Origin: Okamejei kenojei
Lineage: Eukaryota
Direction of reading: 5' to 3'
Length of the DNA: 64,000 nt
NCBI GenBank assembly: GCA_035221665.1
Contig: CM069156.1
Span: forward strand, 29,574,001-29,638,000
The notes beneath the pieces were generated by a model. That model was not told the DNA's origin. It worked only from the letters and a program-made list of their open reading frames with translations, and ran no database searches. Positions within the stretch are counted from its first letter, which is position 1. Every line of letters starts with the position of its first letter. A program made the translations under genes and the position numbers. Positions 1-64,000 of this stretch are shown here, one piece after another.

Positions 1-37
1 CTGCCTGCTGGGCACTCTTTTCCAGGAGTGACGTATC

Positions 38-366
38 CACCACCTCCTTTCCCCTCTCTTCCCCCTCCTCTCCCCCCCCCTCCCCCTCTATTTTCTCCCC
101 CTCGCTCCCCCATGCCCCCCTCCCCACTACCCCCCTCCAACCCCTCCCCCTCATCCTCCCCCTCCCCCCATCTCCCCTCCACCCCCTCCCTTTCTTCCCC
201 CACTCCTCCTCTCTCCCCTCTACTTTCTCTTCCCCCTCCCTCCCCCCTCCCCCTCTCCCCTCCTCCAACCCTCCCCCTCTCCCCTACACCTCCCTCCTCT
301 CTCCCCCCTCCTCTCTCTCCCCCCCTCCTCCCCATCTCTCCCCCTTCCCCTCCCCTCTACCCCCCT
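38..366 (+). repeat. C/T-rich polypyrimidine low-complexity tract
   Basis: Almost exclusively C and T runs (CCCCTCTC...). Confidence 0.9.
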
Positions 367-435
367 ATGCATCGGTGGATAGGGCGGGGATGGGGTAAAA
401 GGAACCAATTAATAATATTACTATAATATCAAGGG

Positions 436-946
436 AGGGTTAGTGTGTGTTTGTGGGGGGGGGGGGGGGGGTGGGGCTGGTTAGTTTATGTGTGTGTGTG
501 GGGGGGGCTGGTTAGTGTGTGTGTGTGTGTGTGGGGGGGGCTGGTTAGGGCGTGTGTGTGTGGGCTGGTTAGTGTGTGTGTGTGTGTGGGGGGTTAGTGT
601 GTGTGTGTGTGGGGGGGGGCTGGGTGTGTGTGGTGTGGGGGCTGGTTAGTGGTGTGTGTGTGTGTGTGGGGGGGCTTGGTTAGTGTGCGTGTGTGTGTGG
701 GGCTGGTTAGTGTGTGTGTGTGTGTGTGTGTGTGGGGGGGGTGGTGTGTGGGGGCTGGTTATGTGTGTGTGTGTGGGGGGCTGGTTAGTGTGTGTGTGTG
801 GGGGGGGGGGCTGGTTAGTGTGTGGTGTGTGGGGGGGGCTGGTTAGTGTGGTGTGTGTGTGGGGGCTGGTTAGGTGTGTGTGTGTGTGGGGGGGCTGGTT
901 AGTGTGGGTGTGTGTGCTGGTAGTGTGTGTGTGGGTGGGGGCTGGT

Positions 947-982
<36 letters not shown>

Positions 983-1243
983 GGGGTGGGGCTGGTTAGT
1001 TTAATGTGTGTGTGAGGGGGGGCTGGTTAGTGTGGTGTGTGTGTGTGGGGCGGCTGGTTAGTGTGCGTGTGTGTGTGGGGGCTGGTTAGTGTGTGTGTGT
1101 GTGTGGGGGGTCGGTTAGTGTGTGTGTGTGTGTGTGGGGGCTGGTTTAGTGTGTGTGTGTGTGGGGGGGGGGCTGGTTAGTGTGTGTGTGTGTGTGGGGG
1201 GCTGGTTAGTGTGCGTGTGTGGGGGGGTGGTTATTGTGTGTGT
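436..1243 (+). repeat. G-rich compound minisatellite, unit ~G(n)CTGGTTAG(TG)n
   Basis: Over 20 consecutive copies of GGGGCTGGTTAGTGTGTG... with variable G and TG lengths. Confidence 0.95.
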
Positions 1244-1668
1244 GACGCCGCAGGCCGCCCCCCCCCCCCCCCCCACACAATCGCGCGTTGAGGGGACGGC
1301 ACCCAACGGGTCCTCCTTGGTCTAGTATAAATATAATTTCTCCTCAGTGTTGATAAACAACCTTTGGTTTAAACAGATTCAATGGGAAGTGTGTGTGAAT
1401 CTGACTCACTGCGACTGTTGCTGTGTGCGAACGGCTGATGCATTTGCTTTAATTATCCTGTTGTGGCATCTTCACTTACAGAATTAGGCTGTGTATTGGA
1501 GCTAAGCATCTGTAGAATATTGCCTTTGTGGGTTAAAAATAAAAATGATGCAAGTGCAAGAGGCTTGGGAGCCAGGGCTGGGGACATGGCTGCATCATTC
1601 AGAATATCTTTGCTTCCTTCTTTGTCACATTTTCCATTCTCAATGTTCAGCAATGCTCAGCTATGTAA

Positions 1669-1963
1669 GGGCGGTGCAGCAGGTAGAGCTGCTGCCTCAC
1701 AATGCCAGAAACCTGGATTCGATCCTGACCTCGAGTGCTGAATGTGTTCTCCCAGTGACTGCGTGGGTTTCCTCCAGGTGCTTTGGTTTCCTCCCATATC
1801 TCTCAGACATGCGGATTTGTTGGTTAATTGGCCTCTGTAAAGTGCCCCTAGTGTAGAGAATGGATGAGAAAGTGGGATAACACAAGTGTGAAAGAATGAT
1901 TGACGGTTGGTGTGGACTCGGTGGGCCGAAGGACTTGTTTTCATGCAGCATCTCTCAACTAAA
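1669..1963 (+). mobile_element. V-SINE (HE1-like tRNA-derived SINE)
   Basis: A/B-box-like head (GCAGGTAGAGCTGCTGCCTCAC...GGATTCGATCC), V-core GCGTGGGTTTCCTCC...TTTCCTCCCA, tail GGGCCGAAGG...AACTAAAC. Confidence 0.85.
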
Positions 1964-2454
1964 CGGCGATGAGTCCTTTTGTTGAGTGTTGGCCATTTTA
2001 ATCTCCTCAACAAACTTTCCCATTCCTTTATTAATTCACTTTCTACAGCAAGAAATGCAAACATACAAGCCTCTGTGTCATGCCTACAGTAATCTGCAGG
2101 ATCCGATCTATATTCAATTGTGCTGGCAGGCATGCTTCTGAGAGTTGTGCTCAGAGACAGTGAGGCAAGTGTTAAATTGGCTTCTTAGACTCATCCGTGA
2201 GAAGCCCAATAGATTTTTATTGTACCATGGCTGTGTTTGAAGTGGTAACATGCTTTCAAGCAAGAGACTTTAATATTTTACAAGATAATAGATAATGAAT
2301 TTCATCTCCACTCCCAGTTGTCAATCTTCCCTCTTTGAAAGCACTTGCTTAGGCTGAAGTAAACTTCCATCAATGTTGCAGGCAGCAGAAAGGGCAAGCA
2401 TTCAGTTCACAGCTTTTTGAGTAGTTCCTCACGTACTTTGGTGGGTCAAGCTGA

Positions 2455-2670
2455 TGGGGCTGCTGCCTCACAGCCCCGGAGACTGGGTTCAATCCTGACC
2501 TTGGGGGTTGTCTGTGTGGAGTTTGCATGTACTCCCTTCCTCCCTAAGACATGTGGGTTTGTAGGTTAATCAGACAGTATTTAGAACAAACATTGCCCCT
2601 AATATGCAGCGAGTTGATTAGAAATTGGAATAACAAGGAACTGGAGGTAATGGGGATCGATAGTCATTGT
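2455..2670 (+). mobile_element. V-SINE, partial or internally deleted
   Basis: GCTGCTGCCTCACAG...GGGTTCAATCCTGACC...TGTGTGGAGTTTGCATG...GTTTGTAGGTTAAT. Confidence 0.7.
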
Positions 2671-2689
2671 CGACTTCATCGCACAAAAC

Positions 2690-3015
2690 AAGTTCCCCAT
2701 GTTGGGGGAGTCCAGAACCAGGGGCCACAGTTTAAGAATAAGGGGTAAGCCATTTAGAACGGAGATGAGGAAATACTTTTTCTCACAGAGAGTTGTGAGT
2801 GTGTGGAATACTCTGCCTCAGAGGGTGGTGGAGGCAGGTTCTCTGGATGCTTTCAAGAGAGAGCTGGATAGGGCTCTTAAAGATAGCGGAGTCAGGCGAT
2901 ATAGGGAAAAGGCAGAAAAGGGGTAATGATTGGGGATGATCAGCCATGATCACATTGAATGGTGGTGCTGGCTCGAAGGGCCGAATGGCCTACTCCTGCA
3001 CCTATTGTCGATTGA
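2690..3015 (+). mobile_element. CR1 LINE 3' fragment
   Basis: ORF2 C-terminus ESRTRGHSLRIRGKPFRTEMRKYFFSQRVVSVWNTLP and 3' UTR GGGCCGAATGGCCTACTCCTGCACCTATTGTC. Confidence 0.9.
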
Positions 3016-3204
3016 CTTGGTGGATGGAGAATGTTTCCATGCTGTATTTCAAAACGTTTGATTTGCCTCGTGTGAGCTCCAAAATGGTCTTCCCATTAAG
3101 ATTCCCAGTCTTTGTGCATTTGGCCCGGGATCAATTCTTGGACTGAGAATATTCAGCGTTTCTTCTGTGGCAATGACCTGATCTAATCCCTATCCAAACT
3201 CTTG

Positions 3205-3490
3205 AGCATCAAATCCAGGCTGATTTTCCAAGTGACTTTCTAAAGAAGTGCTGCACTGCTGCAGACGTTAGATGACGTTAAACAAGGCACCGTTTCTGGT
3301 GGGGTGTTATTTCAAACAAGTGTGGGTGAACTCTACCCATTGATGTCATTTCCCTCTTTGCTCTTTGTGAGAACCTGCTTTGCACAAGTGGACTGCTGAG
3401 TTTCCTAAATTTCAATGAGTACTTTGTGGCTGTACAGCATTTGAGATGTCAGTACATGTGATATGGAAATGCCTGCTTGTTCTTTCCTTC
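3205..3490 (+). mobile_element. Ancient Deu-domain SINE (SacSINE1/AmnSINE-like) remnant
   Basis: AGTGCTGCACTG...AGATGACGTTAAAC...TTGCACAAGTGGACTGCTGAGTTTCCTA...GGCTGTACAGCATTTGAGATGTC resembles the Deu-SINE body; highly diverged. Confidence 0.55.
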
Positions 3491-3574
3491 CCGAGGGTTG
3501 GTAGGGATTTTAATGTTTATTTAATTCACAGGGTGTCCTTGCTGCTGCCAATATGAACATTTATTCTATAGAGC

Positions 3575-3770
3575 AGCAACAAAGAACTGCAGATGCTGGT
3601 TAATATGCAAAAGGACACAAAGGACTCACCAGGTCTGGCAGCACCTCTGGAGAACACGGATAGGTGACGTTTCGGGTTGAGACCCTTCTTCAGACTGATT
3701 GTAGGGGGAGGGGAGGGGGGGAAGTAAGCTGGAAAAGGGAAGAGGCAGGACAAAGAGGCTGGAAAAGCCA
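3575..3770 (-). mobile_element. Penelope-terminus-derived short element
   Basis: Reverse complement of the terminus of the Penelope element at 48840-49050. Confidence 0.8.
3666..3695 (-). ncRNA. Minimal hammerhead ribozyme motif (Penelope-type), core intact
   Basis: Minus strand reads gtCTGAAGA A GGGT CTCA ACCC GAAAC GTC: CUGAnGA core, stem II, GAAA, palindromic ACGT stem III, GUC cleavage triplet. Confidence 0.6.
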
Positions 3771-3921
3771 TTTATTCTAATTCTCTCTGAGCTGACGACA
3801 CAGTTAAGAAGCAGACACATTGACTGGTTGGGAGTTACATGTAGGTTAGACCAGATACGGGTGGAGTATTCCCTTCCCAGCAAGGATTCTGCAACAATCA
3901 GGTAGTCATCCAAAGGTGTTA

Positions 3922-4090
3922 AACATAGAAAATAGGTGCAGGAGTAGGCCATTCGGCCCTTCGAGCCAGCACCACTATTCAATATGATCATGGCTGATCA
4001 TCCAAAATCAGTACCCTGTTCCTGCTTTCTCCCCATATTCCTTGATTATGTTAGCCCTAAGAGCTATATGTAGCTCTCTCCTGAATACAT
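3922..4090 (-). mobile_element. CR1 LINE 3' end
   Basis: CATAGAAAATAGGTGCAGGAGTAGGCCATTCGGCCCTTCGAGCC, the reverse complement of the CR1 tail. Confidence 0.9.
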
Positions 4091-4289
4091 GAAAGTACCA
4101 GTGAGGATGTCAGCTCCAATAGGTGTGACTGTACCACTGAGAGTGACCACACATCTGAGCTGCTCTCCCATTGACTAGCTCTCTAATTCTGGATTTATGT
4201 GTTTGAATAACAATTCCTCAGCTGCCATTGTACAATTTGGAACAAGAACTCTGAATGCCCGTCTGCCGGGATTAGTGGGTATTTCTTAT

Positions 4290-4935
4290 AAGAAAAGGTT
4301 CGAGAAACTTGGATTGTTTTCTCTGGAACAGCAGAGGTTATGAAAAGATAGAAGTGCATAAAATTATGAGAGATGTGAATAGGATAGCCAGTCATAATCA
4401 TTTTCCCAGTGTGGAAATGTCAAAGACTAGAGGGCATAACTTTAACGAGAGGAGGGTAAAGTTTAAAGGAGATGTGTGAGGCAAGTTTTTTTACGCTTTG
4501 ATAAAAATACCTCTATTGTAACTTTGGGTCATTGGGGGTTTCGGGTTTTTCAACCTCAGACACCCTCACCCAGCCGCGGTTGATCAGACCATGACTTGTG
4601 TTCAGGTGGCAATCCCCATGGACCTTCTCTCCTGATCCAGAGCCATCTCGAGGCCTTCTCCGCTGCCTCTGTGGTGTTCTTGATGGCTCTTCTCCTCGCC
4701 ACTCCGTTGATGCCCAGTGCATTCAGAGAATGTTGGGTGCATGGAAAGCGCTGCTGGGGGTGGTGGTGAAGGCAGATACATTAGTGGCATTTAAGGGACT
4801 TTAAGCGCATAGATATGCTGGGAATGCAGGGGTATGGATCACATGTAGACGGATGAGATTGGCTTTTCTTGGCATGCTGGGCATGGATGTTGTGGGCAGA
4901 AGGGTCTGTTCCTATGCTATACCTTTCTATGTGCT
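4290..4935 (+). mobile_element. Older CR1 (HER1-like) 3' fragment interrupted by an insertion at ~4495-4720
   Basis: TTGGATTGTTTTCTCTGGA...AAGTTTAAAGGAGATGTG...TTTTTTAC, resuming at CAGAGAATGTTGGGTGCATGGAA, ending GGGCAGAAGGGTCTGTTCCTATGCT. Confidence 0.8.
4513..4720 (-). mobile_element. R2-Hero-like non-LTR retrotransposon 3' fragment
   Basis: My translation of the minus strand from 4720: ALGINGVARRRAIKNTTEAAEKASRWLWIRREGPW, matching the C-terminal EAAEKASRWLW motif of Hero elements. Confidence 0.7.
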
Positions 4936-5264
4936 ATCACTATGAAAGGTCTTTACCTCCGCCCACCTAGGTCAGAAGGTCAAAGATCAATAATTGAAAA
5001 GCTATAAATAATTTCCTGAAAATCTGACTCAACAAACGGCTGAAAAATTAGCCCTGGATCTGACATCTCGGTTGCACTGGATGCCACAGTTACTCACTGA
5101 ACAAACAGGGGAACTATATTTAAATATTATTTTGTCAATTTAAATTTGGTCTCTGTGTTTGCAGCTGTGGAAGTCTTCCTATTAATTAGAATATATTTCC
5201 ACTTCCCTGGCTGTTAAACCTAACAAGGCCATGAATACATTCTGTTACTGTCAGTGTAGCGCCT

Positions 5265-5505
5265 GGCTCACGAAGAAGAGAATCTGGGGAGTTTTCCCAG
5301 AAGTCCCGAGGTCAATACGTATTCCCAGATCAACAGCGGACTCTTTGGTCATTATCCCACTGCCGTTTCTGGGATCTTGCTGTGTATTGACAGGTCTCCA
5401 TGTTTCCTTGGTAACCACACTTCAAAATAACTTCCTTGGCAATAAAATGCTTTGGAACCGTCCTGTAGTTGGGAAAAGGTGCCGTGTAAATAATAAGTCC
5501 TTGCT
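5265..5505 (+). mobile_element. Deu-domain SINE remnant
   Basis: GAAGAAGAG...GGAGTTTTCCC...GGGATCTTGCTGTG...ACACTTCAAAA...TTGGC..TAAAATGCTTTGG..GTCCTG. Confidence 0.6.
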
Positions 5506-5521
5506 TTATTTCTCATTACTG

Positions 5522-5536
5522 GTAACCATGGGCAAC
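5522..5536. promoter_or_regulatory. RFX X-box-like motif
   Basis: GTAACCATGGGCAAC fits GTNRCC(N0-3)RGYAAC; motif match only. Confidence 0.25.
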
Positions 5537-6418
5537 GAGGTACCACCTCACTTCAGTTATTTCCGGAACTGACTACTTTAACATATAATCACATTTACGA
5601 TGCCAATAAACCACAGAGATAGATACTTAGACAAGCGCTGTGACAGCTAATGAAAATAAACTCTTCCTGGGACAGCCTGCGGCAGTGAGAACATCAGAAA
5701 ATCAATTTGAGTCCACAGACCTGAATACATTAAGCAAATTAAATTTAAACTTGTCTTTGCCCCGACAGGCGGGAATACAGACCAGCATATGGGTCCTGGT
5801 GTGTTACGATATTTATCAGTGTGTTCTTGACCCCAAAGCAGATGTGAACAGCTGGTCAGGTTTGCATGTTGTGGAGACCTCTTGCAACCGAGGTGTTCAC
5901 GAGTAACATTTTACTTTCTGCTCAACTCGCTCGAAAACGTGAAAGCTGGCGGCTCGATAAGGGTTACCGGTTGAACGATTGTGCCTATTGCAACATCATG
6001 GAATCACAGCTCCTCAGTAAACATGAAATGTCGTCTCTGTGGCAACGTGAGAAATTCATCAGCCCAACTGTGCATAGCAAGATCCTAAAAGGACATTCAG
6101 ACAGGTTTGGAGGGATATGGGTCCAAGGCTGGCATATTGGACCAGCGTAGGTGGGCGCCATGGTTGGCAAGGATGAGTTGGGCCAAAGGGCCCGTTTCCT
6201 CGCTGTTTGACTCAGTAAACCCTTGGATAAATCTGCTTCAGTGATGTTGATGGTGGGACAAATATTGGCAGATTTATTCCACTTTGTTTTAATTCACGTC
6301 ATGGCCTCTATTATGTTCACCAGAGAGCGATGAATGAGTCTTGTTTCATCGGAATGCGGGCACCTCACACAGAGCAGCAAACATTGAGCTCATGAAGTCG
6401 CAAACTACATCAATTACA

Positions 6419-6650
6419 AGCTAAAGATAGACATAAAAAGCTGGAGTAACTCAGCGCGGTAACAGGCAGCCTCTCAGGAGAGAAGGACATGGGTGGACGT
6501 TTTGGTGACGAGACCCAAAACGTCACGCACTCATTTCGTTTTCTCCAGAAATGCCTGCCTTGTCCTGCCTGAGGTACTCCAGCTTTTGTGTGGTCTATCT
6601 TCGGTTTGAACCCAGCATCTGTTACAACTCTCCTAATTCACTCTCTGCTC
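6419..6650. mobile_element. Fold-back Penelope-derived element (indel-rich copy)
   Basis: Inverted arms AAGATAGAC...GCTGGAGTAACTCAG...GACGTTTT / AAAACGTC...CTCCAGCTTTT...TCTATCTT, flanked by ACTA(C)ATCAATTACA direct repeats. Confidence 0.75.
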
Positions 6651-7139
6651 ACTAATCAATTACACGGAGAATAATTGGCTGCAGTTAGAGACTTCCGCAC
6701 ATGCAGACGACACCCCCCGACACATGAGTTTATCGTTTTCAAAAGCCGAAAGCACTAATTGCGCTCAGTAGATATTTTTTAAGACAGCAGTATCATGGCT
6801 GTCTTTCAATCAATCACCAGCAAGTGCCACCAGCAACTTTTGCAGAAATGCTTTCTTGTAAACAGTATTTTTCGGATGAGGAATGACCTCAGTGGAGAGG
6901 TGGGTTCAGTTTACATGATAGGTACTACAGTCACTTGACACTGTCCATACCAGCAGCACCCCACGGGAAATTATAACATATGGCTGGAACTCAATCCCTT
7001 CACTGACCTGCAGCCACGCCAGTGGGTATTAACACCACATGCTGGAAATGACAACACTCATTAATACTGACATCGCAGGGGATACGAACGAGCACAGCCA
7101 CATGCACTAGAACTGACACATACACTCGTTGCCTCCACA

Positions 7140-7734
7140 CCCGTATGCTTCACGTATATCAGAGGTCGATCCACTCAGTAACGTTACTGGATTCACAAGG
7201 GACACTCTGACTACTCTGAAACATGAACACACATTGTATCGCGCGACGCACCACAAATACACACGGAAGGTGGACACATCCATTGTTACTAAAGACTCAC
7301 AAACGGAACTGACTACCCCCCCCCCCCCCCCACAACAATTGGAACAACAACACACATTTAACGCAATGGTAAGAGTAGCGATGAAAGGAGGGGTGGGCCT
7401 TCGTGGTCAGCGCCTCCTGCGTGTGTGGGGACCCAACACAGACCAGTGGAGCACATCCGTCTACCAGTTGCACCAAACCACCGGTCCACCGACGTTTGGA
7501 CCTGGACAATGAACACGTTGGCCTGGCTCGCCTCAACGGATGCTACAGGTCTAAAAGACATACGGCAGAAGAAGAACACACACACATACCCACACACGCG
7601 CAAGCACACACGCTCACAGAGGTGATGCACCTGTTGTTGTTAAGGACTCACAATGGAACGGACTACCTCATTGGAACATGCACACCACGCACACATGTAA
7701 GCACGCAACACTCCAAGAGGTGATGCAGCACCTA
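7140..7734 (+). repeat. Degenerate CA-rich minisatellite (~100-120 bp unit); last unit continues at ~9556-9635
   Basis: Recurring GAGGTGATGCAC..TGTTACT..GACTCACAA..GGAAC..GACTACC..ATTGGAACA..CACAC near 7160, 7265, 7618 and 7717. Confidence 0.55.
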
Positions 7735-9553
7735 CAGTGGCTTGCAAAACGTATTCCATACCCATTTGAACTTTCCTCCCACATTTTGTCACATTACAAC
7801 CACAAACGTAAATGTATTTTATTGGGGTTTTATATGATAGACCAACACAAAGTTGTGTATAATTGTGAAGTGGAAGGAAAATGATACATGGTTTTCACAA
7901 ATTTTTTTACAAATAAAAAACTGAAAAGGTGTGTCGTGCAAAAGTATTCAGCCCCCTTTAACTCTGATACCCCTAAATAATAAATCCAGTGCAACCAATT
8001 GCCTTCAGAAGTCACGCCAATTAGTAAATTAGAGTCCACTTGTGTGTAATCTAATCTCAGTATAATACAGCTGTTCTGTGAAGGCGCTAGGTTTGTTAGA
8101 GAACCATTAGTGAAACCAAACAATGTTCCTTGAGGCATCATGAAGCCCCAAGGAACACACCAGTCAGGTCCAGGGATAAAGTTGTGGCGAAGTTTAAAAG
8201 CAGGGTTAGGTTATAAAAAAATATTCCCAAGCTTTGAACATGTCACTTAGCACTGTTTCAATCCATCATCCAAAAATGGAAGAATATGGCACAAACTGCA
8301 AACCTACCAAGACATGGCCGTCTACAGCCTAAACTGACAGGGCCGGGCAAGGAGAGCATTGATCAGAGAAGCAGCCAAAGGAGGGCCATGGCAACTCTGA
8401 GGAGCTGCAGAGATCCACAGCTCAGGTGGGAAGAATCTGTCCACAGGACAACTATTAGTCGTGCACTTCCACAAATCGGGCTTTTATGAAGAGTGGACAA
8501 GAAAAAAGCCATGTTGAAACAAAGCCATAAGAAGTGCCGGTTTGCAGTTTACCACAAGCCATGTGGGGGACACAGGCAAACATGTGGAGGAAGTGTGCTC
8601 TGGTCTGATTGAGACCTAAATGTGTGGGCGGTGGCGGAACTAACACTGAACACACCACTTCCATCCCTCCTCGCCTCCTCTTATCCCCCGTACACCATCC
8701 CAACCCCCTTAACCACATCATACTCTCCATCCTCTTAACCCCTCCCATCCCCCCCCTCTCCCTCGACCCCATCTTCCTCCATCCCACTTCACACCTTCCC
8801 CAGCCTGGGTGAAACTTGTGTGGTGGCAGCATCATGCTGTGGGGATGCTTTTCCCTTCAGCAGGGACAGGGAAGCTGGTTCAGAGCTGATGGGAAGAATG
8901 GATGGAGCCAAATACAGGGCAACAATGTGGAAGAAAAACATGTTAGGAGGTCTGCAAAAGACTTGAGACTTGGCGGAGGTTCACCTTCCAGCATGACAAC
9001 GACCCTAAACATACAGCCAGAGCTACAATGAAATGGTTATAGAAAAAAAAAAAAAATCAAAGCATATTCATGTGTCTAGTAGAATGGCCCAGGCAAAGTC
9101 CAGACCTAAATCCAATTGCGAGACTCTCTGCAAGACATGAAAAATTGCTGTTCACAGACGCTCTCCATCCATCTGCCTGAGCTTGAGCTATTATTGCCAA
9201 ACGAAGAATGGGCAAAAACTTTCAGTCTTCTAGATTGTGCAAAGCTGGTAGAGATAGTTTTTACCCCAAAAGACTCGGTGCAGCTGAAATTGCCAGCGAA
9301 AGGTAGTTCTACAAAAGTATTGACCCAAGGGGCTTTGAATACTTTTGCCACGCTCCACACTTTTTCAGTTTTTTATTTGTAATAAAATTTGGAAACATGG
9401 TATAATGTTCCCTTTCCACTTCACAATTTTGCCACACTTTGTGGTTGGTCTATCACTATAAAATCCCAATAAAATACATTTACGTTTGTTGTGTTGATAA
9501 CGTGACAAATATTTGGAAATATTCAAGGGTATGAATACTTTTGCAAGCCACTG
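7735..9553 (+). mobile_element. Tc1-family (IR/DR-type) DNA transposon, full length, transposase frameshifted
   Basis: TA TSD (7733-34, 9554-55). TIRs CAGTGGCTTGCAAAA..GTATT..ATACCC / GGGTATGAATACTTTTGCAAGCCACTG (~220 bp) with inner DRs at ~7937 and ~9330. Transposase motifs GLGYKK, TANLPRHGR, WSD-ET, GGSIMLWGCFS, DNDPKH-like, SPDLNPI. Confidence 0.95.
8140..9323 (+). pseudogene. Tc1 transposase, multiply frameshifted
   Basis: ATGAAGCCC start at ~8140 to ...KGSSTKY stop at ~9323; ORF track fragments 8286-8489, 8816-9031, 9116-9382. Confidence 0.85.
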
Positions 9554-10629
9554 TATAATTACTCAGATTCCACAACGTAACAGATCCCCCATTGGAACAC
9601 AGGCCACACCCACACACAAACCCTCTGTTACTGGACATGCCCTTTCATAATAAAAAATCATGGTGTCATAGCGCTACGATTACTTCTATCCCTCAGCCGC
9701 CAGTATAATTATCAAAAAAAAAAAAAAAAAACAAAAAATCTTAAGGTCTGTGGTGCTGGCTAGTGTAACTAACTAGCAGCCCACGCTTCTCCATCTCAGT
9801 TGAACTAGGCACTTGGCTGAGATAAGATGTATTTCTTGCACATTGGGAGATTCTGGGGCAGCGCGCAGTGTGATGGAAAAGGACACTTTCCTCAGGCCCT
9901 TGCCAAATCTTCTAGGTTGACCAACGCAACAGTCACCATGAGGGGTGGTTGATCCGAGTGAAGGAAATTTACCCCCTCAACACTGCCTTGCCTTTTGACA
10001 TTTCAGATGTTCAACCACCCGGGTATCCTGTAAGTGAATAAAAAGAACTGCCTTCTGATGGCACTCTGCACAGAAATCAGCAACAGAATACCTGGGTGAA
10101 CAGGAGCCGATGTTTCTTTAAGCCTTGCTTTTAATTCTGTGCTCCTGATTGGCTGCACGTCCCCGTCTCTGCAGAGGTGGAATTCTTCACTGAACCTTGC
10201 GTCAGTGATTATCATTATGTAAAGGCAACGCTGCCTACATAGTACAAATTGCTCATTAGCCCCTTGTTTTTAAAACATAAGCATGATTTACGAGTCAGTG
10301 TTTGCCTCATCAGTGATCTTGAAGTGCCGGCAGCATGTGGTGGCAATGTTTATCCAGCAGCACTGGGCACGGGAATGTGTTTAGCCCACCCATGGGATTC
10401 TCCATTCTATTATATTGCTAATTGTGCTCTGGCAACTTGCTGCAGTGGTCAGAATAACGGGCATCAACCACCACAAAGAGCTCGACACATTGTTCTCCAC
10501 CTTCCTCTCCAATTTACAAGCACCAATCCCCCTCTCAGAGGGCTTATTCTTAACACTCCTTTGACGGATTTCGAACTTCCATTTCCAGTGCCTTAGTACC
10601 TGAGTGGTGATGCACTCATGTTGTGCACA

Positions 10630-10905
10630 GTGAATGAGCTTGCTCCTCACCAGCGACAGAGACCGGGTTTCGATCCAGTCTGTTCGTCCGGGACTGATGT
10701 CTGTGTGGGAGTTTGCACGTCACCCTTTGCCCGATTGGGTGTTCCTCCGGCGCCCCGGTTTTCCCTCCACCTCCCTACAAGGCGTACAGGTTTGTAGGTT
10801 AATTGGCCTCTGAAAATTGTAGGATTAAAGCCAGAGCAGGTGATTGATGGTCTGAGGTGAGCGACAGGGCCTGGTTCCCCATGCTGAATCGCTAAACTAA
10901 AGTAA
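10630..10905 (+). mobile_element. V-SINE (indel-rich copy)
   Basis: GGGTTTCGATCC, TGTGTGGGAGTTTGCACG, GTTTGTAGGTTAATTGGCC, tail CTAAACTAAA. Confidence 0.75.
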
Positions 10906-11072
10906 ACAAATGTGTGACATAGTAGTGCCAACGATCCTTCAAGATTAGTGGGTTCAAGCCACTTCAGACTCTATCATGATTCTAGCTGAATTACTTTGAG
11001 AACTGCATTGCCTTTTGGAGTAGGCATTTTAGGTGTGATTACTTGCTTTTTCATCATTATGATTCAGGAATA

Positions 11073-14000
11073 TTTTTTTTTTTTTTTTTTTTTTAAATAA
11101 TTTTTAATTAGTGAACGATATATACCAAGTACAACTTCTTTCCGACATTGATATATATACAATAGTATAAAATTTTATACGTTGATTATTAATGTATACT
11201 ATTTATGATAATTGTGAATTATCCATTATACAATTTCCTTTATAATTATTATTATTTATTTTATATAATTGGGGGTATATGTAGTATATATCCTAATATA
11301 ATTAATACACTTAGATTTCTCAAACATAGATATTTCTTCTAATTACAATATAGAAAATCCCCGGGCTAATTTACCTACGTAATACCCAATCTCTTAAACA
11401 ACATTTTTTTTTAATATTCCATACTGATGTTTGTATCAAAGTATTAATAATGTATAGTATATTACTTAATTTTTAATATTTCATAGTTTATTGTAAATGG
11501 AAAGTACATAGATTTATTATAGCATTTTACAAGTTAAGTACAATTCTATAATCTTTTTCATACATACAAGAATAAGTGTGTTACATATTTAAAAAATTTG
11601 GTGTTATAATATGATATGTTTCTATAATTTTTTCTTAAATAAAGAATAGATAAGAAAAAAAAGGAAAAGAAAATAGAAAAGAAGGTATGAAAAGTTTGAT
11701 GGAGATTAAAGTATTACTAAGTAATCCAATCTTTGGAGATACATACTGATTTGTTATGTGGTATTTCTTTCATCCACTCTGAATAGGCTCAGTCAATCCC
11801 TGAGCCGAACCAGTGACCCTGTAGATATTTAATATAGGGAGACCATATCTCCTGAAGAGATCTCTAACCTGTAAATACGGACAGGTCCTCAATCTCTCCA
11901 AGTGAAGTGTCATCCGTCATTTCTGTATTCAACATTTTAATTTGTGGGGATACATGGGGCCTTTCCAAAATTTTAATATTAATTTTTTCCCAAAATATAA
12001 AGAATAGTCGATAAGTTCTATGATTCCTTGATAATTATTTGTTTCCATTTCCTGGTTATTTCCAAGTATGAAATTAACTTTGGGTTCTTTAATTCAATAG
12101 TAATCTTATATACTTTCGAGATTGATTAAATATTTTCATTCCAATATAGTAAAACTCGTGCAATTAGTAAAATGAATGCGACGAGTGCTTCCAGATTTGA
12201 CATTATATCACATATAGGTGATAGTTTTGGAAATAAATTGACGTTTAAGATTTAGAATTAAATGTAAACTATGTAAGATTTTAAATGTATAATGCATTTT
12301 AGCGTTTCAAAGCAGCAATAAATGTATACTGTTTGGTAGGCTTTCTCTTCCCATATTTATCTGGACTTATTATGTGAACTTTGTTTCATTTCCAGCGCTG
12401 TTATGTATTTTCCGATATGGATATCACTTTCCAACAAATTGTTATAAATTGTAATGATATCATAATTTTTTCTGTATATTTGTTGGTGTTTATTCAAGCA
12501 TTCATCTAAAATTTCACCTTTTTACTATTTCTAAGTTCCTTGTGTATTTGCGGAAATATAGTTTCTGATTGTCTACAATATCTGAAATCTTCATTATTAA
12601 TGAAGGCACCGTAAGTTTGTTGTAATTCTTGAAATGAAAGAAATGAATTATCCTTTCAGAGAGATGCCCCTATGTTTTTAGGAATTCCTTATATTTTTCC
12701 ATTTGTGTAAAAGCTTTATCCATCATTGACGGTTTAGACAACGTAAAATTAATTGGCAATTGTCAACGAGCTAGCCGGTAAAACTATTTTAGTTTTTAGT
12801 GTCTTCTTTCTCTTATTTGTTTCCAATACGTATTCCTCCACTTTCATTAATCAGATTTTCCGCTATAATTTCTCTTAGGTTACAGTAATATTAGCAAATA
12901 TTATAGAGCTAATTTCAAATGGAAAACAGTCTTCTCTTCCATTTTTAACCAATTTCGGTCTTATTATCTATTTCCTCCTAACCAAAAATTCATATTTCTA
13001 ATATTAACTGCCCAATAAAGAACATAAAAGTTTGAGTAAAGCTAAAACCCCCGTTTCATTTTAGCTTTACATAAATGTTGGTTTTTTATTTAATGTCTTA
13101 TGATTTTTATGTAGTCCCAAAATAAAGTTAGGAACTATTGAGTCTACTTTTTTAAAGAAAGTTTTAGAAAGGTATATCGGGATTGATTGAAATAAATATT
13201 AATTAATTTGTGGGAGGAAAATCATTTTATTCGTAACATTATTTTACGCCTAAGCATTGAGGATCTAAAGGTAGTAGCTTTTCCAATAAGATATATTTTT
13301 AATTTTATTTAATGTACTTCACTAATAAAACCGGGAAAATTTGAGCATTTAAAAATAAAAGGATTCACAATGCTTTTTGTAACAAAAAATACCAAGATAT
13401 TTAATATTTTCATGTGTTATCTTGAAACGGAAAATTGGTTGTAATCTGTAAATTTAATCTCATGGTTATTGGCACTAAGTTCACTTTATTCCAATTGATT
13501 GCTATATCCCGAAATTAAAAAACCAAATTCCGTTATTAAGTTTTTAAAAAAACAAATTACAGCATCCTTACATATTTCCCAGGTATTATTAGAGTAATAT
13601 AAAGTATTATATATCGTTCCGCATATAACGAGATTTATATTTCTTAGTATCTTTAGTATCGTATTCCATAATATTTCTGGATGTCTAGTCTTACCCTTTG
13701 AGCAAGGGGTGCGATCCCCATGCTAACGCAAACAGTAATGCGGTGATAAAATAGGACAGCCTTGTCTACAAACCTCTAGAGAGAAACAAACTTAGGTTGA
13801 ATAAACAATATAATTTGTTATTATTCTAGACTAGCTGTTGGATTTTGCGAGCTATAATATTTCAATCCAAGTAGTAAACTTATCACCAAGCTTAAAATGC
13901 TCCATCACCGAAAATAGATAAGGCCATACCACCCTGGTCACAAAAGCTTTTTCTTGCATCCAACGAGAATGACACTACTAAATCTGTTGTTCTAACACTT

Positions 14001-17000
14001 CTTTTCGAGATTATATACACATAAAGTAAATAACCGTCTACATTATATGAAAAATTATCTTAGGTATAAATCCTGATTTGATCAGGATGAATTAAATTCA
14101 TAACAATTTTGCTTTGTCTTAGTGCAAGAATTTTTGTTAAAAATCTTGTTGGATCAGTATTTAATAAAGCAATTGCACTATTAAACGATCATGGTTCATC
14201 CAAGCCTTTATTTATTTTGGGTATAACGTGTTTATAATAAGATGCGTTCAATGTCCTGTATGGTATCATTCTTCACTCGTGTATATATTATCTGATTCAT
14301 ATATGATTTTTAAATATGGGACCATTTGGGCGATGAAATAACTTTTATTAAAATTCCGAGCACTATACCATCTTGGTCCCTGGAGTATTTAACCATTTTT
14401 AAAGATTTAATAGATTCTTGGATTTTCTTTATATTGAATATCGCATTTAAAAATCCTCTATTTTGGGTAATATCTAATTCTTTAGTTACATTCCATGTAA
14501 AAAGGCATCCTATTCTTGTTTAGTTTTTTACTGTTTGCTTGAACCAGTATACAATTTTACTAAATGCTTAATCCTTTTCACATTAATATCCTTGGGTTTG
14601 CTATTAATAATTCACCGTTTTGTGATTTAATAATCCCTTATGTATTTTTTATTCCGCTTAATTTTCCTTAATAGTCCGAGCCAATAGATTTTGTGGGTTG
14701 GTCTCCAAAATTCAAACAACCAAATTGTTTTAGTAATATTGTCTGGTAACTATTTAGAACTTGATAAACAGTAATATATTTTTATACCCTATTTATAATT
14801 AAATACTGTCATGACTACAAATCTTTATTATGGTTAATTAGTTATCTGATCTGTTTATCTATTGTTTGATCTCCTTCTAAGATTTGTGAGCATCCTCCGC
14901 TGAATATGGAATGTTTGAATCTCCCTTTTTCAGATATCATGTTGTAGTTCCTCTTCCGAAGAACTTTAAATGTTTATATTGGAATGAAGAAATCATTTCC
15001 TGGTCCTCGAAGATATTTGCTTTCAAAATGTTCCCATCTTCCAATATGAAGTATTCCTGAGTTGTTTTTATTTTTTTAAAATTTCTGGTTTGATTGTCTA
15101 GATTTATTTCCTAAAAACACATCTTATATATATCAAAACTCAGGTTACCACGTGATGTATTCCCGAGTTTGTGTTACCATTTAATTTTTACCCTAAATTT
15201 TGTGGATGGTTAAGTTTCTTTGTCTCCTATTAGTTTATACCACATTTAATTTTAATAGCCCCTTGTGTAATCGATGGTAACGCGTGAACTCTGGAAATCA
15301 TAGTAAAATATTATGATACAGATTTTGGTCATTCATAAGTAATGAAACGCCTACAGTTCTCCGCCCCCCTTGGCAATCTACGTAGGAAGATCTTAATCTA
15401 TTCTATTCTTGTATAGTTATTATATGTACTATTGCGAGTAGTTGAAGGAATTTCTCGGACCAGTAGATATTTATCTTGACTTACTCCCAACTTCTATTAA
15501 TGTCGTTTTGAATAGTATGCGTTTAATAAATCCTAGAGTGTGCGATTTAGTTTTCCTTTGTCTTTTTGAGATTCATCTAAATAAGGCGTCTAATGTACAA
15601 TACAAAGCTCCTCCAATTTATCAAACCTTGTAGTGTTTAATTCCTGTGAATATTATTAAGTACTTCTAAAGAATGAAGGAACTACAAAATTTTGGACCAT
15701 AAAGATGTATCAAAAAATCCATTTCGTTATCCCTATTTAATTTCTCCTATTACAATAATCAATCTGCACATCTAATCAGACATATAGTAGATATATTGAT
15801 TAAATAAAGTCTCTTTCGAAAAATATTTACGCGCTACCTCCTTTGAATTTTGCGCGTTAATAGGAAGAGTGAGTATATTTTATCTATCCATTTAGCTTTT
15901 AGCCTATTACTTCAGCTCTTTCTTTATGGTGAGTATTCTTGAAATGTATAATACTACATCTGCATTCTATTTTGCCTTTAAATGTTGCCATTTTTTTCCT
16001 CTTTTTATGGTTGCCATTTGAATACCTTTAACATGTCCAACTGCAAACAGTGGTTAATCCACCTCGTATCCCTCAATTTCATTTTTAAATCCTGCATTTT
16101 AGATTGTGGAATCTTAGAATAGGGTCACCAAAGGGTCCGACGACCAGTCAAGACTAGACTTAACCTTACCACCCGAACACCGAGTAGAATGAAATTTTAG
16201 ATCTTTCTTATGTGCTATCGACCGAGGTGTATAATCTCCATTGTTCCAGTTTAACTCAATTCAAACTGAGAGAAAAATAGATAATATTAAACATTAAAAA
16301 CATGGATGAGCAAGTGAATAAACAAGCTTAGATAGGAGTGTATAAAGAATAAGAATAACTACAAATAAAAAATTTGTCATGTTTGTGAAAGCCAAGTTGT
16401 GTTGGCCATTAATCTACAAGGCTTAATCTTACGGCAAATTGATGTTTTTTAATTTAGCCAGCTCCTAATTATTAAACAACGGAAACTTATCTATTCCATC
16501 AAGTAATATTCTAAACACACGGGAATTAGATATTAATAGAATGAAAGGTGAGTGATATTTAACATTAAATGTTATATATCTAAATGGTTAGTTTTAAAAA
16601 AAAAAAAAAAAATCCAATTATAAAAGACCACAGTTATAAAACAAAATTTTCTTAGGGGGGTAAAATAATAACTATAAAACCAACATAGAAGTCATTAATT
16701 ATAAAAAGGAGAAAATATATGAACGGAGAAGGGATATCCCCATCATGTTAACAGGACTATAATAATTATTAATATATACAGTAGTATTTAGTTAGCGATG
16801 GTGCAGATCTTGGTTAATAAACAGTCCATACGTATGAAAAAAGACGCGCGTTAGCATTTTAGTAGGTGTGTTATGTTAATGTAGTTCCGGTTGAAGTCTT
16901 CTCAATCTGGCAAACATTTCGTTCCATAGGACAGTCCCCCCCCCCCCCCCGTTTCGCATTCCTTCTGATTTTATCTACATTCCCATATAGTCGTATCAAA

Positions 17001-18535
17001 GTTTCATAAAATGTCAAGGGGAGCGACTGCGTGCTAGGTCTTTCTTTCTTCCGACATTGTCCATTCATTCTGATTCTTCTAATTTCCAATGTGTGTCGTA
17101 GAGGTTTTACATTAAACTTGTCAAGAGACGTGGCTAGGTCCTTTAAACAATAGAAAAGGCAGCTATATATGCTTGTAGATGGTTTTACTCAAGTGTTACA
17201 AACTGTCTTGGCAAAATTCCATTTGCTTCTGCGTAGGAATGAGTCTTGAAAAAGTGTTCCACGATTTAGTATCTAAGTAAAAACTTCGTAAAAGGTGGCG
17301 GGTTAATTCGAAGACCGTATCTTCAAGTTTTTCTAACACCCCTCATAAGGGTTTTTGCGGGCTTCGGTTTAAACGCTTTTTCGTTTTTCTGGCAACCTCT
17401 GTGGATAGTCTCGGATAGATACTGAATTACTTTTGTCCTTGAAACATCGCAGGATTCTTTGTTTCTCGAGGCTCTATTCTGCCATAATGTCCGCGAGGGT
17501 GAAAATCATTTTGTAACTTTAACAAATGATGTTGTCTGGTGGGGTGGCCATTTGTACTGTCTGGTCTTCTTCTGCCGACTCGTGTGCACGAGCTAAAAAC
17601 AGGCATATCACCAAAGATAAAACAGCTTGCAGTATTTAGCATGAATTCTCGAGTGTCCTTCGTGTTTCTCTAAACCCTACCTTCAGGAATCCCTGCCAAT
17701 CCTCAAGTTCTGCCTTCTTTGATACCTTCAGCTGCGTGTGCATTTTATCTGTTACTTTGGATAACAACTCAGTAGACGTTCTTGTTCTGTTATCAGCTTT
17801 GCTGTAGACACAGTAACTAGCCTCCGCTAACCTTTTCAAGGTTTTTAATGCCGACAACTTGTTGTTCCGACCACTTTTGCAATAGGGTCAATCTTATGTG
17901 TTTAAAGTCGTTTTTTAAAATTTTCAAGTTACATAACCCTCCATCTTGCTTTCCAAGTTTATTAATCATCTAACATTGATATACCATTCTCAATATATCT
18001 GAGATTCTCTCTTGAACTAATTATCAATTTGCCTCTTAACTTTTTGAAATTCACGCCATTGATTTTTCATCAAGTCCATCTGATTATTAATTTAAGATAT
18101 TTCTTCCTTAGATCTCCTGAGTATTACTTTCATTTCTTCTTTATAACTTCATTTCACGTTTAAAATCAGCCCACTGATAGAAATAAAAGTTATCAAGTCC
18201 TCACCTATCCTGTGTCCTGCATTCCTGGAAACGTCTTCCACGGAGCTGGCCCTACTCGAGTCCGCAGGCTTCTCCAGGCCTTCTCCCGTCTCCCGGGATT
18301 TATCGACCCTATCGTTTTCCTCGGTAGTAGGGCTACCGTGCCCATAATCCCGCAGGCTGCTGCACGTCAGCCGGATACCGTCAGGTGTAGAGGCGGCAGA
18401 TGTGAAAGCAGTCGATACGCATACCCTCCACAAGTGTTTAAAATCTTAACAAAATCCCCGTTTTTATTATTAGCAGAATTTTTGCGGAGCTGCTGGTGCT
18501 GTGGCTTACTACTTCCATACGCCACCCTGGAAGTC
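11073..18535 (-). mobile_element. Full-length L1 LINE (~7.5 kb), AT-rich; ORF1 ~18300-17190, ORF2 ~16100-11800, both frameshifted
   Basis: Poly(A) tail seen as T22 at 11073-11094. GC-rich 5' end GACTTCC.GGGTGGCG. Minus-strand motifs: ORF1 GIPEG and IYPDYP-like; RT SLDAEKAF-like (~13960) and CRQGCP (~13755); C-terminal EIWSPYIKYL (~11830). Confidence 0.9.
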
Positions 18536-18619
18536 AGCTTATATAGAGGAGAAACTTTGAGATCAGTCCATGGAGAGATGCAAGTTGTTCACATTGTTGA
18601 CTGAATTGATTGCAAGATC

Positions 18620-18955
18620 GCATGAAATATAGTTCCCTTCAACCCACCATATTCCCACGCTCGCCGGCCATCGATCGCCTGTGTCACCACACTGGTTCTA
18701 TGTTGATCCCCACTTTCACTCCACTCCTACACACTGGATAATTTATACAGAGGGCACACGTTTTATCCCTACAAAGCCTCAAGGTCTTGTTGATGTGGGA
18801 AGCCAAAAAAAACGAGAACCCGAGGTAATCCCATGCGGTCAGCAGGGAGAATGGTGTAAAAAACTGAACAAAGACAGCACCGGAGGTCAGGATCTCGAAC
18901 CCAACGGGGTCACCCTCTGCACTTTGAGCAGGCCTGCTCTATCAGCTGTAGCCAC
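18620..18955 (-). mobile_element. V-SINE (indel-rich copy)
   Basis: Reverse complement of V-core and head (GTTCTATGTTGATCCCCAC...AGACAGCACCGGAGGTCAGGATC.GAACCC). Confidence 0.7.
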
Positions 18956-18984
18956 TAGACCGCGGTCTGTTAGTGTAATTGAAA

Positions 18985-19095
18985 GTGAAGATAGACATAG
19001 AACGATGGAGTAATGCAGCGGGTCAGGTAGCATCTCGTCTCGGAAAAAGAATTGGTCGTCTTTCGGGTCGAGACCACTTCTACAGACTGATGGAT
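18985..19095 (-). mobile_element. Penelope-terminus-derived short element
   Basis: GATAGACA...GGAGTAA..CAGCGGGTCAGG.AGCATCTC...TTTCGGGTCGAGACC..TTC.ACAGACTGAT. Confidence 0.7.
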
Positions 19096-19779
19096 TATAG
19101 CAGGGAAGAATGAGGAGACAGGGTACAAATGGCCATCTCTAAAAGGTGTGAATGCCACTTTTCCGATTTGACCTTAATACTTCAGAGGTACTATATTACA
19201 CTTGAGTTTCTTCACAATTTGCGAATAGGCCTTCTCAATAATCTACAAATGCTGGTCCTTACACTGTGAAATTATTCACTGGAGCGAGCCTGTAGCAAAC
19301 ACACCTGCATACTTAGAGCCTGTAAATGCAAGCACAAGCCAGGTGCTTATCATCGCTATCTGAATATACGTGTCTGGAGTGATGTTAATCTGATTCCCGG
19401 ACCTCGATGCTCCACACCTTCTGCGTTTTTTATGGCCAGTTTCCCGGTTGGAGGGCTCTGACATACATTAACACACCCCCGTCCCTTATGACTGATTTAA
19501 CCGCGCGAGAATCACATGGCATGTGCCGGAATCGGAATTATTGCGACTATCACCACTCGGTAAAACTGTCCACACAGCTTTCAATCTGGCAGTTGTTAAC
19601 AATGCTCTTCAAGTGCTCAAGAACTCAAGAGGTCGAGCTGATCAGGCAGTTGCCTGCAGAGGAGCGGGATGGATAAGCCAACTTTTTGTGTCTCGGCGGG
19701 ACCCCTTCTCATCAAGACTTGAATCCATCTACCAGCCCTTGCATCATGGGTTATACACCGTGCCACAGAGGTTATACAA

Positions 19780-19990
19780 AAGAAAACAGGTGAGTTGTCC
19801 CCAGTGTCCGAACCAATATTTACCCCTCAACCTAGTCACATAGAGGTTTCATCAATTGCTGCCAGTTTGAACTTGATGTGCACATAATTGGCTTCCACGT
19901 TTGCCATGTCCCTGCTGTGGAAGCGATTGAAATAAAATAATAAATTGGCCGTAAAGCAGTCTCAAGTCATGAAAAGCCCTATCAGTGCAA
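19780..19990 (+). mobile_element. Deu-domain SINE remnant
   Basis: AAGAAAACAGGTGAGTTGTCCCCAGTGTCC..ACCAATATTTACCCCTCAACC...TGTGCACATAATTGGCT...TTGGCCGTAAAGC..TCATGAAAAG. Confidence 0.55.
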
Positions 19991-20571
19991 ATTATTCGTT
20001 ATTTAGTGGAAAGCAGGCATGGATAAAAATGGTAAATTGACAGACTATAGCTGGAAGTAAAGGGTACAGAGCTGCCGGCTCAGCCCAAATCACTACACAA
20101 TGGATGGTTGCTCACTGTTCAAGGTGCCTGATTTGTTTCGTCGGAAGGTGAGGAGAGATAAGCCGAGAGTAACAATGAGGGAATTGGTTCACTGACCTTT
20201 CAGAAATCATCACAAGCAGCAGGATGTTCTGTCCAGGAACTATCATGGTGAAAGGATATATATAAAAATAAAGCCAGGCAGCACAATGAGATGAATGGCA
20301 CAAAGATAAAGGCAAGGCCTGACCAACTGCTGAGACGGGAAACAGGCTCAAATTTGCAACAGCAAACCTCAGGGAGATTAACCCACAAAAAACACAACTG
20401 TTTCATTAGACGAGCTACACAGAATATTTGAATAGGGTGTGGGAGGATTGGAACCTTTGGGTCACTCATGAAAAAAAAAAAAATCTTTCTATTTGTGGTC
20501 CAAAAAGGTTGCATTGTGCTGGAGAACAGATTTCTGCAACTAAAATTCAGAGTACATAGCTGCAAACCTTT

Positions 20572-20657
20572 GGGGGGGGGGGGGGGTCTCTCTCTCTCTC
20601 TCTCTCCTCCCCCCCCCCCCTCTCCTCCCGCCCCCCCTCTTCCCCCCCCCCCTCCCT
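20572..20657 (+). repeat. G-run, (CT)n and C-rich low-complexity tract
   Basis: Direct reading. Confidence 0.8.
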
Positions 20658-21552
20658 AAAGTAATTTAGAAGGCTTCAAACCTTATTTCTGCGATGGGGC
20701 ACTCAGTTACTTTGGTACTGAAACCTCCATATAGATTAATTTTAACTTGATGTTAATCATGTGATTTTGCATAGATGAATGTGACACATAAAATAAGTAA
20801 GGAATGTAGTGCAACTATGTATATAAAAAGGGCATCAGCATTTGTTTTATTCTTTGCTTGTAGATTGTCATAAAAGGCACACTTGTATAAGGAAAGGTCT
20901 CACAGTACAGTGTGTAAATGATGCAACGTCAAGGGAATGTCCCCTGAGATGAACATTATTGTCTTGGAAGAAACAGGTTTTAAGTCTGAATGACTTCGAG
21001 GTTCATAAAAGGAAGCCTAGTTATAAATCAAATGCAATCTTTCTATTCCTAACTAGGTGACAGCTTTACTAAACCGTGACAGTTCTGTCTCCACATATTC
21101 AGTAGAGGGGAAAAAAACGTGTCACAGGAGTTCACGTTTCTCGGCTGCTGCTGCTACCTGTTTACAATTTCCACTCCAGCTTCTTAATTAAGTTAAGAAG
21201 CTGGACAGACAATTCCCCTGTGCACCCACTTTCACAGGCAGAAAGGCTTGGAGAGATTGCTGATGATATCTCGGTATGGAGGTGAAAGTTTAATTGTTTC
21301 TTTTGATCATTGCCATTGGCATGGAAGGTCTTGTCTCCCATCCCACCTCCCCTTGTATCTGTATCTGAGCACACAACCTATCACTCGGCCATTCTCCAGA
21401 CAGGGGAAGCTCCTGACTATATGGCACCGAGGAGTCAGTCATTTTCCAAAAGGTTGCAGCGGATCAGACAAGGTGGGCGCAGACACTCACTGCAAGGACC
21501 TTGAAGCCTATAAGGATAGGCCATATTTAAGGCCACCAGCCTCTAAGATTCT

Positions 21553-21640
21553 GAGACTGAAGAAGAGTCTTGACCCAAAACATCACCCATTTCTTGCTGC
21601 CTGTCCTGCTGAGTCATTCCAGCATTTCGTGTCTAGCCTC
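21553..21640 (+). mobile_element. Penelope-terminus-derived short element (decayed hammerhead motif)
   Basis: CTGAAGAAGAGTCTTGACCCAAAACATCACCCAT...GCTGCCTGTCCTGCTGAGT. Confidence 0.7.
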
Positions 21641-21684
21641 TAAAGATTACTCACCTTGGCATGCGGGCATGCTGAGCCCGACCT

Positions 21685-21840
21685 CTCTCACCAGGGTAGA
21701 CACGTCGAAGAACATGGAACGCAGCTTTAAGGTGAGAGGGGCAAAATTTAAAGGAGATGTGTGAGGCAAGGATTATTACACAGAGGGTGGTCGATGCCAG
21801 TAACGCACCTCCAGGGGTGACGGTGCAGGCAATTAGGATA
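21685..21840 (+). mobile_element. CR1 fragment
   Basis: TTTAAGGTGAGAGGGGCAAAATTTAAAGGAGATGTG...ACACAGAGGGTGGT. Confidence 0.8.
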
Positions 21841-21849
21841 GAAGAGACT

Positions 21850-22260
21850 ATGGCCAAGCCAAACATGATGCCACGTTATCTTCTCTGCCTGTGTGTGATC
21901 CATATCCCTCCATTCTCTGCAAACCTATATGCCTGTCCAAAAGCCTTTTCAAAGCCACTATTGTATCTGCCTCTAACACCACTCCCAGCAGTGTGTTCCA
22001 GGCACCCACCACTCTCTGCGTAAACAACTTGCCATGCATATCTCCTTTAACTCTGCCTCTCTCACCTTAAAGCTATGACATTTCCAACCTGGGAAAGACA
22101 TAATGACTGTCTACCGTACCCTAGGCTCTCATAATATTATATACTCCCCTCAACCTATAGGTCTCCTCTCAAACTATGATGTTCCAGTTTGGCCAATCCT
22201 CTGCTAGTAAGTAATAACTTCTTATCCCGGCAGCATTCTGGTAAACCTCTAGTGCACCCT
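21850..22260 (-). mobile_element. CR1 3' fragment
   Basis: ORF 21848..22039: FTQRVVGAWNTLLGVVLEADTIVALKRLLDRH. Confidence 0.85.
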
Positions 22261-22404
22261 CATATGAAGCTGGTTACGTCATTGCTGTCAGTTAAGCTGA
22301 TGGGAAAGACCTCAGCTTCATCCCATTTAAAAGGTACCTCTGACACCACCACAGCCCCTCAGTGTGTCAGAATGTCAACCTCAGTCAAATTTTGAATTCA
22401 ATTA

Positions 22405-22705
22405 ATTGAACGATGCAGCATGGAAACAGGCCCTTCAGCCCATGAAGTCTGCGCTGACCATAGCTCGCCTGTTCACACTAGTTCTATGTTACCCACTTTC
22501 CCCTCCACTCCCTACACACTACGGGCAATTAACCTACAAACCTGCACGTCTTTGGGACATGTGAAGAAACCGGAGCGCCCGGAGGAAACCTACGCAGTCA
22601 CAGAGGAAATGTGCAAACTCCACACAGACAGCACGCAAGGTCAGGATCGGACTTGGGTCTCTGCCGCTGTGAGGCCACGTCTCTACTAGCTGCACCACTG
22701 CTCTG
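22405..22705 (-). mobile_element. V-SINE
   Basis: CAGCATGGAAACAGGCCCTTC...AACCTACAAACCTGCACGTCTTTGG...GCAAACTCCACACAGACAGCAC...GCTGTGAGGC. Confidence 0.85.
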
Positions 22706-24014
22706 CCAATATTCTGATGTTTATGGAGTTCACCTTTTGATTCTAATTTGAGATGGCCATTCAGCAAGAATTCACTGATCAGTCTGATCATCAGAAATGT
22801 TTTTAGACCTCACGGATTCTAACCTTTTCTAGCGAAAAACTATAGAATGAAATTTCTGGCACTACGAATTAGGGGAAATTGTCGATTTTCTTGACACTTT
22901 TAAAAAACTGCTATGTACAAGTCGACATGCTTAAAAGCTTGCGGGGAAACTCTGTGACATTCACAACTAGAAACGCTGCAGGAACTCTGGAATTTAGCAG
23001 CATTGAAAGACTCCAGGTTCATAAAGGAGAGTGGGAAAGAAAATAATTGTTATTAGCTTTCTGCTGCGCTGTTGACAGAGCCAGTTAGCATCAGTGTCAA
23101 ACTGCTCAATGTTACGTGGCAGATCATCTGAATAACTCTCAGAGCTCGGCATATTCTCAGGCACAAAGTGCAGAGGGAAACTGATAGCCTTCACTGGACT
23201 CCGTGACCAGCTGTAGTTCCTCAAAGCAAGTTCATGCCTCAGCTAATTGACTAATTCGCTGAGAGATATTTGCTGACATTTAGAGGTTAGCACAGCGTTC
23301 CTTGTTATCGCTTTCCCATCCCTGCCTCCATAGAGATGTTAGCCTTCTTTCAAGGTAGTCCCCCCCTCCCAATCCCCACCACCTGCGCAATACTAACCGA
23401 TCGCAGGTGAACCTCTAAGAGCCTTACATCTCCATCTGTGTGAAGAGTATGGTGTCCCCTGAACATCACAATACCACTGCCGTACAGTAGTCAGCCTGTG
23501 AGCCTCTACCCACCTCTCCCTGCAGTGTTATCTTTTGCACCTCACCATTCCCCACCTAAGGCCTTACCTATGGAGCATGTCCCACTGTCCATCTCTGTCT
23601 CTCTTAACAAACCACTGTGTCCCTGTAGCCCTCTGTAAGCAGTGCAGACGCTCTACATCTGCAAGAAGGCGCCAGAGCTTTGTGACAATTTGTGTGCTGG
23701 TCCCAGAGGAGGATCTACTATCACTTGGTCCACTCCTTTAAAAAATCCCTTCCACCTTTTGTACTTCTGTATGGCTTGACTGTACTCAGGTATAGCATCA
23801 TCTGATTGGATTGGACAGCAAGCAAACAAAAGCTTTTCACTGTACCTCAGTAATAATAACCCTGTACCTAAACATAAAGCTTACCGTGCAGCATTATGTT
23901 TCTGTGTCTCTCTCTCTCTTCCCTCTGACAGTACAGATTCCTCCCTCTCACTGTCACACGTCTCTGTACACTGTGCCTTAGGATATTTTACACATTCTGT
24001 GCATGATGATGAAA

Positions 24015-24290
24015 GGTACAGCGTAGAAACAGGCCCATCAGCCCACCCACGCTGACCAGTCTTCACCCGTTCAAACTAGTTCTATGTTATCCCATTTACT
24101 GATCCACTCTCAACACACTAGGGGTAATGAACCTACAAATCCGCAAGTCTTTGGGATGTGGGAGGAAACCGGAGCACCCGGAGAAAACCTGTTAGGTCCG
24201 TACAAACTCCACACTGACAGAATCTGAGGTCAGGATGGAACCTGGGTCTCTGGCGCTGTGAAGCAGCAGCTCTACCAACTGTGCCACAGT
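24015..24290 (-). mobile_element. V-SINE
   Basis: TACAGCGTAGAAACAGGCCC...GGAGGAAACCGGAGCACCCGGAG...GCAGCAGCTCTACCAACTGTGCCAC. Confidence 0.85.
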
Positions 24291-24291
24291 T

Positions 24292-24600
24292 ACCAGGTGG
24301 ACAGAGATAAAGAGTCAGGGATGTTCTTAACGCCACTTTGAAAAGAACTGAAGTATTGTTACTGACCCAGAGGACCCTTGCCCATGACCACTCAAAATGG
24401 AGAAGAAGAATTTGTGTGGCTTTATGATCTGCTAATCTATGTGATGGGAGAACCCGGTGAGAACAATGGAAGCAGTGGACTGTGTGCCTACTTACAAACC
24501 TTGCCAAGCATCTCCTGGCCCGCCTGTGACAAACCCCACAGCCACAGCAGCCATCTCACAACTCACAGAACTATCGCGCATCTGATCCTGAGGGACTGTT
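24292..24600 (+). mobile_element. RTE-clade LINE 3' remnant
   Basis: Translates RDVLNATLKR...TLAHDHSKWRR (RTE 'LAxDRxxWR' motif), then a C2H2-like PACDK...SHLTTH and a GAGGGACTG end. Confidence 0.5.
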
Positions 24601-25744
24601 GGAAAAGGACTCAGAACAATTGAAAAAAGTCCACCATCTAGTAAGCAAGCAAAGGTGAATAAATTCAACAGCTGCCAAAACTCTCAGCCAATTTATTTCT
24701 GCATTATTGTCAGTCAAAGATTGCCCCAAATCACAAACCCACCACGGCCAAGGCTGTGGCTAACTACAGCCCAAGGACTGGACCCGTACTCCATCTCCAA
24801 CAGCAGGTGTGGTGCAATCTGAATCAAAACACCAGAACTGCCCCATTTTACACACTTGCCACTTAACAAGGTTGCAGGGCTGTCTGCTCAAACTGAACGA
24901 GCCAGGGTTGAGATGTGACATGGGTTTCCTTCACTCCTTGGATCCATTGCTTCCGTCGCCTCAGCTGCACTGGCGTTGCCTCGGTGCTGGGACACAGACC
25001 CATCACGTCACTGTTGAGGAGGGGAAGGTTGCTCCTCCGGTGGGCTCCTGACTGGCTCCTCTCGCTGGCACTTGGAATCTGTGCACGTACCCTTCACGGC
25101 TGCTCCCACTGACTCTGCTGCCTTGGCCTGAGTGGGAAAATAAAACCAGATCATGTCCAAGTACAATGTGCCTCCAACATCAGTGGCTGTGACTCTCGCC
25201 TGAGCCACGATGTGTGTTCTAGCCGATAACTTCAACCCCCTGGTGCCGTATCAAGTATCTCTAAACTCAACCAAACTTACCTAGGCTAAAACGTAAAACG
25301 CACCTACATGTTATTGATGGAGGATTTCAGTGCCAAAGGAGTACTGCAAAATCAGAGGAGCACACCATAGGACTTAATTCTTAATGTATTCACATTTTAG
25401 GATGTAGACGTTACAGGCAAGGCCAGTATTTACCACCTATCCTGAGCACTTTGAAGGTCGTGCAGCCTGTAGACTTGGGCTGCTTCACTTTCTGAGGCAG
25501 CTGCAGTTTTTTGCATTTCAACCTTTGCCACAAGCCGGTGAGGTTTCTAATTGGTGTTGCATTGGTCACTCCAAGGCCACAGAACTTCAAATGGTGAAAT
25601 TTGCAACTAGAAGTAGTGTGGAGGTTCGGACTGGCTGACTGCAAGGGAAAAGTCCCCTATCTTCTGGATTCATGCATTTTCTCCTTTCTACCCTTCCCCA
25701 AATAAATAATAGATTACGATTAGATGCTGATGATTAGAGAGAGG

Positions 25745-26145
25745 CCACGTTTAAAGGAGATGTGCAGGGCAACTTTTTTACACAGAGAGTGATAGGTGCC
25801 GGGAATGAGCTGCTAGGCGTGGTGGTGAAGGCAGATATAATTGTGGTATTTAAGCTATTAGATAGGCACATGGTATGTGCAGGGAATGGAGGGATGTACG
25901 TCATGTGCAGACAGAGGAGATTAACTTGGCAACTTGTGTAGGAAGGAACTGCAGATGCTGGTTTAAACTGCAGATAGGCACAAAAAGCTGGAGTAACTCA
26001 GTGAGACAGGCAGCATTTCTGGAGCAAAACATTCCTTTGTTGCCTGTCCCGCTGAGTTACTCCAGCTTTTTTGTGTTTAACTTGGCGTCCTGTTCAGTAC
26101 AGACATTGTGGGCTGAAGGGCCTGTTCCAGTGCTGTACTGTTCTA
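25745..26145 (+). mobile_element. CR1 3' fragment interrupted by a fold-back Penelope-derived element
   Basis: TTTAAAGGAGATGTGCAGGGC...CAGAGAGTG...GGGCTGAAGGGCCTGTTCCAGTGCTGTACTGTTCTA. Confidence 0.85.
25931..26076. mobile_element. Fold-back Penelope-derived element with 10-bp flanking duplication
   Basis: Inverted arms CACAAAAAGCTGGAGTAACTCAG..AGACAGGCA / TGCCTGTCCCGCTGAGTTACTCCAGCTTTTTTGTG; TTAACTTGGC at 25921-25930 and 26077-26086. Confidence 0.8.
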
Positions 26146-26393
26146 ATAAAATGCTGGCAAAGTTTACTAGATTAGCGACATCCGTGGAGAGAGAAACAGA
26201 ATTCACATTTCAGGTTCTTGATCCTATGTTGGATGACACCTCTGTTTGCAGTGAATCCAAGAGCAGGGAGATTATGCTCCAGCATTCCACAACACTGGTC
26301 AGACTTCAGCTGAAGTACTGCCTGCAGTACCGGCTACCACCACCAGAGGCGGTGTTCTGGCACTGGAGAGGGTGAAAAGAAGATTCACTAGGA

Positions 26394-28091
26394 CAATAGA
26401 CATTCGGCCCTTCGAGCCAGCACCGCCATTCAATATGATCATGGCTGATCATCCACAATCATTCTCGCCATATCCCCTATCTTTAAGAGCTCTATCTAAT
26501 TCTCTCTTGAAAGCATCCAGAGAATTGGCCTCCTCTGCCTTCTGAGGCAGAGAATGCCACAGATTCACAACTCTCTGGGTGAAAACGTTTTTCCTCATCT
26601 TCGTTCTAAATGGCCTACCCCTAATTCTTAAACTGTGGCCCCTGGTTTTGGATTCTCCAACACCGGGAACATGTTTCCTGCATCTAGTGTGTCCAATCCC
26701 TTAATAAGCTTATATGTTTCAATGAGATGCCCTCTCATCCTTCCAGGGTATACAAGCCCAGCCGCTCCATTCTATCAACATATGACAGTCCCGCCATCCT
26801 GGGAATTAACCTTGTGAACCTACGCTGCACTCCCTCAATAACAATAATGTCCTTCCTCAAATTAGGAGACCAAAACTGCACACAATACTCCAGGTGTGGT
26901 CTCACTGGGGCCCTGTACAACTGCAGAAGGACCTCTTTGCTCCTATACCCAACTTCTCTTGTTATGAAGGCCAACATGCCATTCGCTTTCTTCACTGCCT
27001 GCTGAACCTGCATGCTTACTTTCAGTGACTGATGAACAAGGACCCCCAGATCTTGTTGTACTTCCCTTTTCCCAACTTGACACCATTCAGATAATAATCT
27101 TCCTTCCTGTTTTTGCCACCAAAGTGGATGACCTCACATTTTATCCACATTAAACTGCATCTGCCATGCATCTGCCCACTCACCCAACCTGTCCAAGTCA
27201 CCCTGCATCCTCATAGCATCCTCCTCACACTTCATACTGCCATCCAGCTTTGTGTCATCTGCAAATTTGCTAATGTTACTTTTAATCCCTTCATCTAACT
27301 CATTAATATATATTCTAAATAGCCGCAGTCCCATCACAGAGCCTTGCGGTACCCCCCTAGTCACTGCCTGCCATTGTGAAAGGGACCCGTTAATCCCTAC
27401 TCTTTGTTTCCTGTCTGAAAAAACAATTTTCTATCCATGTCAGTACCCTACCCCCAATACCATGTGCTCTAATTTTGCCCACTAATCTCCTATGTGGGAC
27501 CTTATCAAATGCTTTCTGAATGTCCAGGTGCACTACATCCACTGGCTCTCCCTTGTCCATTTTCCTACTTGCATCCTCAAAAAATGCCAGAAGATTAGTC
27601 AATCATGATTTCCCCTTCGTAAATCCTTGCTGACATGTTGGGCCGATCCTGTTACTGCTATCCAAATGTGCCGCTATTTCAGCTTTTATAATTGACTCCA
27701 GCATCTTCCCCACCACCGATGTCAGGCTAACTGGTCTACAATTCCCTGTTTTCTCTCTCCCGCCTTTCTTAAAAAATAGGATAACATTAGATACCCTCCA
27801 ATCCACAGGAACTGATCCTGAATCTATAGAACATTGGAAAATGATCACCAATGTGTCCACGATTTTGAGAGACACTTCCTTACGTACCATGGGATGCAGA
27901 CCATCAGACCCTGGGGATTTATCAACCTTCAGTCCCATCAGTCTACCCAACGTCATTTCCTGTCTAATGCAAATTTCCCTCAGTTCCTCCGTCACCCTAA
28001 GTCCTCTGGCTATTAGTACATCTGGGAGATGGTTTGTGTCTTCTTTAGTGAAGACGGATCCAAAGTACCTGTTTAACTCGTCTGCCATTTC
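26394..28091 (-). mobile_element. CR1 LINE, 5'-truncated (~1.7 kb of ORF2 RT plus 3' UTR)
   Basis: ORFs 27603..28094 (KSPGSDGLHP, NCRPVSLTSVVGKMLE), 27390..27602 (LDIQKAFDKVPH), 27134..27364 (GVPQGSV, KFADDTKL), 26735..27013 (RPHLEYCVQFWSP). Confidence 0.97.
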
Positions 28092-29239
28092 CATTACACA
28101 ACACTGGTCAGACTTCAGCTGAAGTACTGCCTGCAGTATCTGTCACCACCACCAGAGGAATGGTGTTCTAGCAATGGAGAGGGTGAAAAGAAGATTCACT
28201 AGGATGTGGGAACAAGGAACTGCAAATGCTGGTTTGATAGAGTGGACTTGGGGAGATACACTTGTGGGAGAGAGAAAAAACCTAGAATCATCCCACCAGC
28301 AAACCAAGGAGAAAGGTCTAAACCAGGGGAGTGGGGTTGTCACACGGATTCACTTTCCTAAAGCTTTCTATTCTGCTCACTAATACCCATTTTCTCTCCA
28401 TTTTGAGCAGTTTTGCTATGTAACAGTTTGCTATGTAAATGCAGGCGGCGTTGGTATTGTGTGGCTGTGCCCTGCAGTGGTGTGAAGCAGTCAGCGTGAG
28501 TCAAGCAACGCTGCTGACCTAAACTGGCCGCTGTACTCATCAGAGTATTTACTGGAGCCTATCTCCTGCTTGCAAGCAAGAAGGCAGACAGCTCAGGAGC
28601 TTTGTTCTGTCTCAGTGAGTCAGTCAATTCCACAGGATGGGAGTGAACGGGAAGGGGGATCAGATACGGCAGGATTCCACACTTCAATCTCTTCCGCAAT
28701 TTACCTGGAGTTTACTGTGCACACTCGACCTGAACCAATTCGCTTAACGTGACTGAACCTTAGCCCAAACTGCCTGTGATAAGCACATTGCAGGAGTTAG
28801 GGCATCATCCAACACACTGCCATGGACTGATAATCAAGAAAATGGCACACCGTGAGATTACACAGAGAGCTGGCTTCAGAGATCATCCGACTCGAAATAT
28901 TATCAGTTTCTGTATTGCATGGAGCATTAGATTGGGAATTCCATCATGGAAGAGGGAAAAAAAACCTTTGGCCAAAATGAACTGCCCAGGCTCTTTGCAA
29001 GAATTTGAACCTTTCAGGATATTTGTTTTTATTTCCAACATTGTCAGAGGGGCAATGGAGACAAAATTGATTCAAACATAGTCTTGTAACGCCTATTATA
29101 CCGTCCTTCTCCGATGCTGACAATATATATGTAAACTTTAAAATCAAAGGCCTTCCTTCCATTACACCTCTGTAGCCACACACTTTGCTTCTAACAAAGA
29201 TGCAGCTTGAAAAACAATGATAGATGAAGGTGCACTGTG

Positions 29240-29372
29240 AGAGTCTGAAGATGGGTCTCGACCCAAAACGTCACCCATTCCTTTTCTCCAGAGATGCTAC
29301 CTGTCCCGCTGAGTTACACCAGCATTTTGTGCCTATCTTTGGTTTAAACCAGCATCTGCAGTTCCTTCCGAC
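29240..29372 (+). mobile_element. Penelope-terminus-derived short element
   Basis: GTCTGAAGATGGGTCTCGACCCAAAACGTCACCCATTCC...CCAGCATCTGCAGTTCCTTCC. Confidence 0.85.
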
Positions 29373-29794
29373 ATCCTACATATCTATTGGGCAATCAGCT
29401 TAGACAGGATCTGATGGTTCTACATCCAGGATCACAAGAGAATAGAATAAACAGATATATTTTTACTTACAGAGGTGTGGAGAAGCCACCTTCACCAACA
29501 CTCAATAAAAACACACTTGAATATGCTTCAAATGCATTATTTTGTGAGGATATTTTAGGCTTTGACTAAACTTTGGTTAAAAGAAATGAATTGTGAATAA
29601 TTAAATACCGTCTCTGGTTCAAAACATCATTTATTGGGTAAAACATCAGTGTAAAATGGAACCTACATGTTCAGTGGTAATGTGTGAAATGTGGAATGCA
29701 ATTTGTACATAGCAATAGCAACAAAATAAATAAACACATGAATTGATTCTAGATGTGGATTCAGGCATATAAATATTGGGCACAGTACCAGGGA

Positions 29795-30186
29795 GGTCTG
29801 AAGAAGGGTCTCGACCCGAAAAGTCTCCTATTCCTTTTATCCAGAGATGCTGCCTGACCGGCTGAGTTACTCCAGCTTTCTGTGTCTATCTTCACTTACT
29901 CACTAACAGATGGCCCAGTGGCACAGCTGATAGAGCTGCTGCCTCAGAGCGCCAAAGACGCGGGTTCGATCCTGACCTTGGGTGAATGTGGAGTCTATAC
30001 ATTCTCCCTGTGACGGCAAGGATTTCCTCCGGTTTTCTGCCATGTCCAAAAGTCATGTGGGTTTGTAGGATAATTGGGCACTCTGTAAATTGTCTCCAGT
30101 GTGTAAAGAAAGTGGGACAACATAGAACTAGTGTGAACCAGTGTGAATGGTCGGCGTGGACCCAGCATCTGCAGTTCCCTCCTACG
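29795..30186 (+). mobile_element. Penelope-derived short element split by a V-SINE (~29910-30160)
   Basis: GTCTGAAGAAGGGTCTCGACCCGAAAAGTC...TGTGTCTATCTTC, then the SINE, then CCAGCATCTGCAGTTCCCTCCTAC. Confidence 0.8.
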
Positions 30187-30841
30187 CCAGGGAGAGCTGT
30201 TGTGTTCGTTAAAACAGTGGCGCTTTCACCCAAGAGGGTGCACGGGGCTTTGGGATAACACTTTGTTTGATAGACAACATTGCAGCAACTCTTCAGCACT
30301 GCAAAGGGAAAACAATCAGCAATGTTCTGACTCTGAAGCAGTACTATTAACTGAGACATGGAGGCCAACAGCAAGAGGCATCCTGAAGGCATCGGATAAA
30401 TGGTGGCAATTCCTTTTTATTTTAAACAATAAGAAAGAAGTTATTGCATCTGAATGTTTGCTTCCACACTGGGAGTTCGGGGCATGGTCTTGGTCTCCAC
30501 TCTCAAGAATATAGAGGCATCACAGAGGTGATAACATATAGAGGTATCAAAGTGGGAATAACACAACAAACAGGTTTGTAACAACAGGAACGGCTAGACT
30601 GGGTGCTACACTGACAGACAATCAAAGTAGCTGCACATACTGAAAATATGAAATTAAAACCGAAAATATTGGAACTGCCCAGCATGTCTGGCAGCTTCTG
30701 GGGAAAGATAAATGGTTAATGTTTACGATCCAGAACCTTTCGAAATAAGGGCTCCGGTCCTGAAACATTAACCGTTTCTCTCTCCACAGATGCTGCTGCC
30801 ACATACGATGGTGAGATTAGCAAAACTGCAGGCCACTAGTG

Positions 30842-31120
30842 AGTAGGAAGGAACTGGTTTACACCGAAGATAGACACAAAAAGCTGGAGTAACTCAGCGG
30901 GTAAGGCAGCAAATCTGGAGAAAAGGAATTGGTGACGTTTCGGATCGATTTGGCTTTGATCTGTCTTTTTGCATATCTTACATGAATTTGTTCTATGTAG
31001 CTTTTCATATCTCTCAGTTCCCTCTCCCCTGAATCAGTCTGAAGAAGGGTCTTGATGCGAAACATCACCTATTCCTTTTCTCCAGAGATGCTGCCTGACC
31101 CGCTGAGTTACTCCAGCTCT
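30842..31120. mobile_element. Fold-back Penelope-derived element with spacer
   Basis: Left arm AAGCTGGAGTAACTCAGCGGGT..GGCAGC..TGGAGAAAAGGAAT.GGTGACGTTTCG; right arm CTGAAGAAGGGTC...CACCTATTCCTTTTCTCCAGAGATGCTGCCTGACCCGCTGAGTTACTCCAGC. Confidence 0.85.
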
Positions 31121-31577
31121 AGATATGGCTTAATATCTTAGGCCATTAAGTGAGTCTCAAATCAATCCAACGGAGAAATCTCTTCACCAAGAGAAAGCTA
31201 ATAATGTGGAACATGCTTACACATTCCCCAGATACTTCCTGCCTTGCTAAGTATTTTCAGTACTATCCACTTTTATATCTCAGAAAGCATCGGAGGGGAT
31301 GCATAGATAATTGTAAGGGTGAGCAATGAAGTGTATGTGGTGGGTAAGGCATGGTGTTAGTAGATGTCGATGGGGCTAGAAACAGGTGGTAAAGAGTGGT
31401 CAGTGAAAAAGCAAACAAAACATTTTGCAGATGTTGTAAATCTGAAACATAGAAAATACTGGAAAGAGCAAGTCAGGCAATATCTATGGATAGATATTGG
31501 ACAATATCTAGGGAGAGAAACAGTTAAGGTTTCAGGTCTACGATCCTTTGTCTGGGCTGGCTGTAAAAAAAGAGTAT

Positions 31578-31966
31578 AGGGCCTGTCCTACTTGCACGCG
31601 ATTGCATGCGTTTGGCGCGACCAAACCTGGTCGCTTGAGGCGTACGGGCATCGTATGGCCGCGCGGGGCCGGTCCCACTTAGAAGCGTGGAGTTGTGCGG
31701 GTCTGGTCCCGACATCGCGCGGGGCTCCGAAAATCTGACAGTGTCCGAAATCTTCGCGCGCCAATGGTCGTATGCAGTGTCTTGACGGTGTACGCCTAGC
31801 GCGTGGCATTGCGTGATGACGTGACTGCCCGACGCCCAAATTCAGTCGGCCCGCCTCCTGCCCAGATGATTGGTGAGTATGACGCAAATGACGTCTCGCG
31901 CAAATTTCGCGTGAACTCCGTGGTTGCGCCAAACGCATGCAATCGCACGCAAGTGGGACAGGCCCT
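31578..31966. mobile_element. PIF/Harbinger-type MITE (389 bp, CpG-rich)
   Basis: ~46-bp TIRs AGGGCCTGTCC(T/C)ACTTGC..GCGATTGCATGCGTTTGGCGC; 3-bp flanking duplication TAT/TAT. Confidence 0.85.
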
Positions 31967-31969
31967 TAT

Positions 31970-32230
31970 GTCTCTAAAGCTGGAGAATTTGTTTTTTTCC
32001 AGAATGCTGAAACGGACCCAGAAGGAAGGTGAGGTGTTGTCCTCGAACTTGTGTTCGGCCTCGATGTAATAGTGTAGGTGATCATTGATAGATCTGAGTC
32101 TGAAGAAGGGTCCTGGCCCAAAACACTGTCCATCCATTTGGTCCACAGATGCTGCTTGACGTGTTGAGTTCCTCCAGCACTTTGTGTTTTGCTCAAGATT
32201 CCAGCATCTGCAGTTCTTTGTGTCTCCACT
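31970..32230. mobile_element. Penelope fragments: minus-strand GIY-YIG C-terminal remnant plus plus-strand terminus
   Basis: Minus strand LHYYIEAEHKFED.. resembles LLHCRSAAQRKLAEQHL at ~48750; GTCTGAAGAAGGGTCC...CCAGCATCTGCAG at 32097-32225. Confidence 0.6.
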
Positions 32231-32297
32231 GGTAGAGAGATCAGTGACAGTGAGGAACAGATCACAGATAGAGGACGGGAGAATGAATGGATATAAA

Positions 32298-32786
32298 TGG
32301 ACGTCAAGCTACAGCAAGCTACCGAGAACCGCCAACCCATTAGGACGTCCACCTACGACCACACCTCTGACTAGCTGCGGCCACACAGGCGACAACCTAC
32401 GACAACCAAAGTCAACCTATGTCCACCCGCGACAAGTTACGACCCTGTCGGTGACAACTGAAGACAACTGAAGACAATTCAGTTGCTGGTACTTGACGTA
32501 GGTTGGCGTAGGGAGTCGGCAATGGAATTCACCGAAGTCAGCACCCGGCGACAACCAGCGTCACCTGGCGACAGCCCATGATGGCACCTACGTTAGGAGA
32601 AGACAAGCTACGTCAAGCCCACAGTCGCCGAAAAGTTTCAAAATCCAGCGGCGACCAGAAAAACGTTACGACTCTTTAGGTGACTTGAGGAGACTACTCG
32701 CGACCATACAGGCATCACCCCGCGACCATGTGGCGACAACCTAGTCGCCTGTAGTCGCTAAAAAAATCGCCTAAGTGCCACAGGGG
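32298..32786. mobile_element. Truncated Harbinger-type MITE with internal CTACGAC/GGCGAC repeats
   Basis: CpG-rich; right end ATCGCCTAAGTGCCACAGGGG resembles the ..CCAAGTGGGACAGGCCCT ends of the MITEs at 31578 and 58037; no left TIR seen. Confidence 0.55.
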
Positions 32787-32789
32787 ATT

Positions 32790-33278
32790 CTGGCAGCATC
32801 TATGGAGGACATGGATAGGTGACATTTCTAGTCAGGTCCCTTCATCGGTCCCTTTTTCAGAGAAGGGCAACTGTGGAGAAAGTGAAGGAGAAAAAGAGGG
32901 AGGGAATAGATGAAGTGATGAGTGGGAGAGAGAAAAAATAAACGGAGAAAGAAAATGAGACAGCAGGAACTGTAGATGCTGGAATCTTGTACAAAACACC
33001 AAGTGTCGTTGCAACTCAGCAAGTCAGGCAGCATCGGCGGAGGAGATAGATAGGTGACGATTTGAGAAGAGTTCTGAACATCCTCAACAGATGCCGCCTG
33101 ATCCACTGAGCTACTCCAGCACTTTGTGCTTTGATTCAAGAAAGACAAAGAACGGGATGGGGTGGGTGCTGGGCAACTGGAAGGTGCAATCACCCAATCT
33201 ACGTTTGGTTTCTTCAACACAGAGTAGGCCACAGTGTGAACAGCGAATGCAGTACACGAGATTGGAAGAAGAGGGCGT
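32790..33278 (-). mobile_element. Cluster of Penelope-derived termini and a GIY-YIG fragment
   Basis: ORF 33111..33368 contains SSNLVYCIRCSHCGLLCVEETKRRLGD; terminus copies at 32790-32850 and 32965-33135. Confidence 0.75.
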
Positions 33279-33518
33279 CACCCTGACTACGGGTGCTGTC
33301 TGTGTGGAGTTTGCTCGTTCTCCCTGTGACCGCGTGTCTTTTCTCCGGGTGCTCCTGTTTCCTCCCACATTCTAAAGACGTGCAGGTTTCTAGGTTAATT
33401 GGCCTCTGCAAAAATTGTCCCCAGTGTGTGGTGTACAGATAATCGTTGATTGACCCAGACCCGGTGGGCCGAAGGACCTCTTTCCACGCTGTATTTCTAT
33501 CTCTAAAGTAATAAACTA
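33278..33518 (+). mobile_element. V-SINE (5'-truncated)
   Basis: CCTGACTACGGGTGCTGTCTGTGTGGAGTTTG...GGTGGGCCGAAGG...CTCTAAA. Confidence 0.85.
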
Positions 33519-33534
33519 AAAGAGCGAGTCTGTG

Positions 33535-33946
33535 TGTCTGCGGAAAAGACTGCAAAAAGTAGTAAACACTGCCCAGTCCATCATCGGCTCTTGACCTCCC
33601 TACCATCGAGGGGATCTATCGCAGTCACTGCCTCAAAAAGGCTGCCAGCATCATCAAGGATCCACACACACCATCCTGGCCACTAACTCATCTCCCCGCT
33701 GCCTTCAGGTAGAAGGTACAGGAGCGTGAAATCTGCAACATTCAGGTTCAGGAATAGACTCTTCCCCACAGCCATCAGGGTATTAAACATAAATAGACTC
33801 TTCTATGTATTTTCCACACTGATCTGTTCTGTATTTATTTATGCCTACTATATTCTGTTGTGCTGAAGCAAAGCAAGAATCTCATTGTCCTATCTGGGAC
33901 GCATGACAATAAACTCTCTTGCATCTTGCATCTTGAATCTTGAATC
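33535..33946 (+). mobile_element. Rex1/Babar LINE 3' fragment
   Basis: RKRLQKVVNTAQSIIG...LPSGRRYRS..FRNRLFPTAIR, homologous to the C-terminus at 42442-42700; ends ACAATAAA plus (CTTGMAT)n tail. Confidence 0.75.
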
Positions 33947-34594
33947 TGCGGGCTCGTTGTGATCTGATTGTAATGCCGGCTGGTGTCTGTGGATGGCGCT
34001 GCCTGCCTGGCAGTGAGCAGACGCTTGGCAGGGCAGGGGGGAGAGAGCGATGGCTGCAATCGATAAGAGTCGGGCCAATTTGGGATGCGTTTCACAGCAA
34101 TTAACAATAAAGCAAACACACCTCGAACCCCCGAATAAATCATTCAATGCCAGTAATTCTCCCACTCAACAGCTGCAAAACAGGAAAAATAAATAAAAGC
34201 TCACTAGGAATGGAGAGAAGTGTCAAAAGATAAAGCTGGCGTTTTATTGTTGCTGTTCAGGTATGTTGAGTGTATCTGTTGTTATGACGTGGGTTGGGCT
34301 GGTCTCCCTTCCCCCACTCTAACCTGATCCTGCTGTCCTTACTCTCTTCAGCTCAATGTCATACCTACTTTGCAATTTTTTGAAAATGCATTTGGTTCTG
34401 CATTTTTTCAAAAATAAATTCCAGTTGATAGATGCTGAGCTTCCCATGGCTGTATTCATTTCTGCATGCTGCACATAAAGGTGCCTCAACACTGTGAGGT
34501 GGGGAGAAAAATAAGGGATAATTTTCTGTGATGGGGAGAAAGAGGCGGTTAGGGCAAAGCACAGAGGGCGGGCAAGGAGAATGAATGTATAGAC

Positions 34595-34980
34595 GGCACG
34601 GTGGTGGAGATGGGAGAGCTGCTGCCTCACAGCGCCTGAGACCTGGATTAAATCCTGAGCTTGGGCACTGTACGTGTTCTCCCTGTGACCACGCCTGGTT
34701 CTTCTGGCTTCTTCCCAAATCCCAAAGATGTGTGGGCTTGTAGGTTAATTGGTCCCTGTAATTTGCCCCGAATGAGTAGGGATGTGAACGTCGGTGCCTG
34801 GAACGTGCTGCCGGGGCTCAGGGGCGATGGTGGAAGCAGAAGTGGAAGTTGCATTTGCAAGGCACAATGAAGCGCAGGGAATGGAGCAATATGGAGCATG
34901 TGCAGGCCAAAGTGATTAGTTTAAGAAGACCTCACATTCGGCACAGGCATCAAGGGCCTGTTCCTGTGCTGTGCTGTTGG
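34595..34980 (+). mobile_element. V-SINE joined to a CR1 3' fragment
   Basis: GGCACGGTGG..GAGCTGCTGCCTCACAGCGCC...GTAGGTTAATTGG, then GGTGCCTGGAACG...AAGGGCCTGTTCCTGTGCTG. Confidence 0.7.
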
Positions 34981-35734
34981 ATGAAAGGGAATGGGCGAGT
35001 GAGAGTGAGGAAATGAGATATGGAAGAGTGAAAATGAGAATAATGCGATTGAAACAGTGTATAGTGAGTGATAAAGAATGCAAGTATGAGACAGTGAAAG
35101 GGGATGAAGGGCTGTGTGCAATCAGCACACTAGGAGATAAGTAAGGGTACAGAATGGTCCCAGCCTGCTTTCAAATGTCCTGCCCACAAATTCTCACCAG
35201 TGGCTGCATGACACGTCGAAATGATCCAATATGGAGGCTCCAATAGCCAATATCGCTCACGGAACAGAAGCCACTCTATCTCTGGCATGGTTCTACCGGG
35301 GTCAAGATTCTGCTTGTCATTGAAGCTTTGTCCTACTGGGGAGTCGCAATGAGCTTTTTTCCGGCTCTTTTCCAGCTTTCTGCTCCTATCACTCGGAGGA
35401 AGTGTCCAAACCAGAATCTTTGCTTGTCCATTCCCTCTGTAGATGCTGCCTGCCCTTCTGAATTCCTCCAAAAGTTTGTGTTTTGCTCAAGATTCCAGCA
35501 TCCACAGTTTCTTGTGTATCAAAGCGTTTTATTCTCGATTTTATCACTGGACATTTGGGAGATTCTAGGATGAACTGGAAGGAGTTACCAACCGTTTACT
35601 GAAGCAATAATTTGTAAGGAGCAGGTGTGGGCCACTGAGGGCTGAGCTCTGAGCGGTGCCAAGTTTGCTGTGTGGTTTGAGTGGGATCATGTTTCAGTCC
35701 AACTTCAGGATGATGATTGAAAAACCAAAATGGT

Positions 35735-35920
35735 TTAGTTTAGTTTAGAGATATGGGCTCTTCGGCCCAAGTCGACACTGACTACCGATCACCCATACAC
35801 TGGTTCTATGATATCCCACTTTTGCATCCACTCCCTACACACCAGAGGCCAATTAACCTACAAACTCACACATATTTGGGATGTGGGGGAAAACTGGAGC
35901 ACTGTACCACAGTTGCACCC
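35735..35920 (-). mobile_element. V-SINE, internally deleted
   Basis: TTTAGTTTAGTTTAGAGATA...AGGCCAATTAACCTACAAAC...GGAAACTGGAGCAC. Confidence 0.75.
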
Positions 35921-36119
35921 ATGCATTACTTTGCCACAAATTGTTTGTTTCAATTAGGTCACCTTATCCTTCTGTGGAATCTGCTTAATCTCTCCTCAAA
36001 CTACAAATTAGCCATTTGATAAATCAATCTGTTGGATCTTCTCTGTAACTCCTCCAGTATAAATATATCCTTGCTTCGAATAGAGTAAAACACCTGGCCA
36101 CAAACCCCGAAACTCTTAT

Positions 36120-36590
36120 CAATTTCAACACAAGCACCATAGAACATATCCCATCTGGAGGCATCACAGCTTGGTTTGGCAAAAGCTCTGCCCAAACTGC
36201 AAGAAATTGTAGAGAGCTGTGGATGTAACCCAGTTCATTACACAAACAAGCCTCTCCCCCATTGACTCCCCCTACACTTCACACTGCCTTGTGGAAACAG
36301 CCTCATAATCAGGGACCATTTACACCCCAGTCGTTCCATCATCTGCCCTTTCCCATCATGCTGAAGATACCAAAGCCTGAAAGCACATGCGACCAGATTC
36401 AGGAACAGCTTCATCCTGTTGGTATTAAACTACTAAACGGTCCTAACATAAACTAGGGCAAAGTCCCGATCTCCCAATCTACCTCATTGCGGATCTTACC
36501 GTTTTTTTAACTGCACTTTCTCTGTAACTGTAATGCAATAACGCTGTTGCATTATATTCTGTATCCCTGTTTTTTTTTCTCTATGCACTG
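36120..36590 (+). mobile_element. Old Rex1/Babar-like 3' fragment (3' UTR resumes ~37245-37350)
   Basis: GCATCACAGCTTGGTTTGGCAA..GCTCTGCCC..CAAGAAATTGTAGAGAG...ACCAGATTCAGGAACAGCTTC. Confidence 0.6.
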
Positions 36591-36592
36591 CA

Positions 36593-37241
36593 ACTATTTA
36601 CAATATGTTAATGATTTAGATGAAGGGATTACAAGTAACATTAGCAAATTTGCAGTTGACATAAAGCTGGGTGGAAGTGTAAACTGTGAAGAGGATGCTA
36701 TGAGAATGCAGGGTGACTTGGACAGGTTGGGTGAGTGGGCAGATGCATGGCAAATGTAGTTTAATGTGGACAAATGTGAGGTTATCCACTTTGGTAGCAA
36801 AAACAGGAAGGCAGGTTGTTATCTAAATGGTGTCAAGTTAGGAAAAGGGGAAGTACAACGGAATCTGGGGGTCCTTGTTCATCAGTCAATGAAAGTAAGC
36901 ATGCAGGTACAGCATGAAAGTAAGCATGTTCCCGATGTTGGGGGAGTCCAGAACCAGGGACCACAGTTTAAGAATAAGGGGTAACCCAAAGGAGATTAGG
37001 AAACACTTTTTCACACAGAGAGTTGTGACATTCTCTGTCCCGGAGGGCGATGGAAGCCAGTTGCCTGGATACTTTCAAGAGAGAGCTAGATAGGGCTCTT
37101 AAAAATAGCGGAGTATGGGGATATGGGGAGAAGGCAGGAACGGGGTACTGATTGTGGATGGTCAGCCATGATCACATTGAATGTTGGTGCTGGCTCGAAG
37201 GGCCGAATGGCCTACTCCTGCACCTATTGTCCATTGTCTAT
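36593..37241 (+). mobile_element. CR1 3' fragment with internal deletion
   Basis: NDLDEGITSNISKFAVDIKLGG..., DKCEVIHFG..., then 3' UTR ...CCTATTGTCCATTGTCTA. Confidence 0.92.
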
Positions 37242-37729
37242 GTTGCACTTGCGTATAGTTTGATTGTACTCGTATATAGTTATGATTTGACTGGATGGCA
37301 TGCAAGCAAGGTTTGTCCTATATCTCAATACATCTGACAATAATAAACCAATAACAATTGTAATCTCACCACTGACATAAAATGTATATGTAATGTTATG
37401 ATTGTGTGTGTTGTCTGGGTCTATGTGCCTGTGATATTGCTGCGAGCAAGATTTCCCCTGTACCTGCACCTCCCTGTAAATGTATCTGTGACAATAAACT
37501 TAACTTGACTTCATGGCGGTTAATTGACTTTCAGTCCCATTATTTCCACCAATATTTAATTTTAACCAATGCTATTATTCCAGTCTTGTTATTTTCCCCT
37601 ATTGACATGAGATTTCCAATATCTTAATTTAGTTTAGAGATACAACGTGGAAACAGGCCCTTCGGACTACCAGGTCTGAACCGACCAGCGATCCCCGCAC
37701 ATTAACACTACCCTACACACACTTGGGAC

Positions 37730-38062
37730 AATTTTACATCCACCTATCTCATTTTCTCTGGCATCACAATTCACTCCTCTCCTTATCTTACACCCTTTTG
37801 CCTTCTTGACCTCATCTTGTGCCTTTATCCGCCTATCTGCCATTCAAACTTTCCTCATCTGTAGCCACCTATCACTTGCCAGGCTCTATGCCATCCCCAC
37901 CTCTTCTCTAACTTTCTCCAATACTCACTACAATCACTTTGAAAAAGGGTCCCTACCCAAAATGTCACCTATCCATGTTCTCCAGAGATGCTGCAGGACC
38001 TGCTGAGTTACTCCAGCACTCTGCGTTTTTTTGTAAGCCAGCATCTGCAGGTCTTTGCATCC
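37730..38062 (+). mobile_element. Penelope-terminus-derived element with pyrimidine-rich leader
   Basis: ACAATCACTTTGAAAAAGGGTCCCTACCCAAAATGTCACCTATCC...CCAGCATCTGCAG. Confidence 0.7.
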
Positions 38063-38371
38063 GTAAGTAAGAATTTCATTGTTCGTTCAATTCACAATTA
38101 AGCACTTTTTACTTTTCTTGACCCTTTCTTATTTCACAATACCAGAATAGATTGTTCTCTCGCTTGTTCCCTACATATTGATCTCGGAATCCATTGTATC
38201 GATATGTATTCGGAAACCAATTCTTATACACTCCATGGCTTTGATCTCCACACTGTTACTGCTAACTTGCCGTACAATCTATGAAGATTAAAGTTCCTCA
38301 TGGTCATTATTTTACCTGCACTTCTAATTATCAAATGGACACTGGTGTTAGAATCCTACACTCAAACTATC

Positions 38372-38792
38372 AGAGATCCAGGTTCGATCCTGACCTTGAG
38401 TGCTGCCTGTGTGGAGTATTTTGTATTCTCCCTGTGACCGCGTGGGTTTCCTCCGGCTTCTCCAGTTTCCTCCAGCCATGATCACAGTGAATGGCGGTGT
38501 TGGCACGAAGGGCTGAATGGCCTACTCCTGCATCTACTGTCTATTGTCTCCCCACAACAAAAAAGGATGCGCGGGTCAGTGGGTTGATTGGCCACAGTAA
38601 ATCGTTCCTAGTGTGTGATTGAGTGGTGGAATTTGGTGGGGAGGAGGCGGGGGTGTGTGATGGGAGTTGACGAAAATGAGAGGAGATTAAAAAAAAATGG
38701 ATTAATGTAGGGTTAGTTTAAAGGGGTGGTGATGTTAGCATGGACTCATTGGGCCGAATGGCCATTTTCTGAGTTGTGTACCTCTACGACTA
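38372..38792 (+). mobile_element. V-SINE with a nested CR1 3' tail (~38474-38548)
   Basis: SINE core breaks at TTTCCTC, then CAGCCATGATC...CTATTGTCT, then resumes at CCCCACA. Confidence 0.75.
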
Positions 38793-40049
38793 TGACAATA
38801 TAGCATTCCCATTTCCCCTCCTCTACAAACGTGAAATGGCTTCACACACAGAAATTGGTTTGATACTCTGAATGCAGTGCAGTAAAACTCTAGAATCTAG
38901 TATGCGCTTGTTTAAGAAACTTGATGGTTGGGATCCCGCTCAAAGGATTGCGTTCCCCACTCTCCCTTTAAACCCCCAGCAAGCTTCCACTGACCGCAGT
39001 GAGCGGATGTGCATTCAATGTTTTCTTTGAGGAGTAAAAACAGAGCAGGAAGCTGGGTGTATTCTATTAATAGCAGAACCTTTGGGCTCTGTCTTGCACT
39101 CCTTTACAACTCAGAAAGGTCCCTTTTCCTATTCTCTCCTTAAATTCACAGCTTCAAGGGTAAATTTATTTTTTACTTTGTGATGTCTTGAGAAAAGATG
39201 AGGTTTTAGTGTATTAAGAGGAGTAATATGTCTTGAAAATCTTCCAGTTTGGTATTTCCATCATCAAATGGATGCCGGATTATCGGGGTTTCACAGAATC
39301 GTTCGAGATATTGCCATTTGGAAGGGACATTATATGTCCAATAGCGATATTAGAGACGCCTGTCTGCATTCGGGTGGGTATTTAAGAGCCGACAGCATTA
39401 TTTTTAGGAGCTGCAGAATTCACCCCAGGCTCCCTGGTCTATTTTTACTCCTCGACTGATATCAATGAAGACTCATCTGGCCATTACTTCAACAATGTCA
39501 GTGGGAGTTTGCTATCTCTCTACTCCCTGCTTTGTTTCCTACAGTAGAACAGTAACCACGGGTCCAGAGGTAATCTGGTATCTAGAATCCCCTGAGGTCA
39601 AGAGGCATTGTGTATACGTGAGCTCCTTCTCAGTTTTGAAGTTTGATCAGGCTGGAAACAGTCATTAAATGTTTTTGCTGAGATTTTGCATCGTGACAAG
39701 ACCAGCGCTAATCAACATGTTACGAACTGTGTTCTTCTTGCTATTTTGATTACAGCTACTCTGGAGACTGCACCTGCAAGGTTATCTATCTGATTTGCTG
39801 CAATTATATCCAGTAATGAGTTTGGGCCCTGTACACGCACCATCAGTCATCCAGTAATACGTCTTGTATTGATTTTCAATGAGAACTACCCTGTGTCTGA
39901 TCAGGCTGACCAGGGTATCCGGTTGGAACATTTCCTCATCTCATTTCCCTTCCTTTTCCCCTTAATGATAAGTAGCTGCGTTAATTGCACCCTGCCACTC
40001 ATCCCAAAATTCATTCAAATATTGTGGGTATAGGCAGAGAGAGGGAGAG

Positions 40050-40391
40050 GTCGTTCAAACTTGGATTGTTTTCTGTAGAATGCCGGACATTGGGGGAAGT
40101 CCTGATCGAAATATAGAAAATGATGAGAGGCATATGTATGGTAGATAGCCAGAACCGTTTTGAAATGTCAAAGAAGTGAGGATACCTTTAAGGTGAGAGG
40201 GGAGAAGCTTAAAAGAGATGTGTGGGGGAAGTTATTTACACAGAGGGTGAGGGTGCCTGTCATGGATGGCAGTGGAGGCAGATAAGATGATGGCATTTAA
40301 CAGAAGTTTAGGTCGGCACATAGATATGCACGGAATGGAGGGATATTGGATCTTGAGAGAGAGGGAGGAAGAGGGGGAGACTGAGTTAGAG

Positions 40392-40474
<83 letters not shown>

Positions 40475-40610
40475 AAAAAAAAAATATGGAAACAGTCCCA
40501 GAAGGATATGGATCTTGTGCAAGCAGGGGAGATTAGTTTATATTGGCATTGCCTTCAGTACAGACATGACGGGCCGAAGGGCCTGTTCCAGTGCTTCCTA
40601 TTCCATGTGC
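40050..40610 (+). mobile_element. Old CR1 3' fragment containing a microsatellite insertion
   Basis: TTGGATTGTTTTCT...TTTAAGGTGAGAGGGG...ACACAGAGGGTG...GGGCCGAAGGGCCTGTTCC. Confidence 0.8.
40395..40472 (+). repeat. (GT)39 microsatellite
   Basis: Perfect GT run. Confidence 0.98.
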
Positions 40611-41279
40611 TGTGAGAGCGTCAATATCCTTCAATCAGTGACCAAGGGCAACAAATATCTGCCAAAGGATTTTTTCTTTTCACCAGAGGAGCTAAACTAA
40701 TGACCATCCCGGTCTTTCCATGAAATATTTAATGGCTCTGGATCTTTCATCAGTTGTAAACATCTTTTGCTGAATTGTTGTCAAGCCTTGTGGATAAGTC
40801 CATGTTAAAACACAGGTGATAAATGAACACTGACAATGATAGGCAGGCAGCAGGAGTGGCCCTGGTTGGACAGTCTAAGGGCCAGAGGGAAGAGTGATTT
40901 ACGGAGAGCTTTGTGTTTAAAAAGCACTCGTGCTCTGCCCAAGCAATGATGTGTCTTTAATAGCTGAAAGATATTGATTACTTTGAATAACGCTCACTGC
41001 ATCATTTGCTGTGAAATCTGAGAAGTTTAAAAGGCATCAATTTCTACTAATCAGGAAGGTGAAGTGAAATGTCCCCACAAAAGTTGTATAAATGAATGTG
41101 CCTGGGAACAGTTCTTTGTGCCTCAATCCATCACTCAACTTGGTATTTCTAAAACAAAGGCCTCTCTACAGCAAATTAGCACCACATACGTTATATGACT
41201 TGATCTCCCACTACTTGATGACTCCACATTTAAAGTGGCTGCTTGTTTACGTGGATCGCTGCATTGATGCTCGATGCGT

Positions 41280-41622
41280 CGGGCATAGCTGCTCCCTCGC
41301 ACCTCCAGACACTGTGCTGCCGGTGTGGAGTTTGCATGTTCTCTCTGTGACTGCGTGGTTTTGTCCAGGAGATCTGGTTTCCTCCCACATCCCAAAGACA
41401 CGCAGGTTGGTGGGGGTAATTGGCAACTTCAAGTTGCCATAAATGTAGATGAGTGGTAGAACCTGCAGGGGAGTTGATGGGAATGTGGGCAGAATCAAAC
41501 GGGCTCAGTGTATGTTTCAAGTTGATGGTACCATAGAGATACAGGGTGGAAACAAGCCTGTTGGCTGCACCCATACAGGGCGTGGCCAAGGGGTATGTTT
41601 CTGTGCTGAATCTCTATGGTTC
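41280..41622 (+). mobile_element. Diverged V-SINE
   Basis: GTGTGGAGTTTGCATGTTCTCTCTGTGACTGCGTGG...TTTCCTCCCACATCCCAAAGAC. Confidence 0.7.
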
Positions 41623-41784
41623 TTTATGACTTTAAAGTGAAGCAGAAACAGATCAACTTCTCCTTCATTGGCATCCCCTTGGGTTAAGGATAAGTGGCTT
41701 TTAGTCTCATTCTGTGGGTCCTGGGCTCTGATGAAACCAGTGTAGGACCCGCCACAGTATAGGACCTGCCCGCAGATAGGCAAG

Positions 41785-42165
41785 AAGCATCGGAGTTTGA
41801 GGGGTAACCTGATAGAAGCATATAAAATGATGAGAGGCATAGATACGGTAGACAGTCAGAAGCTTCCAGGGTGGAAATGTCAAAGATTAGAGGGTCTCGC
41901 TTTATGGTGAGATGAGCCAAGTTTAAAGGAGATGTGCAGGGGATGCTTTTTTTACACAAAAGTGGGGAGTGCCTGGAATGTGCTGCCAGGGGTGGTGATG
42001 GAGGCAGTGATGATAGTGGCATTTGAGAGGGTTTTAGATATGCACATGGATATGCAGGGAATAGAGAGATATGGTTCATGTGCAGGTAGAGAAGATTAGT
42101 TTAATTTGGCATCATGTTCGGCACGTGGGCCAAAGGGCCTAAACCTGTGCTGTACTGTTCAATGT
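41785..42165 (+). mobile_element. CR1 3' fragment
   Basis: GAGGGGTAACCTGATAGAAGCATATAAAATGATGAGAGGC...AAAGGAGATGTGCAGG...GTGCTGTACTGTTC. Confidence 0.85.
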
Positions 42166-42231
42166 AAGAGGGGCCAGGCAGGGATGAGCAGTTTGGGTGG
42201 TGATGTGCTCCTTCACCATTAAAGTGTGGAA

Positions 42232-44120
42232 TTTCAATTCAATTCAATCTTTAATTGTCATTGTGCAGTGTACAATACAGAGACAACGAAATGCAGTTGG
42301 TATCTCCGAAGGGCGAACTTACGAATAAACAAGTAATTGCGCAGTAGTATGAGTATATACGTCTATACATATACAGTGGTATCCGTGCAATTTGCTGGTG
42401 ATTGGATAGTTCGGGGGGGGGGGAGGGGTGGAGACAGGCAGTCATTGAGGTGCAGCGTTGAGAAGTGTGACAGCCGCAGGGAAGAAGCTGTTCTTGAGCC
42501 TGCTGGTACGGCAGCGGAGGGACCTGTAGCATCTCCCGGATGGGAGGAGGGTAAACAGTCTATGGTTGGGGTGTGAGCTGTCCCTGGCGATGCTGTGCGC
42601 CCTGCGCAGGCATCGTTTACTATGGACAGACTCAATGGAGGGGAGTGAGGAGGCTGTGATGCGTTGGGCGATCTTCACCACCCTCTGCAGAGCTTTCCGG
42701 TCGGCGACAGAGCAGTTACCATACCATACTGTGATGCAGTTGGTAAGGATGCTCTCGATGGTGCAGCGGTAGAAGTTCACCAAAATCTGGGGAGACAGGT
42801 GGACCTTCCTAAGTCTCCTCAGGAAGAAGAGACGCTGGTGAGCCTTCTTGATCAGCGAGGATGTGTTGTGGGTCCAGGAGAGATCATCGGAGATGTTGAC
42901 CCCCAGGAACCTGCAGCTGGAGACACGTTCCACCTCCGTCCCGTTGATATGGATGGGGTTGTGCGTGCAGCCTCTCGATCTCCTGAAGTCCACAATGAGC
43001 TCCTTGATCTTCTTGGAGTTGAGGGCCAGGTTATTGTCGGCACACCATGCTGTTAGGAGCTGAACCTCCTCCCTGTAGGCCGACTCATCGATGTCGCTGA
43101 TGAGGCCAATCACCGTCGTGTCATCTGCATACTTGATGATGGTGTTGGTGCCATATACAGGTATGCAGTCGTAGGTGAAGAGGGAGTAGAGGAGGGGGCT
43201 CAGCACGCAGCCCTGGGGTACGCCAGTGTTCAGGGTGAGGGTAGAAGAGGAGTGGTTATCCAACCTAACAGACTGTGGTCTGTTGGTTAGAAAGTCCAGT
43301 ATCCAGTTGCAGAGGGAGGGTTTGATGCCCAGGTCATCGAGTTTGGCGATCAATTTAGAGGGGATAATGGTGTTGAATGCTGAGCTGTAGTCGATGAACA
43401 GCATTCTCACATAAGTGTTTCTGTTGTCGAGGTGGGAGAGGGCGGAGTGGACTGCCGTTGAGATGGCACCCTCCGTGCTCCTGTTCTTGCGGTATGCAAA
43501 CTGGTAGGGGTCCAGAGTGGGAGGTAGGCAGCATTTGAGGTGTGCCATGACCAGCCTTTCAAAGCACTTGGCGATGTAGGGGTGAGTGCAACTGGGCGGA
43601 AGTCGTTGAGGCTCGCCGCAGTGGAGTGTTTTGGCACTGGCACGATGGAGGTAGTTTTAAGGCACGTGGGGACAACTGCCTGGGCAAGTGACAGGTTGAA
43701 GATGTCAGTCCAGACGTCTGTCAGCTGTGCAGCACAGGTCCTGAGGACGCGCCCATGGATGCCGTCAGCCTTACGTACATTGATCCTACTCAGTGCCACG
43801 TGCACGTTGTAGGGGTTGAGTGTGAGGGGCTGGTGGTCATCGGGGAGCACAGCCTTGATGGCCAACTCTTGGTTGTCCCTTTCAAAGCGGCCATAAAAGT
43901 GATTGAGTTCCTCGAGGAAGGATGCGTCGCTGGAAGTGGGGGTGGAGTTGGTGGCTCTGTAGTCAGTGAAGGCCTGGATGCCATGCCACATGCGTCGGGG
44001 GTCGGAGTTGCTGTCGAAGTGCTCCTCGATCCGCAGCTTGTATCTGTGTTTGGTGTTATTGATGCCCCTCTTCAAATTGGCCCTCGATGAACTATAGGCA
44101 CGGGCATCGCCTGGCCTGAG
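42232..44120 (-). mobile_element. Rex1/Babar non-LTR retrotransposon, 5'-truncated, RT nearly intact
   Basis: ORFs 43407..44123 and 42442..43548: [56 protein letters not shown]; (ATTGA)n tail at 42233-42248. Confidence 0.95.
42442..43548 (-). CDS. Rex1/Babar reverse transcriptase domain and C-terminus (368-aa open segment of a truncated element)
   Basis: RT motifs including YADD; one frameshift near 43570 separates it from the upstream ORF. Confidence 0.8.
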
Positions 44121-44367
44121 CATTTGTGTGCTCTTGATGATGGCCCTTGTGTTCTCTGTGCTGTTCTGAACCCTCCATCTCCCTTTATGAATGGGAGGCC
44201 TTGAGAATATCCTTGGATTGTTTCCCCTGTCTCTCTGGTCATCTCTTGTAATAATGGGGTTTTAACTTTCTGCTTCAGGAGTTTGGTTTCGGGTAAGTAG
44301 GGGCATGTTTTGCCGAGCGGACTGAGAGAGCCATTAAGAGAATGTTGGTCTGGGTCAAGACACTGAT

Positions 44368-44678
44368 GGGCAGCGCGGTGGCACAGCGACAGAGTTGCTG
44401 CCTTACAACGCTTGCAGCGCTGGAGGTCCGGGTTCAGTCCCGACTACGGGTGCTGTCTGTACGGAGTTTGTACGTTCTCCCCATGACCTGCATGGGTTTT
44501 CTCCCAGTTCACCGATTTCCTCCCTCACTCCAAAGACATACAGGTTTGTAGGATAAATTGGCTTGGTAAATTTTCCCTAATGTGTGTAGGATAGTAATAA
44601 TGTGCGGGGATTGCTGGCCAACGCACTCAGTGGGCCGAAGGGCCTGTTTCCGTGCTGTATCTCTAAACTAAACTAAAC
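44368..44678 (+). mobile_element. V-SINE, full length
   Basis: GGGCAGCGCGGTGGCACAGCG...CCGGGTTCAGTCCCGACTACGGG...GGGCCGAAGGGCCTGTTTCCGTGCTGTATCTCTAAACTAAACTAAAC. Confidence 0.9.
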
Positions 44679-44880
44679 CAGAGGATATCCATGCAGTTAG
44701 AACATGCAAACTCCATGCTGACCGCATTGATTTATTATTATTATTATTGTTATATTAATTATTATTGTTATATTAATAATAAAAAATATGTTAACCTTAT
44801 ATCTGTGTAATACATTTCTCCTTCACATTGCCCTGCTTGTCACTTGGCCAACACTTGTGCTCCATCAAAGGTCCTCTAAC

Positions 44881-45092
44881 CCGGGCCGTCTTAACAGCAT
44901 TATAGGCCCCCGGGCAAAGCAGTGCACTGGGGCCCTTACACTTCTAGTTTATTTATGCCAAATCAAATATGCCGTTATGCACTTGCGATGTTCTTCTCCG
45001 TTTTCATGTTCTAAAATAACATTCTACAATACATAGATTAGCATGGGGCCCCGGGCAACTGCCCAGTGTGCCCATGCGTTAAGACGGCCCTG
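44881..45092. mobile_element. hAT-type MITE (212 bp)
   Basis: TIRs CCGGGCCGTCTTAAC(A)GCAT / ATGCGTTAAGACGGCCCTG; 8-bp TSD CCTCTAAC (44873-80) / CCTCCAAC (45093-100). Confidence 0.88.
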
Positions 45093-45124
45093 CCTCCAAC
45101 CAGCCATCAGTGGCAACAGCCCCC

Positions 45125-46596
45125 CTCAGAAATAGTGGATGCATTAGTGATAATTTTTCAAAACTCTTTAGATTCTGGAGTAGTTCCTGAGAGTTGGAGG
45201 GTAGCTTATGTAACCCCACTTTTTAAAAAGGGAGGGAGAGAGAAAACGGGGAATTACAAACCAGTTAGTCTAACATCGGAAGTGGGGAAACTGCTAGAGT
45301 CAGTTATTAAAGATGGAATAGCAGCCCATTTGGAAAGTGGTGAAATCATTGGACAAAGTCAGCATGGATTTACGAAAGGCAAATCATGTCTGACGAATCT
45401 TATAGAATTTTTCGAGGATGTAATTAGTAGAGTGGACAAGGGAGAACCAGTGGATGTGTTATATCTGGACTTTCAGAAGGCTTTTGACAAGGTCCCACAT
45501 AAGAGATTAGTATGCAAACTTAAAGCACACGGTATTGGGGGTTCAGTATTGATGTGGATATAGAACTGTCTGGCAGACAGGAAGCAAAGAGTAGGAGTAA
45601 ACGGGTGCTTTTCAGAATGGCAGCCAGTGACTAGTGGGGTACCGCAAGACTCGGTGCTGGGACCCCAGCTATTTACAATATATATTAATGATTTGGACGA
45701 GGGAATTGAATGCAACATCTCCAAGTTTGCGGATGACAAGAAGCTGGGGGGCAGTGTTAGCTGTGAGGAGGATGCTAGGAGGCTGCAAGGTGACTTGGAT
45801 AGGTTGGGTGAGTGGGCAAATGCATGGCAGATGCAGTATAATGTGGGTAAATGTGAGGTTATCCACTTTGGTAGCAAAAACAGGAAAGTAGACTATTATT
45901 TGAATGGTGGCTGATTAGGAAAAGGGGAGATGCAACGAGACCTGGGTGTCATGTTACACCAGCCATTGAAAGTAGGCATACAGGTGCAGCAGGAAGTGAA
46001 GAAAGCGAATAGTATGTTAGCATTCATAGCAAAAGGATTTGAGTATAGGAGCAGGGAGGTTCTACTGCAGTTGTACAGGGTCTTGGTGAGACCACACCTG
46101 GAGTATTGCATACAGTTTTGGTCTCGTAATCTGAGGAAAGACATTCTTGCTATAAAGGGAGTACAGAGAAGGTTCACCAGACTGATTCCTGGGATGGCAC
46201 GACTTTCATATGAAAAAAGACTGGATGGACTCGGCATGTACTCGCTGGAATTTAGAAGATTGAGGGGGGATCTTCTAGAAACTTACAAAATTCTTAAGGG
46301 GTTGGACAGGCTAGATGCAGGAAGATTGTTCCCGATGTTGGGGAAGTCCAGAACAAGGGATCACAGTTTAAGGATAAGGGGGAAGTCTTGTAGGACCGAG
46401 ATGAGAAAAACATTTTTCACACAGCGAGTGTGAAATCTCTGGAATTCTCTGCCGCAGAAGGTAGTTGAGGCCAGTGGGTATGAAGAGAAGGCAGGTACGG
46501 ATACTGAGTTGGATGATCAGCCATGATCATATTGAATGGCGGTGCAGGCTTGAAGGGCCGAATGGCCTACTCCTGCACCTATTTTCTATGTTTCTA
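45125..46596 (+). mobile_element. CR1 LINE, 5'-truncated (RT plus 3' UTR)
   Basis: ORFs 45066..45563 (NYKPVSLTS, YLDFQKAFDKVPH), 45627..45914 (GVPQDSVLGP, KFADDK), 45930..46433; tail CCTATTTTCTATGTTTCTA. Confidence 0.97.
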
Positions 46597-47371
46597 GAGA
46601 AAGTTTTTTTGCTTTGGGGGAGGTTAAGCTAGGAAGAGTTTGGAGAGAGGAGTGTCACATACCAAAGGTTTTTAATTCAGCAAACAAGAGGAAGTTTTTC
46701 CATTGGCAGCCTTGTTGGTAACAACAGATTCACAGTAATTGGCAAACCGGAGGACAGAGTTGGAGTATTTTCTTCAGGCAGTGCATTGTTATCTGGAACC
46801 CACTGCCTGAAGCAGATTCAAGAAGAACCTTCGAAAAAAAGAAATGGATAAATACTTGAAATAAGGGCTCTGGAGAAGCAGCAGCTGAGTGGACTAATTG
46901 CATTGTTCTAGGATTTGTTCTAGGTTGTTTATTTCATTGATGATCAGAGGAAATGCTGTGCTGGGAACCATTTCACGTTAGCAGATTCGTGCCAGTGTGT
47001 GTGCGCGCGTGTGCGTCGGCGGCAGCAATCACCACAGGTGGTTTGCCTACCCAAGACAACCATCCCGCTCACCCAGCGAAGCTCCTTCGTTGGTAGTGCC
47101 ACAGTGAGAGATTGTGAGCAGCAAGGATTATTTTAAACCTCAATGAAACAGAGTGGGAGATGGAGAACATGGAGTTGAGTTTAGCTTATCCGACTCCATG
47201 ATACTCCTGGGGAATGTCACTGAATCTACTCTCGCAATCCAAGATGTTCTAACAGCATTGACAACGAGATTCTAAACTCATGAATGAACAGCAGGAGGTT
47301 AGAGTTGTGGGATATAATACTGCATGCATCTAGATACATGCCTCCAAAAGCATTGCATGAAATGAGTTGCG

Positions 47372-47603
47372 TTGAGTTGAGTTTAGTTGAGTTTATTGTC
47401 ATGTGTACTGAGGTACAGTGAAAAGCTTTTGTTGCGTGCTAAACAGTCATCGGAAAGACAATGCATGACTCCAATCGAGCCATCCACTGTGTACAGATAC
47501 ATGATAAAAGGAATAACATGAATAACGATTAGTGTAAGATAAAGCCAGTAAAATCCGATCAAAGATAGTCCGAGGTTCTCCAATGAGGTAGATAGTAGTT
47601 CAA
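47372..47603 (-). mobile_element. LINE 3' UTR fragment (Rex1/Babar-like)
   Basis: GTTGAGTTTAGTTGAGTTTATTGTCA tail, ACAGTGAAAAGCTTTTGTTGC; similar plus-strand copies at ~23760-23870 and ~54490-54570. Confidence 0.55.
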
Positions 47604-47659
47604 ACTATGGCACTGGAAACACAGGGAGCAAATCTACTAGCTGGAATGTTTCTCCCTCA

Positions 47660-49050
47660 ATGCCCAAAGACGTTCCCCACCAGGAAGGTCTTAAAGCCCT
47701 CCGTTTCTTCCTCGACCACAGAAACAGCCAATTTTCCTCTACTAATACTCTCCTCCGCCTACCAGAGCAGGTCCTTACCCTCAACAACTTCTCCTTCGAC
47801 TCCTGCCACTTCCTCCAAATCCACGGCGTAGCCATGGGCACTCGATGGGCCCCAGCAATGCCTGCCTCTTTGTAGGGTACATCGAACAACCACTGTTCCA
47901 GGCGTACACTGGCCCTATCCCCGAACTCTACCTCCACTACATTGATGATTGCATTGGCGCTACCTCCTGCACCAACTAATTTCCATCCTGCACTCAAATT
48001 CACTTGGACCATCTCCGACATCTCCCTATCGTTTCTGGATCTCACCGTCTCCATCACAGGAGACAGACTATTGACCGACATCTACTACAAACCTTCTGAC
48101 TCCCATAGTTATCTAGACTACACTTCTTCCCACCCTGCTTTCTGTAAAGACCCTATCCCCTACTCCCAATTCCTCCGTCTACGCCGCATCTGCGCCCAGG
48201 ATGAGATTTTTCATACTAATTCATTGGAGATGTCCTCAATCTTTAGGAAACGGGGGTTCCCCTCTTCCATTATCTCACTGGGGTTTCCTCGATATCCTCC
48301 AACACTTTCGCCACCTCCAACGGGATCCCACTACTGGCCACATCTTCCCATCTCCACCCCTTTCTGCTTTCCGCAGAGACCGTTCCCTCCGCAACTCCCT
48401 GGTCAACTCGTCCCTTCCCAACCAAACCACCCCTGCCCCAGGTACTTTCCCCAGCAACCGCAGGAGATGCAACACATGTTCTTTTACCTCCTCTCTCTAC
48501 TCAATGGAAGGACCCCAACAGTCTTTTCATGTGAGGCAGAGGTTCACGTGCACCTCCTCCAACTTCATCTACTGTATCCGCTGTTCCAGGTATCAACTCC
48601 TGTACATCGGCAAGACCAAGTGCAGGCTCGGCGATCGTTACACTGAGCACCTCCGCTCAGTCCGCTTTAACCTACCTGATCTCCCGGTTGCGCAGCACTT
48701 TAACTCCCCCTCCCATTCCCAATCTGACCTTTGTGTCCTGGGCCTCCTCCATTGTCGGAGTGCGGCCCAGCGCAAATTGGCAGAACAGCACCTATTTTGC
48801 TTGGGCAGCTTACACCCCAGCGGTATGAACATTGACCTCTAATTTCAAGTAGCCCTTGCTTTCCCTCTCTCTCCATCCCCTCCCCCTTCCCAGATCTCCC
48901 AACAGTCTTACTGTCTCCGACTACATTCTATCTCTGTCCCGCCCACTCCCCTGACACCAGTCTGAAGAAGGGTCTCGACCCGAAGCGTCGCCCATTCCTT
49001 CTCTGCAGAATGCTGCCTGTCCCGCTGAGTTACTCCAGCATTCTGTGTCT
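47660..49050 (+). mobile_element. Penelope-like retroelement (RT plus GIY-YIG), 5'-truncated and frameshifted, with 3' terminal repeat
   Basis: GVAMGTR, YIDDCIG, LSFLDLTV, IYYKPSDSHSYL; GIY-YIG FTCTSSNFIYCIRCSRYQLLYIGKTKCRLGDRYTEHLRSV; terminus with hammerhead-like motif at 48962-48989. Confidence 0.93.
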
Positions 49051-49224
49051 TTTACCAAGGACAGGGAGTGTTTATCTTATGATGCAGTAGCACCATCACC
49101 TTATACGGGTCATTGCATGTAGAATTATAATGGCACAGAAGGAGCTAAATTGATCTTTTGAGTCTCATTTGGCTCCTTGGGTCATTCTCCTGCTCTTTTC
49201 CCCAGTCCACTCAATTGCCTGCAA

Positions 49225-49425
49225 AATAATAAATGCTGGAGGAGATCAGCAGGCCAGGCAGCATCTGTGAAGGGAATGGATAGGTGATATTTTGGGTCAG
49301 TCTGAAGAAGGGTTCTGACCTGAAATGTCGCTTGCCCATTCCCTCCGCAGGTCCTGCCAGACCCATCGAGTTCCTCCATCACTCTGTGTTTTGCTCAAGA
49401 TTTGAGTATCCACAATTCCTTGTAC
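49225..49425. mobile_element. Fold-back Penelope-derived element
   Basis: TGCTGGAGGAGATCAGCAGGCCAGGCAGCATCTG...GGTGATATTTTGGGTC joined to AGTCTGAAGAAGGGTTCTGACCTGAAATGTC...GAGTTCCTCC. Confidence 0.75.
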
Positions 49426-49597
49426 CCCTTCACCCCACCCCCAAATTGCCAATTCAATTATTTTCTGAAAGCCTTAATTGCTTGTTTCCACTATCATTAC
49501 AGTGAGTTCCAGATCAAATCCGCCCAAGCCAAACAGGGCAATGTATGGGCTTTAACATGTCAACCTGGCTAACGAAGAAGACTCTGAGTGTCATATT

Positions 49598-49812
49598 TAG
49601 AGCCATACAGCACGGAAACAAGCCCTTCAACCCAACTTGCCCATACCAACCAAAATGCCCCATCTACACTAGTCCCACCTGCCCATGTTTGGCCCGTATC
49701 CCTCTAAACCTTTCCTATCCCTGGACATGTCCAAATTAAATTAAAAAAAGTTTTTGTATCGGGCCCAACTACCCCCTGTGGCTGCTCATTCCAGAAACCA
49801 CCACCCTCTGTC
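49598..49812 (-). mobile_element. CR1 (HER1-like) 3' end; second copy at ~50005-50140
   Basis: ATACAGCACGGAAACAAGCCCTTC...CTAGTCCCACCTGCC..GTTTGGCCC...CCACCCTCTG. Confidence 0.75.
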
Positions 49813-50689
49813 TGAAGATGGCAGAATAGACCTGGTTGTGATCAAGTCAGTCTTGCTGGAACTGCAGGAGGATGGGCAGAGGCAGTAGACACGAGGAAAG
49901 GTTTCATGCGACGGTTTAACAATTGACCACAATGTCTGTGTACGAAACCATCATAAGAATATGTCCAAAGAAACTAAACAAGGTATTGCCTCAATGGACA
50001 GACTCACACAGCGTGGAAACAGGCCCTTCGGCCCAACTTACCCATGCCAACCAACATGCCCCATTAACACTAGTCCCACCTGCCTGTGCTTAGCCCATAT
50101 CCCTATCCAATCTAGGTACCTATCTAAATGTTTCTTAAACTTGTAGAATTTCTTCACATCTGGACTACGCCTAAACTAAATGAGTGCAAGAATAGGCTGG
50201 ATGTTGGGGAAAGCTCTCTTTTCCTAGACAACAGTGAGTCTGAAATACAGCAACCGCTGGAGAGACTGCAAGAAAGAGTTGCACCAGTTCTTGCCTGGAG
50301 CAGAGATCACATCATGGGATGATTTTATATGCAACTTGGTGCATGTGGATGGGTTTCCATCGCCTGAGGGGCTCAGAAAGGGATTCTAATGTGTGCAGTG
50401 CAATCTCCACAGTTCAGGTCAGCTCTGGTCCACTGATTTCTTCTATTAAATTAGACAGTGACACCGAGCCAGTTGGTTTTTGCACAGAGCTAAAAACTGC
50501 TCCTAAATGTAGTGGTCACTGACACAAATGTGCTAACTTCATACCAATGGAAAAAGAGTGGCCAGTTGGCAAAATGGAGGTGTCATATTGCGGCAGAGGA
50601 CATGGTTCTTAGTTTAAATGGCCATCTAGCCCAGACCCTGATAAAACCCTACCTAGCCTCAGGCTTATAGAAATGGCTGCCCAGTCTCA

Positions 50690-50950
50690 GAGCTGGAAGA
50701 ACGGTCCCGACCCAAAACGTCACCTATCCATGTTGTACAAAGATATTGCCTGAGTTACTCCAGGACTTTACTTATTTTTTGTTGTAAACCAGCATCTGCA
50801 GTTCCTTGTTTCTACATCTCAGAGTTTGAGTCTCTGCTTGTTACATTACGTGTGGAGAAAACACAAAGTGCTGGAGCAACTCAGTGGGTCAGGCAGCATC
50901 TGTGGAGAAGACGGACAGATGATGTTTTGGGTCAGGGCCCTCCTTCACAT
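50690..50950. mobile_element. Two oppositely oriented Penelope-derived termini
   Basis: GAAGAACGGTCCCGACCCAAAACGTCACC...CCAGCATCTGCAGTTCC (+) and ACACAAAGTGCTGGAGCAACTCAG...TTTTGGGTCAGGGCCCTCCTTCA (-). Confidence 0.75.
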
Positions 50951-51169
50951 TACCTGTGGTACCCGATTGGGGGAAGATGGCTGTTCTCAGTTCAGTGTGA
51001 GGACATGTGTATTGACAAGTAATTGGAATGTATGAAATATTTGAATGCTAAAACAACAGAGTGGAAAAGCAGACTTTGGCTGGCCACGTTAGATTAAGCT
51101 AGTTCAACAATAGACTTCAATGGACTGAGTTGTCAAGCTCAATCGCTACCTGGCGAACATTGCCGGAAT

Positions 51170-51472
51170 ATGTGGCACTGTGGCGCAGTGTTAGATTTCG
51201 ATCCTAACCACAGGTGCTGTCTGTATGGAGTTTGTACGTTCTCCCTGTGACCACGTGGGTTTTCTCCAGGTGTCCCGGTTTCTTCCCACATTCAAAAGAT
51301 ATGCAGGTTAATTGGTTTCTGTAAATTTTAGGTTAGTTGGCTTTTGTAAATTGTCCCTAGTGTGTCGGATAGAACGAGTGTACGGGGTGTTTGTAGGTTG
51401 GCGCTTGTTGAGCCAAAGGGTGGACCAAGAGGCCTGTTTCCATGCTGTTTCTCTAAACTTAACTGAACTAAA
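51170..51472 (+). mobile_element. V-SINE
   Basis: GGCACTGTGGCGCAG...TTCGATCC...GGAGTTTGTACGTTCTCCCTGTGACC...GGCCTGTTTCCATGCTG..TCTCTAAAC. Confidence 0.85.
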
Positions 51473-51619
51473 AATGTAGCTGTTGATGCTGAACTAAGTC
51501 AGGATCAGGTTTGTTCAAAGTGAGGCACTGAAGCTTTCTAGTGTCTACCACTCACATTGTTACAATACCACGGGAAAGGACTCGGCTGTGGAGGGCCTGA
51601 AGGCTATATGCTATAGTCA

Positions 51620-52125
51620 CTCCTACACTAATCTCCCATCCCCGTCCCTTATTTCCCTTTTATCCCCCTTCTTTCCCCTCTCCCCTGTCCCGTTCCACTT
51701 ATATCCCTCCCTCCGGCTTAAGATTTCACTCCTCTTCTCTCCTTATCTGATAGCTATGTCTTCTTTGCACCTCTAACCTTTGTTACTTACTCCACTCCTC
51801 TGCCAATCAACCCCCTGTACTGGTACTCAACAGTCAACCAGCCAGACTTTCTCCCACCCCCACCTCTCTTTCCCAGCTTTTACCCTACCATAATCAATCT
51901 GCAGAAGGGTCCTGATCTGAAAGGTAGGCACAAAATGCTGGAGTAATTCAGCAGGACAGGCAGCATCTCTGAAGAGAAGGAATGGGTGACGTTTCAGGTC
52001 GAGACCCTTCTTCAGACCTGAAACATTGTCTGTCCATTCCCTCTGCAGATGCTGCCTGACCCACCGAGTTTCTTCATCGCTTTATGTTTTGCTCAGGATT
52101 CCAGCACCTGTGGTTCCTTGTGTCT
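51620..52125. mobile_element. Compound Penelope-derived element (plus-strand terminus with a nested inverted terminus)
   Basis: Pyrimidine-rich leader, CTGCAGAAGGGTCC, inverted copy at 51922-52017, then GAAACATTGTC...CCAGCACCTG. Confidence 0.75.
51988..52017 (-). ncRNA. Minimal hammerhead ribozyme motif (Penelope-type)
   Basis: Minus strand gtCTGAAGA A GGGT CTCG ACCT GAAAC GTC; core intact, G-U pair at the base of stem II. Confidence 0.5.
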
Positions 52126-53164
52126 GCCATGGTCTCTGTATATGAGACCACCTCAAGGGCATGTATGGGTCTAAGGACTGAGTACTGGGTCAATGCACTT
52201 GTAGAATTTCTCCACTATGGAATATCCTGAAGTTCGGCAAGGCCTTATGTATCGATGCAAAACCCTGGCACTATCTCCAAGAGAAGAGGAAGCCAGAGGT
52301 ATCACCAAGGAGAGCTGATTCCCAAAGATTTTCTTCTTGAAAAGAACAGTTTATCTTGAAAGTGATCTTACCTACGCCATTTTAACATTGTAGTCAGGAA
52401 ATAATTTTTAATGAGGGGTTTGTGAAAAGCTGAAACGTTGATCCTCACACAGTTGTGAGTGGAGTTTATTTTTATATACGACTGAGATTGATACAATTTC
52501 ACTGGGCGCGTGTGTCCATTGGGAGAATGAGGCAACAGTCCTGATCAGCCTGGAATTGAGACTAAATAGCCTGCTCCTAATGGGAAACATCATGCGAGAA
52601 GCCTTTGGAGGAATACAAATATTATTCTGCTCCTCCCATTCTCTCAGCCCCTGATCTAATTTAAAAATATGCCCCAAATCCCAATCACCACAGTGGCCAA
52701 GCTGTTAATGAATTGTTACCAAGTACCACCAATATAATCACAGAGCACAGCTCTGTCGACTCATCGCTTTGTGCTTATCATTGGAGCTAAGTAAAATATT
52801 TGAAAATGATTTCTGCTCAGTTCATTTAATTTCAAACTGCTTTCTGCGACAATGAATAACGTTATATTACAGTATCTAAAGAACACTGCAACAATGTAAT
52901 GGATATCAGGCAACAGTCTGATGGGCTTTGTGCCTGTACCTGAATCTAATGGATGATAATTGCTTATTTATGGAAGTCCTCTTGACTGCAGATCCATTAT
53001 TGAAGCTCAGAGCATGTGTTTCATTGCATTATTTCACATAACGATGATTAAATGGCCAGATCTGTGGTAAATGTCAGTACACACAGTTCCTTTTGTTTCC
53101 TAATTCTTTTCTTCCCAAATGTCCTCCTATTTCTGTATGTCATCCTGGGCAGCTGTCTTTAAAT

Positions 53165-53432
53165 TGCTTGAACGATACAGCATGGAATCAGGCCCTTTGT
53201 CCCAACCGAGTCCGTGCCGGCCACTGATCACCCGTTCACACTGGTCCCTTGTTATTCCACTTTTGTATCCACTCCCTACTCACACGGGGTTATTTTACAG
53301 AGTTCAATGAACCCTATGTTTTTGGGATGTGGGAGGAAACCGGAGCACCCGGGGGAAACCCAAGTGGTCATAGAGAGAACGTGCAAACTCCACACAGACA
53401 ACACCAGAGTTCAGGATCGAACCCGGGTTGCC
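53165..53432 (-). mobile_element. V-SINE
   Basis: GATACAGCATGGAA..AGGCCC...GGGAGGAAACCGGAGCACCCGG...CAAACTCCACACAGAC...CAGGATCGAACCCGGG. Confidence 0.85.
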
Positions 53433-53584
53433 ACCACTTTTCTCCCCAACACGATGCTCAGTCGGGGAGAAAGTCCAGCAGTAATTCTAAGTTCACTGTA
53501 CAGCATCCCATCCCCTGTTCCTTTCCAACTGCAGAATACCTTCCAGTTCCACAATCTAACGACTCATCCAGAAATTAATACAAT

Positions 53585-53920
53585 TATTCATAGAGGCATA
53601 GATCGCGTAGCTGCATAGAGTCTCTTGCCCGGAGGAGGGGAATCAAGAACCAGAGGGCATGGGTTTCAGGTGAGGGGGGGAAGATTTAGTAGGAATCTGA
53701 GGGGTAAGTTTTTCACACAGAGGGTGGTGGGTATATTGAACAAGCTGCCGGAAGAGGTAGTTGAGGCAGGTAGTATCGCAGTGTTTAAGAAAAATATGGA
53801 CAGGCACATGGATAGGACAGGTTTAGAGGATTAGGGGCTAAACGCAAGCAGGTGGGACTAGTGTAGCTGGGACATGTTGGTTGGTGTGGGCAAATGGCCT
53901 GACTCTCTGTGACTGTATGT
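53585..53920 (+). mobile_element. CR1 3' fragment
   Basis: ESRTRGHGFQVRGGRFSRNLRGKFFTQRVVGILNKLPEEVVEAG. Confidence 0.88.
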
Positions 53921-54587
53921 AGTTGCACTCCTGAATTCCTCTGCTCGACTACACTTCCCAGGGCCCGACTGTTCACCATGAAGGTCCTGTCCGTAAGCAG
54001 CGCCAACATATGGCGACTGCATTTGTGGGTTGTGCAAAAGAATTTCACTGTGCTGAGCATACGTGGCAATAAGGAACCATTGAGGCTGGTTTGACTTCTG
54101 AAAATCTCACATTAACTTTACACTCACAAGGCCTCACACTGATCTGAATGAAACTCCATCTGCTCAGACCCACTCTTCAGCACCAGGGGTTAATATATGA
54201 GCCACCACCTTGACTCACCTGTGTTTTCCTCATCCTCCTGGCGGGTTGGTGGGTTTCGTGGTTGACGGTCCACGGGCCGAGCGACTGGTTGGCGTAAAAA
54301 TCCATGGGGTACCGCTGCTGCCAATCGACCTTCTTGAGAGCCACAGCTGCCTAAGAGCGAGAAGCCCAGAACACAGTGAGGTGTTTTGACCAGGGAAGGC
54401 ACATGGTCAAAAAAAAAAAAATCAAAGATCGCTTGCCACCTCTTGACAGTCCATCTGATCCTCAGACCCAGCCTACCTGCCCCTGGTGTTCGGTGTATGA
54501 TGATTGCACCAAAGTATGGTGTAATCTGTCTGGATAGCACACAGAACAAAATGTTTCACTTTATCCCACTACACAGGGCTGCATAAT

Positions 54588-54875
54588 AGTACAGCTGGTA
54601 GATGTGCTACCTGTGCCAGAGACTTTGGTTCGATCCCGACCTCAGGTGCTGTCTGTGTGGGGTTTGCATGTTCTCCCGATGAAAATGTGGGTTTCCTCAA
54701 GTTTCCTCCTACATCCCAAAGATGTACGGGTTTGTAGGTTAATTAGCCTATGTAAATTTCCCCTGGTGTTAGGGAGTGGATGTAAAGGTGGGATGACATA
54801 GAACTAGTGTGAATGGGTGACTGATGGTTGGCCAAAGGGCCTGATTCTGTGCCGTATCTTTCAATCAATCAATAA
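54588..54875 (+). mobile_element. V-SINE
   Basis: GGTTCGATCCCGACC..GGTGCTGTCTGTGTGG...GTTTGTAGGTTAATT...AAGGGCCTG; tail (CAAT)n. Confidence 0.8.
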
Positions 54876-55191
54876 ACCAATACCAGATGCCAAAGCAGAA
54901 AGCACTGGAGTAACTCAGCATCTGTGGGGGGAATGGACAAGTGATGTTTGGGTTGGGGTCTTTCTTTGTACTCAGAATTCTACCATTTGCTGTTCCTTCT
55001 GTCCCTATAAATGGGCACCTGTTTGTGAGCTTCTATGAATGGTGATCCCAGCAGGCCCAACGCATGTGGCAGTCGCACAGAATCCAAAGCACCCGCCTGT
55101 GTTAGGCTTGTGCCAAATATAAATGCCTCACGTGGGCTTCACCAAACAGTGAACTACGCCTCTGTCCTGGTGAAACTTGTCCTGGTGAGAC

Positions 55192-55492
55192 GGGCGTCAC
55201 GGTGGCGCAGCGGTTGAGTTGCTGCCTTACAGTGCCAGACACCTGGGTTTGATCATGACTACGGGTGCTGTCTGTACGGAGCTTGTACATTCTCCCTGTG
55301 ACCTGCGTGGGTTTTCTCCGAGATCTCGGTTTCCACCCACGCTCCAAAGAATTACAGGTTTGGAGGTTAATTGGCTTGGTCTAATCGTAAATTGTCCTGA
55401 GTGTGTGTAGGATAGTGTTAGTATGCGGGGATCGCTGGTCGGCGCGGACTTGGTGGGCCGAAGGGCCTGTATCCTCGCTGTATCTCTAAACT
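55192..55492 (+). mobile_element. V-SINE, full length
   Basis: GGGCGTCACGGTGGCGCAGCGGTTGAGTTGCTGCCTTACAG...GGTGGGCCGAAGGGCCTG...TATCTCTAAAC. Confidence 0.9.
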
Positions 55493-56030
55493 ATCTTTGG
55501 TTCCTGCTGCTCTCTCTGTCTCAGTTACCAGATGAGGACTGGGACTGTTGTGAGATATGATGTGAACTAATGATGCCAAGGATTTGTGATGCTTATCTGA
55601 CTGGATCAAGACTTCCTGTTTGACCTTTATTTTTTAAGCAGTGCAGGCAATAGATATAATGAATGTACCTGGATTCATGCCGAATTTCTTTCACAGATAG
55701 CCTTCTGCTGAATAATGATATAATTAATCTTTTTATTTCATTTCCTCTATTTGTGCGGTTAAAGCTTAATTATCAATTGTTTGTTACAAATTACAACGGT
55801 GTTCCATCCCTCCATGTTATTTGTCAATCGATGCTCTGTTTGCCGATTGATATCATGAGGCAGTATGGCATTCAATCTTTTGTTGGCATTTGTTAGTCTC
55901 TCGGTGACTTTAAAAAAAAACAAACATGTTTCATTCCCTCATGGTACCCCTGTGTAAAATGCCACAACACGTTCTCACCTGCTCTTGCCCTTTCACCACT
56001 GTCCGCAAGAGGCCTGCAGGCAGTACTCTG

Positions 56031-56044
56031 GTCACCATGGCAAC
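56031..56044. promoter_or_regulatory. RFX X-box motif
   Basis: GTCACCATGGCAAC, near-consensus X-box in non-repeat-looking sequence; motif match only. Confidence 0.3.
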
Positions 56045-57562
56045 AATGGAGGCCTCAGGCTGCATCTTGGCGTAAGAACTGGGAATGGCTGGGGAAAGTG
56101 GCCATCATGGCTAGCAATGTGCCCAAACTCAATGGGCAACATGGACTGACAGGGAGGCTCTCAATGTCCCTTCCCGATCGTAATCTCCAACTCAAGACGC
56201 TGTTCTTTTCATCATTTGGTCCGGGTACAAGTAAACACAGTCAGTTGTTCATTAAAAGGTCCAAGAGGTGGAGTGGTGAAAGGAGCTGGGTGTGTCCATG
56301 GAGTCTTCATCGCAGTACCTCTGAATGCCGTGCCTTGCTATTCTCACCGATTTCCTGATTGCCTGATTTTCCATGGCAGTGAAGCCTCGCTTTAAAGAGA
56401 ACAGTTCTGGAAGTGTTGGCGGGCATGGTCAGAAGGGATTACTCCTGGTTCCATGGCCAGGATATAGCCTGAGACCTCCAGTGCTATATTCCTACAGATG
56501 CTGTTCCGGTTTAATCTCGGTTCAAGGTTTGATGCCTGACTTATGGACGCCCCTACACATGAACAAGCTCCCATTGTATTATTAAATTCAAAACCCCAAC
56601 GTACGTACATACGCTTGTCCCTACAAATGGCAGAACTAGTTTTCTCTCTCTCTCCACTGCTGGTAATTGTTCTAACAGCATTGTGTGCTTTTAATGCTCT
56701 GCGTTACGACACCCTGGAGGTATGGTTATCACACCGAGTGATTTTGTGCACTTTCCGACTGATGAATAAAACCAACATAAGGATGCCTGCAAAGATGGAA
56801 CCTGTTTGTTACCCGGGCACGGCTTGTAGTTCCTTCCATGGCTCAAACAACTTCACAACCCATGGAGCACTAACAGAGGCTTTACGGGAGGCAGGGATGA
56901 GGTTGAAGGAAATGGGTGCATGGGTGGGATATACAGCCCTTAGAGCCAGTTCTGCCATTCATCAACATGATGAGTGATCTTTTACCTCAGCAGTTACTCA
57001 TGCGATGTAGCTATGCAGCAGACAAACTGCACAAAGACTCGGCCCACACCAAATGGAATGTAAGCTGGTGCTGATCTTTCTTCTGATCTTTTTTCCAAGT
57101 AATAGATGGGAATGTTCAAACACAGAAAAACTTGCCTCCTGCTGATTTGTCTCGCAGCTAAACTTGCAATAGTGTCTTAAATAGATGTATTTAATACTTG
57201 GAGACTCTGGGCTGATGCTGGAGGAGTACCATCCTTTGTGGGAATGTCAGGGTTGATACAAGCTCGTCACCCTTTAATATTTTTAAATGTGACTATAAAT
57301 CTCAAAAGTCTCAAGAGAACAAGCAGGGAAATAGCACAGAGAAGATTACAGTGCCTTCTTTCCTCACAGACACAGGGGTGGAGCTAAGGGACAATGTAGT
57401 TGAATACATGGAAGTGTGAGTGAGTGAGTGTGAGTGAGTGAAGATGAGTGTGCGTTTATAAGATCTGGTCAATGATCAGTACCCTCTTAGTCACTTGGAT
57501 GAAGTGATGGCAGATGGTTGCTGGCAATGACCATGCAGCCTTTACGGGAGACGGGGATGTGG

Positions 57563-59105
57563 TCATAAGAAATAAGCGCAGGGGGGGTGGGCCATCCAGC
57601 CCTTCGAGCCTGTTCTGCCATTCATCAACATCATGAGTGATATTTTAACCCCGGCAGTATCCCCATTTCTCTCAATTCCTTTCATCTCCAGAAGTCCACT
57701 GTCTCTGTACAAATGAACTCAATGCTTGAACCACCACAGCTTTCTGGGCTGGAAAATCCTAGAGATTCTCTGCCTCTGAGTAAGGAGATTTCTCCTCATC
57801 TAAACGTCCCACCATTTAGTCCGAGACTGTGACCCTCACACTGAGGAAACATCCTCCCTGCATCCAACCTATTAGGATATGCAACAATTATATATGTATC
57901 TAAAAGACCTCGACTTGTTCTTGGAGAACACAGGACTGGTCTATTCAATTTCTCCTTATGCTGAAAACCTGTCTTCCCAGGACAAGTCTGGTGAATCTTT
58001 GCTGCACTAATTGTATGGCAAGTACATCCATCCTTAAGGGGCTGTCCCACTTGGGTGACCTAATTGGCGAGTATAGAAGAGTTTAAAACAATGGCATGTT
58101 GAAGACCTTCTTCGACTATGTAGAAGACCGCCTTCGACCTCCTTCGACTATGTTGAAGACTAACTATGACTAACGTCGGGAAAATTGGACACCGAATAGC
58201 GGAGAGTGAAGACGACCCCCTTCGATCTCCCTTCGACTATGATGAAGACCATCTACGGCTACCTTCGACTACCTGTGAGTAACATGGCGACCTACTACGA
58301 CTAAACCTACGAGTAAAAAAATTATCGATTTTTTCCACAGCGACCTTTTTATACTCGCAGGCATTTTTTATCATATTGAAAAAAACGCCACGACCTAGCT
58401 GAGGCCTTGAGTATGCGGAGACCACTCTCGAGCACGAAGGAGAGTTACGAAGACCTCCCACGACCTTGTGTCGACCATGCTGCGAGTATGAGTCGAGGCC
58501 AAACTCGCCAATTACGTCGCCCAAGTGGGACAGGCCCTTTAGGTAAGGAAATCAAACTCTACACAATGTTCCATTTTACATCTCATCAAAGCCCTATACA
58601 ATAATTGATCTAGGATTAGTGTAAATGGGTGTTTGATGGTCCGCAGCGACTCAGTGGGCTGATGGGCTTGTTTTCGTGCTGTACGTCTCTTTATGAATCT
58701 ATGACGAACAGCGGTAAGTCTTACCACGGTTCAAATCCCCTCAAAATAAAGGCAAATAGGCCACTTGCCTTCCTCACTGCTTGTTACATCTTTTTGTTAA
58801 CTTTGTGTGACTTGTGTAATGATCATGCCCAGGCCACTTTGAACAAGAATTCCATCTGCTCCCTCATCATTTAAAAACACTCTGTATTTAAGTTTGACAC
58901 ATCAAAGTTGATGACCTTATGATTTCCCATTTAGTGTTCCATCTGCCACATACTTGCCCTCTCACTTAGTTGACATTATCCCTTTGAAGCCTCTTTACAT
59001 CTTCCACCTAACATAACAATCCCTGTTATTTTATATCACCAACAAACTTGCAACTATGACATTTGGTTCACAAGGCCAAATCGCAGTTATGGATTGTGAA
59101 TAGCT
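57563..59105 (-). mobile_element. Old CR1 LINE remnant interrupted by a Harbinger MITE and a SINE tail
   Basis: 3' tail at ~57565-57640; minus-strand NRLDAGRMFP; AAGGCAAATAGGCCACTTGCCTTCC; TCCATCTGCCAC...TCACCAACAAACTTG. Confidence 0.7.
58037..58538. mobile_element. PIF/Harbinger-type MITE (502 bp)
   Basis: ~37-bp TIRs AGGGGCTGTCCCACTTGGGTGACCTAATTGGCGAGT / ACTCGCCAATTACGTCGCCCAAGTGGGACAGGCCCT; TTA TSD (58034-36, 58539-41); internal (CTTCGAC..GAAGAC) repeats. Confidence 0.9.
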
Positions 59106-59421
59106 GCATGGTTAAAGCAATGGAGCTGAATCTGACTCCCACCTTGAAATGAATCCTTCCAGGAATAAGCAGCAGCTGCTGATTGATTATATGCCTCTTG
59201 CCATTGTGGTTCAAAAGCCTCGTGCACACAGAAGAACTGAGCTATAAGACTCTATTGATATTCTTCACTCTCACAAGATGTCTCAGATTGGTGATCTGGC
59301 TAAGGTCCCGATAGCTTCACAACACAAAATGGTCTCCCCGTATCTGTGACCTCACCTGTGCTCTGATCCACAGCCATCTCATTGACACAAGTTGCAAATC
59401 CCAAAGTGAATTCCCACACCA

Positions 59422-59721
59422 GTGTTGCTGCCTCACAGAACCTTCAGCGCCAGAGACCCGGGTTCGATCCCGACTACGGATGCTGTATGTACTGAGTTTG
59501 TACATTCTCCCCGTGACCTCGTGGGTTTTCTCTGAGATCTTCGGTTTCCTCCCACACTCCAAAGACGTACAGGTATGTAGGTTAATTGGCTTGGTGTAGA
59601 TGTAAATTGTCCCTAGCGTGTGTAGGATAGTGTTAATGTGCGGAGGTCGCTGGTCGGCACAGACTCGGTGGGCCGAAGGGCCTGTTTCCTCGCTGGATCT
59701 CTAAACTAAACTAAACTAAAC
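59422..59721 (+). mobile_element. V-SINE, young-looking
   Basis: CAGCGCCAGAGACCCGGGTTCGATCCCGACTACGG...GACTCGGTGGGCCGAAGGGCCTG; tail (CTAAA)4. Confidence 0.92.
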
Positions 59722-59764
59722 TCTAGGAATTGTGGACGACATTCAGCCGATTGAACCTGTGCTG

Positions 59765-59960
59765 GTGTGTAGGAAGGAACTGCAGATGCTTGTTTAAACT
59801 GAAGATAGACACAAAAAGCTGGAGTAACTCAGCAGGACAGGCAGTATCTCTGGAGAGAAAGAATGGGTGACGTTTCAGGTTGAGACCTTTCAGGTTCAGT
59901 CTGATGAAGGGTCTCGACCTGAAATGTCTCCCAATCCTTCTCTCCAGAGATGCTGCCAGT
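59765..59960. mobile_element. Fold-back Penelope-derived element
   Basis: Minus-strand terminus 59765-59892 joined to plus-strand GTCTGATGAAGGGTCTCGACCTGAAATGTC...AGAGATGCTGCC. Confidence 0.85.
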
Positions 59961-60074
59961 TCCGGGGAATCTGTGGTGCTTCTTTGTCGAGCAATTCTGT
60001 CACCCATTGAAGGCCCTGCTCTTTCACGGTAAGTATGCCCTTTATTTTCACTCAAGTTTTGATTGTTGACCTAC

Positions 60075-60335
60075 GCAGCAAGGCCCACCAATCAATATTA
60101 ACCATTGGTCTACTGTGCACACTAGTTCTACATTACCCCACTTTCACATCCACACCCTGCACACTGGGGGCAATTTGCAGAGGCCAATTAACCTACAAGC
60201 CCACACGTCTTTGGGATATGGGAGGAAACCGGGAGAACGTGCAAACTCCACACAAATAACATTGGAGGTCAGGATTGAACTCCAGTCTCTGGGGCTGAGA
60301 AAGCAGCTCTACAGCTGTGCCACTGTGCCACCCTA
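60075..60335 (-). mobile_element. V-SINE
   Basis: ACTAGTTCTA...GAGGCCAATTAACCTACAAG...GCAAACTCCACAC...GCAGCTCTAC..CTGTGCCAC. Confidence 0.8.
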
Positions 60336-60603
60336 AAGTGACGATCCATCTCCCGTTTGAAAACTCTGATTCTTTCTGTTTCCACCAGCCCTATAGGCAA
60401 TTCATTAGCTTGGCACCTACCTCGTATGGTGTGAGCAGAGGTTTGGAAAAAGCTTTTCCCCAGTCGATGGAAAGTCTTGGACAGGCAACCTGGACCCACC
60501 TAGATGGAGCACACAAATCCACATCGATTAAGAACTTGTCAGCAGAACAGTCATACATTCAAACAGCATACAACAACTTTAATTCAAATGTTTAAGAAAT
60601 TTC

Positions 60604-60777
60604 GAAGGTAGACAAAAATGCTGGAGAAACTCAGTGCGTGAGGCAGCATCTATGGAGAAAAGGAGTAGGCGACGTTTCGGGTCGAGACCCTTCTTCAGAC
60701 CCGAAACGTCGCCTATTCCTTCTCTCCATAGATGCTGCCTCACCCGCTGAGTTTCTCCAGCATTTTCGTCTACTTTC
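60604..60777. mobile_element. Near-perfect fold-back Penelope-derived palindrome (~80-bp arms)
   Basis: GAAGGTAGACAAAAATGCTGGAGAAACTCAG...GACGTTTCGGGTC / GACCCGAAACGTC...CTGAGTTTCTCCAGCATTTTCGTCTACTTTC. Confidence 0.9.
60671..60700 (-). ncRNA. Minimal hammerhead ribozyme motif (Penelope-type), consensus-perfect
   Basis: Minus strand gtCTGAAGA A GGGT CTCG ACCC GAAAC GTC followed by gcct (short stem I possible with upstream gggt). Confidence 0.65.
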
Positions 60778-60809
60778 ATTCAAATAGTACCTTTGACACA
60801 TTTAAACAT

Positions 60810-61262
60810 TCCAACATGATAGAAGTATATAAAATTATTCATGGCGTAGATAGGGTGGCCAGAACCATTTCCCCAGGGTGGAAATATCAAAGACTAGAGG
60901 GCATAGCTTTAAAGTGACAAGGGCAAAGTTTAAAGAAAATGTGCAGAACAGGTTTTTTATACAGAGGGTGGTTGGTGCCAAGACCTCTGAATGCCACCTG
61001 TAATTCAACAATTTCCCATCCTTTGGGAACCTACTTATAGCTATTGACAGCTACCTGGCACTGTCCTAACATGGCATCTTATCCTGGAATGCTCCCAGGT
61101 GTGATGGTGGAGTCAGATACCATGGCGGCATTTTAGATGGGGACATGGATGAGCTGGGAATGGAGGGATATGGATCACGTGCAGGTGTATCTTGGCATCA
61201 TGTTCTGTGTGGACATGTGGGGCAAAGGGCCTGTTCCTATGCTGTACTATGTTCTATGATCT
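60810..61262 (+). mobile_element. Old CR1 3' fragment with ~100-bp interruption
   Basis: TGATAGAAGTATATAAAATTAT...ACAGAGGGTGGTTGGTGCC, resuming CCTGGAATGCT...AAGGGCCTGTTCCTATGCTGTACT. Confidence 0.8.
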
Positions 61263-61554
61263 AATAAAAGACCACTGTTATGAACAAACAGGCCTTTAAT
61301 AACTTTGAGAAATTGTCCAATAACAATCTGGGTTTGTGTGGGAGTTTCAATGTTGGAAAATGTCCCAAGATATTTGGGTTTTTAATACACTGAAATGGAC
61401 TCTTTAGGCGGCGTTAGGATTGGTATCCAAACTTTTGTTTCTGGAGGCAGGGTGAGTGGAATTGGTTTAGAGAGAAGACAGATTAGTTGAAGGGAAGATT
61501 CCAGAGCTTGGGGCCTTGGCAGCTGAAGGCATGTCCCACCCAGTGCAAACTCCT

Positions 61555-61792
61555 TTTAGTCAGAGGGTGGTGAATCTGTGGAATTATTTGCCACAGAAGG
61601 CTGTAGAGACCAAGTCAATGGATATTTTTAAAGCCGAGAGATAGATCATTGATTAGTACGGGTGTCAGGGGTTTAAGGCAGGAGAATGGGGTTAGGAGGG
61701 AGAGATAGATCAGCCATGATTGAATGGTGGAGTAGACATGATGGGTCGAATGGCCTAATTCTTCTCCTATCACTTATGACATGACCTTATGA
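61555..61792 (+). mobile_element. CR1 3' end
   Basis: TTTAGTCAGAGGGTGGTGAATCTGTGGAATT...CAGCCATGATTGAATGG...GAATGGCCTAATTCT. Confidence 0.85.
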
Positions 61793-62009
61793 ACATAATG
61801 CTCCATTCCTTACTTCCTGAACCTGCTTATGCACTTTAAAATAATTGGAATGTATGAAATGTTTGATGATAAAACACAGAATGGAAAAGCAGAAAACGTT
61901 ATTTCTTACTGAGTTGCAGTAAGATACTGGAAACACAGACTTCGGTTGGCCTCATTTGACTAAGCTAGTTCTACAATAGACCTCAATGGACTGAGTTGTC
62001 AAGCTGTCA

Positions 62010-62178
62010 CTGAGCCCACTGAGTCCGCGCCAACGATCACCCCTACACTAGTACACATCCCACTGGTAAGTTATCCCACTTCTGTATCACACACACGAGG
62101 GGCACTTTACAGATGCCAATTAAGCCACAAACTTGCATGTATGGATTGTGTCGGAATCCGATGTACCTGGAGAAAACC
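62010..62178 (-). mobile_element. V-SINE 3' half (5' half resumes at 63934-64000, after the CR1 insertion)
   Basis: ...GATGTACCTGGAGAAAACC, then the CR1, then AAAGCCACACAGTCACAGGGAGAACGCACAAACTCC...CAGGATCGAAC. Confidence 0.75.
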
Positions 62179-63933
62179 TGGAGGACAGGAACAGGGAGGT
62201 AGGGGATCTGCATGTGTGGCTGAGGGGCTAGTGCAGGGAGCAAGGATTTAGATTTATAGACCACTGGGATCTCTTCTGGGATAGGGATGACCTGTACAAA
62301 AGGGAAGGGTTGCACCTTAACTGGAGGGGGACCAACGTTCTGGCAGGCAGGTTTGCTAGGGCGACACGTGTGGGTTTAAACTACATAGTGGGGGGGAGGG
62401 AATTGACAAATTGGGAGTATAAAGATGGAGTTAAAGGGGAAGTGAGTACAGGAAAAGTTACAAAAGACTCCCGAATTAATGGGAAGGAAAGTTTGAGAAG
62501 GGAAATGAGAGTAAGATCAGGGCCAATTGCGAGCGGTGTGAGAGGGGAGGTGAATACCAAAGTCAAAGTGTTGTATATGAGTGCGCGAAGTATAAGAAAT
62601 AAAGTGGACGAGCTTGAGGCTCAGTTAGAAATTGGCAAGTATGATGTTGTGGGAATTACAGGGACATGGCTGCAAGAGGGCCAGGGCTGGGAATAGTGTG
62701 GATAGAACTAAGGAATTGTAAGGGTAAAAAGACCCTAATGGGATTTATCTACAGCCCCCTCAAACAGTAGCCTGTATAGGGTGCTAGTTAAATCAAGTTA
62801 AAATTGGCATGTAGCAAAGGTAATGCTGTGGTTGTTATGGGAGGTTTCAACATGCAGGTAGACTGGGAAAATCAGGTTGGTACTGGACCCCAAGAAAGGG
62901 AGTTTGTGGACTGCCTCCGTGATAGATTCTTAGAGCAGCTTGTATTGGAGCCTACCAGGGAGAAAGCAATTTTGGATTTAGTGTTGTATAATGAACCGGA
63001 TTTGATAAGGGAACTTGAGGTTAAGGAGCCATTAGGAGGTAGTGACCATAATATGGTAAGTTTTAATATACAATTTGAGAGGGAGAAGGGTAAAGTGGAG
63101 GTGTCAGTGTTACAGTTGAACAAAGGGGACTATGGGGCCATGAGGGAGGAGCTGGCCAAGTTGGGTGAGTGGGCAGATGCATGGCAGATGTAGTTTAATG
63201 TGGACAAATGTGAAGTTATCCACTTTGGTAGCAAAAACAGGTTATCTAAAGGGTGTCAAGTTGGGAAAACGGGATCTGGGGGTCCTTGTTCATCAGTCAA
63301 TGAAAGTAAGCATGCAGGTACAGCAGGCAGTGAAGAAAGCGAATGGCATGTTGGACTTTACAACAAAAGGAGATGAGTATAGGAGCAAGGAGGTCCTTCT
63401 GCAGTTGTACAGGGCCCTGGACTTTCTTGCTATTAAGGGAGTGCAGTGTAGGTTTACAAGGTTAATTCCCGGGATGGCTGGACTGTCATATGGTGAGAGA
63501 ATGGAGCGGCTGGGCTTGTATACTCTGGAATTTAGAAGAATGAGAGGGCATCTTATTGAAACATGTAAGATTATCACTGGTTTGGACACGCTAGTGGCAG
63601 GAAACATGTTTCTGATAGTGGGGAGCCCAGAACCAGGCACCACAGTTTAAGACTAATGGGTAAGCCATTTAGAACAGAGATGAGGAAACATTTTTTCACA
63701 CAGAGAGTTGTGAGTCTGTGGAATTCTCTGCCTCAGAGGGCGGTGGAGGCCGGTTCTCTGGATACTTTTAAGAGAGAGCTAGATAGGGCTCTTAAAGATA
63801 GCGGAGTCAGGGGATATAGGGAGAAGGCGAGTACAGGGTACTGATTGGGGATGATCAGCTATGATCACATTGAATGGCGGTGCTGGCTGGAACGGCCGAA
63901 TGGCCTACTCCTACACCTATTGTCTATTGTCTA
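62179..63933 (+). mobile_element. Internally deleted CR1: ORF1 esterase C-terminus, ORF2 endonuclease, RT C-terminus and 3' UTR
   Basis: DHWDLFWDRDDLYKREGLHLNWRGTNVLA (ORF1); YMSARSIRNKVDEL..DVVGITGTWL, MGGFN, ILDLVL, GSDHNM (APE domain); direct jump to LGEWADAWQM; tail CCTATTGTCTATTGTCTA. Confidence 0.93.
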
Positions 63934-64000
63934 AAAGCCACACAGTCACAGGGAGAACGCACAAACTCCGCAAAGGCAGCAGCCGCAGTCAGGATCGAAC

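What the first reader, a model, noticed from the sequence alone, without database searches (positions are those of the whole stretch)
3575..60777. Dense family of short Penelope-derived elements carrying a minimal hammerhead ribozyme motif
Seen: about 20 dispersed 100-300 bp elements (e.g. 3575, 6419, 18985, 21553, 29240, 29795, 30842, 32097, 32790, 35400, 37930, 49225, 50690, 51900, 59765, 60604) match the 3' terminus of the RT/GIY-YIG Penelope element at 47660-49050. Their shared anchor is CTGA(A/T)GA-A-GGGT-CTCG-ACCC-GAAAC-GTC. This reads as a hammerhead core (CUGAnGA, 4-bp stem II, GAAA, loopless palindromic ACGT stem III, GUC site) with one extra A after the core. Core-intact copies are 3666-3695(-), 51988-52017(-) and 60671-60700(-); many others show CpG-type decay. 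Established: Penelope-like elements carry minimal hammerheads that cleave as dimers through a palindromic stem III. Inference: this is a non-autonomous, ribozyme-bearing, retrozyme-like SINE family about as abundant here as the V-SINEs, and it may seed self-cleavage sites in host pre-mRNA.
Basis: partly seen in the sequence, partly recalled or inferred. Interest (0 to 1): 0.7.

Follow-up and report, generated by a model that had tools for sequence, protein, structure and literature searches.

The report
Cap-ended stubs of Penelope retrotransposons
These very abundant short repeats are end pieces of a known jumping gene (a Penelope-like element) that carry its known small self-cutting RNA motif; most begin just in front of that motif, often with an extra G, which likely marks where the copying enzyme ran off the capped start of an uncut RNA, so they are a record of how this element copies itself rather than a new ribozyme family.

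Summary
Observation confirmed: 32 arms at about 23 loci in the window; 48,629 exact motif copies in the genome. The motif is the published minimal hammerhead of Penelope-like elements (PLEs), extra A included (PMC4209133). The retrozyme/SINE reading is not supported. Copies do share a 5' boundary, but it lies about 3 nt before the core, not at the cut site: 56 of 101 arms stop at -7..+7, 4 at +28..+31; genome-wide, starts at the cut (275) equal a control position (260). An untemplated G precedes the -3 start in 35 of 39 restart junctions, against 10 of 44 ordinary truncations. A full-length parent shows this unit is the start of the element's own leader. Best reading: reverse transcription starts internally (+92 or +127) on capped, uncut PLE RNA and runs off the cap, giving stubs and twin-primed hairpins. 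Core decays neutrally; two of three intact window copies are locked in hairpins. Cleavage untested. The scan noted this pattern before on other DNA of this and other genomes.

The parts
47600..49057 (+). 5'-truncated, frameshifted Penelope-like element (part of RT region, GIY-YIG region, 3' UTR, terminal unit)
   Evidence: GIY-YIG E 0.002, below cut-off; 152,084 first-look candidates and 237 scored matches in the genome; same layout as full-length L151
48962..48989 (+). hammerhead motif of the parent copy, core broken (A15.1 lost)
3579..3698 (-). read-through copy with tail; core-intact motif at 3666-3693; pyrimidine-rich 3' UTR upstream
6421..6621 (.). head-to-head hairpin; 10-bp flank repeat
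18987..19090 (-). single arm, decayed core
21554..21640 (+). single stub starting at about -3; 9-bp flank repeat
25942..26085 (.). short hairpin lacking the hammerhead
29242..29368 (+). single stub starting at -3 with tail; G directly before the start
29796..29894 (+). single stub starting at -2
30625..30797 (.). old head-to-head hairpin
30853..31120 (.). head-to-head pair with an 86-nt gap
31425..31553 (-). old single arm
32097..32221 (+). single stub starting at -3 with tail; G directly before the start
32769..32849 (-). single arm
32963..33136 (.). head-to-head hairpin
35389..35515 (+). old single arm with tail, core destroyed
37934..38057 (+). read-through copy with tail, decayed core
49223..49423 (.). 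head-to-head hairpin, one short arm and one tail arm
50694..50809 (+). single stub; 8-bp flank repeat
50854..50949 (-). single stub, tail-to-tail with the previous one
51898..52121 (.). hairpin holding the core-intact motif 51988-52015 (-), whose 3' half is paired by the other arm
   Evidence: -93.4 kcal/mol, z -4.8
54891..54970 (-). old single arm
59773..59965 (.). head-to-head hairpin, both motifs broken
60600..60778 (.). hairpin holding the only exact motif 60671-60698 (-), whose 3' half is paired by the other arm
   Evidence: -145.6 kcal/mol, z -21.7

Best explanation
The repeats are 95-130-bp insertions of the terminal unit of an RT/GIY-YIG Penelope-like element, and they are likely run-off copies of the capped 5' end of uncut element RNA rather than a self-copying ribozyme family. 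Numbering from the first C of the hammerhead core (0): SHOWN: copies end at +92 or +127, most start at -7..+7 with a mode at -4..-1, carry their own target-site duplications, and often have an untemplated G before -3; in a full-length element the same unit continues straight into the 1197-codon frame. INFERRED: polymerase II starts at the A at -3 in an initiator-like YCAGT, so the hammerhead is the first ~31 nt of the RNA. The element's protein nicks a target and primes reverse transcription internally at +92 or +127 (as shown in vitro for an anole PLE, PMC11167929). Priming in the 5' copy of the unit reaches the cap after ~100-130 nt, copies it as C, and is then joined to the target (solo stub), to a second cDNA primed from the other target end at the other start site (hairpin), or jumps to another RNA end and goes on (restarts, short tandems). 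Priming in the 3' copy reads through into the 3' UTR and ORF (ordinary truncated PLEs). The hammerhead is kept by selection on source elements, is uncut in the RNAs that were copied, and decays neutrally in the copies.
For: Boundary: of 101 arms picked by an anchor 3' of the cut site, 56 stop at -7..+7 (about 3 of these are read-throughs of another subfamily), 24 run >150 nt upstream, 4 fall at -8..-150 (3 are another subfamily's UTR), 11 at +8..+19, 6 at >=+20. Genome counts of exact starts: -3 = 3,580 (3 non-reference bases), +28 = 275 and control +35 = 260 (2 bases each). Cap signature: in 100 of 581 restart junctions, 45 start at -3; G precedes 40 of 45, and 35 of 39 where the base is untemplated (p 3e-13); other untemplated letters are G in 6 of 61; direct joins after removing duplicates G 13 of 24 vs 29% background, p 0.009; control, upstream truncations G 10 of 44. 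Parent: L151 tandem, ORF 4179-7772 follows the tail; some stubs jump from -3 to ORF positions +184..+569. Hairpins: 41 of 45 have one +92 and one +127 arm (p 8e-10); arms share the +80 allele in 51 of 60 vs 43% expected. Neutral decay 118/2272 vs 193/3411. Across six subfamily majorities 11 of 12 core and 7 of 8 stem II positions are invariant while 3 of 4 loop II positions vary. Literature: internal RT start at two sites, tail, uncut RNA as main substrate, no reads ending at the cut (PMC11167929).
Against: No RNA 5' ends were seen: only assembled contigs were available. The raw first-100 tally of direct joins showed no G excess (G 36, A 42, T 22, counted by eye) until passenger duplicates were removed in the 30 fetched loci. 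Starts at -5/-4 (26 of 100) and +1..+7 are common, so the start is ragged or trimmed. In L188/189 a repeat unit starts at -33 while the outermost copy starts at -4, and in L204, L250 one arm reads through -3 while the other stops there; these need two RNAs or two pLTR copies. Only 119 exact copies of the leader-ORF junction exist against ~57,000 arms, so most stubs cannot be traced to a full-length source. The sharp tests were done mainly on the youngest subfamily, which has no copy in the window; the older window subfamilies show the same three classes and 5 restart junctions of the ACCCAT type carry the G. In D. virilis Penelope the start site lies ~120 nt before the hammerhead with an intron between (PMC2377424, PMC4209133), unlike here.
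Confidence: 0.7

Rival explanations
1. The -3 boundary is an uncapped processed end or a hard stop, not a transcription start: for example 5' trimming up to the edge of the protein-bound ribozyme, a splice-acceptor event at the conserved pyrimidine tract plus CAG, or a roadblock, with the G coming from untemplated C addition by the RT.
For: All six subfamilies have a pyrimidine tract ending in CAG right before the core; the D. virilis intron ends at the 5' end of helix I (PMC4209133); starts are ragged; L188/189, L204, L250.
Against: The G excess is specific to -3/-4 and absent at upstream truncations (10 of 44), at +28 (G 10, A 10 among non-read-through rows) and at +35 (G 4, A 6); solo stubs abut their TSD with no shared upstream exon; no GT..AG joint to -1 among the joints shown (41 joints were not shown).
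Confidence: 0.15
2. Stubs are also sources: a copy that keeps the start site is transcribed from -3 into its flank, and internal priming at +92/+127 regenerates the same unit, making a polymerase II-driven non-autonomous family (the closest form of the reader's SINE idea).
For: Copy excess (about 57,000 arms vs 119 leader-ORF junctions); PLE promoters are internal (PMC2377424); pLTR sequences can act in trans (PMC3846280 passage); two hairpin pairs at different loci share odd junctions (L013/L016; L278/L280).
Against: No stub-only subfamily among six; junctions mostly private, the only exact repeat being a plain palindrome; +80 alleles are shared with read-through copies; the anole protein needs RNA well 3' of the RT start (PMC11167929), which stubs lack. 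This mode does not use the ribozyme.
Confidence: 0.2
3. A retrozyme-like family that is cut out by its hammerhead, circularised and re-inserted, and that cleaves host pre-mRNA.
For: Intact minimal hammerhead in 56 of 72 youngest arms; small rolling repeats exist (L179, L180, L198); retrozymes derive from pLTRs (bioRxiv 10.64898/2026.07.22.740005).
Against: No excess of starts at the cut; jump targets at +27/+28 are 17 of 100, no clear peak; rolling-repeat junctions are not at the cut site; copies are dispersed monomers; neutral decay; helix I is only 2-3 bp by inspection; minimal monomers did not cleave in vitro (PMC4209133).
Confidence: 0.05

Closest known systems
[quoted passage not shown]
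   Same: No helix III loop, palindromic 15.2-16.2, extra base between 9 and 10.1, G10.1-C11.1, thousands of solo motifs, some paired on opposite strands
   Different: 48,629 exact copies here vs about 4,000 and 9,000 motifs in coelacanth and Xenopus; stem II 4 bp and helix I 2-3 bp; that paper does not describe a fixed 5' boundary of solo copies in the parts read
Anole Poseidon PAc in vitro (Frangieh 2024, PMC11167929; parts 1-2 of 4 read)
   Same: Two internal RT start sites that define a 30-40-nt tail; uncut RNA is the substrate; no reads ending at the cut
   Different: There the ORF starts inside the hammerhead; here the first ATG is at +162 and the linker has CxxxxCxxC (Neptune/Nematis-type per PMC8557442). 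No run-off at a cap, one-site-per-arm rule or restarts are reported in the parts read
Inverted pLTR insertions with one-sided tail and TSD (Arkhipova 2013 PMC3846280; Craig 2021 PMC8557442; passages read)
   Same: Head-to-head inverted ends, tail at one end, 8-10-bp TSD, solo pLTRs
   Different: There attributed to self-priming on antisense RNA; here both arms end at RT start sites and share alleles, which fits twin priming; here the whole insertion is often under 250 bp
Non-LTR retrozymes (Cervera 2020 PMC7229834 passages; Li 2026 bioRxiv 10.64898/2026.07.22.740005 parts 1-3 of 5)
   Same: Non-coding, pLTR-related, type-I hammerhead
   Different: Retrozymes are tandem arrays whose monomers run from cut to cut and form circles; these are dispersed and bounded elsewhere
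Schistosome hammerhead SINE-like elements (review PMC6765202, passages)
   Same: Short dispersed repeat with a hammerhead behind a promoter
   Different: No separate promoter head here; the unit is the end of an autonomous PLE present in the same genome

Membership tests
Endonuclease-bearing PLE | single ORF with RT and C-terminal GIY-YIG | tested here: met
   L151 1197-codon frame, RVT_1 E 5e-6 and GIY-YIG E 0.004, both just under Pfam cut-offs
Endonuclease-bearing PLE | partial tandem forming pLTRs, inverted ends, 30-40-nt optional tail, TSD | tested here: met
Neptune/Nematis clade | Zn-finger-like CX2-5CxxC linker; placement in an RT tree | tested here: inconclusive
   motif present at residue 1064; no tree built
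PLE minimal hammerhead | core letters, extra base at 9/10.1, stem II, palindromic stem III | tested here: met
   no Rfam hammerhead hit at E<=10
PLE minimal hammerhead | stem covariation across subfamilies | tested here: inconclusive
   one U-A to U-G change, no double change among six subfamily majorities
PLE minimal hammerhead | self-cleavage as dimer or with protein | not testable with these tools
   needs bench assay; no raw reads
Non-LTR retrozyme | tandem array of full units each with a hammerhead | tested here: not met
   dispersed solos and head-to-head pairs; TAN class 7 of 230 arms
Non-LTR retrozyme | unit bounded by the cleavage site | tested here: not met
Non-LTR retrozyme | circular RNA monomers | not testable with these tools
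   contigs only
SINE | own lineage of short source copies distinct from the partner element | tested here: inconclusive
   no stub-only subfamily in six, but no genome-wide tree
SINE | tRNA/5S/7SL-derived polymerase III head | tested here: not met
   unit is identical to the PLE end from its first base; no such Rfam hit on any copy

The most novel reading that the evidence does not exclude
The genome holds tens of thousands of frozen 'strong-stop' intermediates of PLE replication: the RT primes ~100 nt from the cap, copies the cap, and jumps to another RNA end, which is how pLTR tandems are rebuilt; one RNP uses its two start sites for the two target ends; and the hammerhead, 31 nt from the cap, works as a decapping switch that takes an RNA out of the retrotransposition pool instead of making the template.
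Probability: 0.3. Interest if true: 0.7.

Novelty: new variant of a known kind. Interest (0 to 1): 0.45.

Why it matters
As a ribozyme find it is ordinary: minimal hammerheads at PLE ends are published. It matters for two open questions stated in the papers read: what the PLE hammerhead does (PMC8557442: unclear) and how pLTR tandems and inverted ends are made (PMC2377424: no obvious mechanism). The copies give in vivo counts: the copied RNA was uncut, likely capped 3 nt before the core, and primed at two fixed sites, one per target end. An intact 1197-codon source exists (L151), so each step can be tested directly.

Tried and rejected
Rfam scan: no hammerhead or other ribozyme at E<=10, only hairpin-driven miRNA hits. 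Monomer folds of four motif regions are no better than shuffles (z -0.7 to 0.8) and say nothing either way. An HDV-like fold starting at -2 was considered by eye and dropped (no P3/L3 or P1.1; recalled model, no call). Cleavage at the GUC that overlaps C3 was dropped because copies keep those bases. Back-splicing from the AG/GT at +160 to -1: no such junction in 30 loci. First cap test on direct joins looked negative and was revised after duplicates were removed and restart junctions scored. Jumps onto cleaved 3' ends at +27: no clear peak. Sequencing runs: all 24 are contigs, most RNA labels are guesses; depth follows copy number, a contig in X6 bridges the cut site, and none of this shows expression, ends or cleavage. 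Host gene: 150 of 171 non-repeat frames gave no Pfam hit above cut-off; short exons would be missed. L275/L278/L280 as a replicating hairpin lineage: shared changes are few and partly the common +80 allele; left open. Lunse 2016 (PMC5785218) is not held; known only through the review PMC6765202. The G-from-cap rule for other retroelements is recalled; the search for it found nothing useful. Supplements were not opened for any paper; those of PMC4209133 and PMC11167929 may show shark motifs or copy boundaries.
Full report
Coordinates on the unit are given from the first C of the hammerhead core (C3 = 0); the predicted cut lies between +27 and +28. L-numbers are loci of the window's own genome G000 (2.76 Gb). 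The species was not determined; earlier notes call it a skate (not tested here).

1. The observation. The motif occurs exactly once in the window (60671-60698, minus) and 7 times at <=3 mismatches. The last ~110 nt of the PLE fragment at 47600-49057 hit 23 other places. The genome has 48,629 exact motif copies and 56,997 exact copies of a 33-nt anchor 3' of the cut in the youngest subfamily. A SINE seed gives 31 window hits.

2. The parent. A protein search found long open frames. L151 is a partial tandem: pLTR, a 1197-codon frame with RVT_1 and GIY-YIG hits just under cut-off, and a second pLTR. The unit runs from the hammerhead to +92, or with a 35-nt tail to +127, and in the upstream copy continues straight into the frame (first ATG +162). 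So the unit is both the 3' end of inserted copies and the leader of the next element. The linker carries CxxxxCxxC, a Neptune/Nematis trait (PMC8557442 passage); no tree was built.

3. Where copies begin. I took arms by the anchor 3' of the cut so that cut and uncut starts were equally visible. Of 101 arms in the first 4.4 Mb of one contig, 56 begin at -7..+7 (mode -4..-1; about 3 are read-throughs of another subfamily), 24 run more than 150 nt upstream, 4 lie at -8..-150, 11 at +8..+19 and 6 at +20 or later, 4 of them at +28..+31. Genome-wide, a non-reference base followed by a start at -3 occurs 3,580 times; a purine followed by a start at +28 occurs 275 times and at the control +35 260 times; about 13 of 30 and 20 of 30 of those are point mutants. 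There is thus a strong shared boundary, at the front edge of the ribozyme, and no peak at the cut. Many solo stubs have their own duplications of 8-25 bp; the simple test found none in others.

4. What the boundary is. The listing for direct joins gave G 36, A 42, T 22 of 100 (by eye), which first argued against a cap. Among the 30 fetched, removing loci carried along in duplicated flanks left G 13 of 24 against 29% background (p 0.009). Restart junctions, where a copy reaches the front and jumps back to +23..+38, are cleaner: 581 in the genome, 100 scored. 45 start at -3; G precedes 40 of them, and 35 of 39 where the base is untemplated (p 3e-13); other untemplated letters are G in 6 of 61. 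The pattern only admits starts at -2 or earlier. Ordinary upstream truncations have G in 10 of 44 (13 of 57 rows dropped because the reference base is G; two duplicate rows remain). That a copied cap leaves an extra G is recalled from other retroelements, not found in print here. The A at -3 sits in YCAGT, initiator-like (recalled consensus), in all six subfamilies. I infer a capped polymerase II start at -3.

5. Hairpins. Of 45 young hairpins, 41 have one +92 and one +127 arm, flanks are duplicated, and junctions are private apart from one plain palindrome (this set is drawn from all fetched loci, several picked by junction patterns). Arms share the polymorphic +80 base in 51 of 60 against 43% expected. 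This fits two priming events from the two target ends on one RNA or one source. The hairpins at 60600 and 51898 fold at -145.6 and -93.4 kcal/mol and pair the 3' half of the ribozyme, so these two copies would be switched off.

6. Jumps. Among 30 of 119 loci with the leader-ORF junction, several read [x..+184-569][-4..+92], so the template held ORF sequence beyond the tail, and three are rolling repeats such as [148..187][-34..187][-34..92] (L179, L180, L198). None joins at the cut. Jump targets at +27/+28 are 17 of 100, not a clear peak.

7. The ribozyme. It matches the published minimal hammerhead, including the base between 9 and 10.1 (PMC4209133). Across six subfamily majorities (228 arms from 848 kb, enriched for the youngest), 11 of 12 core and 7 of 8 stem II positions are fixed, 3 of 4 loop II positions vary, and no double compensatory change is seen; +48..+78 is about as conserved (6 of 31 vary). 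After insertion the core decays like the flank, 118/2272 vs 193/3411, p 0.48. Intact motifs fall from 56 of 72 in the youngest to 1 of 19 in the oldest subfamily. Published minimal monomers did not cleave, dimers cleaved weakly (PMC4209133), and the anole motif needed the element's protein (PMC11167929). Cleavage here is untested.

8. Against this reading. No RNA ends were observed. Starts are ragged. A few loci have one arm through -3 and one stopping there. Most stubs cannot be traced to a full-length source, so solo pLTRs or stubs may also serve as sources. The youngest subfamily, used for the sharp tests, has no copy in the window; the older ones show the same classes.

9. Print and earlier notes. 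Ten searches found the hammerhead, tail, inverted ends, internal priming and internal promoter, but no report of a fixed 5' boundary or cap G in PLE stubs, nor of this family in a cartilaginous fish; subscription papers and supplements were not seen. Read: PMC4209133 parts 1-2; PMC11167929 parts 1-2; bioRxiv 2026.07.22.740005 parts 1-3; PMC2377424 parts 2-3; passages of PMC8557442, PMC3846280, PMC7229834, PMC6765202, PMC6431247. The scan holds 387 findings with these words in at least 40 genomes and 60 in this genome; several reach the same reading, and one notes the extra G in another genome, which made me score the G in the junctions.

10. Verdict. Real, very abundant, known in kind. Not a retrozyme; a SINE only in the loose sense of short non-coding copies. 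The added value is quantitative evidence on PLE replication. Interest 0.45.

Noticed in passing
L179, L180, L198: Short tandem repeats in which the same odd 5' start and 3' end recur, e.g. [147..232][-49..232][-49..99]; they look like repeated copying of a small circle or repeated jumps on one RNA, with junctions away from the hammerhead cut.
   Followed up: partly
L196: Two arms of one insertion end at -244 and -249, and one then jumps to +338; suggests both arms copied one RNA with a 5' end near -249.
   Followed up: no
L013/L016 and L278/L280: Two pairs of hairpins at different loci with different flanks share unusual junctions; recurrent formation, gene conversion or rare re-mobilisation.
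   Followed up: partly
L151:4179-7772; G000 C6:42875736 and C16:30993106: At least two uninterrupted 1197-codon PLE frames with a long proline-rich insert; a possible splice-donor-like AG/GT at +160 next to the first ATG.
   Followed up: partly
window 42442-43656 (-): 404-codon open frame of a LINE with RVT_1 (E 1e-29) and ALKBH8_N/DUF1891-type C-terminus.
   Followed up: no
subfamily with TTCG loop (14 arms): Its majority has U at position 17 and a U-G pair in stem II, a natural weakened-site variant that still expanded.
   Followed up: no
L084, L080: Stubs inserted inside or right beside other PLE copies or other repeats with their own duplications.
   Followed up: no
window 50694-50949: Two stubs lie tail to tail 45 nt apart, unlike the usual head-to-head pairs.
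   Followed up: no
runs X1-X24: The same leader is held by runs of at least nine coded organisms, so the family is shared among related species.
   Followed up: no
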